From an uncultured Chthonomonadaceae bacterium (GTDB taxonomy: Bacteria; Armatimonadota; Chthonomonadetes; Chthonomonadales; Chthonomonadaceae): a DNA stretch of 64,000 nucleotides. Positions 1 through 64,000 of this stretch are shown here, one piece after another. The notes under the pieces are model-generated. The model made no database searches and had not been told where the DNA came from. It worked only from the letters and a program-made list of their open reading frames with translations. Position 1 is the stretch's first letter; each line of letters opens with the position of its first letter. Made by a program: the position numbers and the translations under genes. Location of the stretch: assembly GCA_963835065.1 (NCBI GenBank), contig CAWIEK010000057.1, forward strand, positions 64,001-128,000. The letters run 5' to 3'.

Positions 1-125
1 TGTGGGTAGCCGGTCAAAGCGGCAGCGTATCGCCAATCCTCGCCGCCTTCGCCGCCGATATTGTTGGCCTGACGGTCGGCCTGGCACTCGCGGTGCGGGC
101 ATCGCAGGTAGGCATTAGGCATTAG
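1..125 (+). CDS. 3' end of a membrane protein, probably LptF/LptG family permease (partial)
   Basis: Frame 3 reads WVAGQSGSVSPILAAFAADIVGLTVGLALAVRASQVGIRH*, resembling the last TM helix of LptF/G. The stop codon lies inside the GGCATTA repeat. Confidence 0.5.
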   Translation, partial: WVAGQSGSVSPILAAFAADIVGLTVGLALAVRASQVGIRH

Positions 126-228
126 GCATTAGAGCAGACATAATCCTATAGTGTGTCGGCAACAATGTACTTCAACAGGCACAGGCTGAGAGGCATTCCT
201 AATGCCTAATGCCTAATGCCTAATGCCT
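109..228. repeat. Inverted tandem heptamer mini-element (GGCATTA)n - ~66 bp spacer - (TAATGCC)n
   Basis: Left arm 109-132 and right arm 198-228 are reverse complements. Confidence 0.9.
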
Positions 229-239
229 GGAGTTCTCCC

Positions 240-1880
240 ATGTTCTGGACACTGCTCGCCCTGCTGTTGATGATTGTGCTGGGCGGGTTTATTTCTTATT
301 ACGGTGATTTGCAGGGCAGGCGCTGGGGCAAGCGGCGCGTGTCCTGGTTTGGCTTGCGTCCCAAATATACCGCCGTTGTCATTACCAGTCTGACAGGCGC
401 GTTTATTGCCCTGATGAGCATCATTACGGTGCTGATTGCCTCCCCGACCGTGCGCGAAGTGGTATTGCGCGGCGAACGGGCGCTTGAGGAGAACAAGCGG
501 GCGCTGGAAGAAAACCGGCAGCTTAACAACAAACTGGCGGTGGAGCGTAAAATCGCCACGCGGGACGTGGATGTATTGAAGGCGTCCACCAAAAGCCTGA
601 ATGAAGCGCTGAAAACGAAAAAACAGGAAGTGGAAACGACAAAGCTGGAGTTGGAACTGGCGCGCAGGGATGTTACCGCCGCGCAGCAGAAACTCGTTCC
701 CATGCAGGCGGAAGTGACTCAACTGCAAGCAAGACAGGCGGAATCAAAAACCACGCTGAAGCAGGAACAAGCCGCTATTAAGCAGAAATCCGCCGAACTG
801 CAAACTAAAATCGTTGAAAACAAGCGGGCTTCCGAAATGAACATCGGCCTGAGCCAGCGATTGCAGGATTTGAACCAGCGAACGAAACAACTGGCTGACA
901 AGAACCGGGAACTGGAACAGGGGAACAAAGAGCTTCAACAGACCAAAGACAGCATGACGCAGACGATTGATAATTTGTCGCAGGAAAAAATGCGAAAAAC
1001 GCATGAGAACGATGCGCTGCTGGAAGTAAATAAGCGCATGATTGCGCAGAACAACGATCTGGAAGCCAAAAACGGTTCCGTCGCGCAGGAATTGGATAAG
1101 AAGCAGCGTGAACTTGCCAAAGCGAACACGCAGTTGGATCAGGCAGCCGCCAATCTTGCGGGCGCGGGGCAAACGTTTACGCAAAACTACCATGCGCTGC
1201 GGCAGGGCGAAATCAACATTCGGGCGGGCGCGGAACTGGCGCGGCGCGTGATTGCGGCCAAACAAAGCAGTGACGCCGTGCGCAAACAATTGGTGCAGTT
1301 ATTGGAAGCGGCGGGCGATACGGCCAGCGTTTACGGGGCGGCGCGGGGCGACAACAACCGGGCGGTTCGCATAATCAGCAAGAAGCTGGTGACGCAGTTC
1401 GAGACGCAGGATGTGGACGAAAGTGCCAGCCTCAACGCGCAGTCGGAAGTGATTGCCAACAGTTCCACGCCGGTTGTCGTGATTGCCACAGCGCTCAACA
1501 ACAGTCTGCGCGGCGAACAGGCGATTGTGGAACTGCGCCCGTTTGCCGTCCGGCATGTATTCGACAAGGAGGAAGTGGTCGCGTCACGCCTGATAGACGC
1601 GGTCCAATCTCCGCAGCGCATCAAGGAAGCGATTGCCGAGTTTTTGCAGCAGAACGTGAAAAATGCGGCGGTACGCGCAGGCAGTATTCCCCATGTCAAC
1701 CCGGAAACGGGCCGCAAGGAGATCGGCGTGTATGACAGCATTGCCCTGGGACAGTTAGCCGATCAGGTAAAGCGCATGGGCGGCAGCGTCCTGCTCAAAG
1801 CCGTCGCCACCACCGCCATTACGTCCGCCGACCCGCTGGACGACGAACATCTGCACTTCGAGACGGTACACACTCCGTAG
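240..1880 (+). CDS. DUF3084 domain coiled-coil membrane protein
   Basis: N-terminal GGFISYYGDLQGRRWGKRRVSWFGLRPKYTAVVIT, two TM helices and a long coiled coil. ATG 240 chosen because the ORF-track start at 216 lies in the repeat. Confidence 0.85.
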   Translation: MFWTLLALLLMIVLGGFISYYGDLQGRRWGKRRVSWFGLRPKYTAVVITSLTGAFIALMSIITVLIASPTVREVVLRGERALEENKRALEENRQLNNKLAVERKIATRDVDVLKASTKSLNEALKTKKQEVETTKLELELARRDVTAAQQKLVPMQAEVTQLQARQAESKTTLKQEQAAIKQKSAELQTKIVENKRASEMNIGLSQRLQDLNQRTKQLADKNRELEQGNKELQQTKDSMTQTIDNLSQEKMRKTHENDALLEVNKRMIAQNNDLEAKNGSVAQELDKKQRELAKANTQLDQAAANLAGAGQTFTQNYHALRQGEINIRAGAELARRVIAAKQSSDAVRKQLVQLLEAAGDTASVYGAARGDNNRAVRIISKKLVTQFETQDVDESASLNAQSEVIANSSTPVVVIATALNNSLRGEQAIVELRPFAVRHVFDKEEVVASRLIDAVQSPQRIKEAIAEFLQQNVKNAAVRAGSIPHVNPETGRKEIGVYDSIALGQLADQVKRMGGSVLLKAVATTAITSADPLDDEHLHFETVHTP

Positions 1881-1893
1881 GGGTAAGGGATAA

Positions 1894-2454
1894 GTGGCAA
1901 GGGAGAAGGGCGGAAAACAGGGAACAGAAAAAAACAGTGATGAATGCGGAATGATGAATGATGAATCAGAATCCCATTCATCACTCATCACTCATCACTC
2001 ATCACTTTCCCCAACACCCTTGCCTCGTGTTCTGGCGATTGACCCCGGCACGGCAAAGTGCGGCGTGGCCGTCGTTTGTTCCGACGGCCACGTTCTGCAC
2101 CGGGGCATTGTGTCGGCAGAAACTCTTGTTGAGGAGACGCGAGCGCTGATTGCCGCGCGCCGGCCTTGCCTTATCATTTGCGGCAATGGCACGGGCGCAA
2201 AGCCGATTCTGCAAGCCCTGCAAGCCGCGCAATTCTCCATTTCCGTTCAGGCGGTTGAAGAAGCGCATACTTCGGAAGCCGCCCGAATTCGTTTTGTTCG
2301 TGAAAACCGCCCGCCATTCCTGCAGCGTTTGCTTCCCCGCAGCCTCCGAACACCCTGGCTCCCCTATGATGATTACGTAGCCGTGATTCTCGCGGAACGT
2401 TACTGGCAGGACGCTGCAACGCGCGGCAATTTTCACCATGAACCTGTCAAGTAG
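1894..2454 (+). CDS. YqgF/RuvX-like RNase H-fold nuclease with repeat-derived N-terminus
   Basis: VLAIDPGTAKCGVAV, IICGNGT, VEEAHTSEAAR and DDYVAVILAERY motifs. Start uncertain because residues 1-43 are encoded by heptamer repeats. Confidence 0.8.
   Translation: MAREKGGKQGTEKNSDECGMMNDESESHSSLITHHSSLSPTPLPRVLAIDPGTAKCGVAVVCSDGHVLHRGIVSAETLVEETRALIAARRPCLIICGNGTGAKPILQALQAAQFSISVQAVEEAHTSEAARIRFVRENRPPFLQRLLPRSLRTPWLPYDDYVAVILAERYWQDAATRGNFHHEPVK
1936..2006 (+). repeat. Palindromic TGATGAA/TCATCAC element, copy 1
   Basis: GCGGAATGATGAATGATGAA...CATTCATCACTCATCACTCATCAC, homologous to 8582-8652 and 36101-36174. Confidence 0.85.
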
Positions 2455-2516
2455 ATGGTCAAGTAGATGGATGGTTCAATAGCGCAACCAAAGCGTTTGC
2501 AGGTACAATAAAAATT

Positions 2517-2864
2517 ATGCGTCTGCTCAACCTGCTGAAAAGCAAAATACACCGCGCGGTTGTCACCGAAGCGGACTTGAACTACATCGGCAGTATCACC
2601 ATTGACCTCGATTTGATTGAACGCTCCGGCCTGGTTCTCAACGAACTGGTACACGTCTGGAACCTTGACAACGGCGAACGCTTTGAAACGTATGTGCTGA
2701 AAGGCGAACGCGGGGCGGGGCAGATTGTCGTCAACGGAGCCGCCGCCCATCGCGTCCGCGTCGGGCACAAACTTATTATCGCGGCCTTCTGCCTGACCGA
2801 CGAACCCCTGACGCCCACAGTGATTCTCGTGGACGACCACAACCGCTATGTGCGCGACTTGTGA
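2517..2864 (+). CDS. panD: Aspartate 1-decarboxylase
   Basis: LKSKIHRAVVTEADLNYIGSITID (G-S cleavage site), NGERFETY, NGAAAH. Confidence 0.97.
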   Translation: MRLLNLLKSKIHRAVVTEADLNYIGSITIDLDLIERSGLVLNELVHVWNLDNGERFETYVLKGERGAGQIVVNGAAAHRVRVGHKLIIAAFCLTDEPLTPTVILVDDHNRYVRDL

Positions 2865-2991
2865 AGGCATTAGGCATTAGGCATTAGGCATTAGGAAGAC
2901 CGCCCCGTTTACTGTTACACCGCAAAGAAGGCTAACGTCACTTCAAGGTGGGTTGATTTTCCTAATGCCTAATGCCTAATGCCTAATGCCT
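2865..2991. repeat. Inverted tandem heptamer mini-element (GGCATTA)4 - ~65 bp spacer - (TAATGCC)4
   Basis: Arms at 2865-2895 and 2961-2991. The spacer is unrelated to that of the 109-228 copy. Confidence 0.9.
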
Positions 2992-3002
2992 CGAGCCTAA
3001 CT

Positions 3003-3746
3003 ATGATTTACGCAATCGGCGACATACACGGCAAATTGACGATGCTGCGGCAGATGCTCACAGAGATTATCGCGCAGCCGCTTCAGGAAGACGACACGGT
3101 GATCTTTCTGGGCGATTACATAGACCGGGGCGAGGACTCGCGGGGCGTGATTGAGGAAATCATCCGCTTCAAAGCGGAGCGTCACGCCAACACGGTTTTC
3201 CTGCGCGGCAACCATGAGCAATTGATGCTGGATGCGCGTGAGGACGATCCGCCCCGTCCCGCCCCCCGCGCCGGGTTTATTTTATTCGAGGAGCGCACCT
3301 TAAACTGGCTGCAAAACGGCGGCGTGGATACCCTGAAGTCGTATGGCATGGAAGACTATTCCCAGTGGGCAGACAGCATCCCGCCCGAACATTGGGAGTT
3401 TCTGAACCAGACGCGCTTCGAACACATGATCCCCGGCTACCATTTCGTTCATGCCGGCCTGCTACCTCCCGGCGTGAATTGGGAAATGCGCAGTTGGGGT
3501 TTGGACCCGCGCCTGTGGATACGCGAAGAGTTTCTGCACAGCGTAGCGGATTTCGACGGGCGTATCGTGGTCTTCGGACACACGCCGCAGCGGGAAGGCA
3601 AGCCCCTCGTGCAGCCCAACAAAATCGGCATTGACACGGGCGCGGTCTTCGGCAAGCCGCTCACCGCCGCCATCCTCGACCCGTCTGCCGCGCCCGTCGC
3701 CGCCAACGCCCGCTTTATCCAGATTGCCAACCCCGATGAGGAGTAA
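3003..3746 (+). CDS. Calcineurin-like metallophosphoesterase (PrpA/ApaH-type Ser/Thr phosphatase)
   Basis: GDIHG, LGDYIDRG, RGNHE, FVHAG, VFGHTP and IDTGA motifs. Confidence 0.93.
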   Translation: MIYAIGDIHGKLTMLRQMLTEIIAQPLQEDDTVIFLGDYIDRGEDSRGVIEEIIRFKAERHANTVFLRGNHEQLMLDAREDDPPRPAPRAGFILFEERTLNWLQNGGVDTLKSYGMEDYSQWADSIPPEHWEFLNQTRFEHMIPGYHFVHAGLLPPGVNWEMRSWGLDPRLWIREEFLHSVADFDGRIVVFGHTPQREGKPLVQPNKIGIDTGAVFGKPLTAAILDPSAAPVAANARFIQIANPDEE

Positions 3747-3796
3747 ACCCTCCCTGCTCCCGTACTCCGCTATTCTCGTAAAGGAGATTTGCTGCT

Positions 3797-4918
3797 GTGG
3801 AAAACGAGAACACGCCCTCAGAAAACGTAACGCTTCCTGCCGAAGAAATCATTGCGCCGGAGTACGACAGCATTGTGAGCGACATTGCGCAGTTGCTCGA
3901 ATCGGCGCGTCGCCAAGCCGCGCGTTCCGTCAACGCCCTGATGACCGCGACGTACTGGCTCATTGGTCAACATATCATAGGACTAGAGCAAAACGGTAAG
4001 GAGCGCGCCAGACGAGGCGACTCATTGCTTGAACGGCTTTCAAAAGATTTGACAGCGAAAGCAGGCAGGGGATTTTCCGTGGATAATCTGGAGTCCATGC
4101 GGCTATTTTACCTTGCTTATCCCGCGCCGCCATATTCCGAGACAGTGTCTCGGAATATGGAATTAACACAAATTGCCGAGCGTTTTCCCTTATCTTGGTC
4201 TCATTACGTGCTTTTAATACGTAGACCGCGCTCTATAGAAGCACGGACCTTCTACGAAATTGAAGCGCAACGGGGTGGATGGTCGCTGAGACAGTTGGAG
4301 CGTCAGATGAATTCAATGTTCTACGAGCGCACTGCTCTTTCGATTAACAAAGCAGCAATGCTTACAAAAGGCATGGAGGTTAAACCGGAAGATGTTATGA
4401 GCGCGGAAGCCGAAATTAAAGACCCGTACGTGCTTGAGTTTCTCAACTTGAAAGATGATTATTCGGAGTTGGAACTTGAAGAGGCGCTTATCAAACATCT
4501 GGAAAGTTTTCTGTTGGAATTAGGCAACGACTTCGCCTACGTAGCAAGGCAAAAACGTATACAGATCGGGCATAGCTGGTTTCGTATGGATTTGCTGCTA
4601 TATCATCGTCGCCTGCGCTGTCTGGTCATTATTGACTTGAAAACAGGCGAGTTCAATCACGCAGACGCAGGGCAGATGAACCTGTACGTCAACTATGCAG
4701 CCGAACATCTGACTTTGCCTGATGAAAACCCGCCTATCGGCCTGATTCTCTGCTCGGAACCCAACGCCGCCGTCGCGCAGTACGCGCTGAACGGCCTGCA
4801 CAACGCGGTTTTAACGGCAGAATACCGTCTCGCCCTCCCCGATGAACAACTGCTCACGGCAGAATTGGAACGCACCCGAAAATTGCTCGAACAACATAAG
4901 AAACCAGATGTCTGCTGA
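3797..4918 (+). CDS. YhcG/DUF1016 family PD-(D/E)XK nuclease
   Basis: YWLIG, RGFSVDNL, LSWSHY, IKDPYVLEFL, FLLELGNDFAYVARQKR, IDLK, DAGQMNLY and PIGLILC. GTG start after AAGGAG. Confidence 0.93.
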   Translation: MENENTPSENVTLPAEEIIAPEYDSIVSDIAQLLESARRQAARSVNALMTATYWLIGQHIIGLEQNGKERARRGDSLLERLSKDLTAKAGRGFSVDNLESMRLFYLAYPAPPYSETVSRNMELTQIAERFPLSWSHYVLLIRRPRSIEARTFYEIEAQRGGWSLRQLERQMNSMFYERTALSINKAAMLTKGMEVKPEDVMSAEAEIKDPYVLEFLNLKDDYSELELEEALIKHLESFLLELGNDFAYVARQKRIQIGHSWFRMDLLLYHRRLRCLVIIDLKTGEFNHADAGQMNLYVNYAAEHLTLPDENPPIGLILCSEPNAAVAQYALNGLHNAVLTAEYRLALPDEQLLTAELERTRKLLEQHKKPDVC

Positions 4919-5018
4919 AAATAGTTTTCCTTCGCTAATGGTACACCTTTGCTGTAAATCCAATTCCGCAGACAGTGTCTGCGGAATTGGAACTGTAAGC
5001 GCTTCGTATGGGGGTAAG

Positions 5019-5745
5019 TCAGGATACAAATAATTGCCACCAACTGCGTTTTTTCACGCCCGCTGCTGTTAATGCTTCGGAAGCCCTGACACGTACCTTC
5101 TTATGTTGATCTTTAAGCAATCGAGTAAAATGGGGAATAGCGCGTCTATCTCCGATTTCGCTTAATGCTTCCACTGATGAGGCACGTATTTGAGGATCAG
5201 GATCATCAAGCGCCTCGATAAGTGGTACTACGGCGCGCACATCTTGGAGGTCGGCGAGTATCCGTATTACTATCATGAGACGCCGTTGGTGAGTATCGGT
5301 GTGAAGAATCTGGATCAGCGGTTCGATTTCGGCTTTCCCAATAGAAATAAGCGCCTCCCAGGCCATAGTTGGGTTGATTCTATCCTCATCCTCAATCATT
5401 AAATCCAGAAGAGGTTCAATGGCCCGCGTATCTTTCAGCTGACCAAGCGCATGAGCCGCAAGACCACGCTGGTTTGGAGATTCATCTTTCAAAGCCAAAA
5501 TGAGCGGTTCGACGGCAGTTGCATCGCCAATCTGTCCAAGAAGATAAGCACTAAGAAAGCGTAGATGACGATTGTCACTCCGAAGCCCGACGGTGAGAGG
5601 CACAATGGCGGGTTTGCCTATAGATTCAAGCGCATCTAGTGCTGCGTTTATATATATCTCTATCTTCTTCCTTCAGTGCTTCTATATGCTTTGCTATCTC
5701 ACTTTGAAGATGCGCTGGCGCGCTTTGAAACTCATCGTTCTCCAT
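5019..5745 (-). CDS. HEAT/PBS-lyase repeat protein, frameshifted in an (AT)n tract near 5650
   Basis: Repeated LGQIGDATAVEPLILALKD units. An upstream frame MENDEFQS...EDRDIY joins NAALDALESIGKPAIVPL across TATATATA. Confidence 0.75.
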
Positions 5746-5888
5746 TTGTGATTTCTACTTAACTTGCTCCATGTGTTATACTTACGATAACCCTGTCGAA
5801 GCATCTCATGTGAGAGTGACATCAATACGCTTCTGAGTTGAAATGTTGCGATTCTAAGGCGTAAATTCCCCACGGGGCTTGTTCTTTA

Positions 5889-7809
5889 TCAGGCGGGAAC
5901 CGTATCCGCCCACTGTCGGCTCCGGTCTTCAATCTCTTTAATCGCGTCTTCTTTTACTTTCATTTCTTCGCTATGCTTCGCGGTTTCCGCCAGTGCTAAC
6001 AACTGCTTGATCGTGTCCCGCCGCGCCGGGTTGCTGCGAATCAAGTCCGAAAGTTTCAGTTGCTTCAAGCGCATACTCAGGCTTTCCAAACGCGCGTCCA
6101 GTTCGGGTGTTGGGTGTTGGGTGTTAGGTGTTGGGGGGGCAGGCAAGGATGAAGGATGAGGGATGAAGGATGAAGCCGCTCCTCCTGTTCCCTGTTCCCT
6201 GTTCCCTGTTCCCTGTGTTTCCTCTTCCTCCTCCGCCTGCCCCGTGTAGCTCCACAACACGCGGACGCGCTGCGCGGATTCGTCAATATCGCGGGCGGAG
6301 CGGCGGGCGTCGTAGCGGAGGGGCAGGATTTTATCCGTGCCTTCGATTCGGGCTTCCAGCGCCATCACCGCGTTTTCATCGTACACGAACAGCACGGACA
6401 GCGAACGCCGCGCGCCCGTTGTGGAAACGGGAATATCGTGGATGGTTTCTTCGCGCAGGCGGGTGGCGCGGGCATCGGTCATCAGGCTGTCGGACGTGGC
6501 GTAGCCCTCATATAAAGTGATAGTTAAGGTTTGCTGCGTGGGGGATTTCAGGGTCAGGTCGGAGCGCAGCTTGCGGAACGGCAGTTCGGCTCCCGGTGGG
6601 ATGAGCAGGCCGTAGCGCTCCTGATGCGTGTGCGGGTCCTCGTAGCTCAGGCCCAGGCCGTGACTGGCAACGTCCTTGAGTTCCAATCGCCGCCCGCTTT
6701 CTTCGCTTCCGAGCAGTCCCAACTGGTCGGCGGCCAGAATGGACGCGCCTTCCGCAACCGCCGTAAGCGGATCGAAGGACAGGCAGCGCGCGCCAAACCG
6801 GGCTTCCATCATTTCGCGCACGGCGGGGATTTTGCAGGTTCCGCCGACAAGCAGCACATGCCCGATGCTTTCGGGCGGCAGATTGCTTTTGGCGACGGCT
6901 TCGTCCAGGCAGGCGCGCGTGGCATCTAAGCAAGGGTTTGGAAATCTGCTCGAACACTTCCCGCGTAATGGTGGCGCGCAGGGAATAATCGCGCCCGTCT
7001 TTTTTGCCGACGTTACGCAGAAAGACGCGCGTGGTCGGGTCGGTAGACAATCGCCACTTGATTTGTTCGGCCTCGTTACGCAGAATGCCGTCCAGGTCGG
7101 GGGCGGGCGTAACGCCGGGTTCGATCTGCTGCCGCAGCCATTCGCGGACGCCATAATCGAAGTCAATGCCGCCCAATTTCGGGTTGCCATGCGTGGAATG
7201 GACGCGCAGCGCCTTTTTGGATTTGGCAAGGATGGTAATGTCCAGCGTACCGCCGCCGAAGTCGAACACGAGCAGGTTTTCCTCGGTTTCAGGGCGTTCG
7301 ATGGTGTAGGAAAGCGCGGCAGCCGTCGGCTCATTGACCAATCGGAGCGGGTTCAGGCCGACGATTTTCGCCGCCGCCAGCAATGCTTCCCGCGCCGCGC
7401 CGCCGAAATTGGCCGGAATGGACAAAACCACATCCTTAATCGGTTCGCCGATTTTAGCCTGCGCGTTGGTGACGATATGCTTCAAAATCAGCGCGGCCAC
7501 TTCTTCGGGCTTGTACGCCTGCCCGAACAGCATAAACGTCTTGTTCGGATCGCCCAATGACCGCTTCACTTCGCGGATCGTATCGGGCGACTCCAGCAAA
7601 TCCCACGCCCGCCAGCCAATCGTGATTTCCGGCGTACTGCCCGGCGCGTCATCCTTCCACGCGGCCACGACGGAGGGCGTCCACGGAGCCTGGTACTGAT
7701 CGCGGGTGTTCGGGTCTGACAGCACACTCGCCATGCCGTACTGGTAGCGCGCCACAAGCGACGTGCTGGTTCCAAAATCTATGCCGATGGCAAACGTCTG
7801 CTGCGCCAT
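5889..7809 (-). CDS. Atypical Hsp70/DnaK-family protein, frameshift near 6930
   Basis: IGIDFGTS, NEPTAAAL, VFDFGGGTLD and LGGIDFD in one frame. LLVGGTCKIP and AVAEGA in the other. Repeat-derived insert at about 6105-6215. Confidence 0.85.
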
Positions 7810-7852
7810 GCTTGCTTTTCTCTCCTCAAAATCCAAAGTTTATAGTACCTCC

Positions 7853-7984
7853 TCACCACCAAGACGCCAAGAACACCAAGAGAAAAATGCAATCGAAGAC
7901 AGTTTCGTCCTCTCATGCAACTTCACAATGCAATTCTTCTCATTCTTCTCGTTTTGCTTGGTGTTCTTAGTGTCTTGGTGGTGA
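7853..7984. repeat. MITE-like element with 28-bp inverted arms made of 9-mers (CACCAAGAA-like)
   Basis: TCACCACCAAGACGCCAAGAACACCAAG (7853-7880) matches the reverse complement of 7957-7984 with 2 mismatches. Confidence 0.85.
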
Positions 7985-7995
7985 AGAGTTAAATT

Positions 7996-9024
7996 TTATT
8001 CTACATGCGGTTTGCGGGCGATTTGTTCCAGTTCCATGGTCACATCGCCAAGCGCGGCTTCCAGGTCGGCGAGCAGGGGCGAGGAAGCGCGGGCAGCGGC
8101 TACGTCTTCCAGATCAATGACTGCGCGCAGTAAACATTCTTCGGTTTGATTGCCGATGACCTGCACGTTGCCCCAGGGGTCTATGACTTGCGAGTTTCCG
8201 CTGAACCCTTTGCCGCCCTCGAAACCGACCAGGCCGGAATACACGACCCACACATTATGCTCGTCGGCAATTCCGGGCAGCAGCACGTTCCAGCGCGCCA
8301 CGTTGCCCACATGCTGCCCGCCAAAATCGCGCCCCGGACTGGCGCTGATGATGTAAATCACCTGCGCCCCCTTTAATGCCGCCAGCATTGCCGTAACCGA
8401 GTGCCACACGTCCTCGCAAATCAGCACGGCAACGGTTCCAAACCGCGACGCAAACGCCCGCACCGTCCGCCCCCGCGACACAAACCGCTTCTCATCAAAC
8501 ACGCCATACGTCGGCAGGAAGAACTTGCGGTGAACGTGAGAAATCGCGGGTGTTGGGTGTTGGGTGTTGGGTATTGAGGATAATGATGAGTGCTGAGTGC
8601 TGAGTGATGAATGGGATTCTGATTTATCATTCATCATTCCGCGTTCAGCATTGTTCCCTTCTTCCTGACCCCTGGCCCCTGATCCCTGACCCCTTGTGAG
8701 CGTGGCATACAGTGCGCTGTTGAAATACTTGCCTTCGCCTAATTCGTAAAAGCCCAGGCAGATGTCGAGGATGGCGTCGGGGCGGGTGACGCGCTCGCGG
8801 TAAACGCGCAGCAAGTCGGCAAATAATTCTTCGCGCGTTTTGGCGATTTCGCGGACGCCGCCTTCCAGAAAATACCCGGACAGAACGGTTTCGGGCAGGA
8901 CAAGCACATCCGGGGCGGGGGCGTCGGCTTCCAACTGCGCGAACAGGTCGCCGATCCGGTTGAGATTGTACGCATAATCGCCCTTTTTCGGCTTAATTTG
9001 CGCTACGGCCACATTCACTTTCAC
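7996..9024 (-). CDS. Carbon-nitrogen hydrolase (nitrilase superfamily, NAD-synthetase glutaminase-like) with in-frame repeat insertion
   Basis: E-K-C triad (LPE, HRKFFLPTYGVFDE, LICED). GTG start after GAGGAGG. Confidence 0.9.
   Translation of the reverse strand: MKVNVAVAQIKPKKGDYAYNLNRIGDLFAQLEADAPAPDVLVLPETVLSGYFLEGGVREIAKTREELFADLLRVYRERVTRPDAILDICLGFYELGEGKYFNSALYATLTRGQGSGARGQEEGNNAERGMMNDKSESHSSLSTQHSSLSSIPNTQHPTPAISHVHRKFFLPTYGVFDEKRFVSRGRTVRAFASRFGTVAVLICEDVWHSVTAMLAALKGAQVIYIISASPGRDFGGQHVGNVARWNVLLPGIADEHNVWVVYSGLVGFEGGKGFSGNSQVIDPWGNVQVIGNQTEECLLRAVIDLEDVAAARASSPLLADLEAALGDVTMELEQIARKPHVE
8548..8695 (-). repeat. Composite heptamer element (GGGTCAG / TGATGAA-TCAGCAC palindrome / CCCAACA) in frame within the nitrilase
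   Basis: Encodes about 49 aa RGQGSGARGQEEGNNAERGMMNDKSESHSSLSTQHSSLSSIPNTQHPTP. Confidence 0.85.
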
Positions 9025-9180
9025 GGTTGGTTCCCTCCTCACGTCCTTCTGTACGCTTTACTGACGCCGCGCGGTTCAGGTTTCATTGTACCCCGAATTG
9101 GAAAGGACGGCGTTCAGGTGTTCGGTATTCGGATAGTTTGGCGATTTGCGCCGTATTTCATAATAGCAGGAGGACGCGCG

Positions 9181-11454
9181 ATGTTCGACAGGAAAGTAAT
9201 TGGAGATAAGATGTTTAGAAGGAAGCAATTTGTACAATTATCAATTCTGTTTCTGCTGACAGGAAGTTTGATGGCGGCAATTTTGTGCGCGGCGCGGGCG
9301 CAGTCGCCGCAGACGGTGAAAGCGTTTGAAACGGAAGCGCATGTCGGGCCGGTGGAAAAAGCGCTGGTGGGCGTGGAAGTGAGCCGTTTGGCGCAGAATG
9401 GCAATAGGGTTGTGCGGCATGGAAACGGAATTGTTATTCGCTGCGATGGGTTTGTGCTGACCGCGCAGGCGCTGTTTGGCGAAGTGGTGAACAGCGCGGG
9501 CCAGAATGTAACCGTGACTTTATTTCCCGGCACAAGCGAAGCAAGGCGCGTGACGGCGCGAGTCGTGGGCGCGGCAAACATGGCGCGGCGGGCGTTCGCG
9601 GGCAAGCCGGAACCGCTCGTCGTTCTTAAATTGGCGGATGTACACACGCCTGCCCTGCGCCTGCTCCTGCCGGATGCGCTGTCGGAAGAAAAGCAGGCGA
9701 CGTTAGCCTGGAGCGCATGGGATGAGGCCGGCGGAAAATTTCTGCCGATTCAAAAACGCGCCCTGGCGCTGTCGAACTCTGCGCGGCAGCGTTCCCAATA
9801 GCGGCAATCGTCTGCTGTTTGCGCAGGGCGAAGCGGTTCCGCTTCCCGGCGCTGTTGTTATTGGGCCGGAGGGCATGGGCATTGGCCTGATGACAACGAT
9901 TGCCGCTTCCGCGCCCGATGCCGCTTCTTTCGCCACGCTCAACTCCCTGACCAACTGCGTCACGCCCCAATCGGCAACAGACGCGCAATTCGCAAGCCTG
10001 CGCAGACAGGCAACAGAAGGCGAGGAAACGCAGACGCAAACCAAAGGCGGCGCGGAAACGGCAGCAGCAAATACCGAGGGAACGAACATCCGGGAACGAA
10101 CATCGGCGGCATGGTGCGCATTCCGGGCGGGACAGTGCGCCTGAACGCCCTGCTTCAGCAGTATCAGCCGGACATGGCGCGGCTGCACACGGCCTGCGTC
10201 GCGCCGTTCCTCATAGACCGCTATGAAGTAACCAACGCGCAGTATTGGAAGTTCTGGCAGGCGCTTTCGCACGAAGACCGGCAAAACCGCAAAGCCGAAT
10301 TGTACCCGCTTTCCTGGGCGGATAATCCAGCGCCGTTTCCAAAGGAACTGGATACTGTGCCTGTTCTGGGCGTTCCCCTCGCGGGGGCGCAGGCGTATGC
10401 GAAATGGGCGGGAAAGCGCCTGCCCACGCCGTATGAGTGGTGTTTGGCCGCGTTTGGGCCGGGTGGCGGCACGACCATGCCGGATTGGGTCAACCGCTAT
10501 GTGGCGGATCGGCAGGAAACCTGGAACCGGATCGTCACGGCGCATAATGAGTATGCGCGGCAAAACCCGGACGTTTTCAATACGGGAATGGAGAATGGCG
10601 CGAATGGCATTGCCGCGCAAACCCTGCTGCCCTGGCTGTTCTGGTATCCCTTCGAGGCGCAGCATACGCGCTGGTCGCATGACACGATCATGCGATTAAC
10701 CGCGCATTTGTGGAAGGATTGGATTGATCCGCAGCACATCCTGCCGGGCGGCAGCCGCAAGTTCGATGTCAGTCCCTATGGCGTGTCGGACATGATTTTC
10801 AATGGCGCGGAAATGGTGATGCCGGGTCAAGCATGGCCGGGCGTGGAAAACGGGCAAAGCGCGGACGGCTACATTCAGGTCGGCTTTCCCAATCTCAGCC
10901 CGGACGAACTGGCGAAATTGGGCGACATCCGGCAGTACGCGCCCCGCGCCGTCCGGCTGGAACCGGCGCCCCACTTCGTTGTTTTGCCGGAACCCCTGCT
11001 GTCGCGCCGTCTGCGCGGCCCGGTCACGCTGAACACAACGGACGGCGGCATTTACGCCGAATACATGAACGTCAGCGCGAACCTGCGCGAAGTGTCCGAT
11101 ATGATGGCCCCCGTCGGCAGTGGCGTTGTTGGCATTGCGCCCGGCCCGCAGCGTTTGTGGCCGGACTATGGCTATCTCACGCCCGCGTACCGGGAAGAAA
11201 ACGCGGCGGACGCGCGGCAGCGCTACGGGCCAGGGTTTGCCCCCGAACCTTTCCATGATAACGCGGGGAAAATTCACATTTCCTTTGAAGATGCCGCGTG
11301 GTATGCGCTCTGGAAAACAACCGTTCTGCCCACGCATCGAGAAATGGGCCGGGACGTGACCACCATGCCCCTCGCCGCGCCTCCCCTTGCGCGTGAGCAA
11401 GACCCGACCCTTTCCACCTACCTCGTTCCCGGCGGCTTTCGCTGCGTTCGCTAA
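9181..11454 (+). CDS. Secreted protein: degenerate trypsin-like domain + FGE-sulfatase (SUMF1) domain, split by two frameshifts (~9780, ~10105)
   Basis: Signal peptide, GNGIVIRCDGFVLTA, then MVRIPGG, FLIDRYEVTNAQY, YAKWAGKRLPT, SPYGVSDM and C-terminal GFRCVR. Confidence 0.7.
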
Positions 11455-11514
11455 CCGCCAGAAACAATCCCATTCCAACAAGGTGAAATTTACTTTATTG
11501 AAATGGGATGGGCT

Positions 11515-12840
11515 TTAGAATCGGAACAGGGCGGCTATGGTGGCATTGTCCGGCATGGTTTCGGGGGGCAGCGCGTACACCGTTCCGCTGTGTAGCAACA
11601 CCTGCATGGCCGCGAAGTTGATTAATTCCTCATCCCCGGCTTCCCGCGTTTCGTGCCGGGATACTTGATTGGCTTCGGCATCGAACAGCCCGTAACACTC
11701 CGCGCCAATGGCTGTGAACAGCGTATCCACGCGCCCGAACGCGGCGGCGGACACGATTTCTTCCAGCGATTGCGAAGTGAGGTTGTCAATGGCTTTGGCT
11801 TCCCCGTAGCGCGTCAGCGCGTTTTCCTGCGCCGCGAGGAAAAAAGGCTGCACGAGCGGCCAGGCGCGGTCATGCAGTTCCTGCGCGGACAGTTGCTTGG
11901 GAGTGCCATAAATACCCTCCTCCACGAGATGCTGATAGGTGTTGGACTTGCGATAAATGGGCAGTTCGTACTCCACGCCGGCCAGCACGAGCGGCGCGGT
12001 CTCGTTTTTCAGGTAGGGGTGCAGTCCCTTGTCTACCATGTGGAAAAAGCGGTACAGGCGATCCGCCGTATCTTCGGGAGCCTGGCTGTGCCCGTGAAAC
12101 TGCTGCCCTGCCCCGAAAGCGTTGTTGCGGTTAAAGGCGTGGCGTTCCGGCTCTTCATTCAGCGCTTCGTTCATATCGCCGGGCACATTTTCCAGATGCA
12201 CTTCCTGCAAGCCCGTCCGGTTGCCGCGCAGCAGGCGAATGTTGTTCTGGCCCAGCGTCAGCACGTAAAACCGCCCGTCGCCATTTAGCAGGGGAAGCAG
12301 GGGCTGAATCTGGAAGTGGTCGTTGACCAGCGCCAGATCGGTAAAGGGCTGCGCGACGCGGTACGCGCGAAACAGTTCCGGGGAGCGGAACACGGCGAGT
12401 CCTTCATTGGTGGCTTGCCAGAAGGCGCGGTGTTCCAGCAGTTCCTGCACGGGAACGAGCAATTCCCGCGCCTGATCCGCGTCCATGCCGAGCGTCACCA
12501 GTTGTTTTTCCGCCGAGCGCAGCAGGTTCTTGAATTCGGTCAGGTTCTGGGCGATATTGCCTGCGGGCTGCGTGGACATGTGGATGGACACGCAAACGCG
12601 CGTGGTATCCGCCAGCAGGGTTTTGAGTTCCTCCTGATTGAAGGTATCCACTCTGGGGCTGCCGCTATGCGTGGCGGAGTCGCCGTCCGCTTCCGTAAAT
12701 ATCCCCTGTTCGTCCGCTTCCGCCGCTTCCCGGTCGCGCTCATGACGCTCATGGCGTCCCGCCCGCGTATCGCTATGGCCGGGAGCCTGTTTGTCCAGTA
12801 TCTGAGGCACTTTGGATGGGCTTCTTCTTGATTCCGACAT
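11515..12840 (-). CDS. Bacterial archaeo-eukaryotic release factor-like protein (baeRF3/7-type)
   Basis: CVSIHM, GLAVFRS, PLLPLL...FYVLTL, PLVLAGV, AAFGRVDTLF and IAALFRF pattern. Confidence 0.8.
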   Translation of the reverse strand: MSESRRSPSKVPQILDKQAPGHSDTRAGRHERHERDREAAEADEQGIFTEADGDSATHSGSPRVDTFNQEELKTLLADTTRVCVSIHMSTQPAGNIAQNLTEFKNLLRSAEKQLVTLGMDADQARELLVPVQELLEHRAFWQATNEGLAVFRSPELFRAYRVAQPFTDLALVNDHFQIQPLLPLLNGDGRFYVLTLGQNNIRLLRGNRTGLQEVHLENVPGDMNEALNEEPERHAFNRNNAFGAGQQFHGHSQAPEDTADRLYRFFHMVDKGLHPYLKNETAPLVLAGVEYELPIYRKSNTYQHLVEEGIYGTPKQLSAQELHDRAWPLVQPFFLAAQENALTRYGEAKAIDNLTSQSLEEIVSAAAFGRVDTLFTAIGAECYGLFDAEANQVSRHETREAGDEELINFAAMQVLLHSGTVYALPPETMPDNATIAALFRF

Positions 12841-13339
12841 ATCTTACTTCCTCATTTCTGATGCGCTTATTGTCTGATGCTTTTGCGTCGCAAACACTAC
12901 ACACCGCGCTCACAACTACAGGGATTGTGAGAGCAAGGCTGTGAAACCGACGGAAATAAGACTGACGCAAACAGGCCATTGGAAATCAACGTTTGTTTTA
13001 GCGCGGCCTATATAATTAGTCATTCTGAACCCCCCTGCGAATGTGAAACGCTTGTCTAATCCAGCCACAACTTCACGCGGCTTGTCCATCCACTAACTTT
13101 AGGCGGATACCTGTATGGGAAACATTCCATACGGGGAAGTAAGGCATAAGTTTGGCGACATTGAGCGAACTGATTCGATCTTTCTACAGACTGCCACATG
13201 GCGTCCTGATGATCGGTTTCGAGATCATTTGCGAGGAACTAACGGCTTCTATAGAAACTAAGAGGTCACAGGAAGATCATCGAAAAATCATGGGAAGATC
13301 ATTTCAGAACACGTTTCAAGAAATCGTGAGGAGAACAGG

Positions 13340-13939
13340 ATGAAGACTCGAAACTTATGGGTGGCAACCGTACTTGCCGTTGGAATGACAGGCATCATCG
13401 GCTGCGGCAATAAAGGCGACGACACCGGTGGGAGCGGAACAACGGGCACGTCGGGCGGGGCGTCAGGCAGCGCGTCGGGCGGCAGCGGTTCCAGTGGCAG
13501 CAGTTCTACCGCAAGTGGCGGGTCAGGAACTTCCGGCGGTGGCGGCTCCACCAGCGCATCGGGCAGTGGCGGCGCGTCGGGCATGTCCGGCAGCAGCGGG
13601 GGAACTTCCGGCGGCAGTGGCGCATCCGGCAGCATGTCGGGCGGCAGTGGTTCCAGTGGCAACGCGGGCGGCATGTCCGGCGGCACGGGCAGTTCAGGCG
13701 GAATGTCGGGTGGCACAGGCAGCAGTTCCGGCACATCGGGAAGCGGCGGCACATCGGGCGGCATGTCGGGCGGTTCCGGCAGCGCGGGTGGCATGTCCGG
13801 TGGCGCGAGTGGCGGAACCGGAACCAGCGGCGGCACAACCGGCGGAGCCGGGGGCGGCATGAGCGGTGGCGGTTCCGGCAGTGGCAGCACGGGCAGTGGA
13901 AGTGGCGGCTCCGGTGGTGGGACGGGCGGTGGCGGTTAG
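13340..13939 (+). CDS. Gly/Ser/Met-rich low-complexity lipoprotein
   Basis: GAGGAG SD, signal peptide with IIGC lipobox, then GGMSGG repeats. Confidence 0.8.
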   Translation: MKTRNLWVATVLAVGMTGIIGCGNKGDDTGGSGTTGTSGGASGSASGGSGSSGSSSTASGGSGTSGGGGSTSASGSGGASGMSGSSGGTSGGSGASGSMSGGSGSSGNAGGMSGGTGSSGGMSGGTGSSSGTSGSGGTSGGMSGGSGSAGGMSGGASGGTGTSGGTTGGAGGGMSGGGSGSGSTGSGSGGSGGGTGGGG

Positions 13940-13964
13940 CGCTGATACCGTTTTCTGAACAGTC

Positions 13965-14037
13965 CGCATGAACTACGTTCACCTTGAAGCATGAACATGC
14001 CGAACACCGAACACCGAATACCAAACACCGGCATTTT
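13965..14037 (+). repeat. Dispersed ~75 bp element with CGAACAC heptamers, copy 1
   Basis: GCATGAACTACGTTCACC...GCATGAACATGCCGAACACCGAACACCGAATAC...GGCATTTT. Inverted copy at 23537-23612. Confidence 0.8.
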
Positions 14038-14632
14038 ATGAACAGTCCAGTGTTCTTTTCCGCGTTTCCAAACAGTGTCCGCAGGGAGTGATAATCACGC
14101 CTCTGCGGACGCTTTTTTCAGCGCCCTTATATCCAGCAAAGCGTGGTTTACCATGATTTTGCCCTGGCGCTTTGCCGCGTTTTTACCTGACAGTCCCCAT
14201 GAACTACAATACCCCTGCGGAAATGGACGCGCTGGCGCAGGCCGTCGCCCGTATCGCTGCCGGGTAGGATTACAAACAAGTTCTTAAATAGATTAGTCTC
14301 TACGCCCCCATTTGTTTACCATGTTCCTACCTCTCCCGGTATCCGCCGTAAGATATTGCGTCAGTGCCGCTTTTATAAATAGTCGACGCTACATGTGATT
14401 TCATAGCCATAAGCAAGTCAATGGTTTGGCGCAATTTGGGTTTATAAAACGATCATTCCCCTGACAACATTCGGCAGGCAGCAGGCAGGTGAGCGCATAC
14501 CTGCCGAATGTTCACGGATACCGGGACAGGATTCCGGTTTATCTACTATGGCAGGATAGTCGAATCGCTTGCCGTCCAAACAGCCAATGCTTTTGGAACG
14601 CGCAGGCAAAGGATTGAGAAAGGATTTTCTGA

Positions 14633-14981
14633 ATGGGAACGCGACGTAAATTGTGCGGGATGGTATGCCTTGCCGGCGCGCTTGGCTTCAGCCTGCTGTC
14701 GGGGTGCGATGGTCACTCCTCCAATAATGGCAGCACGGGCACAACCACCGGAACGAGTACAACTACCGGGACAGGCACAAGCAGTGGGACGGGCACAAGC
14801 GGCTCCGGTTCCTCCACAGGAACCGGCGGAACGTCCGGCACAGGAACTGGCACAGGAACCGGCACCGGGACGGGAACGGGTAGTGGAACCGGGACGGGCA
14901 GTGGCGGCACCGGCGGCACCGGACGGCAGTGGCGGCACAGGGTCAGGGACCGGCAGTGGCGGTTCCGGGGGAGGTGGTTAG
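14633..14981 (+). CDS. Gly/Thr-rich low-complexity lipoprotein, frameshift near 14922
   Basis: LLSGC lipobox and (GT)n. The GSGGTGSGTGSGGSGGGG* tail is in a shifted frame. Confidence 0.7.
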
Positions 14982-15163
14982 GAACTTTTACCAAAATAAG
15001 TGTTCCGGCTATAGACCGGTTGGCGCAACGCTCTGTAGACAGGGCGTTCACGACTTGCCAGGTGGAACGTTCATTTTGTTGAAAGTCTTAAAAAAGCGGT
15101 CTGCCGCGCGTTGGGCGGACCGCTTCAAACCCGGTTGCTTCAAGGCAGCAAAACACCGCAGTC

Positions 15164-17149
15164 ATGAAAAGAAAGGCAGTATTCAACATGCAAAAGCAAC
15201 ACACGCGACAGCACGGCTCTTCAGTCTTCGCGCTGCCGGGATTGGTGGCGTTGGGCTTGAGCTATCCGCAGTTGGCGCTCGCGCAAACCGATGCGGGCAG
15301 CCAGGCAGATCAAATCAAAACCCCCGCTTCCTCGCAAACTTCCGGCACTTCGGATAATCAAACTTCCGGCAAGGCTACGCCGCAAACATCCGGCCAGGCA
15401 TCGGGTTCGCAGTCGGGGCAGTCTTCGCCTGCCCAATCGTCGCAATCATCTCAGCAGTCACGGTCTTCGCAATCTACTTCACGGTCTTCTTCGCAGAACT
15501 CCTCACAGAACTCCTCGCAAAGCAATGGACGCTCCACGCAAGCCTCCGGCGCCGGTTCCTCTCAGAACGGAACCGTCTCCGGCAGTTCAAGCAGTTCCGG
15601 CCAGCAAGGGAACATGCAAATAGGCGGGCGACAGCGCATGAATAATGGAGCGGTGTCGCTGGCCGCGAATGGAGAGTTTGTGTATGTGATGCGCAGTGGA
15701 ACGGTTTATCAAATGCGCAATACGGACCTGTCCCTCGTGTCGCGGCGCAGCATAATGCCCGACGCTATGGGTGGCGCGGACAGCACGGGCGCGGGGGCAT
15801 CGGGAACAGGCAGTCCCGACAGCGGCGGGGGAACAAATGGCGGTTCGGGAACCGGAACTTCCGGCACTGGAACTTCCGGCGGAGCCACGTCGGGCGCGTC
15901 TTCGGCTTCCGGCGCGGATACGAACGGGACTGAGAGCGGAAGCGGGACAGGCAGCGCCGGCAATGCCACATCGGGAACCACGTCCGGGACAAATAGCGGC
16001 GCGAGCGCCGGGACAAATAGCGGTGCGAATACGGGTGCCAATGGCACGGGCAGCAGTGGCAATGGCGGCGGCAGCAACTCCTCGATCAGTGGCGGCGGAG
16101 CGCAGCAAGGCGGCGCTTCGGGTAATTCCGGCAATGGCCTGGGAAACAGTTCCGGTAATGGGCTGGGGCGTCAGAGCGGGGCGCAGCAGTCGTCCACCGG
16201 CAGCACAGGCTCCTCCGGGAACAGCATACACGCTTCGCAAGGCAGCCAATCCACCCGCGCCCATCGTTCCGTGTCCGGCTCTGGGAACCGCTCTGCGTCA
16301 CGGGGCAGTACGCGCTCCAACCGTATAGCCGGTGGCAGCGGCAATTATAACAGCAACAGCGATGCTTTTGGCAGCAGCAATGGAGCGGGTATGCAGGGCT
16401 ATCAAGGCAACACCTTCCATTCAGGATCAAACGGCGGGTCTGTGGCTATTGCCCAAACGACCGGCTTTCAGAGTAACAGCCGGGCGTCTGGAGGACAGAA
16501 CAGCGGGGGCCGCAACGGCCAGAATGGCGGCAGCGACCAGAACGCTAACAGCAGCGGCCAGAATAGCGGCCTGCAAAGCGGAAGCCAGAACAGCGGGCAG
16601 GGAATGTTCCGACAAAGCATGGATGGCATGGGCAGCGGCTTCGGCGGCGCTATGGGGATGAATGGCGTCTCGATGGTTGCCACAAGCGATTACATCTACG
16701 TGCTGCGCGGCAACATCCTGTACCAGTTGCGCGCGTCCGATCTCTCCACTGTTACTCAGCGCGACATTTCCCCGGCCATTCTTGAGCGTGAAGCCATGAG
16801 CTTGTCAAGTGGCAGCGGAACGGGCACATCCGGTACAGGGCAAAGCGGCACAGGAGCAGGAACAGGTAACGGTTCAGGAACCGGGACATCAAGAACCGGC
16901 ACATCCGGTGGTTCCGGCTCAGGAACCGGTAATGGTTCCGGCACGGGAACCGGCAGACAGGGCGGCTCAGGAGCCGGCACGGGAACCGGCAATGGTTCCG
17001 GTACGGGAAGTGGACGGGGAACCTCCGGCAGTGGAACCTCGGATAATGGTTCCGGCGGGAATACAGGAACTACCGGCGGAACAAATGAATCCGGCAGCGA
17101 AACCAACAATCCGTCTCCGTCAGCCTCAGTGAGCGAATCGGACGAGTAA
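15164..17149 (+). CDS. Secreted Gly/Ser/Gln-rich disordered protein with two copies of a ~36-aa module
   Basis: Signal peptide ending ALA-QT. Modules VSLAANGEFVYVMRSGTVYQMRNTDLS and VSMVATSDYIYVLRGNILYQLRASDLS. Confidence 0.8.
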   Translation: MKRKAVFNMQKQHTRQHGSSVFALPGLVALGLSYPQLALAQTDAGSQADQIKTPASSQTSGTSDNQTSGKATPQTSGQASGSQSGQSSPAQSSQSSQQSRSSQSTSRSSSQNSSQNSSQSNGRSTQASGAGSSQNGTVSGSSSSSGQQGNMQIGGRQRMNNGAVSLAANGEFVYVMRSGTVYQMRNTDLSLVSRRSIMPDAMGGADSTGAGASGTGSPDSGGGTNGGSGTGTSGTGTSGGATSGASSASGADTNGTESGSGTGSAGNATSGTTSGTNSGASAGTNSGANTGANGTGSSGNGGGSNSSISGGGAQQGGASGNSGNGLGNSSGNGLGRQSGAQQSSTGSTGSSGNSIHASQGSQSTRAHRSVSGSGNRSASRGSTRSNRIAGGSGNYNSNSDAFGSSNGAGMQGYQGNTFHSGSNGGSVAIAQTTGFQSNSRASGGQNSGGRNGQNGGSDQNANSSGQNSGLQSGSQNSGQGMFRQSMDGMGSGFGGAMGMNGVSMVATSDYIYVLRGNILYQLRASDLSTVTQRDISPAILEREAMSLSSGSGTGTSGTGQSGTGAGTGNGSGTGTSRTGTSGGSGSGTGNGSGTGTGRQGGSGAGTGTGNGSGTGSGRGTSGSGTSDNGSGGNTGTTGGTNESGSETNNPSPSASVSESDE

Positions 17150-17376
17150 CCGGTCAACAGACAGGAACCCGCTTTTGCAAAGCGCGATTGTCCAACACTG
17201 TCCCGGCACACTCATCCATAATAGGTACGCCAAAACAAGCCAATGAAGGATTGAGTTACAAAGGCTTGGATTGTAGAATAACAGCAGGATTGATTTACTC
17301 ATTTCCGCCTTCCGGCAGAATTGCCGGAAGGCGAACTTTTTCCCGTTTGTGTTTTTTCGGATAGGATAGGTTTCTC

Positions 17377-17604
17377 ATGCAGCAATTAGCGTGTGATGTT
17401 GTCGGCTGTGGCCGGCCTGCCGCCTGGGCGCGGGTAGCGAACGTACAGAAAATGCAGGAAGATTTTCTGTGTAACCATTGTTGGGCCAACCTGCGGGTTT
17501 CCAAGTTACGCGAGGCTGCGTGTTACATACCATGTGACTACGAACTGCCTGAATCTGCGTTTACCGCCTTGCGGGACAACGATGAAGTGATTTACATTCG
17601 CTAA
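17377..17604 (+). CDS. Small Cys-rich, probable zinc-binding protein
   Basis: CDVVGC...CNHC, followed by a hairpin. Confidence 0.55.
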   Translation: MQQLACDVVGCGRPAAWARVANVQKMQEDFLCNHCWANLRVSKLREAACYIPCDYELPESAFTALRDNDEVIYIR

Positions 17605-17656
17605 AGGAAATGTAAGCGCCGCTTCTTGCGAATTGTTTACGAAGACAGACAGAATC

Positions 17657-17689
17657 AACAGACCTGCGGGAATTTCCCGCAGGTCTGTT
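17657..17689. terminator. Bidirectional hairpin terminator between convergent genes
   Basis: AACAGACCTGCGGGA-ATT-TCCCGCAGGTCTGTT. Confidence 0.7.
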
Positions 17690-17849
17690 AGCTGCGCGTA
17701 AAATGCGCGCAAGCACAGATGTCGAACCTCTAGCGCATCACGGCATAAATACGCCGGTAGTTCTTTCGTCCGCAGGACGATTGGCCGAATGCCCGCGTAA
17801 CCGGTATTTTATATACCGGTTACTACGGGCAGACTTACGCCGCAGTGTA

Positions 17850-18367
17850 CTAGCCGCGCCCGGAAACGCCGGAGCCGCTGCCGCCGGAACCACCGTTCAT
17901 GGAACCGCCCATGCCGCTGCCGCCCATGCCGCCGCCGGAGCTGCTGCCGCCGGAACCGCTGCCGCTGCCACCCGAACCACCGGTGCCGGAGCCGCTGCCC
18001 GTATCATTGCCGGAACCACTGCCGGAACCACTGCCGGTATCGCTGCCGCTGCCGGAACCACTGCCCGACTGTCCGCTGCTGCTGGACTGTCCGCCACTTC
18101 CGCCGCTGCCTGACCGGCGGCTGCTTCCACCCGAACCGCCACTGCGCCGGGAAGTTCCGCTGCCCGTGCTGCTTCCGCCGGAACCGCTTGCCAGCCCGAG
18201 CCACCGGTTTGGCCCGAACCACTGCCCGTGCCGCCGCCCGAACCGCCGGTGCCCTGTCCGCCGGTGCCCTGTCCGCCACCATTGCCTGCATCCTGGGCGT
18301 ACAACGCCACCGGAATCGCTGCGACCAGGCCCATCCACAGAGCCGCCGTTAACCACCGTTTTCTCAT
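17850..18367 (-). CDS. Secreted Gly/Ser-rich low-complexity protein, frameshift near 18193
   Basis: MRKRWLTAALWMGLVAAIPVALYA-QD signal peptide. The G/S-rich body continues in the 17850 frame. Confidence 0.7.
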
Positions 18368-18537
18368 GATACATCTCCTGAGGGATCGAGGAGGCAGCCC
18401 GTCCAGAATTTATTTCTGAATGTTATGGAGGAAGGACTGCGCCCGTTGCGTATGTTCCCCGCGTGAGGTTACGCGAGTGACATACAAGAGACGGCGCAAC
18501 TATGGTTCTTGTTCGTAAGCCATTTATCTGTTAATAA

Positions 18538-19836
18538 ATGCGTATAATGAGTGACCCTGTACTCAGCAGTAAGATAGAGACCGGCATGAACACGCAAAGG
18601 TACGTGGACGTATTTACCGGTATGAAACCTCCAAACACCGGCGCCACTCCTGAAATTTCTTCACTCGAGAAATTCACTCTCCAGAAGAACGTTTCTGCTC
18701 ACGAGAACCTGGCGCCTAACACGGAATCCTGCGAAGCCGCCTCGCCACCTGCCCACGCTTACAGCGGGCGTTCGGGCGGGGAGGCGCTGTTGTCGGCGCT
18801 GGCGCTGATCCTGGCATTTACCCTGTTGCCGGCGCGTCATCCCGTCGGCGAACCGGCCACCCTGCTTTCCGTTGCCGAGTCCCCGCCACCTTTTGCTACA
18901 ACGCTGCCTCCCTCCGAAGCGAACCTTTCGCGCTTGCCGGGAAAAGGGGGCGCTGCCGTTCGTTCGCTTTTTGAGCCGGTTGTGGGCAGGGAAGCGAAAT
19001 ACGCGGCAGACTACGCCTCGCCCCTGCTCGACGTTGCGCGGGCGCACAACACGGATGCAGTAACGCTGGCGCAATTGAATGGGCTGTCCGGCAGCGTGGT
19101 TCGGGCCGGGCAGGTTTTGCGCCTTCCCTCCCGCTACATTGTCCCGTACAGTGTGCCGGAAGGGGTGGTGCTCAACATTCCCGAACGGGGCGTTTATCTG
19201 TTTCGCAAGGGACGCCTGCTGGCGCGTTACCCGGTGGCTATCGGCATGAGAACGTGGGAAACGCCCCTGGGCCGGTTCCGGCTGGTGCGTAAAGTCGTCA
19301 ATCCGACGTGGATACCGCCCAAAGTCATGGTGGAGCGGGAAGGCATTTCCAGCGCGGACGTGCCGCCGGGAAACGATAATCCTTTAGGAGATCGCTGGAT
19401 GGGCTGGAGCGCGCCCGAAGTGGGGTTTCACAGCACATTTGCCGTCCATACCATTGGTCATCTCGCTTCCCATGCCTGTGTGCGTATGTATCCCGAAGCG
19501 GCGCATCAATTGTTCGAGCGGACGTATTTGGGGATGCCTATTTATGCGGTCTACGAGCCGATCAAACTTGGCAAAAGCGGCAAGGACATTTATCTGAGCA
19601 TATCTCCCGACGTGTACCATTTGGGCCGGGTATCCCTGCAACAGGTGAAAAAGCGTCTCAAACAGGCGGGCGTGGCGAACAAGGTTGACGAGGCGGCGAT
19701 ACGGCAGATGCTGGCGCGACAGGACGGCTACCCGCGCCGCATTGCCCAACTGGACAAAAAAGCCTCAACGCCAACCGAGAAGCCTCCACACCTTGCGGCA
19801 GAAAGCGCTGCGCCACCAGTAAAGGCAATCCTTTAG
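18538..19836 (+). CDS. LysM + YkuD L,D-transpeptidase
   Basis: LysM-like LAQLNGL...VRAGQVLRLP, YPVAIG, NPTWIPP, NPLGDRWM and GFHST...ASHACVRM. Start uncertain. Confidence 0.92.
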   Translation: MRIMSDPVLSSKIETGMNTQRYVDVFTGMKPPNTGATPEISSLEKFTLQKNVSAHENLAPNTESCEAASPPAHAYSGRSGGEALLSALALILAFTLLPARHPVGEPATLLSVAESPPPFATTLPPSEANLSRLPGKGGAAVRSLFEPVVGREAKYAADYASPLLDVARAHNTDAVTLAQLNGLSGSVVRAGQVLRLPSRYIVPYSVPEGVVLNIPERGVYLFRKGRLLARYPVAIGMRTWETPLGRFRLVRKVVNPTWIPPKVMVEREGISSADVPPGNDNPLGDRWMGWSAPEVGFHSTFAVHTIGHLASHACVRMYPEAAHQLFERTYLGMPIYAVYEPIKLGKSGKDIYLSISPDVYHLGRVSLQQVKKRLKQAGVANKVDEAAIRQMLARQDGYPRRIAQLDKKASTPTEKPPHLAAESAAPPVKAIL

Positions 19837-20426
19837 AAAGTGGGCAGGGCTGGGTACAGCGTGGCGAGGGTGTTCTGGTCGCGGACGGTAATGCGCCAGG
19901 CGTGTCCCATCTGGTGAACCGGGTACATCACGTCGCGGGGGTCGGAACTGTGCCCGTCCAGGCCGAGCGCATGGCCGAACTCATGGGCGGCAATGCAGGC
20001 GATATCGCTCGCGTTCCCCCGCCGCACTCCAATACGAACTTTCGCTGTTTCAAGCTTGCCGTCGCGGAATAAGGTATTGGTGTAGCCGTCATTGGTGGAT
20101 GGGTCGAAACGCGCGGTAATAGAAGCCCGCGCCGGATCGTCCACGACAATATAGCGCGTCATTCCGCGCGTTGCATTCAGCCAGGCATCGAAGCCGCGCC
20201 GCGCCCACTGTTCGCGGGCGGGACTATAGTTTGCATCGTGGGCAAAGGCGACAGCAACGGGAAAAGCAGGCCAAACAGCGCGATTACGCAAATGGGACGC
20301 ATAATTTACAGGAAGGACAGCGGCAGGAGCGCGCTTAACAGGAGGTGTCGTGGCTCCGATTATGGACAGGTTCATCAGTAAAACAGTGGCAGCGCCAGCA
20401 AATCGTATAATACTTTCGGGGTACAT
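19833..20426 (-). CDS. Matrixin (M10) family zinc metalloprotease
   Basis: HEFGHALGLDGHS and DVMYP Met-turn. Confidence 0.9.
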   Translation of the reverse strand: MYPESIIRFAGAATVLLMNLSIIGATTPPVKRAPAAVLPVNYASHLRNRAVWPAFPVAVAFAHDANYSPAREQWARRGFDAWLNATRGMTRYIVVDDPARASITARFDPSTNDGYTNTLFRDGKLETAKVRIGVRRGNASDIACIAAHEFGHALGLDGHSSDPRDVMYPVHQMGHAWRITVRDQNTLATLYPALPTF

Positions 20427-20520
20427 GGATACCTCAAATATGGGTTAGGGGCAAGTAAGTCTTCTGCTGTATTATACGGTATTTAGACGCTTTTCCATAC
20501 CCATTTTTGAACACAAAATT

Positions 20521-22356
20521 ATGGAACAAACATCTTCTGAATTTAATTTTATGCCTGAGAGTGACAACGCCGTACCGGGGCAGGGAGTGAGCAATCCGCT
20601 TCCGCGCGCCGTGCAGCGCCCGAACTTCTATCAGCTTCTTGATGGCGAATGGCGTTTTGCCATTGACCTGAAAGACTGCGGCCTGCGCGAACACTGGTGC
20701 ATGGGGCACGAATACGAGCGCGGGGCGCATTGGCCCGGCTCCATCGAAACCCACATGGCTGCGGCGCGTCAGGAGCAGCAGCGCACTCCGGCCTGGCAGG
20801 ACAAGGTCATCGTCTGGTATGAGCGCGAGTTCACGCTGCCGGAGCCGTCCGCGCTGCCGCCGAACGGCATCTGGCAAATTACCTTCGGCGCGTGCGGCTA
20901 TGAAACCCGCGTCTGGCTCAACGGCAAACCGCTGCGCACCCTGGAAGGCGAGGAAGTCCATTATGGAGCCTACACCTCCTTCTCCTACGAATTGCCCCTC
21001 GAAACCCTGCGCCCCGTGAACCGCCTGACCGCGCGAATTGCCGATACGATGGACGCGGAGATTCCACGCGGCAAGCAGGAATCGCATGTGTACAAGCGCG
21101 GCGGCATCTGGTATCAGACGCATACCGGGGCTGTGCGCAGCGTGTGGCTGGAAACCGTCGAGCGCAACCGCCTGCGTTCCCGCGTGGGCGTCATCAGCCT
21201 GTTTGCGGACAGCCTCGTCCGCTTTCGCCTGACCACGTATATCCACGATCCGGGCCTGTATACGGTGCGCCTGAACATCTTTGCCGACGCAAAGGCAACA
21301 GAGCCGCTTGCCACCTCCGATTTTCCGCTGCGCCTGGAAGCGGGAGAAAAGCCGCAGCAGGTGATTATGGAAGTGCCCAACGCGCAAGCGTGGTCGCCCG
21401 ATAAGCCGCATCTGTATCGCCTTGTCGCCCAGCTCATTGACGCCAACGGCCATGCCGCGCAAATCGAAACGCGCTTCGGCCTGCGCAAAATCGAAGCGCG
21501 GGGCCGCCAGGTGTTTCTTAACAATGTCGCCACGTATCTGGACGGCATTTTGTACCAGCCGGGCGCGTCCACGTATGAGCAGATTGCCCGCCATTTGCGC
21601 GGCATCAAAGAATTGGGCTGTAATCTTGTCCGGGTCCACATTACGGGCGTGGACCCCCGCGTGTATACGCTTGCCGATGAAATGGGAATGTTGGTGTGGG
21701 TGGAAGTGCCCAGTCCGCACAGTTCCACGCCGCGCAGCCGGGAAAACCACCGAGCGGAACTGCTGCGCCTGCTGGCCCTGATTGAAACGCATCCATCCGT
21801 TGTGATCTGGAGCCTGTACAATGAGGACTGGGGCGCGCAGGACATTGCCACCAACCCGGATACGCGCCGCTACATCGTTGACCTTTACCACGATATGCGT
21901 CTGCATCATCCGCAATTTCTTGTTGTAGACAATGATGGCTGGCATCATGTGTCGTGCGAGGGGCGGCTGAAGTCCGACCTGCTCACCGCCCACCTGTACA
22001 CGCCCGATTTGAAACGCTGGAGCGAACTGCTCGATTGCTTTTCGGCAGGCGAAATGGAGGATGTGGCCGCAAACCCGCTTATCGTGGGCGATCCGTTCTT
22101 TTACCGGGGACAAACGCCCCTGATTGTCAGCGAGTGGGGCGGCTTCGGCTTTGCGGATTACGGCGGCCCGGAGGCGGGAGACGAGCGCGTGGAGCGCATA
22201 CGCGCCTTTAAGCAGGAACTGCGCCGCCATGCCATTGCGGGGGATGTGTATACGCAGGCGACGGATATTGAGGACGAATGTAACGGGCTGATAGACGCGA
22301 ACACGGGCGAACTCGCGGTTCCGCCCGGCCTGCTCGCGTCCCGCGCGACGGAGTAA
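20521..22356 (+). CDS. Glycoside hydrolase family 2
   Basis: LDGEWRF, PRGKQ, WSPDKPHLY, FGLRKIE, WSLYNEDWG (acid/base) and VSEWGG (nucleophile). Confidence 0.93.
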   Translation: MEQTSSEFNFMPESDNAVPGQGVSNPLPRAVQRPNFYQLLDGEWRFAIDLKDCGLREHWCMGHEYERGAHWPGSIETHMAAARQEQQRTPAWQDKVIVWYEREFTLPEPSALPPNGIWQITFGACGYETRVWLNGKPLRTLEGEEVHYGAYTSFSYELPLETLRPVNRLTARIADTMDAEIPRGKQESHVYKRGGIWYQTHTGAVRSVWLETVERNRLRSRVGVISLFADSLVRFRLTTYIHDPGLYTVRLNIFADAKATEPLATSDFPLRLEAGEKPQQVIMEVPNAQAWSPDKPHLYRLVAQLIDANGHAAQIETRFGLRKIEARGRQVFLNNVATYLDGILYQPGASTYEQIARHLRGIKELGCNLVRVHITGVDPRVYTLADEMGMLVWVEVPSPHSSTPRSRENHRAELLRLLALIETHPSVVIWSLYNEDWGAQDIATNPDTRRYIVDLYHDMRLHHPQFLVVDNDGWHHVSCEGRLKSDLLTAHLYTPDLKRWSELLDCFSAGEMEDVAANPLIVGDPFFYRGQTPLIVSEWGGFGFADYGGPEAGDERVERIRAFKQELRRHAIAGDVYTQATDIEDECNGLIDANTGELAVPPGLLASRATE

Positions 22357-22691
22357 GGCTTCCTTCGGTATTCTTGTATTTTCAGTGGCGTTTGCAGGAT
22401 TGGGGCGAAATAGGCTAAAATGTTTGTGAGGAAGGCAGGAATGTAAGGATTTACGAAAACATTTGTCGAATAAGGCTGTCAAAGGAAGTGCGCCGCCGTC
22501 CGTTCCGGCTGCCGCGCTCTCTCGCCGCGCCCTTTCTGATTGTTTTTCGCTGCTCGTTCTCGCCTGAAACGGCTGTCCGAACGTTCACCTGCATGTTCTC
22601 GCGCCGTTTTGAAAAGGAACATTTTTCGAGGCACTGAACGCCGATAGGCGCGCTTGTGGCCTTGCCTGTCTCGCGCCAATGGAGGAACCGT

Positions 22692-23528
22692 ATGCTGATC
22701 TCTCGTTTTGCCCGCCTGGGCCTGACCCTGGCGACCCTGCTGACTGCGCTTGCGCTGTGGAGCCAGCCGGCCCATGCCTACAAAGCCTATGCCATGAAAG
22801 AAGGCAAGACGTGTAACTACTGTCATGCCGGCGGCGGCGGTACGCCCCGTAACTTCCGCGGCACGTATTACAAAACGCATGGCCTGTCCTTCGCGGATTT
22901 CGACAATCTGTATGAAGCGCGCCGCGCGGGCGTTACCGACCCGACGGCTATGGGCGTGGACGCCAAAGCCACCGTCGCGGGCTACCCGAACGTGAAAACG
23001 GACGTACCCGACATCCTGAAGTACACCATGAAAGACCTGGACGGCAACCCGGTCAACCTGGGACGCTATCAGGGCGATGTGATCATGATCGTCAACGTCG
23101 CGTCCAAGTGCGGCAACACGCCCCAGTACAAGGCGCTGCAAAAGATGTACGATGACAACAAGGACAAGGGCTTTGTCATTCTCGGCTTCCCGTCCAACGA
23201 CTTCGGCGGGCAGGAACCGGGCAGCGAAAAGGAAATCAAGCAGTTCTGCACCGACTTGTACAAAGTGACGTTCCCGATGTTCTCCAAAATCGTGGTCAAG
23301 GGCGACGACACGGCTCCGCTGTACAAGTACCTGCTCGATCCCAAAACCGATCCCAAGTTCGCCAAGCCCATTGACTGGAACTTCGCCAAGTTTCTCGTCA
23401 ATCGCAAGGGCGAAGTGATCGCGCGCTTTGCCGCCAAGACCACGCCGGATGATCCGTCCGTCACGAGCGCGGTGGCAAAAGCCCTCAAAGAAGCGAAGCC
23501 GGAAGATAAATCCCTCGGCGCTCAATAA
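22692..23528 (+). CDS. Secreted glutathione peroxidase-family protein with N-terminal CxxCH (c-type heme) domain
   Basis: GGAGG SD, signal peptide AHA-YK, CNYCH, then NVASKCG, ILGFPSNDFGGQE and WNFAKFL. Confidence 0.9.
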   Translation: MLISRFARLGLTLATLLTALALWSQPAHAYKAYAMKEGKTCNYCHAGGGGTPRNFRGTYYKTHGLSFADFDNLYEARRAGVTDPTAMGVDAKATVAGYPNVKTDVPDILKYTMKDLDGNPVNLGRYQGDVIMIVNVASKCGNTPQYKALQKMYDDNKDKGFVILGFPSNDFGGQEPGSEKEIKQFCTDLYKVTFPMFSKIVVKGDDTAPLYKYLLDPKTDPKFAKPIDWNFAKFLVNRKGEVIARFAAKTTPDDPSVTSAVAKALKEAKPEDKSLGAQ

Positions 23529-23536
23529 ACCAACCT

Positions 23537-23612
23537 GAAAATGCCTGTATTCGGTGTTCGGTGTTCGGACACTCCGGCATGTTCATGCTCCGGGGTGAAC
23601 ATAGTTCATGCA
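23537..23612 (-). repeat. Dispersed ~75 bp CGAACAC element, copy 2
   Basis: Its reverse complement aligns with 13965-14037. Confidence 0.8.
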
Positions 23613-23804
23613 GCCTCTCCTGTAAAAAGAAAGGGCTGTGACACACTTCACACTCCTGCTGTGACAGGTTCCAACGCTCAAATAACCAGGTTCGCGCATA
23701 ATAGAGTTGTCTCTTATGCGCGAACCTTGTTGTTCTTTTTGATGTTCGCTATTTGAAGTTTACCGTTTGACGCCATGCCGATTTGATTGAGGGAGTTTCA
23801 CGCG

Positions 23805-24182
23805 ATGCACCACACCACTGCCGAACCCAAAGCCCTGCTGCTTTCCAAAGAAGAGACTCTGGCCCTGCTGGATATGTGCCTGAACAGCGCCGTAGAAATG
23901 CGGGCCGCGCATGAGCAAGCGCTGATCAAGCTGGGAGACATGGCGCGCAGTTATCTGGCGGAAGACCGGGACGCGGAAGCGGCCTGCGCGCCCATCATTG
24001 CGCCCATTGTTTGCGCGCCAACGCCTGCGCCGGTTGTCTGCGCGCCACAAGCCGCGCCCGAAGTCCTCCATCCCGCTTACAACCAAACGCCCGCGCGCGT
24101 CGCCTTCTGGACCCAGTCTTCCATTCGCTCCCGCCTGCGCAGCCTTCCGCCGATGCCGGAAATGGAAGCGTGTCGGGGGTGA
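23805..24182 (+). CDS. Hypothetical protein with CAP-containing linker repeats
   Basis: GAGGGAG SD. Stop overlaps the GTG of the next gene. Confidence 0.55.
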   Translation: MHHTTAEPKALLLSKEETLALLDMCLNSAVEMRAAHEQALIKLGDMARSYLAEDRDAEAACAPIIAPIVCAPTPAPVVCAPQAAPEVLHPAYNQTPARVAFWTQSSIRSRLRSLPPMPEMEACRG

Positions 24183-25096
24183 GGAGGAAGACACAAACCA
24201 TTTTTGACGCGGTGATGACACATAATGTCGTGCCGATGCGGGCGGAGCCGAACGGCGGGAGCGAACAGGTCAGCCAGGCGATTTGGGGCGACAATGTTTT
24301 GCGGCTGGCGGAAGAAGGCGAATTTGTACGCATACGCGGCGCGGACGCTTACGAGGGGTGGGTATGGCGGCGGCATCTGCGTCCGTTCGATCCCGCGTTG
24401 CCTTTTGAAGAGCAATGCTGGCCGTTCGGGCAGCAAATCGGGCAGGCCGTCTGCGTCACGTCGGATTTCGCCGTGTTGCGCGAACATGCCGGAAGCGACG
24501 CCCCGCCCGTGACAAAACTGGTGTTCGGAACGTGGGCGCAAGTCCCGCTGACGGAACGGCCACGAGAAGCCGAAGGACTGCTGATTCAACTGCCGACAGG
24601 ATATGGCGTGGAAGAAGCGAAGCGCGTACAGGCGGGCTATGTCGCCGGGGAAGCGGTAAGTTCTCTTGCGAATTGGCCTTACCCGCGCAAATGGGAGGGC
24701 GAAGCGGCCTGCCGATTGGCGCGTCGCTTTCTCGGCACTCCCTATCTGTGGGGCGGCACAACGCCGTTCGGCTTCGACTGTTCCGGTTTCGCGCAGCGCG
24801 TTTATTCCACGTTTGGCGTTGTCCTGCCGCGCGACGCTTACATGCAGGCCGAGAGCGTTTTGGGCGAACGACTTGCCCCGGACGTTCCCACGCAGGCGGG
24901 CGATCTGGTGTTCTTCGGCGGGCGCAGCGACCCGCGCAAGCGAGTCATCACGCACGTCGGCATAGCCCTCAACACCGCTTCCTTCATTCACGCAGTCGGC
25001 AAAGAAGGCGTCATCATCACGCCCTTCGACGATCCCTACTACTCTGCGCAGTACACTTATCACGGCGCATGGCGTTATCCCACATCTGTCAAGTAA
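24179..25096 (+). CDS. SH3 + NlpC/P60 (C40) peptidase, YkfC-like
   Basis: YEGWV, FLGTPYLWGG, FDCSGF, LPRDA, GDLVFF and HVGI. Confidence 0.9.
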   Translation: MRRKTQTIFDAVMTHNVVPMRAEPNGGSEQVSQAIWGDNVLRLAEEGEFVRIRGADAYEGWVWRRHLRPFDPALPFEEQCWPFGQQIGQAVCVTSDFAVLREHAGSDAPPVTKLVFGTWAQVPLTERPREAEGLLIQLPTGYGVEEAKRVQAGYVAGEAVSSLANWPYPRKWEGEAACRLARRFLGTPYLWGGTTPFGFDCSGFAQRVYSTFGVVLPRDAYMQAESVLGERLAPDVPTQAGDLVFFGGRSDPRKRVITHVGIALNTASFIHAVGKEGVIITPFDDPYYSAQYTYHGAWRYPTSVK

Positions 25097-25207
25097 AACT
25101 TGCCCCTGTCACAAACCGAACCGGCCCCCGTTTTGAGAGAACGTTCCCGAAAAAGACAGCCCGGTGTTTTCAGCGCAGCAGCCGGGTTGATGGAGGTTCG
25201 TTTTCCC

Positions 25208-25372
25208 TTGACAATCACAATCAACCGTTCGCGTCCCATCCCCCAACGCCTGTTGTGGACGCGACTTTACCTGACCGCCTGCCTGCTTGTCAGTCTGGCC
25301 GCGCTCGTTCCCCCGCCCGCTCACGCGGGTACGGAAACGACGGGCGCTCCCCCGGCAGGACTGAAGAAGTAG
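25208..25372 (+). pseudogene. Signal-peptide-only gene remnant ending at a heptamer element
   Basis: GGAGG SD and TTG start. LYLTACLLVSLAALVPPPAHA-G, then a stop 14 codons later. Confidence 0.4.
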
Positions 25373-25376
25373 GAGG

Positions 25377-25526
25377 AAGATATAAGATATAAGATATAAG
25401 ATATAAGCAGGACAGGCTTTTAGATTGCTCTGTGAAGCGGTTGCTTGTCGTCAAAAACATGCCACACAGTCCCCTGCAAGCTGCCATCCCAAACTTATAT
25501 CTTATATCTTATATCTTATATCTTAT
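25377..25526. repeat. Inverted tandem heptamer mini-element (AGATATA)4 - 86 bp spacer - (TATATCT)4
   Basis: Arms at 25377-25407 and 25494-25526. The right arm supplies the TAA of the aminopeptidase gene. Confidence 0.9.
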
Positions 25527-28129
25527 GGAGCTTCGATCTTCTCGATTGCCGTTTTCGCCGCGTCCTGTGTGAAGGCGCTGGGCGCGTTGGCGGCAAGGGC
25601 GCGCAGGGCTTCCAGCGCGCCCTTGTCCTTGCGGGCGGCGAGGACGCTGATGGCGGTGCGTTGAACAAACTCCTGCGGGTCGTTGAGCATCGCCATCAGC
25701 GCGTCATGCACGCCGGCATCTCCGAGCGCGAGGGTTTTCAGAGCGCTTGCGGCTTGTAAGCGCGTGAACGCATTGTGTTCCGGCTTCATTGCCTGCAACA
25801 GCAGGGGTACGGCCGCATCGCTCTTCGCCGCTGCCAGCGCCTCCACGCTTGCCAGAGCCAGCGTTTCCCCCGGCGTGACCTGCGCGATGTAATGCTGAAA
25901 CACATCCAGGTTTTGAGTGACATTCGACCCGCCGAGTCCGAGCAGCGCGCCGCGCACAACCGCGTAGGGTTCCGTATCGCTAAGAGCGATACTGCGCAGC
26001 AAGCGGTTGTCCTCGTCTGTGGGCGCTAATTGTCCCAGCGCGGCAAGCGCGGCGGCACGGCGGTAAGGCAATTTGGACAGCGCTTCCGCGTGGAAAAGCG
26101 GGCGCAGTTCCTCGCTCTTGGCGCTGCTCAGGCTTCTAATCAGGGTCGCGCCCAGGCTGTTGCCCGGTTCCACCTTCAACACGTCGGTGAACAGGGCGAT
26201 TTTGCCGGCATCCAGGCTTTCCCCCGTCAATTTATTTGCCGCATAAGTTCGGTCTACGGAATTGGGCGCGACACGCAGCAGCAGCGCCATGTCCGCGTCC
26301 GTCCAATGGTTGTCCGGCACTTCCTTGAGCAGATCGTGATCCGGGTCCAGCAGCACAAGCGCGGGCTTTTCCGCGCAGGGCAGATGGAACTCCTGCGTGG
26401 CCTGATTGAGAACCACCCGCTGGCGCTGCAAGGCTTTGCTTCCGGTCTGCGCTCCGCTCCGAGGTTTCTCGCTTGACAGGGCCGCTTGCTTCAAGCCGGA
26501 TGGGGCGGTTCCCATTCCACGCGCCAGGCCGAACGTCACGGGCATGGTGTAAATGGGTGTGCCGTCCGTCGTGTTTTGCAGTTGCTTGACCGTCGCAACC
26601 ACTTCCTTGCGTCCCTCATCATACGTCCACGTCATGTCCAGCACGGGATGGCCGGGCTTGCGTATCCACTGGTCGAAAAACGGCTTGATGTCGTGGTGGG
26701 TTTCTTCCGTGATGGCTTTTTCCAGGTCACTGGTTTCCACCGCTTTATACTCGTTGGCTTTCAGATAGCGGCGCAGGCTGGCGAAAAAGGCTTTGTCGCC
26801 GAGTTCCCGGCGCAGCATGTGCAAAATCACGCCGCCCTTCGCATAAGTGTGCCCCTGCTCGAACATGGCATCGTAGCTGGCATAGGTGTTGGTGCTGAGG
26901 GCGCGCTTGGAACGCGCCGCCGAAGCCAGGTAGGAGCGCGTGTTCCCCTCCACTTCGGCTTCGTAGGTTTCCCTGCCGTTGAGATGTTCCATATAAAACA
27001 TCTCCATGAAGGTCGCAAAACTCTCGTTGAGCCAGATGTCGCCCCAATCTTTACACGTCACCAGGTCGCCGAACCACTGGTGGCCGAGTTCGTGCGAGGT
27101 CAGGCTGGACATGGGGAATTTGTCGCCACGCGGTTCGGCCAGGCTGCGCGATCCCAGCGTGGTCGCGCTGACGTTTTCCATGCCGCCGGGAAAATCGAAC
27201 ACCCAGTCCTGCGCGTACTTGGGCCAGGGATACTTGACGCCCAGATTGTCGGAAAACCAACTCAGCATATCGGGCGTATTGCCGAACGATTCGGGAATCT
27301 GCTTTCCCATGCCTTTGGGAACGACATAATAAAGGGGAACGCCGCGCCACATATCTTTTTGCACGTCCAGTTCGCCGCCGACAAGGGACAGCAGGTACGT
27401 GGAGTGGGGCTGCTTCATTGTCCAGTGAAACGTGCGGGTGTGCGCGTCGGCGTTGAGCGTGGCGGGAGTCTCGAAGCCATTGCCGATGACGGTCCACTCT
27501 TCCGGCACGGTGGTATGGGTTTCGCTGGTGCATTTGTCATTGGGATAATCGTAGCAGGGAACCCACGAACTGTTGGTGTTGGTTTCGCCCTGCGTCCAGA
27601 ACCCCGGTCGGCGGGCCGGCTGATTGGGGCGGGGGTCAATCCACGTGAACCCGCCCGCGCCGTTTGCGCCCGCTCGTGTGCGCGCGCCGACAGCAGGCAT
27701 CGTATAAGCGATTTCTACGGCCACTTCCTTGCCGCCGGCCAGGGGCGCGGCGGGCGTCAGGGTCAGCTGGTTGTTCTGCTGCGCAAAAGGAACATCCGTG
27801 CCGTTGATTTTGCAGGTTTCGATTTTCAGGTTGTCGCGGGCGTCCAAAACTACGGTTGCCAGCGAATCGCGCAGGGGCGTCAGGTAGTGCGTGACGACGC
27901 CATGCGCGGAGTGTTCTTTGGCATTGACATCGAAAATAAGTTTGAGATGCCGCACATGGTAATCGCGGACGCGCTCGGCATGGACGGTGGCGACGGGACG
28001 GTCATTGCGCCGCGCGTTCTGGCCGAATCCGCCCTGCGCCCCTGACATGGGCGCGAGCAGGCTCAAACCGGCAATGGCGGCAAGCGCGGCGAAACCGGCG
28101 CGAAATGGCAACATGGAAAAAGGCTTCAA
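25523..28129 (-). CDS. Secreted M1 family aminopeptidase with C-terminal HEAT repeats
   Basis: GGMEN, HELGHQWFGDLVT...WLNESFA and YAKGG. TTG start after AAGGAG. Confidence 0.95.
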   Translation of the reverse strand: MKPFSMLPFRAGFAALAAIAGLSLLAPMSGAQGGFGQNARRNDRPVATVHAERVRDYHVRHLKLIFDVNAKEHSAHGVVTHYLTPLRDSLATVVLDARDNLKIETCKINGTDVPFAQQNNQLTLTPAAPLAGGKEVAVEIAYTMPAVGARTRAGANGAGGFTWIDPRPNQPARRPGFWTQGETNTNSSWVPCYDYPNDKCTSETHTTVPEEWTVIGNGFETPATLNADAHTRTFHWTMKQPHSTYLLSLVGGELDVQKDMWRGVPLYYVVPKGMGKQIPESFGNTPDMLSWFSDNLGVKYPWPKYAQDWVFDFPGGMENVSATTLGSRSLAEPRGDKFPMSSLTSHELGHQWFGDLVTCKDWGDIWLNESFATFMEMFYMEHLNGRETYEAEVEGNTRSYLASAARSKRALSTNTYASYDAMFEQGHTYAKGGVILHMLRRELGDKAFFASLRRYLKANEYKAVETSDLEKAITEETHHDIKPFFDQWIRKPGHPVLDMTWTYDEGRKEVVATVKQLQNTTDGTPIYTMPVTFGLARGMGTAPSGLKQAALSSEKPRSGAQTGSKALQRQRVVLNQATQEFHLPCAEKPALVLLDPDHDLLKEVPDNHWTDADMALLLRVAPNSVDRTYAANKLTGESLDAGKIALFTDVLKVEPGNSLGATLIRSLSSAKSEELRPLFHAEALSKLPYRRAAALAALGQLAPTDEDNRLLRSIALSDTEPYAVVRGALLGLGGSNVTQNLDVFQHYIAQVTPGETLALASVEALAAAKSDAAVPLLLQAMKPEHNAFTRLQAASALKTLALGDAGVHDALMAMLNDPQEFVQRTAISVLAARKDKGALEALRALAANAPSAFTQDAAKTAIEKIEAP

Positions 28130-28365
28130 CGGAAACTCCTTGCAAAATCGTGGGCACGAGGGAAGAGGATCAAAAATAGCGAATACAATCACGCGAACAC
28201 AGCCCTATCAACGGACGCGCAACCTACCGCTATATTACCACAATCCGGCGCAATCTAGCAGGTATGAAAGAGAAGAATACAGAGGAAAGGAGAATTCCAA
28301 CCAACATAAAAAGTTTAAAATGTGGAACAACCATCACGAGATTATCAATTCACCGCCGGGAGTTA

Positions 28366-28785
28366 TTACACGCGGCCCAGAACATCGTCTCCAATGCGAA
28401 CGCCATACAGAGGAGCATCAGGACGTTTTTCCAAAATCATGTCGGCGGCAGCGCTGACAGTCTCGCCAATTGCATATTCTTCCGTATCCATTGCAATTAC
28501 AAGAATCAGGCCGGCGTACTTTCGGGGTGAGTTGATGTCCAGATGCACGAACGGAAAGTAGATGCGTTTCGTATTTCCTTCCCAACCGGTCGTGACAATC
28601 ATGTAGCGGTCGCGCTCCTGATCGAAAATGGCCTCATTTGTCACACTCGGGCTGGAAAAGCGGAGTTGCGCGAGGGGCATAAGAACATCGCGCACAATGT
28701 GACGATAACATTCTATTTTATCCATTGCGTTATCTTCTCCCTCTCCGTATCGAACACGATCAGGCGCAATGTCTTTCGCGGACAT
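28366..28785 (-). pseudogene. xisH 3' remnant + truncated xisI fused to an unrelated fragment
   Basis: LRLIVFDTEREKITQWIK* overlaps MDKIECYR...IFDQERDRYMIVTTGW...VHLDI. Similarity to XisI then stops. Confidence 0.75.
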
Positions 28786-28853
28786 GGTGTTTTGCTCTTG
28801 CTGAATTATACCATAGCCCGTCAGGAGTGAATAGTCGCAACCGCCAACACGCC

Positions 28854-28884
28854 GCGAAGTCCTGCCGACACAGCAGGACTTCGC
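28854..28884. repeat. REP-like hairpin GCGAAGTCCTGC-N7-GCAGGACTTCGC
   Basis: Related hairpin at 30702-30739. Confidence 0.7.
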
Positions 28885-28972
28885 AGGCAGTACTTTGGCT
28901 TCAGGAGGCCGCTTGTACAACACATTGAAACCCCTGAGATTGGTGTATAATACGGATAAGGAGATAGCGATT

Positions 28973-29344
28973 ATGCAAACGGCTCTGCGCCTGCAAACGA
29001 CGGTTCTGCCCGGACAGCGCATTGAGGTTTCTGCGCCCGAACTGCTGGAAGGCGATACGGTAGAACTGATTATCCTCAGCGCGAACACGACTTCTGCGGG
29101 GCGGTATCCTGCCGCGCTGGAGGCCGCCTACGATACGTTGATCCAGAAGAAATTGGCGGGAACGCTGACCTCCGAAGAGACTCTGCGCCTTCAGGCGGCG
29201 CGGGAAGAGATAAGCGCCATAGATCAAACTTATCCCGATATTCGCGCGCAGCAGGCGCACAAATTAAGCGAGGAACTGGCGCAGATACGCGCTGAATTAC
29301 AAGCCTTGCCTCCAATCTGTCAGCCGACACCCCCATTGCCATGA
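28973..29344 (+). CDS. Hypothetical antitoxin-like protein
   Basis: AAGGAG SD. MQTALRLQTTVLPGQRIEVSAPELLEGDTVELIIL N-terminus followed by a helical tail. Confidence 0.65.
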   Translation: MQTALRLQTTVLPGQRIEVSAPELLEGDTVELIILSANTTSAGRYPAALEAAYDTLIQKKLAGTLTSEETLRLQAAREEISAIDQTYPDIRAQQAHKLSEELAQIRAELQALPPICQPTPPLP

Positions 29345-29406
29345 TCTTTGCTCGCAGCCAACCGGAACGCGAAATAGTCAGTAGCTCATGTCTTGCCTGA
29401 TTTTTA

Positions 29407-29829
29407 TCAGACAGACCAATCTTCCACTTTCAAGCCGGGTACTCTCTGGAAGTCGGACAGATTACGGGTCAACAGAACGGCATCATTGGCAAGCGCGATA
29501 GCGGCAATCTGCAAATCTTTTGTGCCAACGCGAAGACGTGACTGCCGCAAGCGTTCGTAGATGGCAGCGGCGTTCTCGTCATAATCCAGAATAGGAATGC
29601 GGCGAAACCTTTCCACATGACTCCGCAATTTCGCATACGCTTCAATCTGCTTTGAGGGCGTATTTGCTCGCGCGACATAAGCCAGCCAGCCGCGCATTTG
29701 TTCTTCATACGTGATAATGCTAACGGCAACGTCCTCTTGCGGCAATGCGGCCAGACGCCTGCCGAGATTGAAAGCCTCGATGGTATCCAAATCCAGTATG
29801 CTGAGATGGTCGGTATCCAGAACGCGCAT
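29407..29829 (-). CDS. vapC: VapC family PIN-domain toxin
   Basis: VLDTDHLS, ITYEEQMRGW, TKDLQIAAIAL and LLTRNLSDFQRVPGLKVEDW. Confidence 0.93.
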   Translation of the reverse strand: MRVLDTDHLSILDLDTIEAFNLGRRLAALPQEDVAVSIITYEEQMRGWLAYVARANTPSKQIEAYAKLRSHVERFRRIPILDYDENAAAIYERLRQSRLRVGTKDLQIAAIALANDAVLLTRNLSDFQRVPGLKVEDWSV

Positions 29830-30044
29830 CAGGAGCCAGTTTCCTCGTCTTCTACCTGCTGCGATTGCCGCCACTCGCGCCCTAATTGCATGGCTTCGAC
29901 GTACGCCGGATCGTTCTTGAACGTGCCGCGTATTTCTTCCCACCAGGGTTTTTTAACAGGCGCGGCATCCGCGCGTTGCCGCTTCAACGCTTCCACTTCC
30001 GCTTCCAATCGCGTCAGACGTTCTTCTATTTCGGTGACTGCCAT
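29829..30044 (-). CDS. Cognate antitoxin
   Basis: 71 aa, EERLTRLEAEV...PWWEEIRGTFKNDP...GREWR. TGATG overlap with vapC. Confidence 0.85.
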   Translation of the reverse strand: MAVTEIEERLTRLEAEVEALKRQRADAAPVKKPWWEEIRGTFKNDPAYVEAMQLGREWRQSQQVEDEETGS

Positions 30045-30259
30045 AAAGGAAACCTCCTCCCTAAATTGCTCTGCACAGCCAGATTATACCACAGCCCCAC
30101 TCTCACGCCATGCGTTTGCGGCGTATCTAGGCGCCTATCGCGTCAGGCCGGGCGTTTCCTCCTGAATCCACCCGGCAGGAAAGCGCAAGCATCCTGCGAA
30201 CGCCCTCCCAAGCTTGTCAGGAGAGGATCGAGGCAAAAGCAAAGGATGAAGGATGAGGG

Positions 30260-30451
30260 TATGTAGAGACAGCGTCGAAATCTTGGCAATGCAGCGCTTC
30301 CAGCCCAGTGTCTCGTTGTGTCAAATTGTAAGTAGAGGCGTCGTGACCTCAGAGGCGTCAGGGCGAACGGGAAGAGTTTACAGGCATCTTCTTGCACCTC
30401 CCTTCTGTGTTAGGGTTTTAGGTTGTTAGGTTGAGAGTTGAGAGTTGATAG
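30260..30451 (-). ncRNA. Candidate structured RNA with short ORF MPVNSSRSP* (30387-30358), copy 1
   Basis: Homologous to 47020-47194. SD GAAGGGAGGTG and a covarying stem. Confidence 0.6.
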
Positions 30452-30791
30452 AAACTACGAACGTTCTACGGCCCACCACCTGGCTGATTAGTAGACGTTT
30501 GTATCTAGTAGACAGGAGGAGTGGGGCGATAGTTTCGGTTTTTTAGCGCTGTACGGCTTTTTTGCTGTCTTTTTGCTGGATTGTGGCTGTGGGAAGAATC
30601 GGGAGAGGGCGCTTGCTTCGGTTCGTGCCTCTATCCCTTCCCGGTTACAGCTCCTGAAATCATTCGCACATTATCGTAACGTTTGCGAATTGCCACAAAA
30701 ACCGCGAAGTCTTGCCGCCATAGCAGCAGGACTTCGCGGATAGGATGCCTTGAACTGTAGGGTCCCTGTCTTGGAAGATGATTCGCGCGGG

Positions 30792-33700
30792 TTAGCGGCT
30801 GCCCTGTCCGGCCAGAACCCGCGTGGCGTAGGTGATGGGCTTGCCGGTGTCGCTGTTGGTGAAATCCAGCGTCACCGTCACGCTTGCGCCTGCCGCCATA
30901 TCGCCCGCCTGTATGGTGAGGTACGGACTGCCTGCCGGTGTGGTCGCGCTCGTGACGCCGGTTTTGTTGAACAGCGCGGCATTGCTGCTCAGGCCATCCA
31001 GCACCAGCGAAACCGGACCGGCAATGGCGGAACTGCCCGTGTTCTTGACCGTGACGCGTCTGCGCGAAACGCCCGGTGGCGCGGTTGAAGCGGAAGGCGC
31101 TGCGCGTGACGCTGACCTGCGAAGAAACGTCTGTAGCGATGTTGGGAAGTTGCGTGACGGTATCCGGCTGCGAGTGCGCGTTTTCCAGGTTGAAGGTGTT
31201 GTCCCGCGCCTGACTGTAAAAGGCATACGTGTGCCCGCCCACGCCCGTAAACGTCGCGCTCGTGTCCGTCGTATTCGTCAGCCAGGGCGTGTACGCGCCG
31301 CCGTTGTCCGAAACATAGATGGTGAAGTCCCGCAATCCCGAACCTACATCCTGCCCCTTCCACGACACAGGGAAGTTCAGCGCGTTCTGCACCCCCGCCA
31401 GTGGGTTTACCTGACTGCTCGGCTTGTCGTTGTCAATGGTATTGAACCAGATGGGTGTGAGCATGGCGGCATTCGCATCGAACACGATGGAAGCCTGATC
31501 GCGGACGATGGTTCCGGTTTTCAGGTTCTTGCGCGGCATGACGGTGAACAGCATACTGCCTTCCTGCCCCGGATCAAGGAAGCCGTTGGGATCGTCGGGA
31601 GCGAGCGGCAGACCAGTAGCCGGATTGATGGAGGTAAACGTCCACGCCAGTAGGCCGTTGTCAAGGTTCAGCTTCGCATTGACATGCACCAGCAGATTCT
31701 TCGTCGGGCGCAGGTCTACGTCGGCGTCGTACTCCCGAACGCCCGCAATGGGGTTGATATGATCTTCGGGCGTGACGGTCTGATTGCCGATAGTGATGGT
31801 TCCCAAACTTAGCGTACTCAGGTCCGCGCCGGGCAAGTCCAGTTGATCCGTGACTTTGATCACCTGCGCCGCCGCTGTCGCTTCCGGCTTATTGGCGAAG
31901 AAGACGGTATACGGCATAGGCTGTGAGCCTGATACCCACTGCGGAGCGCCGAACCCTATCGTTCCAGCGATGTCGTTTGGATCACCGGATGTGATATTCT
32001 CTCCAAAAAGATGAGCTAACGCTTCGCAAGCGAGATCAATGAGGTAATCTTGCACCTTGCTTTTGACCCAATCCTTGGGATTGAGTTCTAGAAGAGCAAC
32101 AACACACAAAACGTGAACTGCTGGTAAGGCTGGTATCAATGCAGGGAACGTGATGCCAACCGCAACATCTATGGCGAGACAGGCTTCGTATGCCTCTGGT
32201 ATGCCAGCTAAGGTTTCGACTTGCTCAACTACGAACTTGATCCATTCACAAGCCAGTTTAAAATCGAAAGGAGTTGACGGGCCAGGTGGCACAGGTGGAT
32301 TAACATAGGTTGAGTTACTTATGTTTACCTGGAAAGTGGCAGTTTGAGAATATCCGGGAACGGTCACTGTTCCAGTTGCCTGACCAGCATTTGACCAGTT
32401 CAAGTTGATGGTAGTTCCCTGTGAGTTGGTCATCAAGGTTGGCTGCAAGTGTTCATTTAATGTCACCGTTGTTACGGTTCCATCGCTGCTAGTGACTTCG
32501 TATTGACCTAACCTACTGACTCGGCCACCAACCATAACTCCGAAGTAGTCTACTGTATTACCTGACTTGGTTCTAGTTCTGATAATACGTCGCTCAGTAA
32601 GGTCTCCTATGTATATCACTCCCCCTACCAACTCCTGATTTATCCAGGCATTGACCTGAAACAGATTGTGAGCGTACCGTGGATCATCAGGTGATTTCAC
32701 ACGTAGCGAGATAGTTTGGGAACTGCCTGCTGGTACAGAAGCAAGTTGAACTCCGATAGCCGTGCTGTTCCCGCCCGTGAAGGTGTCACTGGCTTTCGCG
32801 TCTATCAATTGCCACTCGAAGTAGTTAGGGAACTGGATACGGATGTCTGCGGTGCTGGCGTCCACGTTGCCTGAGTTCTGCACTTGCACGTTGTACGTTG
32901 TCCATGCGCCGCCGCGAATCTGGCTACGTCCAATTACCTGCGTTTGCAGCAACGGTTGTTTGAGGTCTTCGACGGTGAACTGTTGGGGCAGGGTGATGAC
33001 TGTGCCGTCGGGGTTGGTGATGACGACATAGCGTGGGCCTAGCGTTGCGCCAGTCAGATCGAACGTGGTTTGTATACGCGAAGAGCCTTTGAAGTTGGTA
33101 AAAATGAACGTCTTGGTGTTCGTGCCTTGAATGTCCGGCTGTTTGTCGGCAGTCAATTTGACGGATGCGCCCTCCTGAACGCCGTTGAGGAGTATGGTGG
33201 CTGTCACACTGCCACCTTTGCCACCATGATCGGGGAAGATGTTGGTAGCCGCGATGTGGAATGTGTCGAACTCTGGCCTTTAGTGAAGAGGCGTCTCCCG
33301 CCTCATCCGTCGCGAAAGCGAACAGACGCCCATCACCTATCGACACAACGGGCATGTAATAACTTGGTTTGGGCAGGGCAGGGGCAGAAGCCCATCGGGA
33401 AGTTACAGGGTCGTAAGCATCTACTTCGGTGAACGAGGCACTATAATAGTATCTGCCACCAATGACATAGATCAAACCGTCCTGTCCGGTAACGACTGCC
33501 GATTGATTGCGCGGATTGGGCAATGAGGGAAGCGTTGTCCAGGTATTAGCAACAGGATCATAAGCAGCAAAACCTCCAGAGACGCCGAATCCTGCGTAGA
33601 TTTTCCCGTCTGGCCCTGCCGCGATAGTGATTGGATCTCCCATATAGGGCGCAGGCATTCGTGTTATCCACGTTTTTGCTTTTACATCATAGGCCAATAC

Positions 33701-34216
33701 CGTATTAGACGGGTTCCCCTGTGGACGTCCACCGATTGAATAGATTAGCCCATCCGAACCGACTGCAGTGGCGTGGGAGGTCTCATATAAAATTGGCTGC
33801 GGGAGCGACGTAACTGTAGTCCAGGTGTCGGTCACCGTATTGTAGGCTTCGACAGTCGCTACTATATTACCCGAACTGTCAACCCCACCAATGGCATAAA
33901 TCAAGCCATCCGGGCCAGCTACCACACTCAGACCGACGCGGGACGTGGGGAGTGGAGTACCCTTCGTCCAGATGTTCTTTGCCGGGTCATAGATGTCCAC
34001 CGGACTCACGGTGTCATAATAGTCAGGATGGAATTGTCCCCCAACGACATAGATGCGACCATCAGGGCCGACAGCGGCTCCGAAGCCTGCACGCGGTGTC
34101 GGCATGACGGTTGGCTGCGTCCAGCCCGCCTGGGCGAAAGATCGAGATGGCACACAGGTCAGCAAGCAGACCAGAAGTACGAGGATAGAAAGTAGCTGGC
34201 ATAAAGTGCGGTTCAT
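30792..34216 (-). CDS. Large secreted protein: Kelch propeller + Ig-like domains + Cys-rich helical segment + DPN-motif domain, frameshifts near 33250 and 31058
   Basis: Signal peptide SFA-QA, Kelch repeats (IYVVGG...YDP...W), SGDPNDIAG, YTVFFAN and ASIVFDAN. Three overlapping ORFs join into one protein. Confidence 0.8.
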
Positions 34217-34335
34217 CCTACAAGTCTCCCTTCAACAATAGTACAGAGATAACCATCACGAGCAAGGCATCAGCCCGAAAAGACGCGCAGGTAAACGCCT
34301 GACAGACTGGACCACTGAGTTCAAGTTGGCTAAGA

Positions 34336-35970
34336 TTAGCCTTGTAAATGCTGGGCCGTTCCCACGAGCCAGAGAGTGCCGTCATTGCTGAAGGTGACGG
34401 CGTGGGGCGTCACGTCGGCAGGGAGTGGGATGCGCTGCTGCAATTTGCCGTCCGCCGCGTACACGGCAATATCGCGGCTTGTATTGCAGGGAATATAGAA
34501 CCGTTCCTCTTGCGCATGGAAGGCGAACGGGCCATGATATGCGTCCTCCGCCCGCCAGCAACGCAGGAACTCGCCTTCGGCATCGTAAATCTGCATCATC
34601 GGCTCTTCCGGTTTCTCCCGACTGTTGCTACAACGCAACGCAGCGAGTTCTCCGCCGGGAAGCGATTGAAGGCCGGGAAAGTAGGTATCCATCGGCAGTT
34701 GCGCGAACGTCCGCCGCAGTTTCCCCTCGCGTGTATACAGGCCGATAGAACCACCCCGGGTGCTGTAGTGCGCCAGGTACAGACGCTCCTTTGCCGCCAA
34801 TGCGATGCAGGTACAGCATTGCAGAATCAAGGGCTGGACGTGCCCGCCGCCGTTAGTGAATCGTTGCAGCGCATTCCCCGATGTCATCAGCAGCCTGCCC
34901 GAAGCATCGAACGCCATGCCTTTGCCATCGCTAAGCGCGGCGAGGGTGGAACGTCCGCCATAAAAGACGCGCTGCTCCGCGCCGTCCGGCATAAATTCAA
35001 TGACTTCCTGCTGATTTAGCCCTTCCCGTATGGCTCGCTTATGCACCACATACACCCGACCTGGGGTAAAGTCCTGACGCCGCGCTGCGGGCGGCGCAAT
35101 CGCAAGCCCGGCGGGATAGCGCAGCCGCCCCGGCCCGACGATCTGCCGCGCCCGATACACCTTTCCCGCCTCCGGTTCCAGGCAATACAATACGCCGGAA
35201 GACGGAGACGGGTTTGCCGCATAGCCCAACGGCACGGAAGCCGCGTTGGTTGCCAGCATCAACATCATGCCGAAGGATGCCAGTTCCTGCCACTGCGCTA
35301 TGTCTGACAGGTTTTCCAGGCTGTGCGCTGAAATCTGGCAGTCCAGGGGCGAATAGTCACGCGCAAAACAGCGCGCCGTTTCATTTACAAACTTCATCAC
35401 GTCCAGGGGTAAATGGCCCATTGCAATCGCGACGGCCACAGCCTCCTGCGGACTCTGCGTGTTCAGGCGCGTTTGGATGCTTTTCAGAATGTTGTTGATG
35501 TTGGCGGGCGCGCAGCCGCGCTGCATCGCAATTTGCGCGGGCGTTTTGCCCTGCGCGAAAAGAACCAAAATTTCAATCTGCGTTTCGGTCAGCCGCTTTT
35601 TGCCATCCTCGGTCACGGCTTCCTTACGCCGATGGCGCTGTTCGGGAAACAGATTGCCGAACAAGACTTGCAGGACTTCGCCGTTTCCCAACAAAGACGG
35701 CAGACGGTGCAGCATTTCGGCGCGGCGCGGGTCTTCGTCCAGCGTTTGCCGAATGTCGGTAACAATCTTGCGCAGCCAATCGAATTCTGCCAGAGCGGGC
35801 GCGCTGAAGTCGTTTTCCGGCACAGCGTAGGTTCCGGCTTCTGCCTCACCTTCCGCAACAAGCGCTTCCCCGGCCAGATACAGCGCGGAAGTCATCTGCG
35901 CTTCAGCGGCGTAAGGATGGGCAGAAGGCGGGTCAGGTGATTGTGAAGAAGCCTTGTCCGGTTCGCCCAT
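34336..35970 (-). CDS. LuxR-type HTH + C-terminal NHL-like beta-propeller regulator
   Basis: LTETQIEILVLFAQGKTPAQIA...NILKSIQTRL and propeller blades (GMAFDASGRL). ATG 35970 after AGGAAGG. Confidence 0.75.
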   Translation of the reverse strand: MGEPDKASSQSPDPPSAHPYAAEAQMTSALYLAGEALVAEGEAEAGTYAVPENDFSAPALAEFDWLRKIVTDIRQTLDEDPRRAEMLHRLPSLLGNGEVLQVLFGNLFPEQRHRRKEAVTEDGKKRLTETQIEILVLFAQGKTPAQIAMQRGCAPANINNILKSIQTRLNTQSPQEAVAVAIAMGHLPLDVMKFVNETARCFARDYSPLDCQISAHSLENLSDIAQWQELASFGMMLMLATNAASVPLGYAANPSPSSGVLYCLEPEAGKVYRARQIVGPGRLRYPAGLAIAPPAARRQDFTPGRVYVVHKRAIREGLNQQEVIEFMPDGAEQRVFYGGRSTLAALSDGKGMAFDASGRLLMTSGNALQRFTNGGGHVQPLILQCCTCIALAAKERLYLAHYSTRGGSIGLYTREGKLRRTFAQLPMDTYFPGLQSLPGGELAALRCSNSREKPEEPMMQIYDAEGEFLRCWRAEDAYHGPFAFHAQEERFYIPCNTSRDIAVYAADGKLQQRIPLPADVTPHAVTFSNDGTLWLVGTAQHLQG

Positions 35971-36049
35971 AAAATCCCTTCCTGCCGAAGTAAAATGCTC
36001 AGTGGGTAACGTGGAGAAGTATAACACAAAATGGGAAAATGTTTTGGTT

Positions 36050-36546
36050 GTCAATTGCAACCATTCTGGCCGGGATTTTGGAGCGGAAGAGGGGGAAGGA
36101 AGTGATGAATGATGAGTGATGAGTGCTGAATGAACTGCATTTTGTTCATCATTCATCATTCCGCGTTCAGCATTTCCTTCTGTTCCCTTGCTCACCGACA
36201 GTCCGGCATCGTGGAGGCACAAGTTGCGATGTTCTTCAACAAAGGCAAGCTGTTCGGATGTAAGAGAAGCAGACGCAGCAAGGCGGGCAAGAAGAGTGGC
36301 GGCGGAACGGAAGTCACGGAGTTGGCAGGCTTGCTGCGCTTGTTGGTACAGGGGATGGGCTTGCACAACAACAAGGGCGTTTTGTTGCGATGTGGGAGGA
36401 ACAAGCGCGGCGGGATGTAGGCGCGGCACGGCGGCAGACGCCCGCTTGGACGCCAACGCGGCGGAAGGAGGCGCGTGGGAGCAGCCCGTCAGCAGGCACA
36501 GGCCGCAACAAAGCAAAGGAGAACGAACACTACGCCATACGAACAT
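36050..36546 (-). pseudogene. Truncated lipoprotein (LTGC lipobox, TPR-like helices) ending at palindromic element copy 3 (36101-36174)
   Basis: Open in frame with the LuxR gene, but the intervening sequence is AT-rich and intergenic-like. Confidence 0.45.
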
Positions 36547-36877
36547 CAGCAACCGCGCCTTTCCGAGATCAACCGGAAACACTTTGCCCAGGGCAAAGCG
36601 CAAACGTCAACAAACAACGTCACAGGCAAACGGCAAACGCAATACAGCAAGGTAAAAATGACGGATTAGAACCGAAACATTTAGAACGATGCAGACGCAT
36701 CCGACTAAATTGTGGGAAATCGGGAAACAGGAACAGCGTCGCCGCAAGTTTGATGCAGACACGCCTTTAGAATGATTTTCTTTCCGTTTTATGTCATTCA
36801 ATGTCAGTAAACAGCGAACCGCCAATCACTAACCACCAACCACCTATTTCTTCCTGTCTGATTATTCCCGGATAAAA

Positions 36878-36911
36878 ATAACCGCCGCAGGCAATTGCCT
36901 GCGGCGGTTAT
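36878..36911. terminator. Perfect palindrome downstream of the 36967-39510 gene
   Basis: ATAACCGCCGCAGGCAATTGCCTGCGGCGGTTAT. Confidence 0.7.
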
Positions 36912-36966
36912 ATGCTTCCTATCTTGGTCTGCGCCTATCAACTATCAACCACCGACTATCAACTCC

Positions 36967-39510
36967 TCATCCTCGCAAATGCTCCACTTTCTCCACATAC
37001 CGGCAGAGCAGTTGGTTGGCGGTGTCGGGGTTATCGGCTTCGGCGTATATGTGGAAGAACGGCTCGGAAGCGTCCGGCAGCACGAGCGCCCAGTTGTGAT
37101 TGCTCTGGAAGAACTTGATGCCGTCTATCAGTTCGACGTGTTCGCCGTTGTGACCGTTGTTGCTGTCGGCTTCTTTGGTCAGGACGCGCATGATGCGCCC
37201 CTTCATCTCCCACGGACAGCGCACATTCGCCCGCACTACATGCGCAAGGGGCAGTTCCGAAGACAGTTCCGAAAGGCGCAGGTCGCTCACGGTCAGCATT
37301 TCCAGCAATTTGCCGAACGCGAACATGGCGTCGTAACTGGGCTGGAACTCCGAAAAGATAAACCCGCCATTGTCATCCCCGGCGAAATCCACGCGCGCCG
37401 GCTGACTTGAACTGCCGGAACACATTTCCATCAGGTTGCGCGCGTCGGTTTTCGTGCGCTGCACGGTTGCCCCGTGCAGTTCCGCCAGCGATTCGATCAT
37501 GCGCGGCGCGGTCACGGGCACGGCGATGCGGGCGCGCTCTTTGGTGCGCGCGACCAGGACCGCCATGATTGCCAGCAAATTGTTGTGGTCTATCACTTTG
37601 CCGTATTCATCAATCAGGGTCATGCGTTCGCCGTCCGCCTCGAACAACACGCCCATATCGGCATGAAGGCTTTGCACGATCTGCGACAGATTGGGCAGCA
37701 GCGCGGCGCGGGCTTCGGGCGTTTTCGGCGTTTTGTTCACGTCCGCGTAAGCGTTCAGCGCGATGAGGTCAATGTCCATGCGCCCCAGCATCGTCGGGTA
37801 CACGCTGCCCAGCCGCCCGAACGCGAAATCCGCCACCACTTTCAATTGGCGATTTTTTACGACATCGGCCTTGACATGGCGGTAGAAATCTTCGCCGTAT
37901 TGTTCTACGCTGCGGCTGGAAAATTGCAGTTCTCCCACCTGATCGGCGTCCACGCGGCGGAAATCTTCGCGGAAGAAAATGGTTTCCACCTTGCGCTCGG
38001 CGTTTTTGGACAGATAAATGCCATGCTCGTCAAAGAACTCAATGACCAGCATCTTGGGATCGTTGGGCGCGAGCCGGATGTGAACGCCGCCTGTCGCCTG
38101 CGTCCCCAAAATTCCCAGACGCGCGACGGGCAGGGGCATGGAGCGCATATCCACGACATTGACGCCCACGGACAGCAGGCCGGAAATCATCGCCCGCTTC
38201 ATCATGCGCGCGACCGGTCCCGAATCGCGGTTGGTCACGACGGTTGCGCCTTTTTTGAGATAGCCGCCAAAGCTCGCGCCCAATTTGCAGGCGAAATCCG
38301 GCGTCATTTCGATGTTGGCGATGCCCATCACGCTGTTGTTGCGGAACAGCGACCCGGCCCACTTCTGTCCCCAGATCAGCGACATCGTGACCGTACTGCC
38401 CGCCTCGATGATTTTATCCGGCCACAGTTTAATCTGAGTGCGGATGGTGGAATCGTCTTCGATGCGGCAGCGCGCCCCAATGACCGCGCCTTCCTGCACG
38501 TCGCAGTTGGCCTTGATGGTGGCATACGAGCAGACCGTACACGCGCTTAACTGCGTGTCCACGCCCACGTACACGTTATCCCAAATTACGCTGCGATACA
38601 AACGCGCCTTTTCCTCGATGATGCAGTTGTCGCCGATAACGCTGTAGGGTCCCACAGTCGCTTCGGCTTTGATTTTGCAGTTGCGCCCAATAACGACGGG
38701 CGCGACGATATGGGCGCTGGGGTCAATGTCGCTGCCTTCGCCCACCCACACGCCGTTGCCCCGGCCTTCCGAGGAGCCGCTGCCGATACGGATGCGGGTT
38801 CTGCCGTCCAAAACCGTATACTGCGCTTCGCGGTACTGCTGCAAGTTGCCCACGTCGCACCAGTAATCCTCCGCCATCACATAGCCGAACATGGGCTTTT
38901 CTTCGGCCAGTATCTGCGGGAAAATATCGTGGCTCCAGTCGTAATTCTTGCCCATCTCCATATAATCGAAAATGGACGGCTCCAGAATATACATGCCCGT
39001 GTTGACCGTATCGGAAAACACTTCGCCCCACGAAGGCTTTTCCAGAAAGCGGCGGATGTGGCCTTCGTCGTCGGTAATGACAACGCCGAACTCCAGGGGG
39101 TTCGGCACATGGGAAAGCACGATGGTCGCCACGCTGTTCTTCTCGCGGTGGTAGGCAATGGCTTTGTCCAGGTCAATGTCGGTGAGCGCGTCGCCGCTGA
39201 TGATGAGGAAGGTATCATCGCGCAGGTGTTCTTCCGCCTGCTTTACGCTGCCCGCCGTTCCCAAAGGCGTATCTTCCACCGAATAGATAAAATTGACGCC
39301 CCACTCGGCCCCATCGCCGAAATAGCCTTCGATCTCATCCGCCAGATAGTGAAGCGTGACAACGATGTCGGTTATGTCGTGTTCCTTGAGGAGCAGGACG
39401 ATATGCTCCATAATCGGAATGTTGAGCGCGGGCGCAAGCGGCTTGGGGCGCTGGGAAGTCAAGGGCCGCAGGCGCGTACCCTCCCCGCCGGCCATGATGA
39501 CGGCTTTCAT
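36967..39510 (-). CDS. Bifunctional mannose-1-phosphate guanylyltransferase / phosphomannomutase-like protein
   Basis: MKAVIMAGGEGTRLRPLT, PLGTAGSV, FLEKP, hexapeptide repeats and PGM/PMM domains. Confidence 0.95.
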   Translation of the reverse strand: MKAVIMAGGEGTRLRPLTSQRPKPLAPALNIPIMEHIVLLLKEHDITDIVVTLHYLADEIEGYFGDGAEWGVNFIYSVEDTPLGTAGSVKQAEEHLRDDTFLIISGDALTDIDLDKAIAYHREKNSVATIVLSHVPNPLEFGVVITDDEGHIRRFLEKPSWGEVFSDTVNTGMYILEPSIFDYMEMGKNYDWSHDIFPQILAEEKPMFGYVMAEDYWCDVGNLQQYREAQYTVLDGRTRIRIGSGSSEGRGNGVWVGEGSDIDPSAHIVAPVVIGRNCKIKAEATVGPYSVIGDNCIIEEKARLYRSVIWDNVYVGVDTQLSACTVCSYATIKANCDVQEGAVIGARCRIEDDSTIRTQIKLWPDKIIEAGSTVTMSLIWGQKWAGSLFRNNSVMGIANIEMTPDFACKLGASFGGYLKKGATVVTNRDSGPVARMMKRAMISGLLSVGVNVVDMRSMPLPVARLGILGTQATGGVHIRLAPNDPKMLVIEFFDEHGIYLSKNAERKVETIFFREDFRRVDADQVGELQFSSRSVEQYGEDFYRHVKADVVKNRQLKVVADFAFGRLGSVYPTMLGRMDIDLIALNAYADVNKTPKTPEARAALLPNLSQIVQSLHADMGVLFEADGERMTLIDEYGKVIDHNNLLAIMAVLVARTKERARIAVPVTAPRMIESLAELHGATVQRTKTDARNLMEMCSGSSSQPARVDFAGDDNGGFIFSEFQPSYDAMFAFGKLLEMLTVSDLRLSELSSELPLAHVVRANVRCPWEMKGRIMRVLTKEADSNNGHNGEHVELIDGIKFFQSNHNWALVLPDASEPFFHIYAEADNPDTANQLLCRYVEKVEHLRG

Positions 39511-39907
39511 ACGAATCCCCCATTATCCGCGATACGCTTCCAAAGCATGGTGCGTATCGCCAGTGTGCGATGTTTGATTTTGGCTATTCGGCCCACAGCG
39601 CGCCGTTTGCCCATGCGAGACTACAGCGAGACGGCCTCCGTGCCGTACAAAACAGTCTCATTTCTGTAAGAAAAAGGCGGCGCTATGCCGTTGAATTTGA
39701 ATTCCGTGTTAATGCTAATACGGCGACAGTATAAATTTTGCAGCAATGTTGTGGCGGAAATGGCGGAAATCGCATTGGATATTGCTTCGAAAATTTTCTC
39801 TACGCGCATTTTTCACAGAGCGGTATTAAGAGCGCATGGTATCCGACATATTCTGTCAATCCTGCTTGATGGCATGGCTGCCCGGCATCCTTTTGTTACT
39901 CGGCTTA

Positions 39908-40363
39908 TTAGTCGGCAGGGGAAGGCTCGGCGCGCAGGCAGCGGTCCGCAACGCCCAGGCACAGCAGGACGCCGCCAATCAATCCGACCACTACGCCCGG
40001 AAGCAGGGCAAAACGTGTCAGGGCGATAATCACGCAGGCAAACGCGCCTGCGCCCCCGACGGCGGCCAGCGCAATCCGATTTCTGGCCGTCGCATCCCAC
40101 AGCAGCGTACACGCGCACAGCGCGGCGCAGATCGTCAGCGGCAAGGCGCAGCCCGCGCCAAAGCCATTGTGCTGTACGGTCAGGCTTTCCACATGCACGG
40201 CCCCAACCGGGAAAGTCGGAAACTGCTCCGGGCGCTGCACCTTCCAGGTCAGAAACAGGCTGGAAATAACCGTTACCATGCCAAGCAGGATGGCCGCCTC
40301 GGCCCGCGTCAAAAAGCGGCGCATCGCAGGCGGCGCAAAGGGTTTTGGTTGTGGCCCGGACAT
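39908..40363 (-). CDS. Hypothetical membrane protein
   Basis: Four hydrophobic segments. ATG after GGAG. Confidence 0.6.
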   Translation of the reverse strand: MSGPQPKPFAPPAMRRFLTRAEAAILLGMVTVISSLFLTWKVQRPEQFPTFPVGAVHVESLTVQHNGFGAGCALPLTICAALCACTLLWDATARNRIALAAVGGAGAFACVIIALTRFALLPGVVVGLIGGVLLCLGVADRCLRAEPSPAD

Positions 40364-40728
40364 AGCTAAATTCTCCCCGAAAACGTTCCCGCAATCCTCA
40401 TTTACTTCTCGCCCCGTGAAATCAATTTCTCTCCACGCGCACATGAGCAGAGAACAGGCCGCGCGATTGGAAACCAAAACTACATTCGACACCGTATGCG
40501 GCAACTCCTTGTTCGTAAAATGAAAATTTCTCATCTCAGGCCGCGCATTTTGCGGGAGTTGGTATTTTGCATGATTTAGCCCTATTTTCTGGTAAAAAGG
40601 AGAAAAATGTCTGTAATTTAGAGGTGGAAGCGCGTGAGAAGGCTTGCGTTTGGCGCAAGTCTATGCTATCATAGCCGCATTGTAACCCTGTCTCAAGCAA
40701 ACGCAAACTCACCGGCAAGGAGAACCTC

Positions 40729-41088
40729 ATGGCGTATTCGCACAAAAGCAACAAATCCGGCACGACCTACTACTTACATTCTAAAGAAACCGAGTCGCGC
40801 GGCGGTAAGCGCACCCTGTTTTTCTTCAGCAAAGAAGTGAAAGAGGCGAAAGACGGCACGCTCCCCCTCGACGCGGTTCCCGAAGGCTACACCGTGACGG
40901 AAAGCGCGCAAACCGGCCTGCCGCTGCTCAAGAAGGCGGACAAAGGCGAAGCGGCGGAAGCGCCTGCCGCAGCGGAAAAGCCCGCCAAAGCAGACAAGCC
41001 CGCCAAAGCGCCTGCGGCGGCGAAAGCGGACAAACCGGCAAAAACGGAAGCGGCTGCAAAAACCGATAAGAGCAAAGCGAAAAAATGA
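40729..41088 (+). CDS. Small basic protein with Ala/Lys/Pro-rich tail
   Basis: AAGGAG SD. GTTYYLHSK...LFFFSKE...TGLPLLKK followed by KPAKA repeats. Confidence 0.8.
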   Translation: MAYSHKSNKSGTTYYLHSKETESRGGKRTLFFFSKEVKEAKDGTLPLDAVPEGYTVTESAQTGLPLLKKADKGEAAEAPAAAEKPAKADKPAKAPAAAKADKPAKTEAAAKTDKSKAKK

Positions 41089-41339
41089 GCGCGGCCAATG
41101 ACGGCAAGCGTCAGGGCGCAGATGTTGTGGTGCAGGGGTATTGTGTCCACTGCCGCAGCCGGCGTCAGATGGTGGGCGCAATTCAAGTCTGCAACAAGCG
41201 CGGCGGACGCGACCTGAAGGGACTTTGCAGCATTTGCGGCAAATCCATGTACCGTCTGGGCGGTTGGGATTCCGTTGTCGCCGCCGCGCAGGAAACCGAC
41301 AAAAACAGCCGCACTCAGAACACTCCACCAGAAGAGTAG
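41085..41339 (+). CDS. DUF5679-like zinc-ribbon protein
   Basis: YCVHC...LKGLCSICGKSMYR. ATGA overlap with the upstream gene. Confidence 0.7.
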   Translation: MSAANDGKRQGADVVVQGYCVHCRSRRQMVGAIQVCNKRGGRDLKGLCSICGKSMYRLGGWDSVVAAAQETDKNSRTQNTPPEE

Positions 41340-41356
41340 TACAGCAAATGTTTTGA

Positions 41357-41400
41357 AAAATGCCTGCCTCCTTCCATTATCGGAAGAAGGCAGGCATTTT
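41357..41400. terminator. Rho-independent terminator
   Basis: AAAATGCCTGCC...GGCAGGCATTTT. Confidence 0.75.
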
Positions 41401-41420
41401 CATAACTCACTTAAAATCGT

Positions 41421-41449
41421 TTGACAATGCCACGAACATGGCCCATAAT
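41421..41449 (+). promoter_or_regulatory. Sigma70-like promoter TTGACA-N17-CATAAT
   Basis: Near-consensus. An ATG follows 5 nt after the -10. Confidence 0.65.
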
Positions 41450-41454
41450 TCCGC

Positions 41455-41565
41455 ATGATTGCCGCGTCACCGCCACTGCGTTTCCTGGACACTAACGTCT
41501 GTATTGACATTGTTCTGGCTCAGGCGACGGCGAATTCTCCCACCTGGCGCAACGGCAAAGAGTAA
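41455..41565 (+). pseudogene. Leaderless PIN-domain N-terminal fragment
   Basis: MIAASPPLRFLDTNVCIDIVL (PIN DTN motif), cut off where the xisI 3' end lies on the opposite strand. Confidence 0.55.
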
Positions 41566-41855
41566 AATCCCAGCACGATACGGTCTTTCGGTACGCCTTC
41601 CGCCACCAGTTCGGAAGCGATGCCTTCTTCCGTATTGTCGGTCAACACCCATATTTTGCCGTCCCGTATCTCCAGATAGGCAAGCAGCCGCGCGTCATAG
41701 CGATCTCCGGCAAAACTGACGTTTTGTAGTGTGTAGCGGTCGTGCGGCGCGTCCTGTACGCTGACGATTTTCCAGTCACTCGGCATACGCGGCAGCTTTT
41801 CCCATTCAGCAAACACGCGCCCAATCGCTTCGCGCAAAGTGTCTACGATTTCCAT
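41520..41855 (-). CDS. xisI: XisI family protein
   Basis: DRY, LEIRDGKIWVLTDNTEEGIASELVAEGVPKDRIVLGF. Confidence 0.9.
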   Translation of the reverse strand: MEIVDTLREAIGRVFAEWEKLPRMPSDWKIVSVQDAPHDRYTLQNVSFAGDRYDARLLAYLEIRDGKIWVLTDNTEEGIASELVAEGVPKDRIVLGFYSLPLRQVGEFAVA

Positions 41856-42195
41856 GCTACAATCTCCTCGCGTTCCACTGAAAAATAAAAACTGAAAAAT
41901 AAAACAGGCGGTTTATATGCTCCTTCAGCATCAACTGTCCTAATTCCTCGCTTAAAATGGAATCGCGCACTTCTTCGGAAACAGCAAGATAAAGTTCTCG
42001 ATCCGGTTCTACCTGTGACAGAATACTTTTGTACATGAGGAACTGGCCCATAGCCTGCTGCAAGTCAGCGACGGGCGAGGCGCCGCCAAAGGTTTTAATC
42101 TCTACTGCAATTCGCTTCGTATCGCGCTCTGCCCCGATCAACACCCTTTCCGCTCCTACATCAACCGAAAGTGTTCGCTTGCCAACGACAAAGAA
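41843..42195 (-). pseudogene. xisH: XisH family nuclease, 5'-truncated and frameshifted by a 14-bp duplication
   Basis: VDVGAE, IAVEIKTF, AMGQFLMY and EPDRELYLAV. ACTGAAAAATAAAA is duplicated at 41877-41904. Confidence 0.85.
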
Positions 42196-42208
42196 GGAAT
42201 GCCGTATG

Positions 42209-43135
42209 CTAAAGTATTATATCTGACCCTTCAACGATGAAGTGACAGATACTATTTTCTAACGACGCCTCTAATATACGATTGAGGACGTACTTCTTTA
42301 AGGCAAATGGTTGTTGAGCCAAGCGTAGAAAGTCAAACATCACTATCCCTAGCTCCTTACCATTAGACATAGGGTTCTGTCCGCCAATTTCGCGTTGTAT
42401 GCGTTTTAGCAGAAGCGCGGCTTCTTTACCTGACACATCAATGCGAAAGATTAAGCCACCGGGGAATGGCTGCTCTTGCTGGTGAAAACCGCAGGCGTCA
42501 TACGAGTACAGGATACTCCCGCCCATGAGTGTGCAGCTCAGGCTTTTGCGGTGTCCATCCGGGTAGTAATCGTATTCCAGCGTGAACACATAGGGCATCG
42601 CGGCGTATTTGGTTGTCGCCGTCAGCACGTTGCCCAGGCAGTCGTAGGTATACGACAGGGTAAGCCTGCTGTCCTGCGCGCTTTTCACGCGGCCAAACGC
42701 ATCGTATTCGTAATGTACGGACGGCAGCGCGTTTTGCCCGTACTGCACGTCGGTCACGCGGCTGTCATCGGGGGCGCGGGTGTACCACGTATCGCGGTCC
42801 TGCTCGTCCAGCGTGTGCGCGACATTGCCTTCGGGATCGTAATCGGCCTGCAGCCTCTGGCTGTTCTTGTTGATGACCTGCCGCAGATTGCCCACATTGT
42901 CGTAAACATGCTGAAACGTTCTGCCGTTGCCGTCTGTCAGCTGGCGCAGGCGGCTCAGGCCATCGTACTGGAGCCGCGCCTGCTCGCCGCTGCCCTGCTG
43001 CATCGTGGACGCGCCCTCGCCGTTCAAACTCACGCCTTCCTGCCGTACCGCCATTCCGTTGCCCGCGTACAACACCGTGCCAACCGCCGGCCTGCCGGGA
43101 TAAGCATACGCACTCACAACATAGCTGCGCCCCAT
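42209..43135 (-). pseudogene. Internal RHS/YD-repeat fragment fused to an unrelated low-GC fragment
   Basis: YDGLSRL, YDNVGNL, YEYDAFGRV, YTYDCLGN and YYPDGHR. No RHS core or DPxG. GC shifts near 42480. Confidence 0.75.
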
Positions 43136-43244
43136 GTTAAAATCGCAACCTTTTCCATGCCAGCCCTGTCTTATGAGCAACAAGGAAATAGTAGGCCGAA
43201 TTCATCGAGCAAGCAAGCAAAAATTTTAGAGGAATTTTCAGGCA

Positions 43245-43910
43245 ATGATAGAAGACGCGAGGCACATCTTTACCGATGCCTATTTTCGATGGCAAGATGG
43301 ACTAATAGTAGCAAGCCACTTCCGGCAAGTGACTCGAACAAGTGTGCCATTGGGAAGAGAAGCAGCATTCCAACATGCAATGAACATTGCACAAAACCAT
43401 CCTCAGATGGTCAGCATGTTTCAAAATCAGAACCTTTCTCAAAATGCAGAGATGCAAAATATCTTTGCGAACAAGGCGGCTGATGTTTTTGCAGAAAATG
43501 TAATTACCGCTATCAATGCTGCCTCACTGTTGTTCATTTACGCCACATTGGACAGCGTACTGAGCGACCATCTGCATTGTTCGGCCTTGATAGCCTGTCA
43601 CGACTGGAAATCAGTGATCGTAAACGACAAATTTACTGCCGAGCAATTCGCTGGCCTATCGGACGATGAACTCGCAAGGAAGGTGCATAAATGCCGGTTA
43701 AACCTCAAAGAACGAAGCGGATTGTCGGCAAAGGCTGAGGCTCTCTGCAAAATCTGCAATCCGTCTGTTGACCTTATGAGCAAAGAAGGTATTATTTACG
43801 ACAGCAAGCGTTTATATCAACTGACTCAAGCCCGCAATGAGATTGCGCATGGGGATGGGTTACGGAAACCTATTCCTGATTTCGAGGATGAGTTGCGCTT
43901 TCTGATCTGA
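43245..43910 (+). CDS. HEPN-like protein, possibly prematurely stopped
   Basis: C-terminal ARNEIAHG (Rx4H). The frame stays open about 30 codons past the TGA. Low GC. Confidence 0.55.
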   Translation: MIEDARHIFTDAYFRWQDGLIVASHFRQVTRTSVPLGREAAFQHAMNIAQNHPQMVSMFQNQNLSQNAEMQNIFANKAADVFAENVITAINAASLLFIYATLDSVLSDHLHCSALIACHDWKSVIVNDKFTAEQFAGLSDDELARKVHKCRLNLKERSGLSAKAEALCKICNPSVDLMSKEGIIYDSKRLYQLTQARNEIAHGDGLRKPIPDFEDELRFLI

Positions 43911-43994
43911 TGCGGCAACTATTTCTTCAAAGCGACCCAAGCAAAATATAACCTGTCGCTAGATTGGCAATACTACATGAACAAACACTCGGCA

Positions 43995-44357
43995 TCAGGA
44001 TAGCTCCGCAAGGGCTTGTTGAAGCTGTTCTTCGGTTTCATCGCCCGGCCACTTGCCGGAAACCATGTCCGCCAGCGTTTTACCCGGCGGCGGCGTTCTT
44101 CTCGGCTGATAGCGTTCCATTGCGCGTTGCTGTGCCTGCGCAAGTTGTTCCGGCGTACGGTGCGTCATTTCGTAAATGGCGCGTTCCAATGGCGTTTGCT
44201 CCTGCATTTCTGCCTCCTGCGCATCTATTGTTTGCGTTGTCTCAATATGTACTTGTACCACATCGCCAGGATGCAATCCTAATTCAGCAACCATTTCTTT
44301 CGGAACAGTAAGCGAACCATCCCCCGTAAGTGGGGCGGCAAAAGCAATAGCCGTCAT
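43995..44357 (-). CDS. AbrB/MazE-like antitoxin (orphan)
   Basis: GSLTVPKEMVAELGLHPGDVVQV and GKWPGDET. GAGGAGG SD. Confidence 0.75.
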   Translation of the reverse strand: MTAIAFAAPLTGDGSLTVPKEMVAELGLHPGDVVQVHIETTQTIDAQEAEMQEQTPLERAIYEMTHRTPEQLAQAQQRAMERYQPRRTPPPGKTLADMVSGKWPGDETEEQLQQALAELS

Positions 44358-44719
44358 GCCTCTTTCCTCCTCAGAACCGAATGTCGTATTGCACAGTATA
44401 CCATGCCGCAATATGTGATGACAAAAAGTAAAAGCGCAGGTTTCCTTGTTCGAAAGAACCTGCGCTTTATACATAGAGGATAGAGTCTATACTTCTGGCG
44501 CGATGCTTTTGCAGGCGGGGGCGGCTAGTATTACAACGACGGGTTTGGGGTAAAATGTAAAATCCCTATTCGGCATGGCGGGAGAGGCTGCAACCCTGAC
44601 CGCCTTTTTCATTCACACCCAATCACACCATAAAAGCATGTATTGGCTCATGTTTTTCAGAAAATAGTTTGAAGGTGTCCATACTTTTTGGTATACTGTC
44701 TGGCAGGGATGATAAAGAT

Positions 44720-44947
44720 ATGCTCACAGTTCAGCAGGTGGCAGAAATGCTTGGAGTGAACCAGAACTCTGTTTACCTCGCTGCCAGTGAGGGACCTTTG
44801 CCCTACTCAGAAATGTTGGGGCGCAAAGTCATTGTCCGTGCTGATGCAGAGGCGTACCAAGAACGTACCCGCGTCAGTGGCGAGAAGCCGAAGGGCAGGC
44901 CGAAGGGAAGTGCGAACCGGAAGAAGATAGACGCAGGAGAAAGTTAA
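44720..44947 (+). CDS. Excisionase-like HTH DNA-binding protein with AT-hook-like tail
   Basis: MLTVQQVAEMLGVNQNSVY...KPKGRPKGS. Confidence 0.75.
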   Translation: MLTVQQVAEMLGVNQNSVYLAASEGPLPYSEMLGRKVIVRADAEAYQERTRVSGEKPKGRPKGSANRKKIDAGES

Positions 44948-44950
44948 ATA

Positions 44951-45919
44951 ATGGCTTCTTTCACATTCCAAATAAAATTAATGGTTTCGCGCAGTATTGC
45001 TATTGTTAGTGAACAGCAGGTTTTAGAACTTGCTAGACCTAGTGAAAACACGGTTATTACTCTTGAATCTCTCATTGATAAGTCTATACAACAAGCGTCT
45101 TTCCTACGTGTTAAAGGTACAGGTTACCACTCAGAGGAGGCAGCCTTTGAAGCAGGGCAGACTTGGCTTCGAGTTTTGATGCTGACTTTGGCAAGAGTAC
45201 GCATGGGCACAGACTTCAGCAGGGCTAAGCCATCGGCGGCTTTTATACCCGCCAATTATCCTTCCGCATCGTATGAAGGTGTAAAAGAAATACCAGAGAG
45301 ACAATTAGTAGATACCACATATGGAATTGTAGTATACGATGCTGACAAACTTACCCGTTTTGCCGGGACTGGAAGTGCAATCCATGCAATCCATTCCGTA
45401 CTAGGTGAGAATCTGGTTCGACTAGCCAACAACATCAAGGAGAGGTTTCCCACAATAAATCTTAAAGAGGAAATTGCCTTTGAACTTTTCAATGCTTCCT
45501 TTTTTGAGGTTTCAACACGCACACGATTCTTATTGCTTGTTATGGCAATTGAGGCACTAATTGAACTCACGCCGCAAAGCGATCAGGCAATAAAGCATGT
45601 CGAATTCCTAATGCTACAAACTAAGAATTCTCTCACGCTTTCAGCTAGCGAGAAAGCGTCCTTTACTGGCAGTTTACGATATATGCTGAACAAGTCAATT
45701 GGTAAAAGAGGCCGTGATTATGTTGCGCAGCGTCTTGGAGACCGCCAGTATCAAGGTAAACAGGCTGAGAATTTCTTTACATACTGTTATAGTCTGCGTA
45801 GCGAACTTGTTCATGAAGGCCAAACAGAAGCAGGCATTAATATGAAGGCACTGGTATATATTTTGGAAGGGTTTGTGTCAGACCTGTTATGCGCAAACAT
45901 CCTAGACATTCCTAAATGA
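44951..45919 (+). CDS. ApeA-like HEPN domain protein
   Basis: RFLLLVMAIEALIE...YSLRSELVHEG (Rx4H). Low GC. Confidence 0.65.
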   Translation: MASFTFQIKLMVSRSIAIVSEQQVLELARPSENTVITLESLIDKSIQQASFLRVKGTGYHSEEAAFEAGQTWLRVLMLTLARVRMGTDFSRAKPSAAFIPANYPSASYEGVKEIPERQLVDTTYGIVVYDADKLTRFAGTGSAIHAIHSVLGENLVRLANNIKERFPTINLKEEIAFELFNASFFEVSTRTRFLLLVMAIEALIELTPQSDQAIKHVEFLMLQTKNSLTLSASEKASFTGSLRYMLNKSIGKRGRDYVAQRLGDRQYQGKQAENFFTYCYSLRSELVHEGQTEAGINMKALVYILEGFVSDLLCANILDIPK

Positions 45920-46099
45920 CTTAACTATAGTGATTGAGAAGAGCCTATTTGACAGTGGCATTGCAAGCCCTTCCCCATCGGCGGGGCTTGCAGCATTTAC
46001 ACCGGGCACACTCAACGCAGGAGGCAAGACAGCCATGCACACCTTCATTACGGTTCCCGAAGCCGCCGACCTATGGGCTACAGGCCGCGCACAAGTCTT

Positions 46100-46894
46100 T
46101 CAGTCTTCCCCACCCTCTTCCATGTCGTGAAGCAAACTTCCCTGCTGCCAGACGCCCTTTAGAGGCCGCTCTACGCCTGTTTTAGCAGGACAAACGTTCT
46201 TGTACGGGCAAGTCGTGCAACCGATTCCCGGCGTAGGCTTCCATGCTTTTTCCTGTTGAATACTCGCACAGGTTGCGTCCACCCACTCTACCGTAGCCTT
46301 CAACGTAGCGCGATTCGCGGGAAAAACCTTTTCCTCTCCATGTCGCAGGTAGTATAGCCTCACGTCCGCCACAGGAAGCCCCAAACCGTGTTCCGCCAAG
46401 ATTTGGTAAAAGCCCAATTGTCGCGGATTGAAACCTGTTTCGCCCTCCGGTAGCAATTTGTCCAATTTGTAATCAATAACGCTGTATCGGTTATCGTCGC
46501 GCAGGTCAATGCGATCCACAACACCGCTGAGGTTGTAGGGGCCAAAAGACAGTCTAATCACTTGTTCATGGTGTGTGGGCAAACGTCTGAGACGGTTCTC
46601 GCGTTCCGCAAAGGCGCGTAGAATAGTCTCGCTTTCACGATACGGTTGAGAATTACGTACATCCGGCGAACGCGGTAAATCGTAGACGTGCGCCAGGGCG
46701 TCGAGTAAACCCTGCTCCTCGACCACGCCGTCTTTGCGCCCTCGGACGTAGTAACTGCGAATCGCGGCGTGAATACGCTTTTGGAACGTCAGAGACGTGA
46801 TCGGAGGCCGGGGCAGGCGCTCGATGTAGCCATACCGATATTTGAGCCGGCAGTCGCTGAAGGTTTTAAGTTTTGTATAGGACAAGTTCATCAA
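46100..46894 (-). CDS. RecB/Cas4-like PD-(D/E)XK nuclease with 4-Cys cluster
   Basis: LSYTKLKTFSDCRLKY, GVVDRID, VIDYK, QLGFY and CTTCPYKNVC. Confidence 0.88.
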   Translation of the reverse strand: MMNLSYTKLKTFSDCRLKYRYGYIERLPRPPITSLTFQKRIHAAIRSYYVRGRKDGVVEEQGLLDALAHVYDLPRSPDVRNSQPYRESETILRAFAERENRLRRLPTHHEQVIRLSFGPYNLSGVVDRIDLRDDNRYSVIDYKLDKLLPEGETGFNPRQLGFYQILAEHGLGLPVADVRLYYLRHGEEKVFPANRATLKATVEWVDATCASIQQEKAWKPTPGIGCTTCPYKNVCPAKTGVERPLKGVWQQGSLLHDMEEGGED

Positions 46895-47019
46895 AAATTA
46901 AAAAAACTTTGCACCATGCGAAAAAAAGAACACTTTCCACCTTCTAAAATGCCTGCGAAGTGTGAATATATCTGCAAATCAGCCAGGCGGCGGGACGGGG
47001 GAGAGTTAGAGCGGAGTTC

Positions 47020-47194
47020 CTATCAACGAACAACCTGACAACCTAACCCGGAAGGGAGGTGCAACAAACATGCCTGTACATACGCGGGCGCCGTAACTCT
47101 AATGAGGTCACGACGCCTCTGCTAAAAACTAGACACAATGAGGCGGAGTGCTGGAAGCGCTGCATTGCCAAAATTTCGACGATGCCTCTACATA
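47020..47194 (+). ncRNA. Candidate structured RNA with short ORF MPVHTRAP* (47070-47096), copy 2
   Basis: Homologous to 30260-30451 on the opposite strand. Confidence 0.6.
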
Positions 47195-47284
47195 TTCTTT
47201 TATTTTCCATTTAGATGCGGTCGCCCTGAACGCAGGTTTTCCTGATGCGGAAGGACCTGCGCTCTATGCATTAAAAGGTAAAGA

Positions 47285-48703
47285 CTACGCTTTGGGCGCA
47301 ACGCCTTTATAAGTCGGGTCCGCGAGGCCGGGGAGTTCGCCGTCGCTGTCTCCGAAATTGCTGACGGGAACGCCCATGCGAGTCGCCATGCCCCGGTATA
47401 GGTCGCACAGGGGCGTGTTTTTGCCGTATACCAGATGCCGCCCGGTTGCCAGCGTGCCGCCGCCCCGTCCGGCAAGCACCATCGGCAGGTTGTGCGGGTC
47501 GTGGGCGTTGCCGTCCTTCATGCCGCAGCCCAAAAGCACCATGCTGTTGGCAAGCAGGTTGCTGTCGCCTTCCCGTATCCCCTTCATCTTTTCCAGCATA
47601 TAAGCGTACTGCTGCAAGTGCCAGATGTTGATGCGCTTGTATTCTTCCAGCTTGGCTTTGTCGTTGGAGTGGTGCGAAATCTCGTGGTGGCTGCCCGACA
47701 CTCCCGGCAGAAACGAGAAGTTCTTGCCGCTCACTTCGTTGCCGAACATGAACGTCGCCACTCGGGTCGAGTCCGTCCAAAAGGCCAGCACCATCAGGTC
47801 CAGCATCAGGCGCACCTGTTCCGTATGGTCTATGCGCTCGTGCAGTTTGGCGGAGTCTTTGTAGTAGTCCTGTATGCGCAGGCCGAGTTTTTCCACTTCC
47901 GCTTTAGCAAGGGCGTCGTCGGAATAGTGCGCCTTGCGCCGGGCGGCATCGAACGCGATCCGCTTTTCCACCGAGCGCACCGACTCGAAATACTCCTCTA
48001 ATTTCAGCTTGTCCGCCTGCCCGATTTTGCTGTTCAGGCTTTTGGCGTCGTCCATCACGGCGTCTAAGACGCTCATGTCGTTTTGGTTGGCCGGTTTCGC
48101 GCTCATCGTGGAGCGGAACAGGCGGTCAAACGCAAGCTGCGGGTTGATTTCGCGCGTCACGGGCGTGGTCGGCGTACTCCACGAGATATGCGAGCCGTAC
48201 AAAGCGGTCAGGCCGACGTTGGTATCCACATACGTTGTCGGCGGCTCCACGCTCAGTTCCAGCGAGGGCAGGGGCGTCAGGTTGCCGATGTGCTGCGCGA
48301 CCAGTTGATCCAGGGAGACGCCGCCGCAGCGCAGATTGCTGCCGGTTGTCTTCGTGATGTGCGTACCCGTCAGCCAGGGCGCGACCTTGAAATAGTGCCC
48401 GTCGCCGTCGTTGCTCTGCTTGTTCATCAATTCGGTGAACACCAGCACGTCGGACTTGACGCTTTCCAATGGCGACAAAATGGACGAGAGTTGAAAATCC
48501 GCGCCCGCTCCCTGCGGCATCCACTCATGCGGATTGACGCCATTCGGCATGTACAGCGCGGCCATGCGAACGGGCGGCTTGACGATTTTGCCGGCTGCAA
48601 ACGCCGTTCCCGCCTGCATAGACTCCAGAAACGGCAGGCACAGCGTCACGCCCAATCCCTTCAGCACAGTGCGGCGCGTCATCGGTTCAGAAAATCGGCT
48701 CAT
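47285..48703 (-). CDS. DUF1552 family Tat-exported protein
   Basis: TRRTVLKG, YMPNG, SLDQLVA, LPSLEL, DSTRVATF, HHEISHH and DGNAH. Confidence 0.93.
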   Translation of the reverse strand: MSRFSEPMTRRTVLKGLGVTLCLPFLESMQAGTAFAAGKIVKPPVRMAALYMPNGVNPHEWMPQGAGADFQLSSILSPLESVKSDVLVFTELMNKQSNDGDGHYFKVAPWLTGTHITKTTGSNLRCGGVSLDQLVAQHIGNLTPLPSLELSVEPPTTYVDTNVGLTALYGSHISWSTPTTPVTREINPQLAFDRLFRSTMSAKPANQNDMSVLDAVMDDAKSLNSKIGQADKLKLEEYFESVRSVEKRIAFDAARRKAHYSDDALAKAEVEKLGLRIQDYYKDSAKLHERIDHTEQVRLMLDLMVLAFWTDSTRVATFMFGNEVSGKNFSFLPGVSGSHHEISHHSNDKAKLEEYKRINIWHLQQYAYMLEKMKGIREGDSNLLANSMVLLGCGMKDGNAHDPHNLPMVLAGRGGGTLATGRHLVYGKNTPLCDLYRGMATRMGVPVSNFGDSDGELPGLADPTYKGVAPKA

Positions 48704-50721
48704 TATCTCTCCTGGTTCGTCACAACGTCTTTTTTCGATTCGGCAGTCTCGTCCTTGCGGTACAGGAACGGGTAGCTTTTCACAATGCCGCGAATCAGTA
48801 TGGAACTGCGGTAATCGTTCTTCGCCAGTTCACTCGTGATTTTGCGGACGGCGGGCAGGTCGTAGGGTTCCAGGCCCCGGCCCAGCGCGTACGCCAGCAT
48901 CTTTTCGGTCAGGTTGCGGGCAAACTCATCCTTTTGCGCCATAAGAATTTGCTTGAGTTCAACGGCTCCCGTAAACTTTTCGCCCGTTGTCAGAACGCCG
49001 GACGCATCTACGGGTTTGCCGCCGATGTCCGCGCGCCATTTGCCCGTCGCGTCGAAGTTTTCCAGCCCGAAGCCGATGGGGTCCATGCGGGCGTGGCAGC
49101 CGGCGCATTCCGGCTTGGTACGGTGCTGCTCCAAACGCTGCCGGAACGTGATCCCGCCTTTGGGCGCATCGTCGGGCGGCAGGGTGGCGACAACGGGCGG
49201 CGGGGGCGGAACCGACGCGCCCAGCACTTCCGACAGCACCCACTTGCCGCGCAAAACCGGGCTTGTGCGCAGGGGGTACGAGGTCAGGGTTAAGATACTC
49301 GCCTGCGTCAAAATGCCGCCGCGCCGATGATCGGCAAGCGATATGCGGCGCATCCCCATACCGGTCACGCCGTCAATGCCGTAGTGCTTGGCAAGCGGTT
49401 CGTTGACATAGGTGTAATCGGCGTCCAGCAGGCGCAGCAGGCTGGCATCATCCTGCACGACGGACTGAAAGAAATCAATGGTTTCGCCGTACATAGCGTC
49501 GCGCAGTTCGGGCGTGTAATCAGGAAAGCGTTTCGGGTCGGGCTTGGCGGACGTGTACAAATCGCGCGCCCGCAGCCATTGCCCCGCAAACCCGTCCGCA
49601 AACGCATGGGCTTTTGGACTTTTCAGCATCCGCGCGACCTGCTGATCCAGCACGACAGGCAGATGCAGCTTCTTTTGCGCGGCAAGCGCGAACAACTCCT
49701 CATCCGGCATGGACGACCACAAAAAGTACGACAGGCGATTAGCGATCTCATAATCGTTGAGCGGGTAGGCGTCCTGCGCGGGCTTGCTTTGCTCGGCGCG
49801 AAACAGGAAATTGGGCGACACCAGAACGGCTTTCAGCGCGAACTTCACGGACGGCTGAAAACCCTCGCCCCGTTTTGCCGCCGCATCGTACAAGTGAAGC
49901 AAGCGCTCCACTTCCATTGCATCAGCGGGGCGGCGATAGCCCAGCGTGGCGTAGCGGGACAGGATTTTACGCGCGGCTTCGCGGGCGGGAACGGTTTTGC
50001 CGGGACGGACAAAGAACAAGCGCTCCGGTTTCGCCGCGTCCACAATCTCGCCCGCCGCCTGCAAATAGCGCTCCATTAAAATCGGCGGCACGAACAGCGT
50101 ATCGGCGTTGTTGTCGAAACCGCCGCCCCCGCCGCCATCGGCAGGAAAATTATCGGCGGGATTGGAGGAAACGCCGAACAAATCACGAACCGTATTGTTG
50201 TATTCCACGCGGCTCAGGCGGTGCAGCAACACGCGCCCCGGATTTTTTGGCAGCAAACTGTCATCCGTACTGGCAAGCGTATGCCCAATCCAGATGGAAA
50301 GTAAATCGCGTTGCTCCATTGAGGGCTGCGGCAGGCGGGCAGGCGGCATTGAGCGTCCGCGCACCTGCGCCAGAACCTTGCGCCACGTCGTCTGGTCGCG
50401 CTGAATCGCCGCAACATCGGCATAGCCCGCGAGATTGACGCCCGCCGCCGGATTTGTCGCGCCGTGACAGCCAATACAATACTGCTGTAACAGCGGCTTG
50501 ATCTGCTTGTCATACGCGGCCGTATCGGCAGGGGGTGTTTGCGCGATTTTGGGTTCGTCCGCGCCCCGCGCCAACGTCGCGCCCAACAGCAGGGCGGGCA
50601 AAGTAAGCGATAACGCGAAACGCAGCAGTGTGGGACGGTGTAGGTGACGCTGTATATTAAGGATAGCAGGATGGTTCAAATTCAAAAATTTCTCTCGCAA
50701 AGGACGCTGAAATACGCGCAA
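48703..50721 (-). CDS. DUF1592/DUF1588 (PSD-type) cytochrome c protein
   Basis: CIGCH, RLSRVEYNNTVRDL, GFDNNA, RLSYFLWSSMPD, RTSPVLRGKW and CAGCHARMDPIGFGLENFD. Start uncertain. Confidence 0.92.
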   Translation of the reverse strand: MRVFQRPLREKFLNLNHPAILNIQRHLHRPTLLRFALSLTLPALLLGATLARGADEPKIAQTPPADTAAYDKQIKPLLQQYCIGCHGATNPAAGVNLAGYADVAAIQRDQTTWRKVLAQVRGRSMPPARLPQPSMEQRDLLSIWIGHTLASTDDSLLPKNPGRVLLHRLSRVEYNNTVRDLFGVSSNPADNFPADGGGGGGFDNNADTLFVPPILMERYLQAAGEIVDAAKPERLFFVRPGKTVPAREAARKILSRYATLGYRRPADAMEVERLLHLYDAAAKRGEGFQPSVKFALKAVLVSPNFLFRAEQSKPAQDAYPLNDYEIANRLSYFLWSSMPDEELFALAAQKKLHLPVVLDQQVARMLKSPKAHAFADGFAGQWLRARDLYTSAKPDPKRFPDYTPELRDAMYGETIDFFQSVVQDDASLLRLLDADYTYVNEPLAKHYGIDGVTGMGMRRISLADHRRGGILTQASILTLTSYPLRTSPVLRGKWVLSEVLGASVPPPPPVVATLPPDDAPKGGITFRQRLEQHRTKPECAGCHARMDPIGFGLENFDATGKWRADIGGKPVDASGVLTTGEKFTGAVELKQILMAQKDEFARNLTEKMLAYALGRGLEPYDLPAVRKITSELAKNDYRSSILIRGIVKSYPFLYRKDETAESKKDVVTNQER

Positions 50722-50909
50722 ACTCTTCTTTTATAATACAACATTCGGGCGAAGGCTGCACGATTTGTTGGAGCGCCGTACGCGGCATTGGTTACAAGTT
50801 TGTGCAGGAGAGGCGTTTTTGAACATAGCCGCGAATGAACGCGAATACAGCGAATAGAGAATAAAAGAATGACAATTCTTGATGTTCAGGAGGCGGACAA
50901 GGAGAATCT

Positions 50910-52082
50910 ATGCGACAGAGCAGGCATTATTACATCATGGCGGCGGCAGCGATAATGGCCTTTTTAACAGGCTGTTCCGGCTTGCTGCGCCCTTCGGGCA
51001 CAGGTAACAGCGGCACAGATACCGGCGGCGATCAGTACGCGGCAACGCCAGCGCTTGCTGTCCATTCGGCGACTCCGCGCACTGCCGCGCCGCGCCGAAC
51101 GATTGGCGCGGGCGCGGAAAAATTGATGCCCCGGCAGCCGATACCAAAGCGCGTCCTTGCCCTGTATTATCCCTGGTATCAAACGCCGGACCGCAGCATG
51201 AAGTGGGCGCACCAGGAGGGCGTTGACGTTCGCCATAAGCGTATTCTCAGCCACGCGCATTATCCCACCTCAGGCCCGTATGACAGCAGCGATCCCGCCC
51301 TCATTGACCGGCATCTCGCGCAGGCGCAGGCGGCGGGAATTGATACGCTGGTATGCAGTTGGTGGGGCGCGGGCGATCCGACAGACGAGGCCATACGGGT
51401 TTTACTCAAGCGCGCTTCCAAATACCACATCAAAATTTGCGTTTTGTGGGAACAATATGCGGGCGCGGGCGGGGCGGACGAACTGCGGCGCAATTTAACC
51501 TATCTGCTGCAAGGCATGGCCCGTTCGTCGGCTTATCTTAAAGCAGACAATCGGCCCGTGATTTTCGTGTACGAGCGTGTGCGGCAAAGCGCCAATTACG
51601 ATACGTGGATAGAGGTTCTGAATGAGATTACGACCCGGTATCCACCGGGCGTCTTCATCGTGGGCGATGGACGGACGGCAGACGAGCGCCTGATGTGGGA
51701 CGGCCAGTACAGCCTTCACGCGCCCGGTCGCATGGTGGGACAAACGCCCGAAGCCAACGCCAAAACGCAGCATCGGGAACGGCTTGCCGACCTGACGGAA
51801 TCGCGCCGCCAAAACCATCTTGGCGTTGCCAGCCTGATGCCCGGCTACGACGACCGACGGTACAACGCGCTGCACCGTCAGCCGGGCAGCATCCTCGTCA
51901 ACCGCGAAGACGGCCAATTGTACGCCGCGCTGTGGAAACAGGCCATAGCCGACAAGCCGGACTGGATTTTAATCAACTCGTTCAATCAGTGGCATGCCGG
52001 CAACGAAATCGAACCCTCAGTAGAAATGGGCGACCGGTATTTGAAAATGACGCGCGCGTTCGCCGACAAATTTAAGCAATAG
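50910..52082 (+). CDS. GH99-like lipoprotein, probably catalytically inactive
   Basis: LTGC lipobox, YYPWY, GPYDSSD, CSWWG, PGYDDR and SFNQWHAGNEIEP. Confidence 0.8.
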   Translation: MRQSRHYYIMAAAAIMAFLTGCSGLLRPSGTGNSGTDTGGDQYAATPALAVHSATPRTAAPRRTIGAGAEKLMPRQPIPKRVLALYYPWYQTPDRSMKWAHQEGVDVRHKRILSHAHYPTSGPYDSSDPALIDRHLAQAQAAGIDTLVCSWWGAGDPTDEAIRVLLKRASKYHIKICVLWEQYAGAGGADELRRNLTYLLQGMARSSAYLKADNRPVIFVYERVRQSANYDTWIEVLNEITTRYPPGVFIVGDGRTADERLMWDGQYSLHAPGRMVGQTPEANAKTQHRERLADLTESRRQNHLGVASLMPGYDDRRYNALHRQPGSILVNREDGQLYAALWKQAIADKPDWILINSFNQWHAGNEIEPSVEMGDRYLKMTRAFADKFKQ

Positions 52083-52090
52083 GCCACGAA

Positions 52091-52693
52091 CTACTTTTTC
52101 GGGATCGCGGTTTTCAGGGTCGGCGTGACATCCTTGCCGTCCACGCGCAGGGTTGCGCCCGGCATATCCTCGTTTTTTTGGACCAGCCATTTGCCGCCGG
52201 TTTTCACCCACGTATGGCGCGAAGGCACAGACGCTTCGATGTGATGCGACTGGCCTTTGGAACCGGGTTTGTCTCCCGGCCCGACCGCCGTGAAATCCAG
52301 TTTTTCCATATCTTCCGTGACGGCTTTGTCGCCCATCACCTTACAATTCATAATGCTGGCGGATACAGTGTTCATCGAAGCAATCACGCTGAAATTTTGC
52401 TTCAAGAGCGCTGTGTACTCGGCGCGGTTATGTATTTTGCCGGAAATCTCCTGCGTCGTGTAATCCGGCGTAAAGTTGCGCAGCACCCCCTCGGCATCTT
52501 TCTTCTTGAGCGCCGCGCTGATCGTGTCTATTTGCGCTTGAAGCTGCTTTCTTACGTCGGCTTCACTGGCGTGGGCAACGGAGGAAGCGGCAAGCAGCGT
52601 TCCCACAGGAACCACAACCCCCATCAAGGCGGCAAACGCGCGATTGTATCGAACCCGGCGCATAAATCTATCTCCTTCAGCAGCAGTGACCAT
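52091..52693 (-). CDS. Secreted NTF2-like (DUF4440) protein
   Basis: Signal peptide AHA-SE, ALKKKDAE...FTPDY and HTWVKTGGKWL. Confidence 0.75.
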   Translation of the reverse strand: MVTAAEGDRFMRRVRYNRAFAALMGVVVPVGTLLAASSVAHASEADVRKQLQAQIDTISAALKKKDAEGVLRNFTPDYTTQEISGKIHNRAEYTALLKQNFSVIASMNTVSASIMNCKVMGDKAVTEDMEKLDFTAVGPGDKPGSKGQSHHIEASVPSRHTWVKTGGKWLVQKNEDMPGATLRVDGKDVTPTLKTAIPKK

Positions 52694-52730
52694 TTTAGAT
52701 TTTATTGTACCCCGTTGCCTGCGTAAGAAC

Positions 52731-52815
52731 AGGCATCAGGCATTAGATACGAGACAGAAAGCAGAAGAGACTTGTACTTGGTTCCTAATGCCTGATGCCT
52801 GGATGCCTGATGCCT
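52731..52815. repeat. Degenerate inverted heptamer mini-element (AGGCATY)n - ~37 bp - (RATGCCT)n
   Basis: Arms at 52731-52746 and 52784-52815. Confidence 0.75.
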
Positions 52816-53098
52816 ACTTATGTCCCGTGCGCGGCAGGCGTTTTTCCACTGAAGCGCCGGGACGCGAGTTGGAATTGGCGCGATTATTGAAGTGGTTCTG
52901 CGCGGAATTAACTCCTGTCGGCCCACCTTTTTTGCCTTTGGCCTGTGCCCGCCGCTGTTCTCGGTTCAGGGGAGGCGTGGAAACGGGCGGGGCGTTTTGA
53001 CTGTCGGAAGCAGCGGGCTGCGTTTGTTGTTCGGATGTTTCGGTTTGTTCTGCGGAGTCGGCTGCGTTTTGCGCGGACTGTGAATCTTCGGCTGCCAT
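52814..53098 (-). CDS. Small disordered hypothetical protein
   Basis: AAGGAGG SD. Acidic N-half and basic C-half with LNREQRR. Confidence 0.65.
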   Translation of the reverse strand: MAAEDSQSAQNAADSAEQTETSEQQTQPAASDSQNAPPVSTPPLNREQRRAQAKGKKGGPTGVNSAQNHFNNRANSNSRPGASVEKRLPRTGHK

Positions 53099-53462
53099 AA
53101 AAGTTCCTCCTTGCGCGCGAGGAATGTTGCGCGGCTACTTGCATTATAGCGCAAAATCCTCACTTTGCTCAATTCAAGGAAGCATGACTGGTAATTTGTC
53201 GGCTCTGGCGCTGTGAAGAAATTTGACCGGCGAAGCGTATGTGATTGCGCATGGAAGTTGTACCCAACCTCTGACAAGTATGCTTGTTTTCGCATAATGC
53301 CGGGCGTTTGCTCCAAATCGCGTGTTATACTGTTTCTCGGTACGCAAATTGTACGCTCGGCAGAATTGCGAGGCGCTTCTGCTGCGGAAATGGCGCTGCC
53401 CGAATCACTTTTCTGCACTTACGCAGCTTCTCTCGGGGAAGACAATCAAAAGGACTTTGCAG

Positions 53463-54584
53463 TTGAAAAGGCTATTGGAATTGAATAGGAAGACGAAACT
53501 GTTTCCCGCCGCGCTGCTGGCGCTTGTCGGCGGGTCCGCGTCCGCGCAAACTTCGCTTGGCACAGCCGATGCGTTCAACGTGTTTACTTTTGGGAACGCT
53601 ACCGTGAACGCGGGCGAAGCCGAAGGCGGCATCGCAGTCGGCGGCACGTTCAACCTCACCGGTTACAATACCAACATCGGACACGGCGGCGCTAAAGTCG
53701 GCGGGTCTATCAGCGGCCTGAAAAAGACGGATAACTCGCTCGGTACGCAAAGCAACATCGCTATTTACGTGGGCAACAACCTTGTCGTTTCCAACTCGCC
53801 CAGCGCCAACAATGGCGGCGACGTGTACGTGTTCAATACAATCACGCCCCCAGACAACGTCAACCAGCACCCCATCAACCTTAACGGCGGCGGGCATATC
53901 TATACCGGCAGTCCCGCCGTCTACCCGACTGGCTACAATTACGCCGTTGACACCAACGTCTTCACCAATCAACAGACGTTTTCGCTGAACCAGGCAGCCA
54001 CGCTTAAAACAGAATCGGCGGCGGGGCACGGCACGATCTTCATGCAGGATCAGAACAACTGGTATATTGATACGGCCACGCAGACAGGGCTGACGACAAG
54101 CACGGGCAAGCTGAAGTTTTTTGAGGTCAGCGCGGCGGCGCTGGCAACGGCTAACGGAACCAACATCCACGTGCAAAACCTGAGCGCCAACGATACGCTT
54201 GTCATCAATGTGACCGGCGCAACCCTTTCCAAAACGTTCTTTTCGCTGGTCAATGACAGCGCCAACAGCAATTATGCCAACATCCTGTGGAACTTCGCGG
54301 ATGCGACGGAAATTGACATCAACAACCGCGCTTTCGAGGGTTCCCTGCTCGCGCCCAATGCGTTTGTGGATCAGAACCAGCTTTTTGAAGGCAACCTCAT
54401 TGCCAATACGCTGACGGGACACGGCTTCGAGGATCATTTCGGCGCGGGGCTGCAATTCACCGGCAACCTGACTGTTCTGGGCAATCCCAATACTCCCAAT
54501 GTGCCGGAACCCGGCGCGCTGGCGCTCCTGACAGGCATGGGATTGTCGGGCGCAGGCGTTCTTTTCCGGCGCAGGCGCCGGTAA
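53463..54584 (+). CDS. Choice-of-anchor A domain PEP-CTERM protein
   Basis: FNVFTFG, EGGIAVGG, LVINVTG, ILWNF, GSLLAPNA and VPEPGALALL...RRRR. Start approximate. Confidence 0.9.
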   Translation: MKRLLELNRKTKLFPAALLALVGGSASAQTSLGTADAFNVFTFGNATVNAGEAEGGIAVGGTFNLTGYNTNIGHGGAKVGGSISGLKKTDNSLGTQSNIAIYVGNNLVVSNSPSANNGGDVYVFNTITPPDNVNQHPINLNGGGHIYTGSPAVYPTGYNYAVDTNVFTNQQTFSLNQAATLKTESAAGHGTIFMQDQNNWYIDTATQTGLTTSTGKLKFFEVSAAALATANGTNIHVQNLSANDTLVINVTGATLSKTFFSLVNDSANSNYANILWNFADATEIDINNRAFEGSLLAPNAFVDQNQLFEGNLIANTLTGHGFEDHFGAGLQFTGNLTVLGNPNTPNVPEPGALALLTGMGLSGAGVLFRRRRR

Positions 54585-54604
54585 TCCCTGCCTCGTGGCA
54601 AACA

Positions 54605-54674
54605 CGAGAAAAGCCTTCCGGGTTCCTTTCGACTTCCTCATTCCTGTCGAAAGGAACCCGGAAGGCTTTTCTCG
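54605..54674. repeat. Perfect 29-bp inverted repeat, 12-nt loop
   Basis: CGAGAAAAGCCTTCCGGGTTCCTTTCGAC and its exact reverse complement. Confidence 0.9.
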
Positions 54675-54801
54675 CATGTCACATTGGCGGCGAGCGCGGG
54701 TTGCGGCAGGAAAATGCGTTGCGAGAAGGGAAGTAGCCGCAGATGGACGGGAACGCCAACAGGCTTAACATAGAATTATTTCACGGAAAGTAGGGCGGTG
54801 T

Positions 54802-57597
54802 ATGCTCGGAGAACGCTGGCGTATTACACTGTGCGGCGGACTGACGGCCCGGCAGGGATCCCACGTTATTACCCGTTTTCGGACACAGAAGACGGGATTG
54901 CTGCTGGCCTATCTTGCTCTGTATGGTGAGCGTACACACGGGCGCGAAGAGCTGGCCGAGCTTTTCTGGGAAGACAGCGACCGGCCGCTGCAAAGCCTGC
55001 GTATGGCGCTCACGTCGCTGCGTAGGCAGCTTGAACTACCGGGGGTTGGACAGGGACAGGTGCTGGCGACGGATCGCAGCTCTGTCAGGCTGGCGTCCGG
55101 GGCGGTGACGACAGATATATCCGATTTTTATGCGGCGGTGGCGGAAGCGGAGCAGGCCAACACGGCGCGGCTGAAGGCGGAACGACTTCGGACAGGAGTG
55201 GAGGCTATTGGCGGGGAACTCCTGCCAGGCGGCTATATGGATTGGATATTACAGGCGCGCGAAGTTGTCGCGGAGCAGGCGCAGACTGCGCTAAGGGAAC
55301 TGATCGCGCTGTTGATAACTCTGGGTGAAGAGGAGCAAGCGCTGGTCTATGCGCTGCGGCGGACACATCAGGATTCTCTGAACGAGGAGGCGGCTGTTAC
55401 CGTAATGCAGTTGCTTCTCCGGTTGAAGCGGCCAGCCGATGTGGCGCAGCATTTTCAGCGCCTGACTACGCTGTTGAAGGAAGAACTTGGCGCTGCGCCT
55501 TGTTCGCAAGCGCAGGAGTTGGCTGCTGTTGCTGCGGCTGAACTGAAGTCGGCGATCACGCCTGCCAATTGGAAAATGGTTCCTCCGTCGGTGTCCCCCG
55601 CGCCGACGGAGGAACGTATTCCCGTATCTCTAACTGCTTCGCCCGGCGTTTCTGGGCCGGCTGTACCCGTTGTTCGCCTGCCGCTGACGCTAACTCCCTT
55701 CTTCGGCCGGGAAGAGGAGTTGCAGCGATTGTACGCGATGCTGGAGCCGACGGCAGCGGTTGATACATACGGGATAGATTTTAGACCATCGCTTCCGGCC
55801 TGGAAGTTACGGATCGTGACACTGCTCGGAACCGGGGGGGCGGGAAAAACCCGGCTGGCGATAGAAACGGCGAGAGCCTGCGCGTCCGCAGGCAGCCGCT
55901 CTATCTATTTTGTCGGACTGGCGGACGCGGAAACGCCGGAACGGATGCTTCAGTTGGTTGCGGAAGCGGTCTGCTTGAACACTCCCATTGAAAGCCCGCC
56001 TCTGGAGGTGATTACATCCGCGTTGAGGGCTGTCCCTGCTTTGTTGGTTCTGGATAATATGGAGCAGTTGGGTGAAGCGGGAGCGGAAGTGGCGCATACG
56101 CTGCTGGAAGAACTGCCACATTTGACGCTGCTGGTTACGAGCCGGTCACGGCTTCATCTGGACGGCGAACGCGAACTGGCCTTGCTGCCTTTACAGACCC
56201 CGGAGAACGCTGATACGCCGGCGTGTCTTATGGAGTTTGCCAGTGTGCAATTGTTTGTTGATCGGGCGCAGGCGGCCTGTGCAGACTTTCAATTGACGGC
56301 GCGAAACGCGGCGAGTGTCGCGGCCTTGTGCCGTCGGCTGGAAGGGCTGCCGCTGGCGCTGGAATTAGCCGCGAGTTGGGCGCAGACGCTCTCCCCTGCA
56401 CAGATGCTGGCGCGTTTAAATCGGCGTTTCGAACTGCTGCGCGCGCGGCGAAAAGGGATGTCTCTCCGGCATCAAGCGCTGGAGACATGTATTAAGTGGA
56501 GTTTTCGGCTGCTGCGGGCAGACGTACAACCTTTTTTTTGCCGTTTATGCCTGCTGCGCGGCGAGTGGACGCTGGAGATGGCAGAGATACTGACAGCGGA
56601 TAGGCAGGCATTAGACAAATTACAGCAGTTGAGGGAAGCGTCTTTTTTGTCTGCTCGTGAGGCCCCCGATCCGGCGGGAACGATCTGGTATTTCCGTATA
56701 CTTGAGTCGCTGCGCGAGTTTGGAATGGAGCAACTGTCTTCCGAAGATATTGATGTGTGGCAGGCGCGTCTGGCGCATGCGCTTATCGAACTCCCGCACC
56801 CGAACCCTCTCTCAAGGATTGACGCCGAAAACTTGCGCGTACTCGTGCAGTGGTGTCGCGCGTCAGCGGCAGAGCCGGTTCTGGAACTGGAACTGCTCAA
56901 TGCCCTCAAGTATCTCTGGTTGTCTCGCGGCGGTTGGATCGAGGGGCGGCGCTGGCTGCAGGATGCGCTCCGCAGACATGCGGGAGAGGATACGGCCGCG
57001 TATCGCGCTGCGTGGAACATGCTGGGCAGCCTGCACTGGCTGCTGCGCGAAACGTCGGAGGCGAAGCGTTGTTTTAACGAGGCGCTAGTCGTTTCGGAGC
57101 GGGCGGGGGATGATGCGCTGGCAGCTCGCGCCTTGAACAATCTGGCGATGACGGCCACCCAGGAAGGTGATTTTGCGCTGGCGCGCGCGTTGGGGGAGCA
57201 GTCCTTGCGTTTTGCGCAGAGACTGGAAGACGAGCGGCTTGTCGCGGCGCTGTTGAACAATGTGGGCAGCGCGCACCTGTCTCTCGGACAGTACGAGACG
57301 GCGCGAAGTTATCTGGAACAGAGTTTGCAAAAAAATCGGGAACAGGGTTCGCCGGGCATGGTGGCAATGTCTCTGGTAAATCTTGGCGAGATAGCGCGCC
57401 ATCTGGGAGACAGGAACACTGCCCGGCAAATGTATGAAGAGGGGTTGGAGATGTTACGGGCCTGCGAAGATCAGGCAGGTATCGAGGAAACACTTCGTTC
57501 CCTGGCTCAGGTGCTGGAAGAGCAGGGAGAAGTCGCCCAGGCGCGTCTTCTGAGGGAGGAAAGCGCCGCGCTGAGACTTCGCATGAAGGGCGAATAG
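54802..57597 (+). CDS. AfsR/SARP-like regulator (wHTH-BTAD + STAND ATPase + TPR)
   Basis: LLAYLAL, REELAELFW, GTGGAGKTRLA, LLVLDNMEQ, LEGLPLALELAA and TPRs. Confidence 0.93.
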   Translation: MLGERWRITLCGGLTARQGSHVITRFRTQKTGLLLAYLALYGERTHGREELAELFWEDSDRPLQSLRMALTSLRRQLELPGVGQGQVLATDRSSVRLASGAVTTDISDFYAAVAEAEQANTARLKAERLRTGVEAIGGELLPGGYMDWILQAREVVAEQAQTALRELIALLITLGEEEQALVYALRRTHQDSLNEEAAVTVMQLLLRLKRPADVAQHFQRLTTLLKEELGAAPCSQAQELAAVAAAELKSAITPANWKMVPPSVSPAPTEERIPVSLTASPGVSGPAVPVVRLPLTLTPFFGREEELQRLYAMLEPTAAVDTYGIDFRPSLPAWKLRIVTLLGTGGAGKTRLAIETARACASAGSRSIYFVGLADAETPERMLQLVAEAVCLNTPIESPPLEVITSALRAVPALLVLDNMEQLGEAGAEVAHTLLEELPHLTLLVTSRSRLHLDGERELALLPLQTPENADTPACLMEFASVQLFVDRAQAACADFQLTARNAASVAALCRRLEGLPLALELAASWAQTLSPAQMLARLNRRFELLRARRKGMSLRHQALETCIKWSFRLLRADVQPFFCRLCLLRGEWTLEMAEILTADRQALDKLQQLREASFLSAREAPDPAGTIWYFRILESLREFGMEQLSSEDIDVWQARLAHALIELPHPNPLSRIDAENLRVLVQWCRASAAEPVLELELLNALKYLWLSRGGWIEGRRWLQDALRRHAGEDTAAYRAAWNMLGSLHWLLRETSEAKRCFNEALVVSERAGDDALAARALNNLAMTATQEGDFALARALGEQSLRFAQRLEDERLVAALLNNVGSAHLSLGQYETARSYLEQSLQKNREQGSPGMVAMSLVNLGEIARHLGDRNTARQMYEEGLEMLRACEDQAGIEETLRSLAQVLEEQGEVAQARLLREESAALRLRMKGE

Positions 57598-57743
57598 AAG
57601 CAGGCCGTCTTACCAGGATTTTGTGGGACGGAAATCAAGGAATATACAGGCTCGCTCCGACGAATAATCGGGGCGAGCCTGTCGTTTGGCGCAGAGTGTC
57701 CTCGGAACCCGATGGTAATTTCCAAAAGAACCGCGCAGAGCCT

Positions 57744-57780
57744 TTGTTGTGACGTTGTTGTGACACCAGGCCGCTATACT
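57744..57780 (+). promoter_or_regulatory. SARP-box-like direct repeat (TTGTTGTGAC x2, 11-bp period) upstream of a TATACT -10
   Basis: Repeats at 57744-57753 and 57755-57764. -10 at 57775-57780. Confidence 0.65.
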
Positions 57781-57916
57781 GGGCGTGTGAGTGGTTGTCC
57801 GGGAAGGCGGGCGCGCGGAGAAACCGCCGGCAGTATGTCTCTCCGCGCGCTGCGCCCCTGGTTGAAGCAACCTCTACACGATAATGAATGTCCGTTTTGA
57901 AAGGAACCCACCACTC

Positions 57917-58636
57917 ATGTTCACACGTCTCTCTGTTTCTCGCGCCGCCCTGCTGAACCGGGCCAGTCTTCTTCTCGCTGCCGCAGGCGCGCTCTGCGCC
58001 GCGCCACAGGCCCATGCTCAGGTCTACCTGGTTGGCGCCGAGCAGTTCGCTGCTGACGCGACTGGCGCAACAACCTCGCAGTTTTTCCAATCTACGACGA
58101 ACTCTGGAAGCGCAGTCACGCCGCTCGACATCACCATCAATAGCGTTACCCAAAACCAGGCTATCTCCTTTGCCCTGTCCAACGGCAGCAACGCCATCTC
58201 CTTCGCCGCGCCTGGTTCCCCTCCCTTCTCCAATTATGGAGGGACTGACGGGGATCTGGGTCTGTTCTTCTCATCCACCAACACGCCGTATGATCCCTCC
58301 TCCTCAGCGCGAACACCTGATCTGCTGGTCGCCCGCGTTACTGATGGTTCTACGGCATTTTTCATTCCCACGGCGGGAACCCAGATTAACGATTATGTCT
58401 TCAATGGCTTGACGACTTATGGCGGAGCGACCAGCTTCACGGTGGGAACCGTTCCCATTACGGTGACTCAGTACAGTGTCGCAGATGACACGACCGGGAC
58501 GCTCACGTTACAGCTTGGGGCCGTTCCTGCCTCCGTTCCCGAACCCGGCAGTGTAGCTCTGCTCACGGGGATAGGTGTCGCCGGCGCGAGCTTCCTGTCT
58601 CGCCGCCGTCGCCAGAGCGCCAGGAAAACTGTGTAA
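57917..58636 (+). CDS. PEP-CTERM sorting domain protein
   Basis: Signal peptide AHA-QV and VPEPGSVALL...RRRR. Confidence 0.9.
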   Translation: MFTRLSVSRAALLNRASLLLAAAGALCAAPQAHAQVYLVGAEQFAADATGATTSQFFQSTTNSGSAVTPLDITINSVTQNQAISFALSNGSNAISFAAPGSPPFSNYGGTDGDLGLFFSSTNTPYDPSSSARTPDLLVARVTDGSTAFFIPTAGTQINDYVFNGLTTYGGATSFTVGTVPITVTQYSVADDTTGTLTLQLGAVPASVPEPGSVALLTGIGVAGASFLSRRRRQSARKTV

Positions 58637-58871
58637 GACGGCTACAAACCTTCTCCCGCATCCCACGGCGAAGTTATCAGCCACAGAACCGCGCTCAGGC
58701 GGACTGTGGCTGATAGTGTTTCTGATGCCGACGCAAAGCCGCCCGGTACTTGCCCATACGAACGCCTTATTCCTGTTGAACGGAACCCGAAAGGCTTTTT
58801 CGCATGGCAACATTGGCCGCAAGCGCGTATGGCGGCAGGAAAATGCGTTGCGAGAAGGGAAGTAGCCGCAG

Positions 58872-60176
58872 ATGGACCTGGAACAACTACGCTTTTTAAC
58901 TTCCAACGCCGGGGAACGCGCGCTGGCGCAGGCGGCGCTGCTGCCGCCGGACCGCCTGACGCGCCTGACGCGCCTGCGCCGGGAAGTCGCGCCCCATCTT
59001 GCCGCCGGGATCGTGGAACTGCTGGAACTGCGAACGCGCGCTCGCGCCAAATTCGCCCATGCCGACCGGATGTTCTTTACGCCGGAAGGACTGGAGCAAT
59101 CTACGGGAGAAACCATCGCCGCCTATCGCGCCAGCCGCTTTCCCGCCGAGGCTGGGATTTTGGACGCCTGCTGCGGCATTGGCGGGGATGCGCTGGCGCT
59201 TTCTCACTACGCGCCCGTTCTGTCCGTAGACCGCAATCCCGTCGCCGCCGCCTGCGCCCTTGCCAATGCCCGCGTTTTTTCAGAATTGCAATTGCAAATG
59301 GAACCGGGGTTGGGGTCCATTGTGGAATCTTCGCGCAATGGCAATAGGGGCGTTCATGCGCTGTGCGCGGATGTTACCGGCCTTGACCTTGCCCGCCTGC
59401 GTGACCGGGGTATCGGCGCGGCGTTCTTCGATCCTTCCCGGCGCGTGAACACCCGCGAAGGCCGCAAGCGCGCCCGCAATTCCGAGGATTACTTGCCGCC
59501 GCTCTCCTGGCTGAATACGCTTGCCGCGCATTTCCCTTTTGTCGGCGCAAAGGTTTCCCCGGCGATTGACGACGAGACCCTGCGGCAATTCACCTCCGAC
59601 GGCGCGACGGTGGAGTTTATCGCGGAAGGGGGCGAGTGCAAGGAGGCGGTTTTGTGGCGCGGCAGCGAAGCGGAAGCATGGCGCGGCCCACAATCATCTG
59701 CACAGGGCGAACCCTACTGCGCAACGATTGTTACCAAAGGCATGACTGCCGCAACGCTGTATCGGGAAACCGAAGGAATGGCTTCAATTTCCCCTCCCCG
59801 CGCCTGGCTGTTCGAGCCGAACCCCGCCGTTATCCGGGCGCATCTCACGGGTGAAATCGCCGCCCGCCTCCACGCCGCGCTCCTTGACCCGCAAATCGCC
59901 TACCTGACCGCCGCCGACTTCACGCCCATGCTGTTCGCCACCGCCTACCGCATTTTGGACTGGATGCCGTTTCACGTCAAGAATGTACAGGCATGGCTGC
60001 GAACAAACGGGCGGCGCGTGGAAGTCGTGAAAAAGCGCGGCGTTGATCTGGAGCCAACAGAAGTACGCAAAAAACTCTCCTCGCCCGCCCTCGCCGACAA
60101 TCCGCCCGCCGTTCTCGTCCTGACGCGCGTAAAGGAGCAGACCATTGCTATTCTATGCGACTTACCTGCTGCATAA
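58872..60176 (+). CDS. Class I SAM methyltransferase with THUMP-like domain
   Basis: FFTPEGLEQST, DACCGIGGD, FDPSRR, ECKEAVLW and LFEPNPAVIRA. Confidence 0.88.
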   Translation: MDLEQLRFLTSNAGERALAQAALLPPDRLTRLTRLRREVAPHLAAGIVELLELRTRARAKFAHADRMFFTPEGLEQSTGETIAAYRASRFPAEAGILDACCGIGGDALALSHYAPVLSVDRNPVAAACALANARVFSELQLQMEPGLGSIVESSRNGNRGVHALCADVTGLDLARLRDRGIGAAFFDPSRRVNTREGRKRARNSEDYLPPLSWLNTLAAHFPFVGAKVSPAIDDETLRQFTSDGATVEFIAEGGECKEAVLWRGSEAEAWRGPQSSAQGEPYCATIVTKGMTAATLYRETEGMASISPPRAWLFEPNPAVIRAHLTGEIAARLHAALLDPQIAYLTAADFTPMLFATAYRILDWMPFHVKNVQAWLRTNGRRVEVVKKRGVDLEPTEVRKKLSSPALADNPPAVLVLTRVKEQTIAILCDLPAA

Positions 60177-60254
60177 TGCAGGAATTTGCCTGTTTCGCGT
60201 CCAATAGAGGTTTACCACTATGTAAGCCGTACTTTTAGTTTGAGGACACTTCCA

Positions 60255-61541
60255 ATGGAAGATCGTGATTCTACGTTCATCACTCGCGTTGTTATCGAGA
60301 ATTACAAGAGCATCGAAAGGTGTGACGTGTCTCTGGGACCGTTGATGCTGCTCGTCGGCCCCAATGGGTCAGGCAAGAGCAATTTTCTGGACGCGCTTCG
60401 CTTTGTTTCGGATGCGCTGCATAATTCGCTTGACCATGCGTTACGCGAAAGAGGCGGCATCAAGGAAGTTTGCCGCCGCTCCGGTTCTCGCGCGCCTGGC
60501 TTTCGCATACAACTAGATTTCAACCTTCACCCAGAGGGTCGTGGGGTGATTGTTGGCAGCAAACAAATCGCGGCAAGATCATTGTCAGCCTATGCAGATA
60601 GGTTGTTTGGCCGCTATGAAATTCAGGTGCAAACACATTTAAGAACCGGGTACGTCGTTCAACAGGAAAGATGTGCAGTGACTGCGAAACTGACGGGAGA
60701 ACAGAAAACAAAGGAATTCTTTTACGAGCTGAATAACGGAAAACTAAAGTCGAATTCTCCCATGTCAGCGCCTCCATCAAAAGATCGGCTGTACCTGGTT
60801 AATGCTGCCGGATATGATCCTTTCCGCCCTGTTTACGATAATCTTTCACGCATGGCCTTTTATAATCTCAACCCGGATCGTATCAGGAGTTTACAAGCGC
60901 CTGACGCCGGGGAATTGCTTTTGCGCGATGGCGGCAACATTGCCAGCGTTCTTGCGCAAATAAACTCTCGCTCAAAACCGGAAAAACAGAGAATTGAAGC
61001 CTATTTATCCAAAGTTGCGCCTTCCATACTGGGAGTAAACGCAAAAACAATCAGCCCGATGGAAACGCTGGAGTTTCAGCAGCAAAGGAATGGGACAGGC
61101 TCCGCGTGGTTTTTTCCGGCATCAAGCATGTCGGACGGCACATTGCGGGCTTTGGGCGTTCTGGTGGCCTTATTCCAGTCCGGCGGCGCAAGTCGGAACC
61201 GCGTACCCCTTGTTGGCATTGAAGAACCGGAAATCGCCTTGCACCCTGCAGCGACAGGCGTACTGCTCAACAGTCTGGATGAAGCCAGCCAAAACAAACA
61301 GGTGCTTGTCACCAGCCATAGCCCGGAATTGCTTGACAGCAAGGACATCAAAGCCGAATCCATTCTTGCGGTTGTCGCGGAAAATGGCGTGACGAAGATC
61401 GGCCCCATTGACGCGGCGGGGCGCTTTGCGCTGCGTGAACATTTGTACACGGCAGGCGAACTGCTGCGCCTCAATCAGCTTGCGCCTGATTTGTCTCAAA
61501 CAAACTTGCAGGAACCGCAGGAAACGGTTTTGATTGGCTGA
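60255..61541 (+). CDS. ABC/AAA_21-type ATPase
   Basis: IENYKS, GPNGSGKSN, MSDGTLR, IEEPEIALHP and TSHS. Confidence 0.92.
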   Translation: MEDRDSTFITRVVIENYKSIERCDVSLGPLMLLVGPNGSGKSNFLDALRFVSDALHNSLDHALRERGGIKEVCRRSGSRAPGFRIQLDFNLHPEGRGVIVGSKQIAARSLSAYADRLFGRYEIQVQTHLRTGYVVQQERCAVTAKLTGEQKTKEFFYELNNGKLKSNSPMSAPPSKDRLYLVNAAGYDPFRPVYDNLSRMAFYNLNPDRIRSLQAPDAGELLLRDGGNIASVLAQINSRSKPEKQRIEAYLSKVAPSILGVNAKTISPMETLEFQQQRNGTGSAWFFPASSMSDGTLRALGVLVALFQSGGASRNRVPLVGIEEPEIALHPAATGVLLNSLDEASQNKQVLVTSHSPELLDSKDIKAESILAVVAENGVTKIGPIDAAGRFALREHLYTAGELLRLNQLAPDLSQTNLQEPQETVLIG

Positions 61542-61550
61542 AGGAGAGGC

Positions 61551-62075
61551 GTGATGCAAGTTGAAATTGGGTGCATTGTAGAAGGCTATGGAGAAGAGCA
61601 GGCGGTTCCTATCTTGATACGCCGCATTGCTGAACGTCTTGACCTACAGTTGTATGTTCGTATCCCGCAGCCGTTGCGCACCTCCCGAAGTAAACTGGTA
61701 AAGCCGGGAGAACTTGAACGCGCCGTGCAGCTTACGGCATTGAAGGTTCAGGGGCGTTGTGGTATCCTGACGCTAATTGATGCCGATGATGACGATCCCG
61801 ATATATTGAAGGCAAGTTTGCTGCAAAGGGCTGTTGCCGCCCGCAAGGACCTGCCTCACGTTGCCGCCATTGCAAAGTATGAATTCGAGGCATGGTTCCT
61901 TGCTTCCGCGGCGTCCCTGCGTGGCAAACATGGCCTGCCGGATGATATAGAGTGTCACCCAACCCCTGAAAATGTGCGCGGAGCCAAAGAGTGGCTGAAC
62001 AAGCGGATGGCAGGCCGAAAATACGAAGAGGTCGTAGATCAGCCTGCCTTCACCGCAAGCGGTTACTACCAGTAA
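61551..62075 (+). CDS. DUF4276 family TOPRIM-like protein, possibly 3'-truncated
   Basis: CIVEGYGE, LIDADDD, EFEAWFLA, PENVRGAKEWL and DQPAFT. Confidence 0.8.
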   Translation: MMQVEIGCIVEGYGEEQAVPILIRRIAERLDLQLYVRIPQPLRTSRSKLVKPGELERAVQLTALKVQGRCGILTLIDADDDDPDILKASLLQRAVAARKDLPHVAAIAKYEFEAWFLASAASLRGKHGLPDDIECHPTPENVRGAKEWLNKRMAGRKYEEVVDQPAFTASGYYQ

Positions 62076-62092
62076 GTTCCGCCCCGTTCTGC

Positions 62093-62734
62093 TTACCCAC
62101 TGCGGATGGTGCGTATGTGCTGGAGAGCGGGAAACAGAAACAGGAACGTGTGCAGGAGGGGATCCACCGGAGCCTCCAGAGTTATGGTCTGCACCAGCGG
62201 GCCCGTATCCACGGAGAATGTCAGAACTTCGTATACGGTGTCGCGCTCCTTCGCAGAGGGTCGCGCATAGTGGCGGTCACAGGTTCCCACGACCTGCTCC
62301 GAGGCATCCATGTAGGTGTGAACTACTTCAGTCGGTTCCGTCGCCGGCTCGTTTTCCGGGCGGACGGGGCGGCGCGCTTTGCCGACGAGCGTACCGTCCG
62401 CTGTTTCGAAATCCGCGCCCCAGTTGGCGTCGTACAGGGTTCCGAGCAGTGTGCCATCAAATGCGTGAATTTGCACTTTCGCTTCCCGCTTGGTGCCGCC
62501 CCAGTAGGAAGTGGTCGTCAGCAGGAGATTGCCGTCCGCGTCTTTCAGTTCCCCATGCAGGTTGCTGTCCGCGTTGAACAGGTGGAACAAGCCTGTCTTC
62601 TTGTAAACTTTGGCGAACCTCGCAACAGCCACGCCCTGACTGTCCCTGTATTCCAGATGCAGGTTGCGATAATCCGTGGCTTCCTGAAGCCGTATTACCA
62701 CGCAGGAGTTAATCTGCGGAAAAGGGGAATTCAT
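62093..62734 (-). CDS. Hypothetical protein (scramblase/LURP-one-like beta repeats)
   Basis: Repeated D-x-D-G-x-L-[LV]-G units. Coupled to the upstream gene. Confidence 0.55.
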   Translation of the reverse strand: MNSPFPQINSCVVIRLQEATDYRNLHLEYRDSQGVAVARFAKVYKKTGLFHLFNADSNLHGELKDADGNLLLTTTSYWGGTKREAKVQIHAFDGTLLGTLYDANWGADFETADGTLVGKARRPVRPENEPATEPTEVVHTYMDASEQVVGTCDRHYARPSAKERDTVYEVLTFSVDTGPLVQTITLEAPVDPLLHTFLFLFPALQHIRTIRSG

Positions 62735-63333
62735 TCTTTATCTCCATCCTTGCCTGCCGCCGCGACGTACAGGCCGAGCTTCCTGACCTGCGCCAGCGAA
62801 ACAGGCGCTTCATTCAACTCGACCACCATGTTTTCGGACACGCCGGCGGCCTGCGCGTCCTCCAAAACTTGCAGGAGGATGCTGCCTGCTTCCGCCGCAA
62901 AGGTCGCCTGCTCGTCGCTCAAACTTTCCGGCTCACCCAAATCGCTGACCCACACATTGGCCTGCAAGAGCGCCTGCTGAATACGGGAACGGTATATTCG
63001 CTCGGCTGCGTGAGTTTGCACTTCGCGGCACCAGGCTTGCCATTCGTCCAGCGTCCATTCCCGGACTTCACTTTGGCTGCAAAGCGTAACGGCAATCGTG
63101 TCGCTTGCCGCCGTTCCCGTATCCAGCGCGGCGGCAAACGCGGCAAGACACGCGCCGCACTGTGCCAGCAGCGCCTCCGCCTGCTCCTTTTCCATCACGC
63201 CGAACGGAACCCCGCGCGAGTCAATTGTTCCGACAGCGTTTGCCAACGTTTGGATATTCTGCACAAGAACCGTTTGGGACAGCAACATCATCCACGCTCG
63301 ATTTCCAGCACAGTTTTCATGCGCTTCGCTCAT
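62731..63333 (-). CDS. Hypothetical protein
   Basis: 200-aa ORF with an ATGA overlap to the next gene. Confidence 0.55.
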   Translation of the reverse strand: MSEAHENCAGNRAWMMLLSQTVLVQNIQTLANAVGTIDSRGVPFGVMEKEQAEALLAQCGACLAAFAAALDTGTAASDTIAVTLCSQSEVREWTLDEWQAWCREVQTHAAERIYRSRIQQALLQANVWVSDLGEPESLSDEQATFAAEAGSILLQVLEDAQAAGVSENMVVELNEAPVSLAQVRKLGLYVAAAGKDGDKE

Positions 63334-63396
63334 CTTTGCGCATGAAAACTGCGGGGCAGAGAAGCCGCAGGGCGGCTATTTCCCGGATAGGCGGCA

Positions 63397-64000
63397 TCAG
63401 GGAATGTTGAACCCGGTGAGCGGGTTGCCGTAAAAGGCGTCCGTTTTGTAGGTCGTGGGAACGGCCTTAACATCGCCTCCGGGCAGCACTTTTACGGGAA
63501 GTATCATGTTCATTCCCGCCATGCCGTTACTGGCCGCAATGCCGTTGTCCACGATCTTGCCGTCCGCGCCAACCGTGAATGCCGCCGTTCGCGCCAACTG
63601 CCCTTTTACCAGCACTTTGATCTCGTAATTGCCCGGATTCTTGTCCAGAAAGTGCGTGTTGGGATACTGGTTCGCGGTGGTCATGCGGTTGGTAAGGGCG
63701 ACTTTGCTGAAGTTGAAGACGAAGCCCACCCAGCGCGGATTGGGCGCGTCGCTTGGCGTAATCAGGGAAAAGCGCGGGTAGCCACTGCCCTGCTCCGAAT
63801 TTGCGGTGCTGCAAATGGACTTGCCATTGTAGAAGAGATAGGCGGCAGCCTGTTCCTGCTTGATGTCGCCGCGCAGCCACATCAGGGTTTGCAGTTGGGG
63901 CGCTTCTTCGTTGGGGTTCGGGTTCCAGAACAGGTAGCCGATGGGCAGCAGCCAGTCATGCTCGACATAGTAATCGAACTGGCCTTTGTTGACGGGCAAA
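63397..64000 (-). CDS. 3' part of a hypothetical protein (partial)
   Basis: Open to the window edge, with host-like codon usage. Confidence 0.6.
   Translation of the reverse strand, partial: LPVNKGQFDYYVEHDWLLPIGYLFWNPNPNEEAPQLQTLMWLRGDIKQEQAAAYLFYNGKSICSTANSEQGSGYPRFSLITPSDAPNPRWVGFVFNFSKVALTNRMTTANQYPNTHFLDKNPGNYEIKVLVKGQLARTAAFTVGADGKIVDNGIAASNGMAGMNMILPVKVLPGGDVKAVPTTYKTDAFYGNPLTGFNIP

Follow-up and report, generated by a model that had tools for sequence, protein, structure and literature searches.

Small gene-less hairpins with tandem 7- to 9-base arms are gained, lost and exchanged behind stop codons in a Chthonomonadaceae bacterium and share their arms with four-helix-bundle and GxxExxY cassettes

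What are the inverted arrays of 7- and 9-base repeats that stand at gene ends in this genome, and do they move? Comparable repeats are familiar elsewhere: cyanobacterial STRRs are abundant intergenic tandem heptamers of unexplained origin, and SDRs, reportedly described by Elhai et al. in 2008, are inserts of 21-27 nt within cyanobacterial heptamer arrays. In the window, the whole stretch of 64,000 nucleotides that was analysed, a first-pass annotation had regarded five such units as empty or non-autonomous cassettes of a mobility system, filled with short captured DNA. The units considered here are:

109-228, unstranded: hairpin element, (AGGCATT)n arms at 109-132 and 198-228, spacer of about 66 nt
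1895-2021, unstranded: nested compound element, outer part GGGAACA-like, inner arms TGATGAA/TCATCAC
2865-2991, unstranded: hairpin element, (AGGCATT)n arms at 2865-2895 and 2961-2991, panD on one side and a metallophosphoesterase gene on the other
6103-6216, unstranded: compound heptamer arrays inside an Hsp70-family gene (- strand), read through in frame
7846-7991, unstranded: 9-mer-arm element of CACCAAGA type, arms 7853-7984
8548-8694, unstranded: nested heptamer element inside a carbon-nitrogen hydrolase gene (- strand), read through in frame
25377-25526, unstranded: hairpin element, (AAGATAT)n arms at 25377-25407 and 25494-25526, spacer of 86 nt
36101-36161, unstranded: TGATGAA/TTCATCA hairpin element
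52731-52815, unstranded: hairpin element, degenerate AGGCATY arms at 52731-52746 and 52784-52815

The five units annotated at first (at 109, 2865, 7853, 25377 and 52731) are all present with inverted 7- or 9-mer arms; those at 1895-2021, 6103-6216, 8548-8694 and 36101-36161 had been overlooked. The three stop-codon overlaps that were claimed are also real: the left arm at 109 provides the TAG (123-125, + strand) of the gene upstream, an arm of the unit at 25377 provides the TAA (25523-25525, - strand) of an M1 peptidase gene, and an arm of the unit at 52731 provides the TAG (52814-52816, - strand) of the ORF at 52814-53098. The last base of the panD TGA lies one base before the arm at 2865, directly preceding it. 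The predicted long stems with slippable register agree with the folding of all five units (z -4.3 to -10.7; equalled by 0 of 200 shuffles). No unit in the window carries an ORF, an Rfam scan of the window gave no match, and the elements are flanked by protein genes, not by rRNA helices.

The genome under study (G000) contains 1330 perfect 7-mer arrays and about 580 inverted arm pairs of about 114 nt, the G-rich arm leading in 580 of 583. Arms are paired beyond chance genome-wide, as the proposed check revealed: there are 187 inverted pairs of at most 150 nt, against 16.0 +/- 4.1 (maximum 28) in 200 label shuffles. Unpaired arrays are also plentiful (3442 arrays vs 583 short pairs), and the 9-mer family of the element at 7846-7991 has 54 left arms, 51 of them paired. 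About 20 arm units occur in this genome, most of them unable to form G-quadruplexes, and the main paired units, AGGCATT, AGTAGTC and AGTTGAT, have no GGG tract. The typical element starts at a stop codon, and many termini bear GTAG, which often gives TAG stops. Gaps between divergent genes are under-used (33/545 vs 957/6861, on gene calls from a simple dicodon predictor with approximate start positions). The paired AGGCATY pattern was present in 1 of the 31 genomes searched.

Whole units are mobile, each single site being readable as a gain or as a precise loss. For example, a run X1 contig about 94% identical to the window has 14 letters in place of the element at 1895-2021, and the stretch 7838-7990, which holds the 9-mer element, is skipped in contigs of about 94% identity from runs X1 and X3, in two studies. 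The read joints at empty sites have 5-14 letters replaced. A contig of run X4 spans positions 1-205, across the element at 109, with 7 letters different and 1 gap. Twenty spacer pairs reach 80% identity or more; in 6 of them the flanks are unrelated, and one of these six is 98% identical. The earlier view of the units as non-autonomous and mobile is borne out by this presence and absence and by the 98% copy in unrelated flanks. Neither an excised nor a circular form of the element was seen.

The same insertion sites are re-used. Comparison was made with a congener (G002; 2.0 Mb sampled out of about 7.5) and a further relative (G001; 0.4 Mb out of about 6.6), and each of the four heptamer sites in the first-pass annotation holds, in the congener, a hairpin with a different unit. 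The site of 109-228 has (AGGGAGT)n arms in G002 and a degenerate hairpin in G001; that of 2865-2991 has AGGTTTC/AGGTGTC arms in G002 and is empty in G001; that of 25377-25526 has AGATACG-type arms and another spacer in G002; and that of 52731-52815 has AGGGTTTT-type 8-mer arms in G002. Moreover, G002 holds another nested element at the site of 1895-2021, both relatives have different arrays in the same place as 6103-6216, and the element at 8548-8694 is missing from the G001 orthologue. These comparisons reveal clean inserts immediately after TAG. No target duplication was seen in the 14 site pairs viewed, of which few (about 4) are cleanly alignable; the panD-phosphatase locus, which had been proposed for comparison in search of empty sites and target duplications, supplied an empty site in G001, with no duplication in the alignable sites.

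Of 416 orthologous gaps of G000 and G002, 46 hold an element in both genomes, 43 just in G000 and 24 just in G002, while 303 are empty in both, an odds ratio of 13.5 for filling of the same gap; for G001 the comparison, with 2 of 68 gaps filled in both, offers too small a set of filled sites to be tested. The occupants have a unit in common in only 3 of the 46 doubly filled gaps. Co-located spacers, in both orientations, score 17.4 vs 16.3 for random pairs (p=0.06), the expectation from gap-free simulation at 60-65% identity being 37-46 and the fourfold-site identity 63.5%. Co-located elements show correlated arm classes (9/14 vs 0/32, p=1.8e-6), which fits in-place rewriting and re-targeting alike. 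Spacer orientation is opposite in all three clear co-located family pairs, and relative to transcription it divides 27 to 21.

The interiors are related to each other in a graded series, from 98% identity down to background. Paralogues were found for 212 of 356 spacers, with no significant one for the other 144. The spacers had been called unique, which stands for those at 109 and 2865 (25377 and 52731 lie outside that test) but not for the one at 7853, whose family has at least 46 copies with a mean pairwise identity of 61%. Spacer GC is 42-49% vs 57% for the genome. Only 18 of 425 spacers match DNA away from arrays, these matches (three viewed in full per spacer) being short or many times repeated, and no donor DNA was identified within the genome. 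One spacer lineage carries several arm units, at least six, with both sides usually changed jointly. The fidelity of arms to their unit is 94.5%, against a pairwise identity of 56% for spacers. All 13 new strong matches of a spacer-only profile have periodic arms, several with other units, as do 68 of its 69 matches overall; the reversed genome gave none. Of 446 left-arm variants, 175 (39%) are mirrored in the right arm of the same element, compared with 24 +/- 1.6% when the right arms of other elements are taken. Within the spacer family, no clades by arm unit were detected (0.543 vs 0.531, p=0.37), with low power at 8 vs 58 copies. Where spacers depart from the consensus they do so by transitions, chiefly C>T and G>A, and no class of base is better conserved than adenine.

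The arms also occur around PF05635 four-helix-bundle genes and GxxExxY genes, neither of which encodes a known transposase; both families are widespread, and we know of no function for either. The first-pass annotation mentioned such arms around these genes, and G000 supports it, with arms at 3 of 3 PF05635 and 3 of 3 GxxExxY genes. In relatives, inverted flanks exceed all 30 shuffles for 14 of 15 PF05635 and 17 of 19 GxxExxY genes, and matched 7-mer arms flank 45 of 77 homologues drawn from many phyla, as against 0/333 and 3/596 control genes. Elements and cassettes have identical arms: the intact four-helix cassette L002 of G000 shares its unit with 72 mini-elements, a decayed four-helix gene (C24:144565-145034) shares AGGCATT with 102, the G002 cassette L151 has the GGTAGAT-type 8-mer of that genome's own mini-elements, and the GxxExxY cassette L203 of G002 has arms that match those of 7846-7991. 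The L002 site is vacant in both relatives, the L151 site holds a 9-mer mini-element in G000, and the orthologous GxxExxY cassettes L004 and L203 differ in their left arms and share the right. Gene-less copies outnumber full cassettes more than a hundredfold. GxxExxY is a PD-(D/E)XK nuclease (Pfam), the PF05635 family matches PDB 2GSC (E 9e-19), and L002 gives sub-threshold matches to bAvd (PF22296, E 6e-5) and to a DGR Avd model (E 5.6e-8). A search of titles, abstract starts and passages, mostly of freely accessible papers, gave no link of PF05635 or GxxExxY to heptamer arms.

A matching gene and arms are explicable by co-inheritance alone and do not imply that the protein acts on the mini-elements. 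No PF05635 gene was found in G015 (94% complete) or G001 (97% complete), which have 49 and 8 matches to the GGGAACA pattern, and the large families AGTTGAT, AGGTTTC and AATGATG have no matching cassette in the 92%-complete G000 assembly. Derivation of spacers from cassette coding sequence was not detected, either with a profile against 101 cassette loci (non-significant, best E 4.7) or with the spacer-family consensus against a four-helix protein profile (best fit p=0.14). The term 'empty cassette' is therefore borne out for the arms only and not for the interior, where no descent from cassette interiors could be detected.

On balance we favour the explanation that these are small gene-less hairpins, gained and lost behind stop codons, which have their arms in common with the cassettes and are probably mobilised by the cassette proteins through a recombination-type copying that exploits slippable arm homology. 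The elements are likely REPIN-like, non-autonomous partners of the four-helix/GxxExxY cassettes, spread by arm-guided recombination. The process could start with a cut or nick by the GxxExxY nuclease, or with hairpin binding by the four-helix protein; the donor hairpin would then be copied into a site where a handful of bases match, usually the context of a TAG stop or the arm of an older element. Slippage might then equalise each arm, and fold-back copying might transfer changes to the partner arm. Selection would retain frame-sparing inserts, stop-bearing at gene ends and stop-free in frame within genes. More tentatively, and with considerable doubt, each cassette may set the repeat 'word' of its genome, rewriting both arms of resident hairpins without a transposase, so that a new cassette's arrival would change the unit family-wide in hundreds of elements. 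If so, bacterial heptamer repeats and the mobility of rRNA intervening sequences would both originate in such a system.

There are other possible scenarios. The hairpins might be old residents of operon junctions with an RNA role, stabilising or processing polycistronic mRNA, with arms rewritten in place through slippage, fold-back copying and gene conversion, and with apparent mobility that is mostly precise loss. The strong site conservation (odds ratio 13.5), the correlated arm class, the mirrored arm variants, the changed left and shared right arms of L004 and L203 and the scarcity in divergent gaps all suit this history; it is nonetheless unlikely, given near-identical copies within unrelated flanks, co-located spacers unrelated in either orientation, spacers opposed in 3/3 co-located family pairs and divided 27 to 21 relative to transcription, and a paired AGGCATY pattern in just 1/31 genomes. 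If a host reverse transcriptase copied the elements via RNA, chaperoned by an Avd-like four-helix protein, error-rich loops and fresh arms would result. Loops are indeed far more diverged than arms, G000 has two RT genes, and L002 has its sub-threshold Avd matches. DGR mutagenesis, however, is biased to adenines, and such mutagenesis is not seen in the spacers; in addition, spacer orientation is independent of transcription and neither of the two RT matches has a four-helix or GxxExxY match within 1.5 kb, which makes this route quite improbable.

The capture of short foreign DNA as new cargo by empty cassettes, as first annotated, would account for the 144 spacers without a significant paralogue, those at 109 and 2865 included, and for the low spacer GC. 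We reject this origin and give it very little weight, since large homologous families of spacers exist, with graded identities, and no donor was identified in the genome. The elements might also be plain REPINs that a RAYT/Y1 HUH transposase mobilises: the size class, the inverted doublet and the variable spacer are the same (Bertels and Rainey 2011, PMC3116915), the GTAG termini resemble those of GTAG REPs (PMC3733652), and G000 has four Y1 genes. By eye, however, 7-mer arms flank none of these four loci, three of which have their own palindromic ends, and the arms consist of words in tandem where REPs are self-palindromic; we regard this alternative, too, as very improbable.

Under the favoured reading of cassette-partnered hairpins, comparison with known systems is instructive. 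Heptamer repeats are a known curiosity of bacterial genomes, many of which carry them, and no explanation of their origin has gained acceptance (PMC4692102, PMC4679880). In Rehm et al. 2015 (PMC4692102), inverted GGGAATC pairs in Xanthomonas and GGGGA(C/T)T repeats in Nostoc resemble the present elements in having heptamer arms of about 4 units, convergent pairs with the G-rich arm first, proximity to stop codons and rarity between divergent genes. They differ in having one unit per genome, where we see about 20, mostly without G-quadruplex potential, and the Xanthomonas repeats are reported as stable (83% kept in place, no mobile-element link found), which speaks against the favoured reading, whereas here sites are emptied and swapped. 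Four-helix genes are not mentioned in that text (0 matches). Inverted heptamer pairs are thus already published there; same-site swapping and arm replacement are new here. The TAACTGA repeats of Beggiatoaceae are likewise abundant intergenic tandem heptamers of unexplained origin, nearly all direct, with 1 inverted among 170 (PMC4679880).

REPINs (PMC3116915) are also non-autonomous, hairpin-forming inverted doublets of about 70-140 nt, with conserved arms, variable length-constrained spacers, lineage-specific bursts, a cognate gene bracketed by the same repeats and the doublet as replicative unit, here in whole-unit copies and all-or-none absence. They differ in arms (palindromic REPs rather than tandem 7-9-mers), in cognate gene (RAYT rather than four-helix-bundle and GxxExxY) and in that arms here change around one spacer lineage. 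Unlike a DDE-type MITE, the elements have no target-site duplication in the few cleanly alignable empty sites. The 23S rRNA intervening sequences described by Warrier et al. 2016 (PMC4990558) similarly have a PF05635 protein in the loop of a terminal stem, which is true here of full cassettes only, and are horizontally spread with mobility unexplained; they sit in an rRNA helix, whereas the present elements lie in mRNA gaps with tandemly periodic arms, and here gene-less copies are more than 100-fold commoner than gene-bearing ones.

An implication is that the hairpin family offers a testable source for bacterial 7-base repeats. The genus gives a direct handle: besides about 580 copies, it provides full, decayed and gene-less forms that match one another, populations close to identity in which the allele is empty, and a sister species with other occupants at one and the same site. 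The origin of 7-mers and the movement of intervening sequences become assayable through binding, cutting and mobilisation on defined substrates.

Finally, we note the copies inside genes. Relative to G001 and G002 proteins there are 80 insertions of at least 36 nt, of which 22 rows have arrays; 20 of these (about 16 loci) are in frame and stop-free, and 2 are frame-breaking. RNA-level splicing of in-gene copies is not indicated, array insertions being mostly in frame and stop-free. Some host genes also take their stop codons from the elements, and host proteins gain in-frame stretches of low complexity from them.

All five units described in the window by the first-pass annotation, inverted pairs of tandem 7- or 9-mer arms around a spacer, are present at their places and with the stop-codon overlaps reported for them. 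The folded form of each is a long stem, well outside the range of shuffled sequences, as had been proposed for the transcripts. Additional units and inserts accompany the five.

Elements and inserts in the window
109-228, heptamer arms
2865-2991, heptamer arms
7853-7984, 9-mer arms
25377-25526, heptamer arms
52731-52815, heptamer arms
1895-2021, nested unit, additional to the five
6103-6216, in-frame insert in Hsp70 gene, additional to the five
8548-8694, in-frame insert in carbon-nitrogen hydrolase gene, additional to the five
36101-36161, further unit, additional to the five

Separately, the Hsp70-family gene (5889-7810, minus strand) is split by a frameshift. At 6931 the window has one base more than contigs of two other runs (X3 and X4), which points to either an error of assembly or a recent break in the gene.

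In the 8.0-Mb assembly (G000), perfect arrays of at least three copies number 1330 at period 7, against 0-163 for each of the other periods between 4 and 15. Arms are paired beyond chance across the genome, with 187 inverted pairs within 150 nt against 16.0 ± 4.1 in 200 label shuffles, and 583 short pairs at 580 loci are found once mismatches and 8-mers are allowed. The median element is 114 nt long with arms of 31 nt (median), spacers are most often 50-60 nt, and in 580 of 583 pairs the G-rich arm leads. By our own gene predictor, 574 loci fall into 450 co-directional, 62 convergent and 33 divergent gaps, with 29 inside called genes; the median distance is 1 nt from stop to arm and 18 nt from the far arm to the next start. 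TAG makes up 225 of 405 adjoining stops versus 1780 of 6932 genome-wide, an excess that is partly circular because the arms themselves often provide the TAG. As neither 7 nor 8 is divisible by 3, a stop-bearing unit blocks every reading frame once it is present three times. A stop occurs in 370 of 580 left units, and 22 of 29 in-gene elements are built from stop-free units, a pattern that we read as a selective filter. About 16 genes (e.g., C53:531394, C5:35060 and C22:81757) have in-frame nested heptamer inserts in conserved proteins, adding low-complexity peptides of 12-49 residues. There are also gene-less nested hairpins of 250-300 nt with several layers of 8-9-mer arms (C2:43334-43634 and C44:512357-512631). 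The paired AGGCATY pattern occurs in one of 31 genomes searched.

There is good evidence for turnover of the elements, and whole units are mobile: empty alleles, as expected for the proposed mobility, occur in contigs of other runs and in a congener. The unit at 1895-2021 is replaced by 14 letters in an X1 contig that is ~94% identical; 7838-7990 is skipped by X1 and X3 contigs, from two studies, and 23542-23632 likewise in X1. At the panD locus, the comparison with relatives proposed earlier finds the site empty in the congener G001 and a hairpin with a different unit in the congener G002. Sites are re-used, and G002 has a hairpin with another unit at each of the four heptamer sites. Among 416 orthologous gaps, G000 and G002 are both filled in 46, one only in 43 and 24, and neither in 303; the unit is common to both in just 3 of the 46. 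In 35 pairs of co-located spacers, similarity does not exceed that of random pairs, whichever orientation is compared, although in the G000/G002 comparison centres of element-free gaps score 30.4 versus 17.5, and fourfold-degenerate sites are 63.5% identical. No target duplication was found at the few cleanest empty sites, where insertion is immediately behind TAG. Near panD we also note a 12-nt tandem duplication just upstream (window 2446-2470) and, in G002, an upstream hairpin with 9-mer arms.

Arm class is correlated at co-located sites (9/14 versus 0/32), as would be expected if matching bases guide targeting and equally if elements are rewritten at their site. Spacer orientation is opposite in all three clear co-located pairs; this speaks for elements having arrived independently, although an inversion of the segment between the arms could have the same result. 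Of 412 spacers, 20 pairs are at least 80% identical: 13 with both flanks in common, which are duplications, one with one flank and six with none. A 98% pair without common flanks lies 4 kb apart in opposite orientation.

It had been suggested that captured short DNA replaces the cargo. Spacers are instead inherited and arms exchangeable, leaving that idea without support despite the orphan spacers of units 109 and 2865. A paralogue exists for 212 of 356 spacers, and 142 spacers across 22 units form one single-linkage cluster, in which chaining is possible; unit 7853 belongs to a spacer family of at least 46 copies. Seventy-one AGTAGTC elements are one spacer lineage (56% mean pairwise identity), with arms 94.5% true to the unit. 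A spacer-only profile, with no match in the reversed genome, gave 13 new strong matches, each of them bracketed by periodic arms, with units including AAGACAG, ACGGTAG, ACAGTAG, AGGCATT, AGGGAGT and AGTAGTG; two of three strong G002 matches have 8-mer arms. Both arms share a unit class in 65 or 66 of 68 armed matches, and variants are mirrored across their own stem in 39%, versus 24% between elements.

The suggested association with four-helix-bundle (PF05635) and GxxExxY genes holds in G000, where all three of each lie between inverted periodic arms. Arms are common to elements and cassettes: a decayed four-helix gene (C24:144565-145034; tblastn E 0.007 plus motifs by eye) has AGGCATT arms, the unit of three window elements, the four-helix cassette L002 has AGTAGTC arms, and in G002 the GxxExxY cassette L203 has arms of the 7853 family and the four-helix cassette L151 the 8-mer of that genome's own minis. 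Cassettes are themselves polymorphic: in both congeners the L002 site is empty, and G000 carries a 9-mer mini at the L151 site. L004, the G000 orthologue of L203, shares its right arm and differs in its left; one arm has been exchanged in place around a conserved gene. The arms of L004 score only weakly as an inverted pair because they differ. Where G002 has another four-helix cassette (L137), G000 has ~900 nt (C24:82671-83578) that terminate in an AGGCATT right arm and hold two small ORFs, which by eye we take to resemble an antitoxin and a MazF/PemK-type gene.

Matched 7-mer arms flank 45 of 77 L002 homologues (of 80, those with usable flanks; Acidobacteria, Cyanobacteria, Bacteroidota, Verrucomicrobiota and others) versus 0/333 and 3/596 control genes; 31 are within two changes of AGTAGTC, plus two identical. 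GxxExxY is predicted by Pfam to be a PD-(D/E)XK nuclease, and the four-helix protein belongs to the S23p family and weakly resembles Avd. A cassette protein is an unproven candidate for the enzyme behind turnover. Two results count against strict dependence on the cassettes: PF05635 has no match in G001 and G015 although both carry GGGAACA arrays, and no derivation of spacers from cassette interiors could be traced.

A likely scenario is that elements are copied through recombination or template switching. A few bases common to arm and target would seed the copying, a cassette protein probably initiates it, and slippage and fold-back copying would hold the arms uniform and complementary. RAYT-type and DGR-type models failed their tests in G000.

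The elements are a genuine family for which REPINs serve as the working analogy (PMC3116915); they behave in a REPIN-like way but are not REPINs, because they lack the REP and RAYT features. Inverted four-unit heptamer pairs close to stop codons are likewise known in Xanthomonas and Nostoc, published, in the accessible part of PMC4692102, without mobility or cognate genes. rRNA intervening sequences have a four-helix protein and a stem in common with the cassettes (PMC4990558). Our literature search found no description linking these gene families to heptamer arms.

Other repeats were also observed. Three Y1/RAYT-like transposase genes (L224, L225 and L227) have palindromic, REP-like ends of their own. 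A longer non-coding repeat family (window 30242-30451 and 46930-47290; C53:434679-435732 and C41:182677-183297) is bordered in places by heptamer arrays. Non-periodic long inverted repeats, unrelated to the heptamer family, lie at window 54605-54674 (29 bp, perfect, 12-nt loop) and 23681-23734 (25 bp at 88%).

Follow-up and report, generated by a model that had tools for sequence, protein, structure and literature searches.

Most known cases of translated palindromic inserts come from Rickettsia and concern about 20 genes. The Rickettsia palindromic elements (RPEs; Ogata et al. 2000, 2002) measure 105–146 bp in the available part of one account (PMC2229807) and about 150 bp in that of another (PMC10969869). 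Stem-forming inserts are likewise known from rRNA, and the accessible text of PMC4990558 describes the intervening sequence (IVS) at helix 45 of the Coxiella 23S rRNA as such an insert, with tandem 7-mers before an S23p (PF05635) ORF, as well as the excision of IVSs by RNase III at the helix-45 site in other bacteria. Here, a 64,000-nucleotide stretch of DNA from an uncultured Chthonomonadaceae bacterium (referred to as the window), together with the genome to which it belongs, was analysed with respect to a small hairpin element that is situated in protein genes.

A preliminary description of the window had reported a palindromic element of ~70 bp that is read in the same frame in unrelated ORFs. 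The three hairpins were indeed found where it had placed them, and the peptides that it quoted are read in the frame of their ORFs (Table 1). Folding confirmed the palindromic, hairpin-forming nature of the ~70-nt element, with z-scores against dinucleotide shuffles of -5.4, -3.3 and -3.9 for copies 1, 2 and 3, respectively. All three copies are located in protein genes and none in an rRNA location. The shared frame applies to all three, but is partly forced, as only one of the six frames of the element is stop-free and a copy surviving within a gene must therefore use that frame. Furthermore, while the description correctly recognised a dispersed repeat, it missed the tandem 7-mer build of the element and its membership of a large repeat family tied to PF05635 cassettes.

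Table 1. Features of the window; positions are counted from its first nucleotide
Feature	Position	Strand	Characteristics
Symmetric intergenic hairpin, sister AATGCCT family	108..229		No open frame
YqgF/RuvX-like ORF	1894..2454	+	Hairpin in N-terminal leader; start uncertain
Hairpin copy 1	1936..2006	+	Four GATGAAT-type units (left arm, GCGGA variant) and four TCATCAC units (right arm) around a short loop; peptide SDECGMMNDESESHSSLITHHSSL
Symmetric intergenic hairpin, sister AATGCCT family	2864..2992		Between panD and a phosphoesterase gene
Sister composite insert	6103..6217	-	In frame within an Hsp70-family ORF, close to its C-terminus; left arm GGGAACA, right arms CATCCTT and CCCAACA
Nitrilase-family (CN_hydrolase) gene	7996..9024	-	Glu45, Lys167 and Cys203 invariant (20 aligned sequences)
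Whole nitrilase composite segment	8539..8698	-	160 nt vs 28 nt in a close relative; net +132 nt, +44 residues
Outer right module of nitrilase insert	8548..8571	-	CCCAACA 7-mer run, PNTQHPT
Hairpin copy 2	8582..8652	-	In frame within the nitrilase-family gene; peptide NAERGMMNDKSESHSSLSTQHSSL
Outer left module of nitrilase insert	8664..8693	-	GGGGTCA-type 7-mer run, GQGSGARGQ
Inverted pair of AAGATAT 7-mer runs	25376..25527		Between genes
LuxR-type HTH + beta-propeller-like gene	34336..35895	-	Same frame as the broken lipoprotein
Hairpin copy 3	36101..36174	-	Loop longer than in the other copies; peptide NAERGMMNDEQNAVHSALITHHSSL
Lipoprotein front half	36175..36546	-	Followed in relatives by a C39 peptidase domain, which is missing here after the hairpin

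In the nitrilase-family gene, the extent of the insert could be defined by comparison, as a contig that is ~94% alike has only 28 nt in the place of the 160-nt composite segment, a difference of 132 nt. The insert lies between ALYATL and HVHRK as originally proposed, but it does not amount to ~49 aa: the distance between these motifs is 53 residues here and nine in the closest congener, corresponding to a net gain of 44 residues (132 nt). The Glu, Lys and Cys residues, which we take to be the catalytic triad following established knowledge of the nitrilase superfamily, are invariant across the 20 aligned sequences, in agreement with the earlier claim of an intact triad. Protein structure prediction placed the insert between strands 99–110 and 160–166, with pLDDT values below 50 over residues 117–154, and the insert is thus predicted to occupy a surface turn between two strands. 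The span from N to HRK was shown to vary from 22 to 83 residues among 20 relatives matched by DNA extraction (24 aligned) and measures 66 residues here, and several of the aligned relatives carry unrelated inserts in this loop, which is a hot spot. Some orthologues are also long at this position, in part the outcome named in the preliminary description as refuting an insertion, but their sequence differs.

The placement of copy 1 at a YqgF-like N-terminus stood in part: the hairpin is located in the leader of the ORF, but the Pfam RuvX match of the latter is weak (E 6e-4, below cut-off) and its start is uncertain, the candidates being GTG 1894, the hairpin-internal ATG 1951/1954 and TTG 2020. 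In a congener (G002), a different nested 7-mer hairpin is present at the equivalent place. Across the genome, N-terminal copies may partly sit upstream of the true start codon. Copy 3 is situated in a lipoprotein remnant, as previously described, and the ORF more specifically corresponds to the first half of a gene for a lipoprotein with a C39 peptidase domain, which is broken a few codons past the hairpin and runs on into a LuxR-type gene. This read-through is due to chance, and the LuxR-type HTH gene is likely separate from the broken lipoprotein gene. No sigma-70 promoter was found behind copy 3.

Genome-wide, exact arrays of at least three units comprised 1,329 arrays of 7-mers, 32 of 6-mers and six of 9-mers, an abundance of 7-mer arrays that greatly exceeds what chance would produce. 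The hairpin element represents one kind among about 1,670 loci with 7- or 8-base repeats, and the classifier of this analysis placed 275 repeat loci within 235 ORFs. In one subfamily (designated here as open-arm; 63 copies of ~70–76 nt), a GCGGA or GAGGA arm variant replaces the two TGA stops of the plain repeat, resulting in a single open frame. The genome-wide frame bias that had been put forward as a check was borne out, as 59 of these 63 copies are located in ORFs, all in the sense orientation and in the open frame (39 internal, 15 N-terminal and five C-terminal, with four copies elsewhere). Following de-duplication, 56 of 60 copies were in frame with coding-like flanks, compared with 16% for random placement, where coding calls derive from a hexamer model built in this analysis rather than a validated gene finder. 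Only 4/60 open-arm copies were situated between genes, and the count for symmetric copies without an open frame was 54/58; stop-laden symmetric copies are intergenic, whereas open-arm copies occur almost only in frame in ORFs. The assembly is 92% complete, with apparent frameshifts and duplicated stretches, and p-values are overstated because copies are not independent. The loop, the sequence of which played no part in defining open-arm copies, is of frame-preserving length in 57 and free of stops in 62 of the 63 copies. A stop follows the arm in 1/63 copies here, compared with 25/103 matches in other genomes. TopA, ValS, PEP carboxylase and xylonate dehydratase, all hosts of inserts, pass curated cut-offs across the insert, and the assembly contains only one copy each of TopA and PEP carboxylase. 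Of 61 related genomes, one, namely this one, showed the exact arm pattern. The exact 27-nt arm recurs in several phyla, in at least 96 stretches.

Repeats that are open on both strands adopt the hydrophilic orientation in 338 of 361 in-gene arrays, compared with 35 of 66 in a control of nine both-strand-open families between co-directional genes. Judging from these sequence patterns, in-gene copies are likely translated as inserts and not cut out of the RNA, and the resulting peptides are likely disordered, tolerated surface loops. The proposal of a mobile repeat that creates new loops was consequently retained as regards in-frame landing in unrelated genes and likely translation, while mobility is only likely. 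The other proposal, removal at the RNA level, is not upheld for the gene copies, given that the frame is kept, that loops are stop-free (62/63) and that orientation follows peptide polarity, none of which an excised piece would need. Inserts taken from mRNA by RNase III-type cutting or splicing would agree with the stability of the hairpins, with an ORF carrying an RNase III-like motif and with sister hairpins in 23S rRNA, one of which is at the helix-45 site as described in the available text of PMC4990558; however, IVS excision is reported there to leave rRNA in pieces, and an equivalent cut would therefore destroy an mRNA. As the arms are, moreover, non-complementary in most in-gene composites, such processing of mRNA is very improbable, and RNA-level removal limited to the sister hairpins in 23S rRNA is plausible. 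Alternatively, inserts could be kept for a function, be it as His/Ser-rich loops, as mRNA structures or as protein-binding sites that regulate their hosts. Occupation of the ValS and 23S rRNA sites across the genus is in line with this, as are start codons that could come from arm ATGs and, in one case (L128), a GCGGA located 7 nt before the start of a cassette gene. Yet the sequence at a given site is unconserved among congeners or paralogues, relatives lack the inserts and no function is common to the hosts, which makes retention for function improbable.

With regard to the origin of the element, the genome contains three PF05635 (four-helix-bundle) genes, all of which are framed by inverted 7/8-mer arms of sister repeats, as assessed by eye. 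To our knowledge, the 7-mer-armed PF05635 cassette does not represent a formally described family. Arrays were present on both sides of 17 of 23 tested PF05635 loci, compared with 0 of 1,140 controls; these 23 loci remained after two of 25 were dropped for want of an alignment, with five weak loci outside the test, and include an own-genome copy (C25) that was scored as one-sided by the automatic test. The arm of the present element itself is situated directly before a PF05635 gene in L128 and after such a gene in L155; these stretches, from two other genomes, are two of the 96 that bear the arm, examined with 400-nt flanks. Within the present assembly (92% complete), GATGAAT-type arms were absent at the three PF05635 genes, which carry other units, and no cargo gene was seen between such arms (inspection covered those 44 of 471 inverted pairs that have a spacing of 150–1,500 nt). 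Both 23S rRNA genes hold sister-repeat inserts, one of them at the helix-45 IVS site, where a hairpin without a gene is composed of a 7-mer unit that matches the arms of one of the genome's own PF05635 genes. The hairpin element is probably akin to the 7-mer arms of PF05635 cassettes. The expectation that a genome without PF05635 would lack inserts was rejected, as G001 (97% completeness) carries repeat inserts in ValS and 23S rRNA and no PF05635 match; the protein is therefore not needed for keeping or carrying inserts.

Insert contents were found to turn over, since different modules occupy one site in congeners and paralogues. At the ValS site, G000, G001 and G002 carry three different repeats, and G019 and G021 none. 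Among DUF1553-like paralogues, 11 of 14 carry modules at one site, five of them with GATGAAT-element arms, and neither the filled paralogues nor these five form a clade in a midpoint-rooted tree for which groups were fixed by script beforehand. A single clade of the filled rows was rejected (p-AU 2e-35; 14 rows, 266 columns), and the inserts may reflect one old gain and several losses. Mixed arms were observed in 161 of 177 multi-array internal loci, whereas 28 of 60 open-arm copies have no other detected array adjoining, and many of the latter may therefore be fresh insertions rather than replacements. The commonest ends among 118 copies were GGAAAT and ATTTCC, without TA termini, and these copies showed no excess of 3–8 nt flanking direct repeats indicative of target-site duplication. 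No mobilising enzyme with matching ends was identified among the Y1 transposases, the family surveyed (four hits, flanked by other repeats), nor was a transposase seen by eye within long-spaced arm pairs. Template switching as the origin of the hairpin ends was a weak candidate: the outward pairing run in open-arm copies was 2.9 vs 2.3 when shuffled, an excess that kinship among copies could explain and that symmetric copies do not show. The stop-free arm as a local coding adaptation was also dropped, as the 103 matches in other genomes include only 11 with a through-reading frame, compared with 64 that fall in short frames, and as the variant is present in both arms of 13 of the 96 stretches. 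Since other phyla carry the variant mostly outside through-reading frames, it would be older than its entry into genes, in which case the copies would have been sorted, rather than designed, by selection.

The explanation that we favour, and consider reasonably probable as a whole, is that the element corresponds to the 7-base-repeat arms around PF05635 genes, copied without the gene, and would have multiplied in this lineage, its in-gene copies likely being translated as tolerated loops. The open-arm variant would have pre-existed, with selection keeping in-frame copies. Modules may then be swapped at insert-tolerant sites when 7-mer arms that resemble one another undergo recombination or gene conversion, possibly aided by a putative binding of the four-helix-bundle protein to the arms. 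Such conversion-type spread is consistent with the lack of target duplications, with the mixing of left and right arms and with the changing modules at one site, and is tentatively suggested as the main route, at slightly less than even probability. A classical MITE, i.e. a constant unit of 70 nt that is mobilised by a trans-acting transposase and inserts randomly, so that genes retain none but the in-frame copies, would also be small, bear terminal inverted arms and lack a mobility ORF. Derivation from one master is suggested by a mean arm identity of 92% among open-arm copies, a synonymous position at which the base is invariant and the confinement of the exact arm pattern to this genome among 61 related ones; in addition, with both forms pooled, about half of the 118 copies are in frame, against 43% expected among survivable places. 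The MITE reading is nevertheless unlikely in view of the missing target-site repeats and TA ends, the different flanks of the four Y1 hits, the prevalence of mixed arms and the near absence of open-arm copies between genes. Local slippage, with nothing copied between loci, would account for short units and varying unit numbers, and many bacteria have an excess of 7-mer repeats according to the accessible part of PMC4692102. However, the four-plus-four layout is common to dozens of loci, and the 27-nt arm recurs across phyla; loop sequences and the arm variant, which are equally shared, largely refute this origin, the least probable of all.

Heptamer-hairpin repeats likely represent a little-studied family of mobile DNA. 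Gene-bearing cassettes, empty hairpins, probably translated copies and rRNA inserts coexist in one genome, which makes both the origin of rRNA intervening sequences and the role of PF05635 proteins testable. The repeat loci within ORFs, with 338 arrays in the hydrophilic orientation vs 23, constitute a natural map of loop tolerance in proteins and of the ways in which new protein sequences can arise from selfish DNA. Annotators should regard HSSLITHHSS and GNREQGT peptides as repeat read-through, not as protein motifs. It is possible, though somewhat doubtful, that PF05635 cassettes, helix-45 rRNA IVSs and unexplained bacterial 7-mer repeats form one transposase-free mobile system; if so, the arms of this system would repeatedly re-colonise and overwrite the same permissive protein and rRNA spots, and more than 200 ORFs of the present genome would have gained loops in this way.

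A literature search, conducted mostly without subscription journals and supplements, yielded no account of 7-mer hairpins translated genome-wide and no tie of such hairpins to PF05635 cassettes outside rRNA. Closer precedents may be provided by the small dispersed repeats of cyanobacteria (Elhai 2008) and by a 7-mer insert reported for Anabaena nifJ. REP/RAYT systems are recognised by a cognate Y1 (RAYT) neighbour, whereas the Y1 genes here are flanked by other repeats. The Neisseria Correia/NEMIS pair of 107-bp and 155-bp MITEs, as far as described in the available text of PMC2229807, similarly comprises an open-frame form in genes and an intergenic form with stops in all frames, but has TA ends and target duplications, neither of which was found here. 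The multicopy heptamer/octamer elements of Geobacter metallireducens (PMC2700814) and the repeats known from Xanthomonas and Nostoc, GGGAATC and GGGGA(C/T)T (PMC4692102), also consist of ~4 tandem 7-mers, often as inverted pairs, and occur within and between genes; unlike the present element, they are interpreted as regulator sites or quadruplexes, and neither an analysis of reading frames nor a connection with four-helix-bundle genes was contained in the accessible parts of both sources. The Coxiella helix-45 IVS, as it appears in the available portion of PMC4990558, resembles the 7-mer hairpin that occupies, without a gene, the corresponding 23S site of this genome. In contrast to that IVS, the hairpin copies described here are located in mRNA genes and carry no ORF, and the PF05635 genes lie outside rRNA. 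Finally, like RPEs as presented in the accessible parts of PMC2229807 and PMC10969869, the element is a hairpin repeat found in frame in unrelated conserved proteins, where it gives rise to a recurrent peptide, and in RNA genes. The analogy with RPEs drawn in the preliminary description thus applies to in-frame fusion, hairpin structure and unrelated hosts, but not to identity, as the element, at ~70–76 nt and with its tandem 7-mer build, falls outside the 105–146 bp given in that part of PMC2229807. It also differs from RPEs, as portrayed there, in having many interchangeable arm families, in nesting into composites and in matching the arms of four-helix-bundle cassettes. By analogy, the element works like Rickettsia palindromic elements, yet is not one of them.

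The preliminary description of three imperfect hairpins in the window held in position, orientation and encoded peptide, and all three were shown to fold better than their shuffled counterparts (see table). A 7-mer run yields an identical 7-residue peptide cycle in whichever frame it is read, and the plain left arm of the element has stops in every frame. In the window copies, CGC GGA (or TGC GGA) replaces TGA TGA of the plain repeat, leaving one of the six frames open. The three copies do share one frame, as had been described, but this frame is forced for any copy surviving in a gene, since exactly one of six is open, and the informative point is the location of the copies. A sister GGATGAA family with the same GCGGA change (KDEGGRMKDE) has nine of its 11 exact copies (11 loci) in this genome (G000) internal to genes and in frame.

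Hairpin copies in the window, and 23S rRNA and PF13366 genes of G000 (C numbers are contigs)
Feature	Location	Strand	Remarks
Hairpin copy 1	1936-2006	+	four GATGAAT-type 7-mers, short loop, four TCATCAC-type 7-mers; shuffle z -5.4
Hairpin copy 2	8582-8652	-	four GATGAAT-type 7-mers, short loop, four TCATCAC-type 7-mers; shuffle z -3.3
Hairpin copy 3	36101-36174	-	four GATGAAT-type 7-mers, short loop, four TCATCAC-type 7-mers; shuffle z -3.9
23S rRNA gene	C49:338082-341304		locus L112
23S rRNA gene	C51:114802-118025		locus L113
PF13366 gene	C19:8329-8673
PF13366 gene	C39:76631-76981
PF13366 gene	C3:174084-174431

In the nitrilase, the interval between ALYATL and HVHRK comprises 53 residues, compared with 9 in the congener G001, so that the composite insert previously put at ~49 residues lies where proposed and amounts to a net gain of 44. 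The site spans 160 nt in the window vs 28 nt in a contig ~94% alike, and contains, in order, a GGGGTCA run, the hairpin and a CCCAACA run. Glu45, Lys167 and Cys203 were invariant among 20 sequences, in agreement with the intact triad reported earlier, and an AlphaFold2 model located the insert within the turn that joins strands 99-110 and 160-166, with pLDDT <50 for residues 117-154. Several orthologs also carry long inserts at this loop, but of unrelated sequence, which marks it as a permissive spot. Just 3' of this gene lies a hairpin with 9-mer-like arms (7853-7984), which resembles the arms of PF13366 cassettes and is matched by many contigs of other sequencing runs. The Hsp70-family gene at 5889-7836 (-) is split over two overlapping frames (a real frameshift or an assembly error); towards its C-terminus it contains a composite 7-mer insert.

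The YqgF-like gene, whose start codon is uncertain, carries the hairpin within its leader, where its counterpart in the congener G002 shows another nested 7-mer hairpin. Relatives of the third-site ORF are single proteins composed of a lipoprotein part, a linker and a C39 peptidase, and three examples differ from one another in the repeat module of the linker. At the third site the C39 half is absent directly past the hairpin, and at a locus on C53 the C39 half begins at a right arm; both gene breaks coincide with the element. The C53 copy of the gene (about 471145-471165, -) lacks the front half up to the right arm, and another on C16 (about 1250-1490, -) has a different linker module and an apparent frameshift later. 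Elsewhere in the window, a Kelch-repeat gene (30631-34216, -) seems to span more than one frame, a possible frameshift, and a Gly/Ser/Thr-rich low-complexity ORF cluster (13288-18374) carries repeats of 12-30 nt that have no relation to the 7-mer family.

Across the 8.0-Mb genome, exact arrays of at least three units numbered 1,329 for 7-mers vs 32 for 6-mers; with mismatches allowed, 2,590 period-7/8 arrays were found at 1,672 loci. Coding calls were obtained with our own hexamer model (6,855 genes and a coding share of 76%, probably an undercount), by which 275 repeat loci are internal and in frame, spread over 235 ORFs. The element itself is present as 63 copies with an open left arm (60 without duplicated contexts) and 58 symmetric copies. 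Among the former, 39 are internal, 15 N-terminal and five C-terminal, all in sense orientation and open frame; three more lie within non-coding open frames and one has no open frame. The genome-wide frame check upheld a bias: 56 of 60 open-arm copies are in frame, compared with 16% by random placement and 43% when placement is restricted to survivable places, and only 4/60 lie between genes. Two features outside the definition of these copies agree with this, namely a frame-keeping loop length (57/63) and a loop and right arm without stops (62/63). Symmetric copies lack an open frame in 54 of 58 cases, partly so by definition, and 30 of the 58 have a stop directly past the arm. A second large family in G000 has 8-mer arms of ACAGAGGC type, with inner hairpins nested in it (150-300 nt; e.g. 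C42:4384-4599); it occupies many loci, almost never internal to genes.

Among twenty host ORFs picked for annotation, TopA, ValS, ProS, PEP carboxylase and xylonate dehydratase scored above curated cut-offs with matches spanning the insert, and five of the twenty had no NCBIfam match. TopA and PEP carboxylase are each present as one copy in the assembly, there is an additional, broken ValS, and the first 98 model positions are missing from the ProS ORF. Duplicated stretches (C43 71152-73747 vs C69 35417-38464; C25 vs C37; C26 vs C55), in which the hairpin loop of one ValS copy is longer by one base, suggest assembly redundancy or errors.

The preliminary description had left room for removal of the insert at the RNA level. 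In families that are stop-free on both strands, in-gene arrays adopt the hydrophilic orientation in 338 cases vs 23 hydrophobic, and between co-directional genes the nine such families split 35 vs 31. At in-gene multi-array loci, left and right arms come from different families in 161/177, and loci without an open frame have true inverted pairs in 252/340. Given the hydrophilic orientation and unmatched arm families within genes, selection appears to see the peptide rather than the stem. These sequence patterns argue indirectly for translation of in-gene inserts and against excision.

With respect to spread, the repeat at the ValS site is a different one in each of the three congeners, and two other genera have no repeat there. 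Among 14 paralogues, presumably DUF1553-like, 11 carry modules at one site, and the carriers form no clade. Element copies are nested beside other arrays in 32/60 cases and bare in 28/60. Judged from these comparisons, occupied sites persist and their contents change. Flanking direct repeats examined at element copies revealed no target duplication, and the Y1 transposase genes of G000 are flanked by other repeats. On these observations, copying via recombination or conversion between look-alike arms is favoured, with occasional new insertions underlying it and purifying selection retaining in-frame hydrophilic versions. The four-helix-bundle protein PF05635 (23S rRNA IVS protein; a relative of the solved Xcc0516) might take part, a guess from cassette packaging; in G001, inserts are present and a PF05635 gene is not detectable.

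All three PF05635 genes of G000 are bordered on both sides by 7- or 8-mer arms in inverted orientation, and flanking arms were found at 17 of 23 such loci tested in this group vs 0/1,140 control window pairs; no cassette with the GATGAAT-type unit was found in G000. A GTDB genome scan identified the exact 27-nt open arm in at least 96 stretches, the matches listed including Acidobacteriota, Planctomycetota, Chloroflexota, KSB1, Proteobacteria and others, and a search of 60 relatives did not find it in any. The arm directly adjoins a PF05635 gene in two of the stretches listed (L128 and L155). In a single case, at the start of the - strand of L128, its GCGGA lies 7 nt 5' of the four-helix-bundle start codon, the position expected of a ribosome-binding site. 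Since the arm elsewhere lies mostly outside through-reading frames (in frame in 11/103 among the matches listed), the stop-free arm is, on this distribution, probably a standing variant tolerated by genes and not a local invention. In G000, each of the three PF13366 (GxxExxY-type) nuclease-fold genes is flanked by inverted arms built of 8- to 9-base units, a parallel cassette type with a possibly catalytic protein.

Both 23S rRNA genes of G000 exceed the model length by about 300 nt. Each contains three 7-mer-armed inserts, some 120-150 nt in size, which map near E. coli positions 274-303, 1149-1184 and 1844-1887. The second site, a known IVS site in other bacteria, and the third are taken here to be helices 45 and 68, respectively. 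The helix-45 insert unit is identical to the arm unit of the C8 PF05635 gene. In the congeners these sites are occupied by other inserts, the third being absent from G002; helix 45 holds three different units across three congeners and is insert-free in the genomes G005 and G023. In the genome G013, two 23S-like matches, each 3,541 nt long (C2:2550-6090 and 10172-13712; L122), score far below the main copy. In Coxiella, according to PMC4990558, the helix-45 IVS is an RNase III substrate and also has tandem 7-mers 5' of its PF05635 ORF.

In-gene 7-mer elements are on record in Geobacter, Xanthomonas and Nostoc, according to PMC2700814 and PMC4692102, and the literature searched contained nothing tying such elements to PF05635 cassettes outside rRNA. 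Compared with the Rickettsia palindromic elements, the analogue proposed initially, and going by PMC2229807 and PMC10969869, the element works alike but differs from them in size; on the same sources, it mirrors the Correia 107/155-bp pair. From a MITE it departs with respect to target duplication. The element itself is real.

Follow-up and report, generated by a model that had tools for sequence, protein, structure and literature searches.

The two homologous stretches of the window (the whole stretch of DNA analysed, 64,000 nucleotides) belong to a family of many tiny genes, evenly spaced and found in one uncultured bacterial genus, of which the source genome holds 162 full-length copies. 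Codon usage across the family indicates that the micro-ORF in each copy is selected as a reading frame, in the domain 3' of it a nearly invariant loop of 15 nt is flanked by a few compensatory changes, and terminal repeats indicate that two unrelated transposon families have spread part of the family, with recombination between copies probably keeping them mosaic. The best explanation, held tentatively and a little short of probable, is a stand-alone small RNA gene in which a ribosome would pause at a Pro-stop end, so shielding the 3' domain or presenting it, ISAs1-type shells having spread part of the family.

Window copies and family distribution

Copy 1 (minus strand) and copy 2 (plus strand) are homologous (blastn E 4e-33 between them), as the sequence-only reading had claimed, and the features it described were found in place, including a Shine-Dalgarno sequence 7 and 8 nt before the ATG, the two micro-ORFs, and a hairpin, a 22-mer and a closing stem present in both copies. 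Its neighbouring genes were also recovered, PIN/VapC-like beside copy 1 and a PD-(D/E)XK/Cas4-like nuclease beside copy 2; the 71-aa ORF ahead of the PIN/VapC-like gene had no family match.

30508..30536 (-): copy 1, putative ECF-type promoter-like motif (GAAACT, 17 nt, GTCTAC)
30491-30496 (-): copy 1, second GTCTAC of the promoter region, which has A-tracts upstream
30406..30485 (-): copy 1, variable leader with a AGCCAGGTGGTGGG block and 7-nt C/A-rich repeats
30395..30405 (-): copy 1, Shine-Dalgarno sequence, its GGAGGTG pairing with the organism's own 16S 3' end CACCTCC
30358..30387 (-): copy 1, micro-ORF MPVNSSRSP-TGA
30335..30350 (-): copy 1, hairpin P1, beginning 7 nt past the stop
30260..30314 (-): copy 1, P2 domain around the loop AGCGCTGYATTGCCA (30284-30298), then CTACATA
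30607..30643 (-): copy 1, likely remnant, decayed, of the ISAzo13-type miniature element that lies upstream of many copies, by likeness to their flanks
46942..46969 (+): copy 2, putative alternative promoter-like motif (TTCTAA ... TGTGAATAT)
47051..47061 (+): copy 2, Shine-Dalgarno sequence
47070..47096 (+): copy 2, micro-ORF MPVHTRAP-TAA
47104..47119 (+): copy 2, hairpin P1, 7 nt past the stop
47140..47194 (+): copy 2, P2 domain, loop at 47156-47170, then CTACATA
47210..47228 (+): copy 2, right terminal inverted repeat of an ISAs1-family miniature shell

Other parts of that reading held for the two window copies but not for the family. It had missed both how many copies there are and their transposon shells; the 22-mer, described as invariant, is exact in 70/162 copies and has one mismatch in 86; the A-U/G-C covariation of the closing stem is real between the window copies but that pair is mismatched in most copies of the source genome, being formable only in the 28 with T at the 3' position; and the MPV start is a minority form, the commonest peptide being MFHPSRSP (51/162).

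All 162 copies score at least 134 bits, and no partial copies were found in the source genome at E<=1e-3. Two congeners hold 46 copies (G002, with one degenerate or partial copy) and 13 copies (G001), and none turned up in 65 further genomes from the same order. Covariance-model searches of 42 genomes from the family, 68 from the order and 151 from the phylum returned true matches in these three congeners only, four stray matches of 20-22 bits elsewhere being taken as chance. A degenerate-core scan of genome contigs gave at least 40 matches; among the matches listed, 30 were true copies, all belonging to the two congeners, and 10 were chance. In metagenome contigs the same scan gave 15 matches, none above 16.5 bits and all taken as chance, and in viral contigs it gave none; a pattern scan of metagenome contigs for the exact 22-mer gave none, and the family was absent from the phages and plasmids searched. 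The family had not been recognised at first reading, and an Rfam search of the 64-kb window at the gathering threshold likewise returned no matches; over copy 1, a search at E<=10 gave chance matches only, and the preQ1-like, SECIS-like and SRP-like looks of the element found no Rfam support.

The micro-ORF and the RNA downstream of its stop

An in-frame end consisting of R, H or L, then S, P or A, then P and a stop was present in 155/162 copies of the source genome, the exceptions being two further copies with ATT for ATG and five frameshifted copies, four of these in C runs. The R/H-x-P end occurs in 150/162 copies, against a background of 44/5,751 called genes, and a stop codon, not Pro or Gly, directly follows the final codon in 161/162. 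G002 retains an ORF of 8-9 codons in 46/46 copies, with a Pro end in 44/46 (two copies lack the final Pro) and R at -3 in 44/46, every CGN and every CCN codon being in use and the stop being TAA in 26 copies and TGA in 20. G001 has PP-stop in 13/13 copies, with differing N-termini and one TAG, and 12 copies from the source genome and G001 end in LPP or similar, without Arg or His. Genus-wide, every possible codon for Pro, four for Arg and each of the three stops are used, and this codon-level conservation across synonymous Pro, Arg and stop codons argues that the micro-ORF is under frame selection. The predicted peptide is 8-9 residues long, rich in Pro and largely polar; its C-terminus is conserved while its N-terminus varies freely. 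Folding predictions place the Shine-Dalgarno sequence in a paired state (unpaired probability 0.09 on average over 41 copies). A read-through or frameshift product was considered and rejected: although 130/161 copies have an open +1 frame, only 6 core variants are synonymous and 44 non-synonymous, with a similar ratio in all six frames, and the core RNA domain is non-coding in each of them.

Hairpin P1 begins 7 nt past the stop in 211/221 copies (157/162 in the source genome, 43/46 in G002, 11/13 in G001); the last three positions of this spacer vary freely while its length is fixed, whereas the linker further downstream ranges from 30 to 33 nt. The near-invariant piece is the 15-mer AGCGCTGYATTGCCA, with one substitution in 1/46 G002 copies. 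In a structure-blind alignment of 66 copies compared with 500 shuffles, 91.2% of cells were paired vs 87.7 shuffled (P1 99%, inner P2 98%, outer P2 82%), and there were 30 double changes vs 14.3 in shuffles, a count reached in 0/500; these double changes fall in only 5/18 pairs, no more than in shuffles (208/500), and trace to few subfamilies. Taken singly, the window copies are not more stably folded than their shuffles (z +2.13 and -1.43). Searches of the genome found no partner or target for the P2 loop: the best run against 16S rRNA was 6-7 nt, no better than shuffles, and antisense matches outside the copies were 0 exact and 5 with one mismatch, with targets not enriched. There was no intrinsic terminator by scan, and tmRNA mimicry was rejected, the genuine tmRNA gene being separate.

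The micro-ORF resembles TnaC and PepNL/NanCL, which are described as short ORFs with a conserved C-terminus and the stop in the A site (PMC11890864, PMC12407103, PMC7246954); TnaC, too, has a final Pro. Each of those leaders occurs once and precedes a gene, whereas the family has 13-162 copies and no preferred gene downstream, and termination-arrest leaders, unlike the family, lack a conserved RNA domain at a set distance of 7 nt from the stop. The RAPP/RxPP peptides (ApdA, ApdP, SecM-like) have in common with the family R-x-P at the P-site end, tolerance of His for Arg and a free N-terminal module, but are described as needing Pro or Gly in the A site (PMC10951233). By its sequence the family's peptide is not a RAPP peptide, because a stop, not Pro, would occupy the A site.

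Promoter motif and transposon shells

An ECF-type promoter motif (GAAC-type -35, GTC-type -10 at 16-17 nt, upstream A-tracts) is present in 141-146/162 copies of the source genome, and 107/112 strict motif matches genome-wide lie at copies. The GTC-type -10 is an ECF consensus. A GGAACTT -35 and A-tract UP elements are described in ECF promoters (PMC3326320). A second putative promoter class replaces the ECF motif in 10/46 G002 and 5/13 G001 copies, and copy 2, without the ECF motif, is its only clear example in the source genome. The genome has 57 sigma-r2 matches, and an autoregulation search found no strong promoter match ahead of a recognisable sigma gene. In 4/4 metatranscriptome libraries there was a contig only over the element; these contigs derive from relatives at depth 2-7, and three continue for 32-99 nt beyond the U-tract, one of them entering sequence that resembles a terminal repeat. 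Such element-only contigs could also arise from carried-over DNA, in which a 160-copy repeat would be the first to assemble.

An IS end, the alternative identity that the sequence-only reading had named, is present in part: copy 2 has an ISAs1-type terminal repeat 15 nt past its core, but the cargo is not IS sequence. The upstream side of copy 2 lacks a left terminal repeat and target duplication, copy 1 has no ISAs1-type shell ends, and both ends with a target duplication were found in 11 shells, most of the family being without them. In 7 of these ISAs1-type shells the 10-bp duplication agrees at 9/10 positions or more. The shells have terminal inverted repeats in common with full-length ISAs1 elements, the partners being two G002 elements (1,271 and 1,243 bp), one of which scores 402 bits on NF033564; there was no ISAs1-type transposase in the source genome. 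Other shells have the ends of a full-length 1,361-bp ISAzo13 element (PF07592/NF033519), two copies of which are in the source genome and whose 3' end adjoins 33/162 copies vs 32/3,396 control windows. An origin of the cargo inside an IS was rejected, as it had no match in the interior of either full-length IS. Retro-mobility was also rejected: each genome has just 1-2 RT genes, which do not adjoin copies, and conservation of the unit extends upstream to take in the promoter motif. Across the family, 3' haplotypes assort across peptide classes.

Non-autonomous intergenic shells with terminal repeats, target duplications and an internal promoter are also described for MITEs such as Correia and Coxiella QMITE1/2 (PMC10969869; see also PMC5896051). 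Unlike these, the family has one cargo in two unrelated IS-family shells and an internal micro-ORF under codon-level selection; 90/162 copies have no shell end at all, yet keep promoter, ORF and core, and the cargo is more conserved than the terminal repeats (in 10 sibling shells, core 93-95% identical vs 71-87% for left arm and terminal repeats).

Possible roles of the element

In the tentatively favoured reading as a stand-alone small RNA gene, transcription would start from the near-private ECF-type promoter, the strong Shine-Dalgarno sequence would load a ribosome, 8-9 residues would be made and the ribosome would pause at the Pro-stop, with P1, 7 nt past the stop, probably sitting at the mRNA entrance. 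The parked ribosome would block decay in the 5'-to-3' direction (the genome has a gene for RNase J), and P2 would display its loop to a putative protein or to the paused ribosome. Capture by ISAs1- and ISAzo13-family shells would have multiplied the copies, which recombination among them would keep mosaic. A Pro-stop is reported to slow termination, PP-stop most strongly (PMC7246954, quoting Hayes 2002), and stalled ribosomes and strong Shine-Dalgarno sequences to stabilise RNA (PMC7509114); in a Mycoplasma library as reported in PMC7246954, C-terminal Pro had no expression effect. As in the proposal, the ermC leader and STAB-SD are described as protecting downstream RNA through a ribosome that is bound or stalled close to the 5' end (PMC7509114), but they protect an mRNA, whereas here it would be a non-coding domain of ~95 nt. 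The earlier suggestion of an arrest-like micropeptide joined to a structured RNA in a stand-alone unit gains support from the codon conservation, stop-hairpin distance, promoter-like motif and gene context. It is unlikely that ~160 evenly spaced copies of one RNA, each clamping a ribosome at a Pro-stop, make up the near-whole regulon of a sigma factor, the host having raised the dose of ribosome parking by way of two transposon families.

There is also only a minor chance that most copies are passengers, a few ancestral copies being functional and the rest transposon-amplified and kept intact by gene conversion rather than selection. The two shell families with full-length partner IS, the mosaic haplotypes and the variation of copy number from 13 to 162 inside one genus would fit this, as would the turnover of sites between species, 36/42 flank tests finding no copy at the matching site in the source genome and sites common to species carrying different peptide subtypes. 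Idle copies could stay intact because of gene conversion, which may inflate the appearance of per-copy selection. However, G002 combines heavy synonymous divergence with an intact frame, which conversion alone would not filter, degenerate or partial copies number 0 in the source genome and one in G002, and the shell-less copies retain promoter, ORF and core.

It is quite doubtful that the paused ribosome is itself the output, many co-induced RNAs braking growth under stress by tying up ribosomes, tRNA(Pro) or release factor while the 3' domain holds the paused complex in place. The near-private promoter motif, high copy number, fixed stop-hairpin spacing and the report that over-expressed TnaC traps tRNA(Pro), inhibiting growth (PMC11890864), are in keeping with such a sink, but the tmRNA present in the genome would rescue or tag paused ribosomes, and G001 manages with 13 copies.

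A local role in the chromosome, each copy serving its neighbourhood as a transcription barrier, domain boundary or DNA-binding site, is improbable. It would account for the even spacing (within-contig gaps <10 kb in 4/105 vs 27.6 and 23.0 expected under two nulls, 0/2,000 draws each), and between co-directional genes the copy opposes them 57 vs 24; however, there is no strand polarity along contigs (neighbours 58 direct, 47 inverted), positions are mostly unshared across species, codon-level selection would go unexplained, and recombination loss of close repeats or insertion exclusion could yield the spacing.

The sequence-only reading had also offered a cis attenuator or leader for the next gene, in copy 1 the vapC operon, and the TnaC/PepNL-like anatomy and the 61/161 copies facing a same-strand gene would suit it. 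That role is highly improbable because copies point at a gene on their own strand less often than expected: in 100/161 copies the next gene lies on the opposite strand, leaving 38% on the same strand vs 59% expected (p 8e-8). Same-strand neighbours lie a median of 219 nt away, and neighbour genes are mutually unrelated (largest cluster 7/318). A type I toxin-antitoxin unit, suggested alongside it, is barely credible: the predicted occlusion of the Shine-Dalgarno sequence and the multi-copy small ORF would fit, but the short, mostly hydrophilic, Pro-rich peptide conserved at its C-terminus, the dearth of antisense matches to the loop outside the copies and the lack of an Rfam antitoxin match in the window do not.

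The arrest peptides known so far act in cis as switches present once, and no small RNA borne by a MITE is known to have a selected reading frame. If the stand-alone small RNA reading is true, ribosome pausing would have a new use, the pause on a nascent peptide serving a non-coding domain of the very RNA that encodes it, and a host gene would have been amplified by unrelated transposons and kept intact in up to 162 copies. The more than 200 natural variants would allow asking which residues slow Pro-stop termination, and cell-free testing is possible with no culture of the host.

Distribution of the family and its micro-ORF

The sequence-only reading had described two stretches of the window as a homologous pair, each with a leader, an SD, a micro-ORF ending Pro-stop, a hairpin (P1) and a second stem domain (P2):

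Window 30260-30451 (-): copy 1
Window 47020-47194 (+): copy 2

Their homology and the features listed for them were all found as described; rather than a pair, they are two members of a family of 162 copies in the window's own genome (G000; 8.0 Mb in 71 contigs). In the profile search of the whole genome, all copies scored at least 134 bits, 161 of the 162 differed in sequence, and no partial copies were found at E<=1e-3. Covariance models recovered 46 full copies and one partial copy in G002 and 13 copies in G001, both congeners of G000; 39 further genomes of the family, 65 further ones of the order and a phylum-level sample of 150 gave no credible match. Neither Rfam nor phage and plasmid collections held a match for the element. 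A full-text literature search, made largely among openly accessible papers, returned no paper on the element or a comparable multi-copy arrest-ORF RNA, though a large survey of ncRNA motifs could carry it in its supplement.

An SD, an ATG and a frame of 8, 9 or 11 codons were present in 155 of the 162 G000 copies, ending RSP (115), RPP (25), HPP (6), LPP (5) or RAP (4). The remainder comprised two copies with ATT instead of ATG and five with frameshifts, four of them within C runs, where sequencing error may be responsible. All 46 full G002 copies held an 8-9-codon frame, with a terminal Pro in 44/46 and Arg at -3 in 44/46, written with all four CGN and all four Pro codons and closed by 26 TAA and 20 TGA stops. 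PP-stop was found in 13/13 G001 copies. Seven are nine-residue LPP types; the other six, of the RPP type, run to 16-17 residues when counted from the SD-proximal start, one containing an internal stop. Genome-wide, only 44 of 5,751 called genes have an R/H-x-P ending. The spacer from stop to P1 is 7 nt in 157/162 (G000), 43/46 (G002) and 11/13 (G001) copies, its last three letters being free to vary. These patterns indicate selection both on the C-terminus of a predicted peptide and on the spacing that separates it from P1.

Core and promoter-like motif

The core is non-coding in each of six frames. In a structure-blind alignment of 66 copies (13/13 from G001, 32/46 from G002 and 21/162 from G000), paired cells under a three-helix model amounted to 91.2%, against 87.7 in shuffles, a control that related sequences can beat, and double changes to 30, against 14.3. 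Double changes fell on only 5 of 18 pairs, which shuffles equalled (208/500). Pairing was 98-99% in P1 and inner P2 and 82% in outer P2, single copies folded no better than shuffles, and the 15-nt loop is almost unchanged, even though the stem around it has a new sequence in the G001 LPP subfamily. Given these mixed pairing, double-change and shuffle results, a structured RNA domain in the core is moderately supported.

Among the 162 G000 copies, 141 (146 by a looser rule) have a GAAC...GTCTA motif, with A-tracts upstream of it, 29-185 nt ahead of the SD. Of its 112 strict matches genome-wide, 107 are at copies, an exclusivity partly due to common descent because the copies themselves supplied the pattern. 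The -10 part agrees with the ECF consensus. Overall, the motif resembles ECF promoters (PMC3326320, in part). Copy 2 carries a different promoter-like motif, common to 10 G002 and 5 G001 copies. A second GTCTA-like word, 17-20 nt past the -10 box in 113/141 copies, could be an operator repeat. Other features at or near copies, and one tRNA locus, are as follows:

Window 30491-30496 (-): second GTCTA-like word of copy 1
Window 30171-30189 (-): segment of a different, frequent intergenic repeat (…CTTTCCTGCCGGG… hairpin), lying directly downstream of copy 1 and also seen beside many further copies
Window 29407-30044 (-): 71-aa ORF, no family match, own SD at 30053-30060, overlapping a PIN/VapC-like gene, with an XisI-like gene beyond
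G000:C54:109069 (+): orphan front half with full promoter motif and leader start, without ORF or core behind
G000:C30:37002 and 38094 (-): tandem, near-identical copies 1.1 kb apart, the only G000 pair below 8 kb, both with ATT for ATG and lacking the ECF motif
G000:C53:219588-220753: copy convergent with an RNase J gene, probably by chance given one copy per 49 kb
G000:C1:196596-196693: tRNA-Sec gene; the ARAGORN list also has a 'tRNA-Stop' call

Transposon ends and turnover of copies

Complete shells of miniature transposon ends surround 11 copies (453-653 bp, 19-bp terminal repeats), seven with a 10 bp target duplication matching at at least 9/10. The same repeats bound two full-length G002 elements, one scored as ISAs1-family transposase; no target duplication was found beside either, and no full-length ISAs1-type element with shell repeats in G000. 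The other set of ends is that of a 1,361-bp ISAzo13-family element.

L140:609-1880 (G002): full-length ISAs1-family element, terminal repeats common with cargo shells
L141:1381-2624 (G002): as above
G000:C41:162052-163413: ISAzo13-family element, transposase in two overlapping frames
G000:C53:451923-453284: second copy of the same

G000 also holds about 20 ISAzo13-family miniatures (78-108 bp, TTA/TAA flanks), and the ISAzo13-family 3' end stands beside 33/162 copies against 32/3,396 control windows. Ninety of the 162 copies have no end of either shell, and a search for cargo sequence inside either full-length IS gave no match. MITEs bearing promoters, small RNAs or ORFs are already known (PMC10969869, in part; see also PMC5896051). 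Across ten sibling shells, identity is 93-95% in the core and 71-87% in the left arm and terminal repeats.

Copy positions turn over between species. Flank tests with 34 congener copies as input placed a G000 copy at the matching position in 6/42 (five loci) against 1.1% by chance, and these common sites hold copies of different peptide type. Both flanks mapped together in G000 for only 2/34, which may mean that copies are located at breakpoints of rearrangements.

Expression, alternatives and a possible mechanism

Of 24 listed sequencing runs, six were RNA libraries, with small shares, and four of these were compared with window 29900-30900. Each gave one contig within 30258-30405 (one also at 30433-30461), from relatives at depth 2-7, and three extend past the U-tract. 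These contigs carry neither strand nor level, and a high-copy repeat in carried-over DNA would look alike, so they offer a weak hint of transcription.

Copies have probably recombined with one another, as their 3' haplotypes assort across peptide classes, and such exchange weakens any claim of selection on every copy. That the copies are passengers kept by conversion is unlikely, and a role as a ribosome sink somewhat more so. The copies are over-dispersed (gaps below 10 kb: 4/105 against 27.6 or 23.0 expected; 0/2,000 draws per null). A local chromosome role appears improbable. By a home-made caller (6,797 genes; 76% coding, hence under-calling), the gene that follows lies on the opposite strand for 100/161 copies against 41% expected, and neighbouring genes are unrelated to one another. 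The direction of copy 1 towards the vapC operon is therefore incidental; an attenuator is slightly less probable again than a chromosomal role, and a type I TA can be largely set aside.

Our leading, still tentative, reading is a stand-alone small RNA on which the ribosome pauses at Pro-stop. Its anatomy, frame selection, spacing, context and shells come from the observations on the copies. Release is slower at Pro-stop, and tagging is heaviest at PP-stop, according to PMC7246954 (in part), which also saw no effect of a C-terminal Pro on expression in Mycoplasma; arrest at stop codons is possible for short peptides (PMC11890864, PMC12407103, each in part), and RNA can be stabilised by parked ribosomes (PMC7509114, in part). 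A target search in 16S rRNA and the rest of the genome found none, and an RNase J gene is present in G000. The small RNA would be transcribed and its micro-ORF translated up to the pause, with P1 set against the mRNA entrance; the paused ribosome would then shield the 3' domain from 5' decay, and the domain's loop may be presented to a putative partner.
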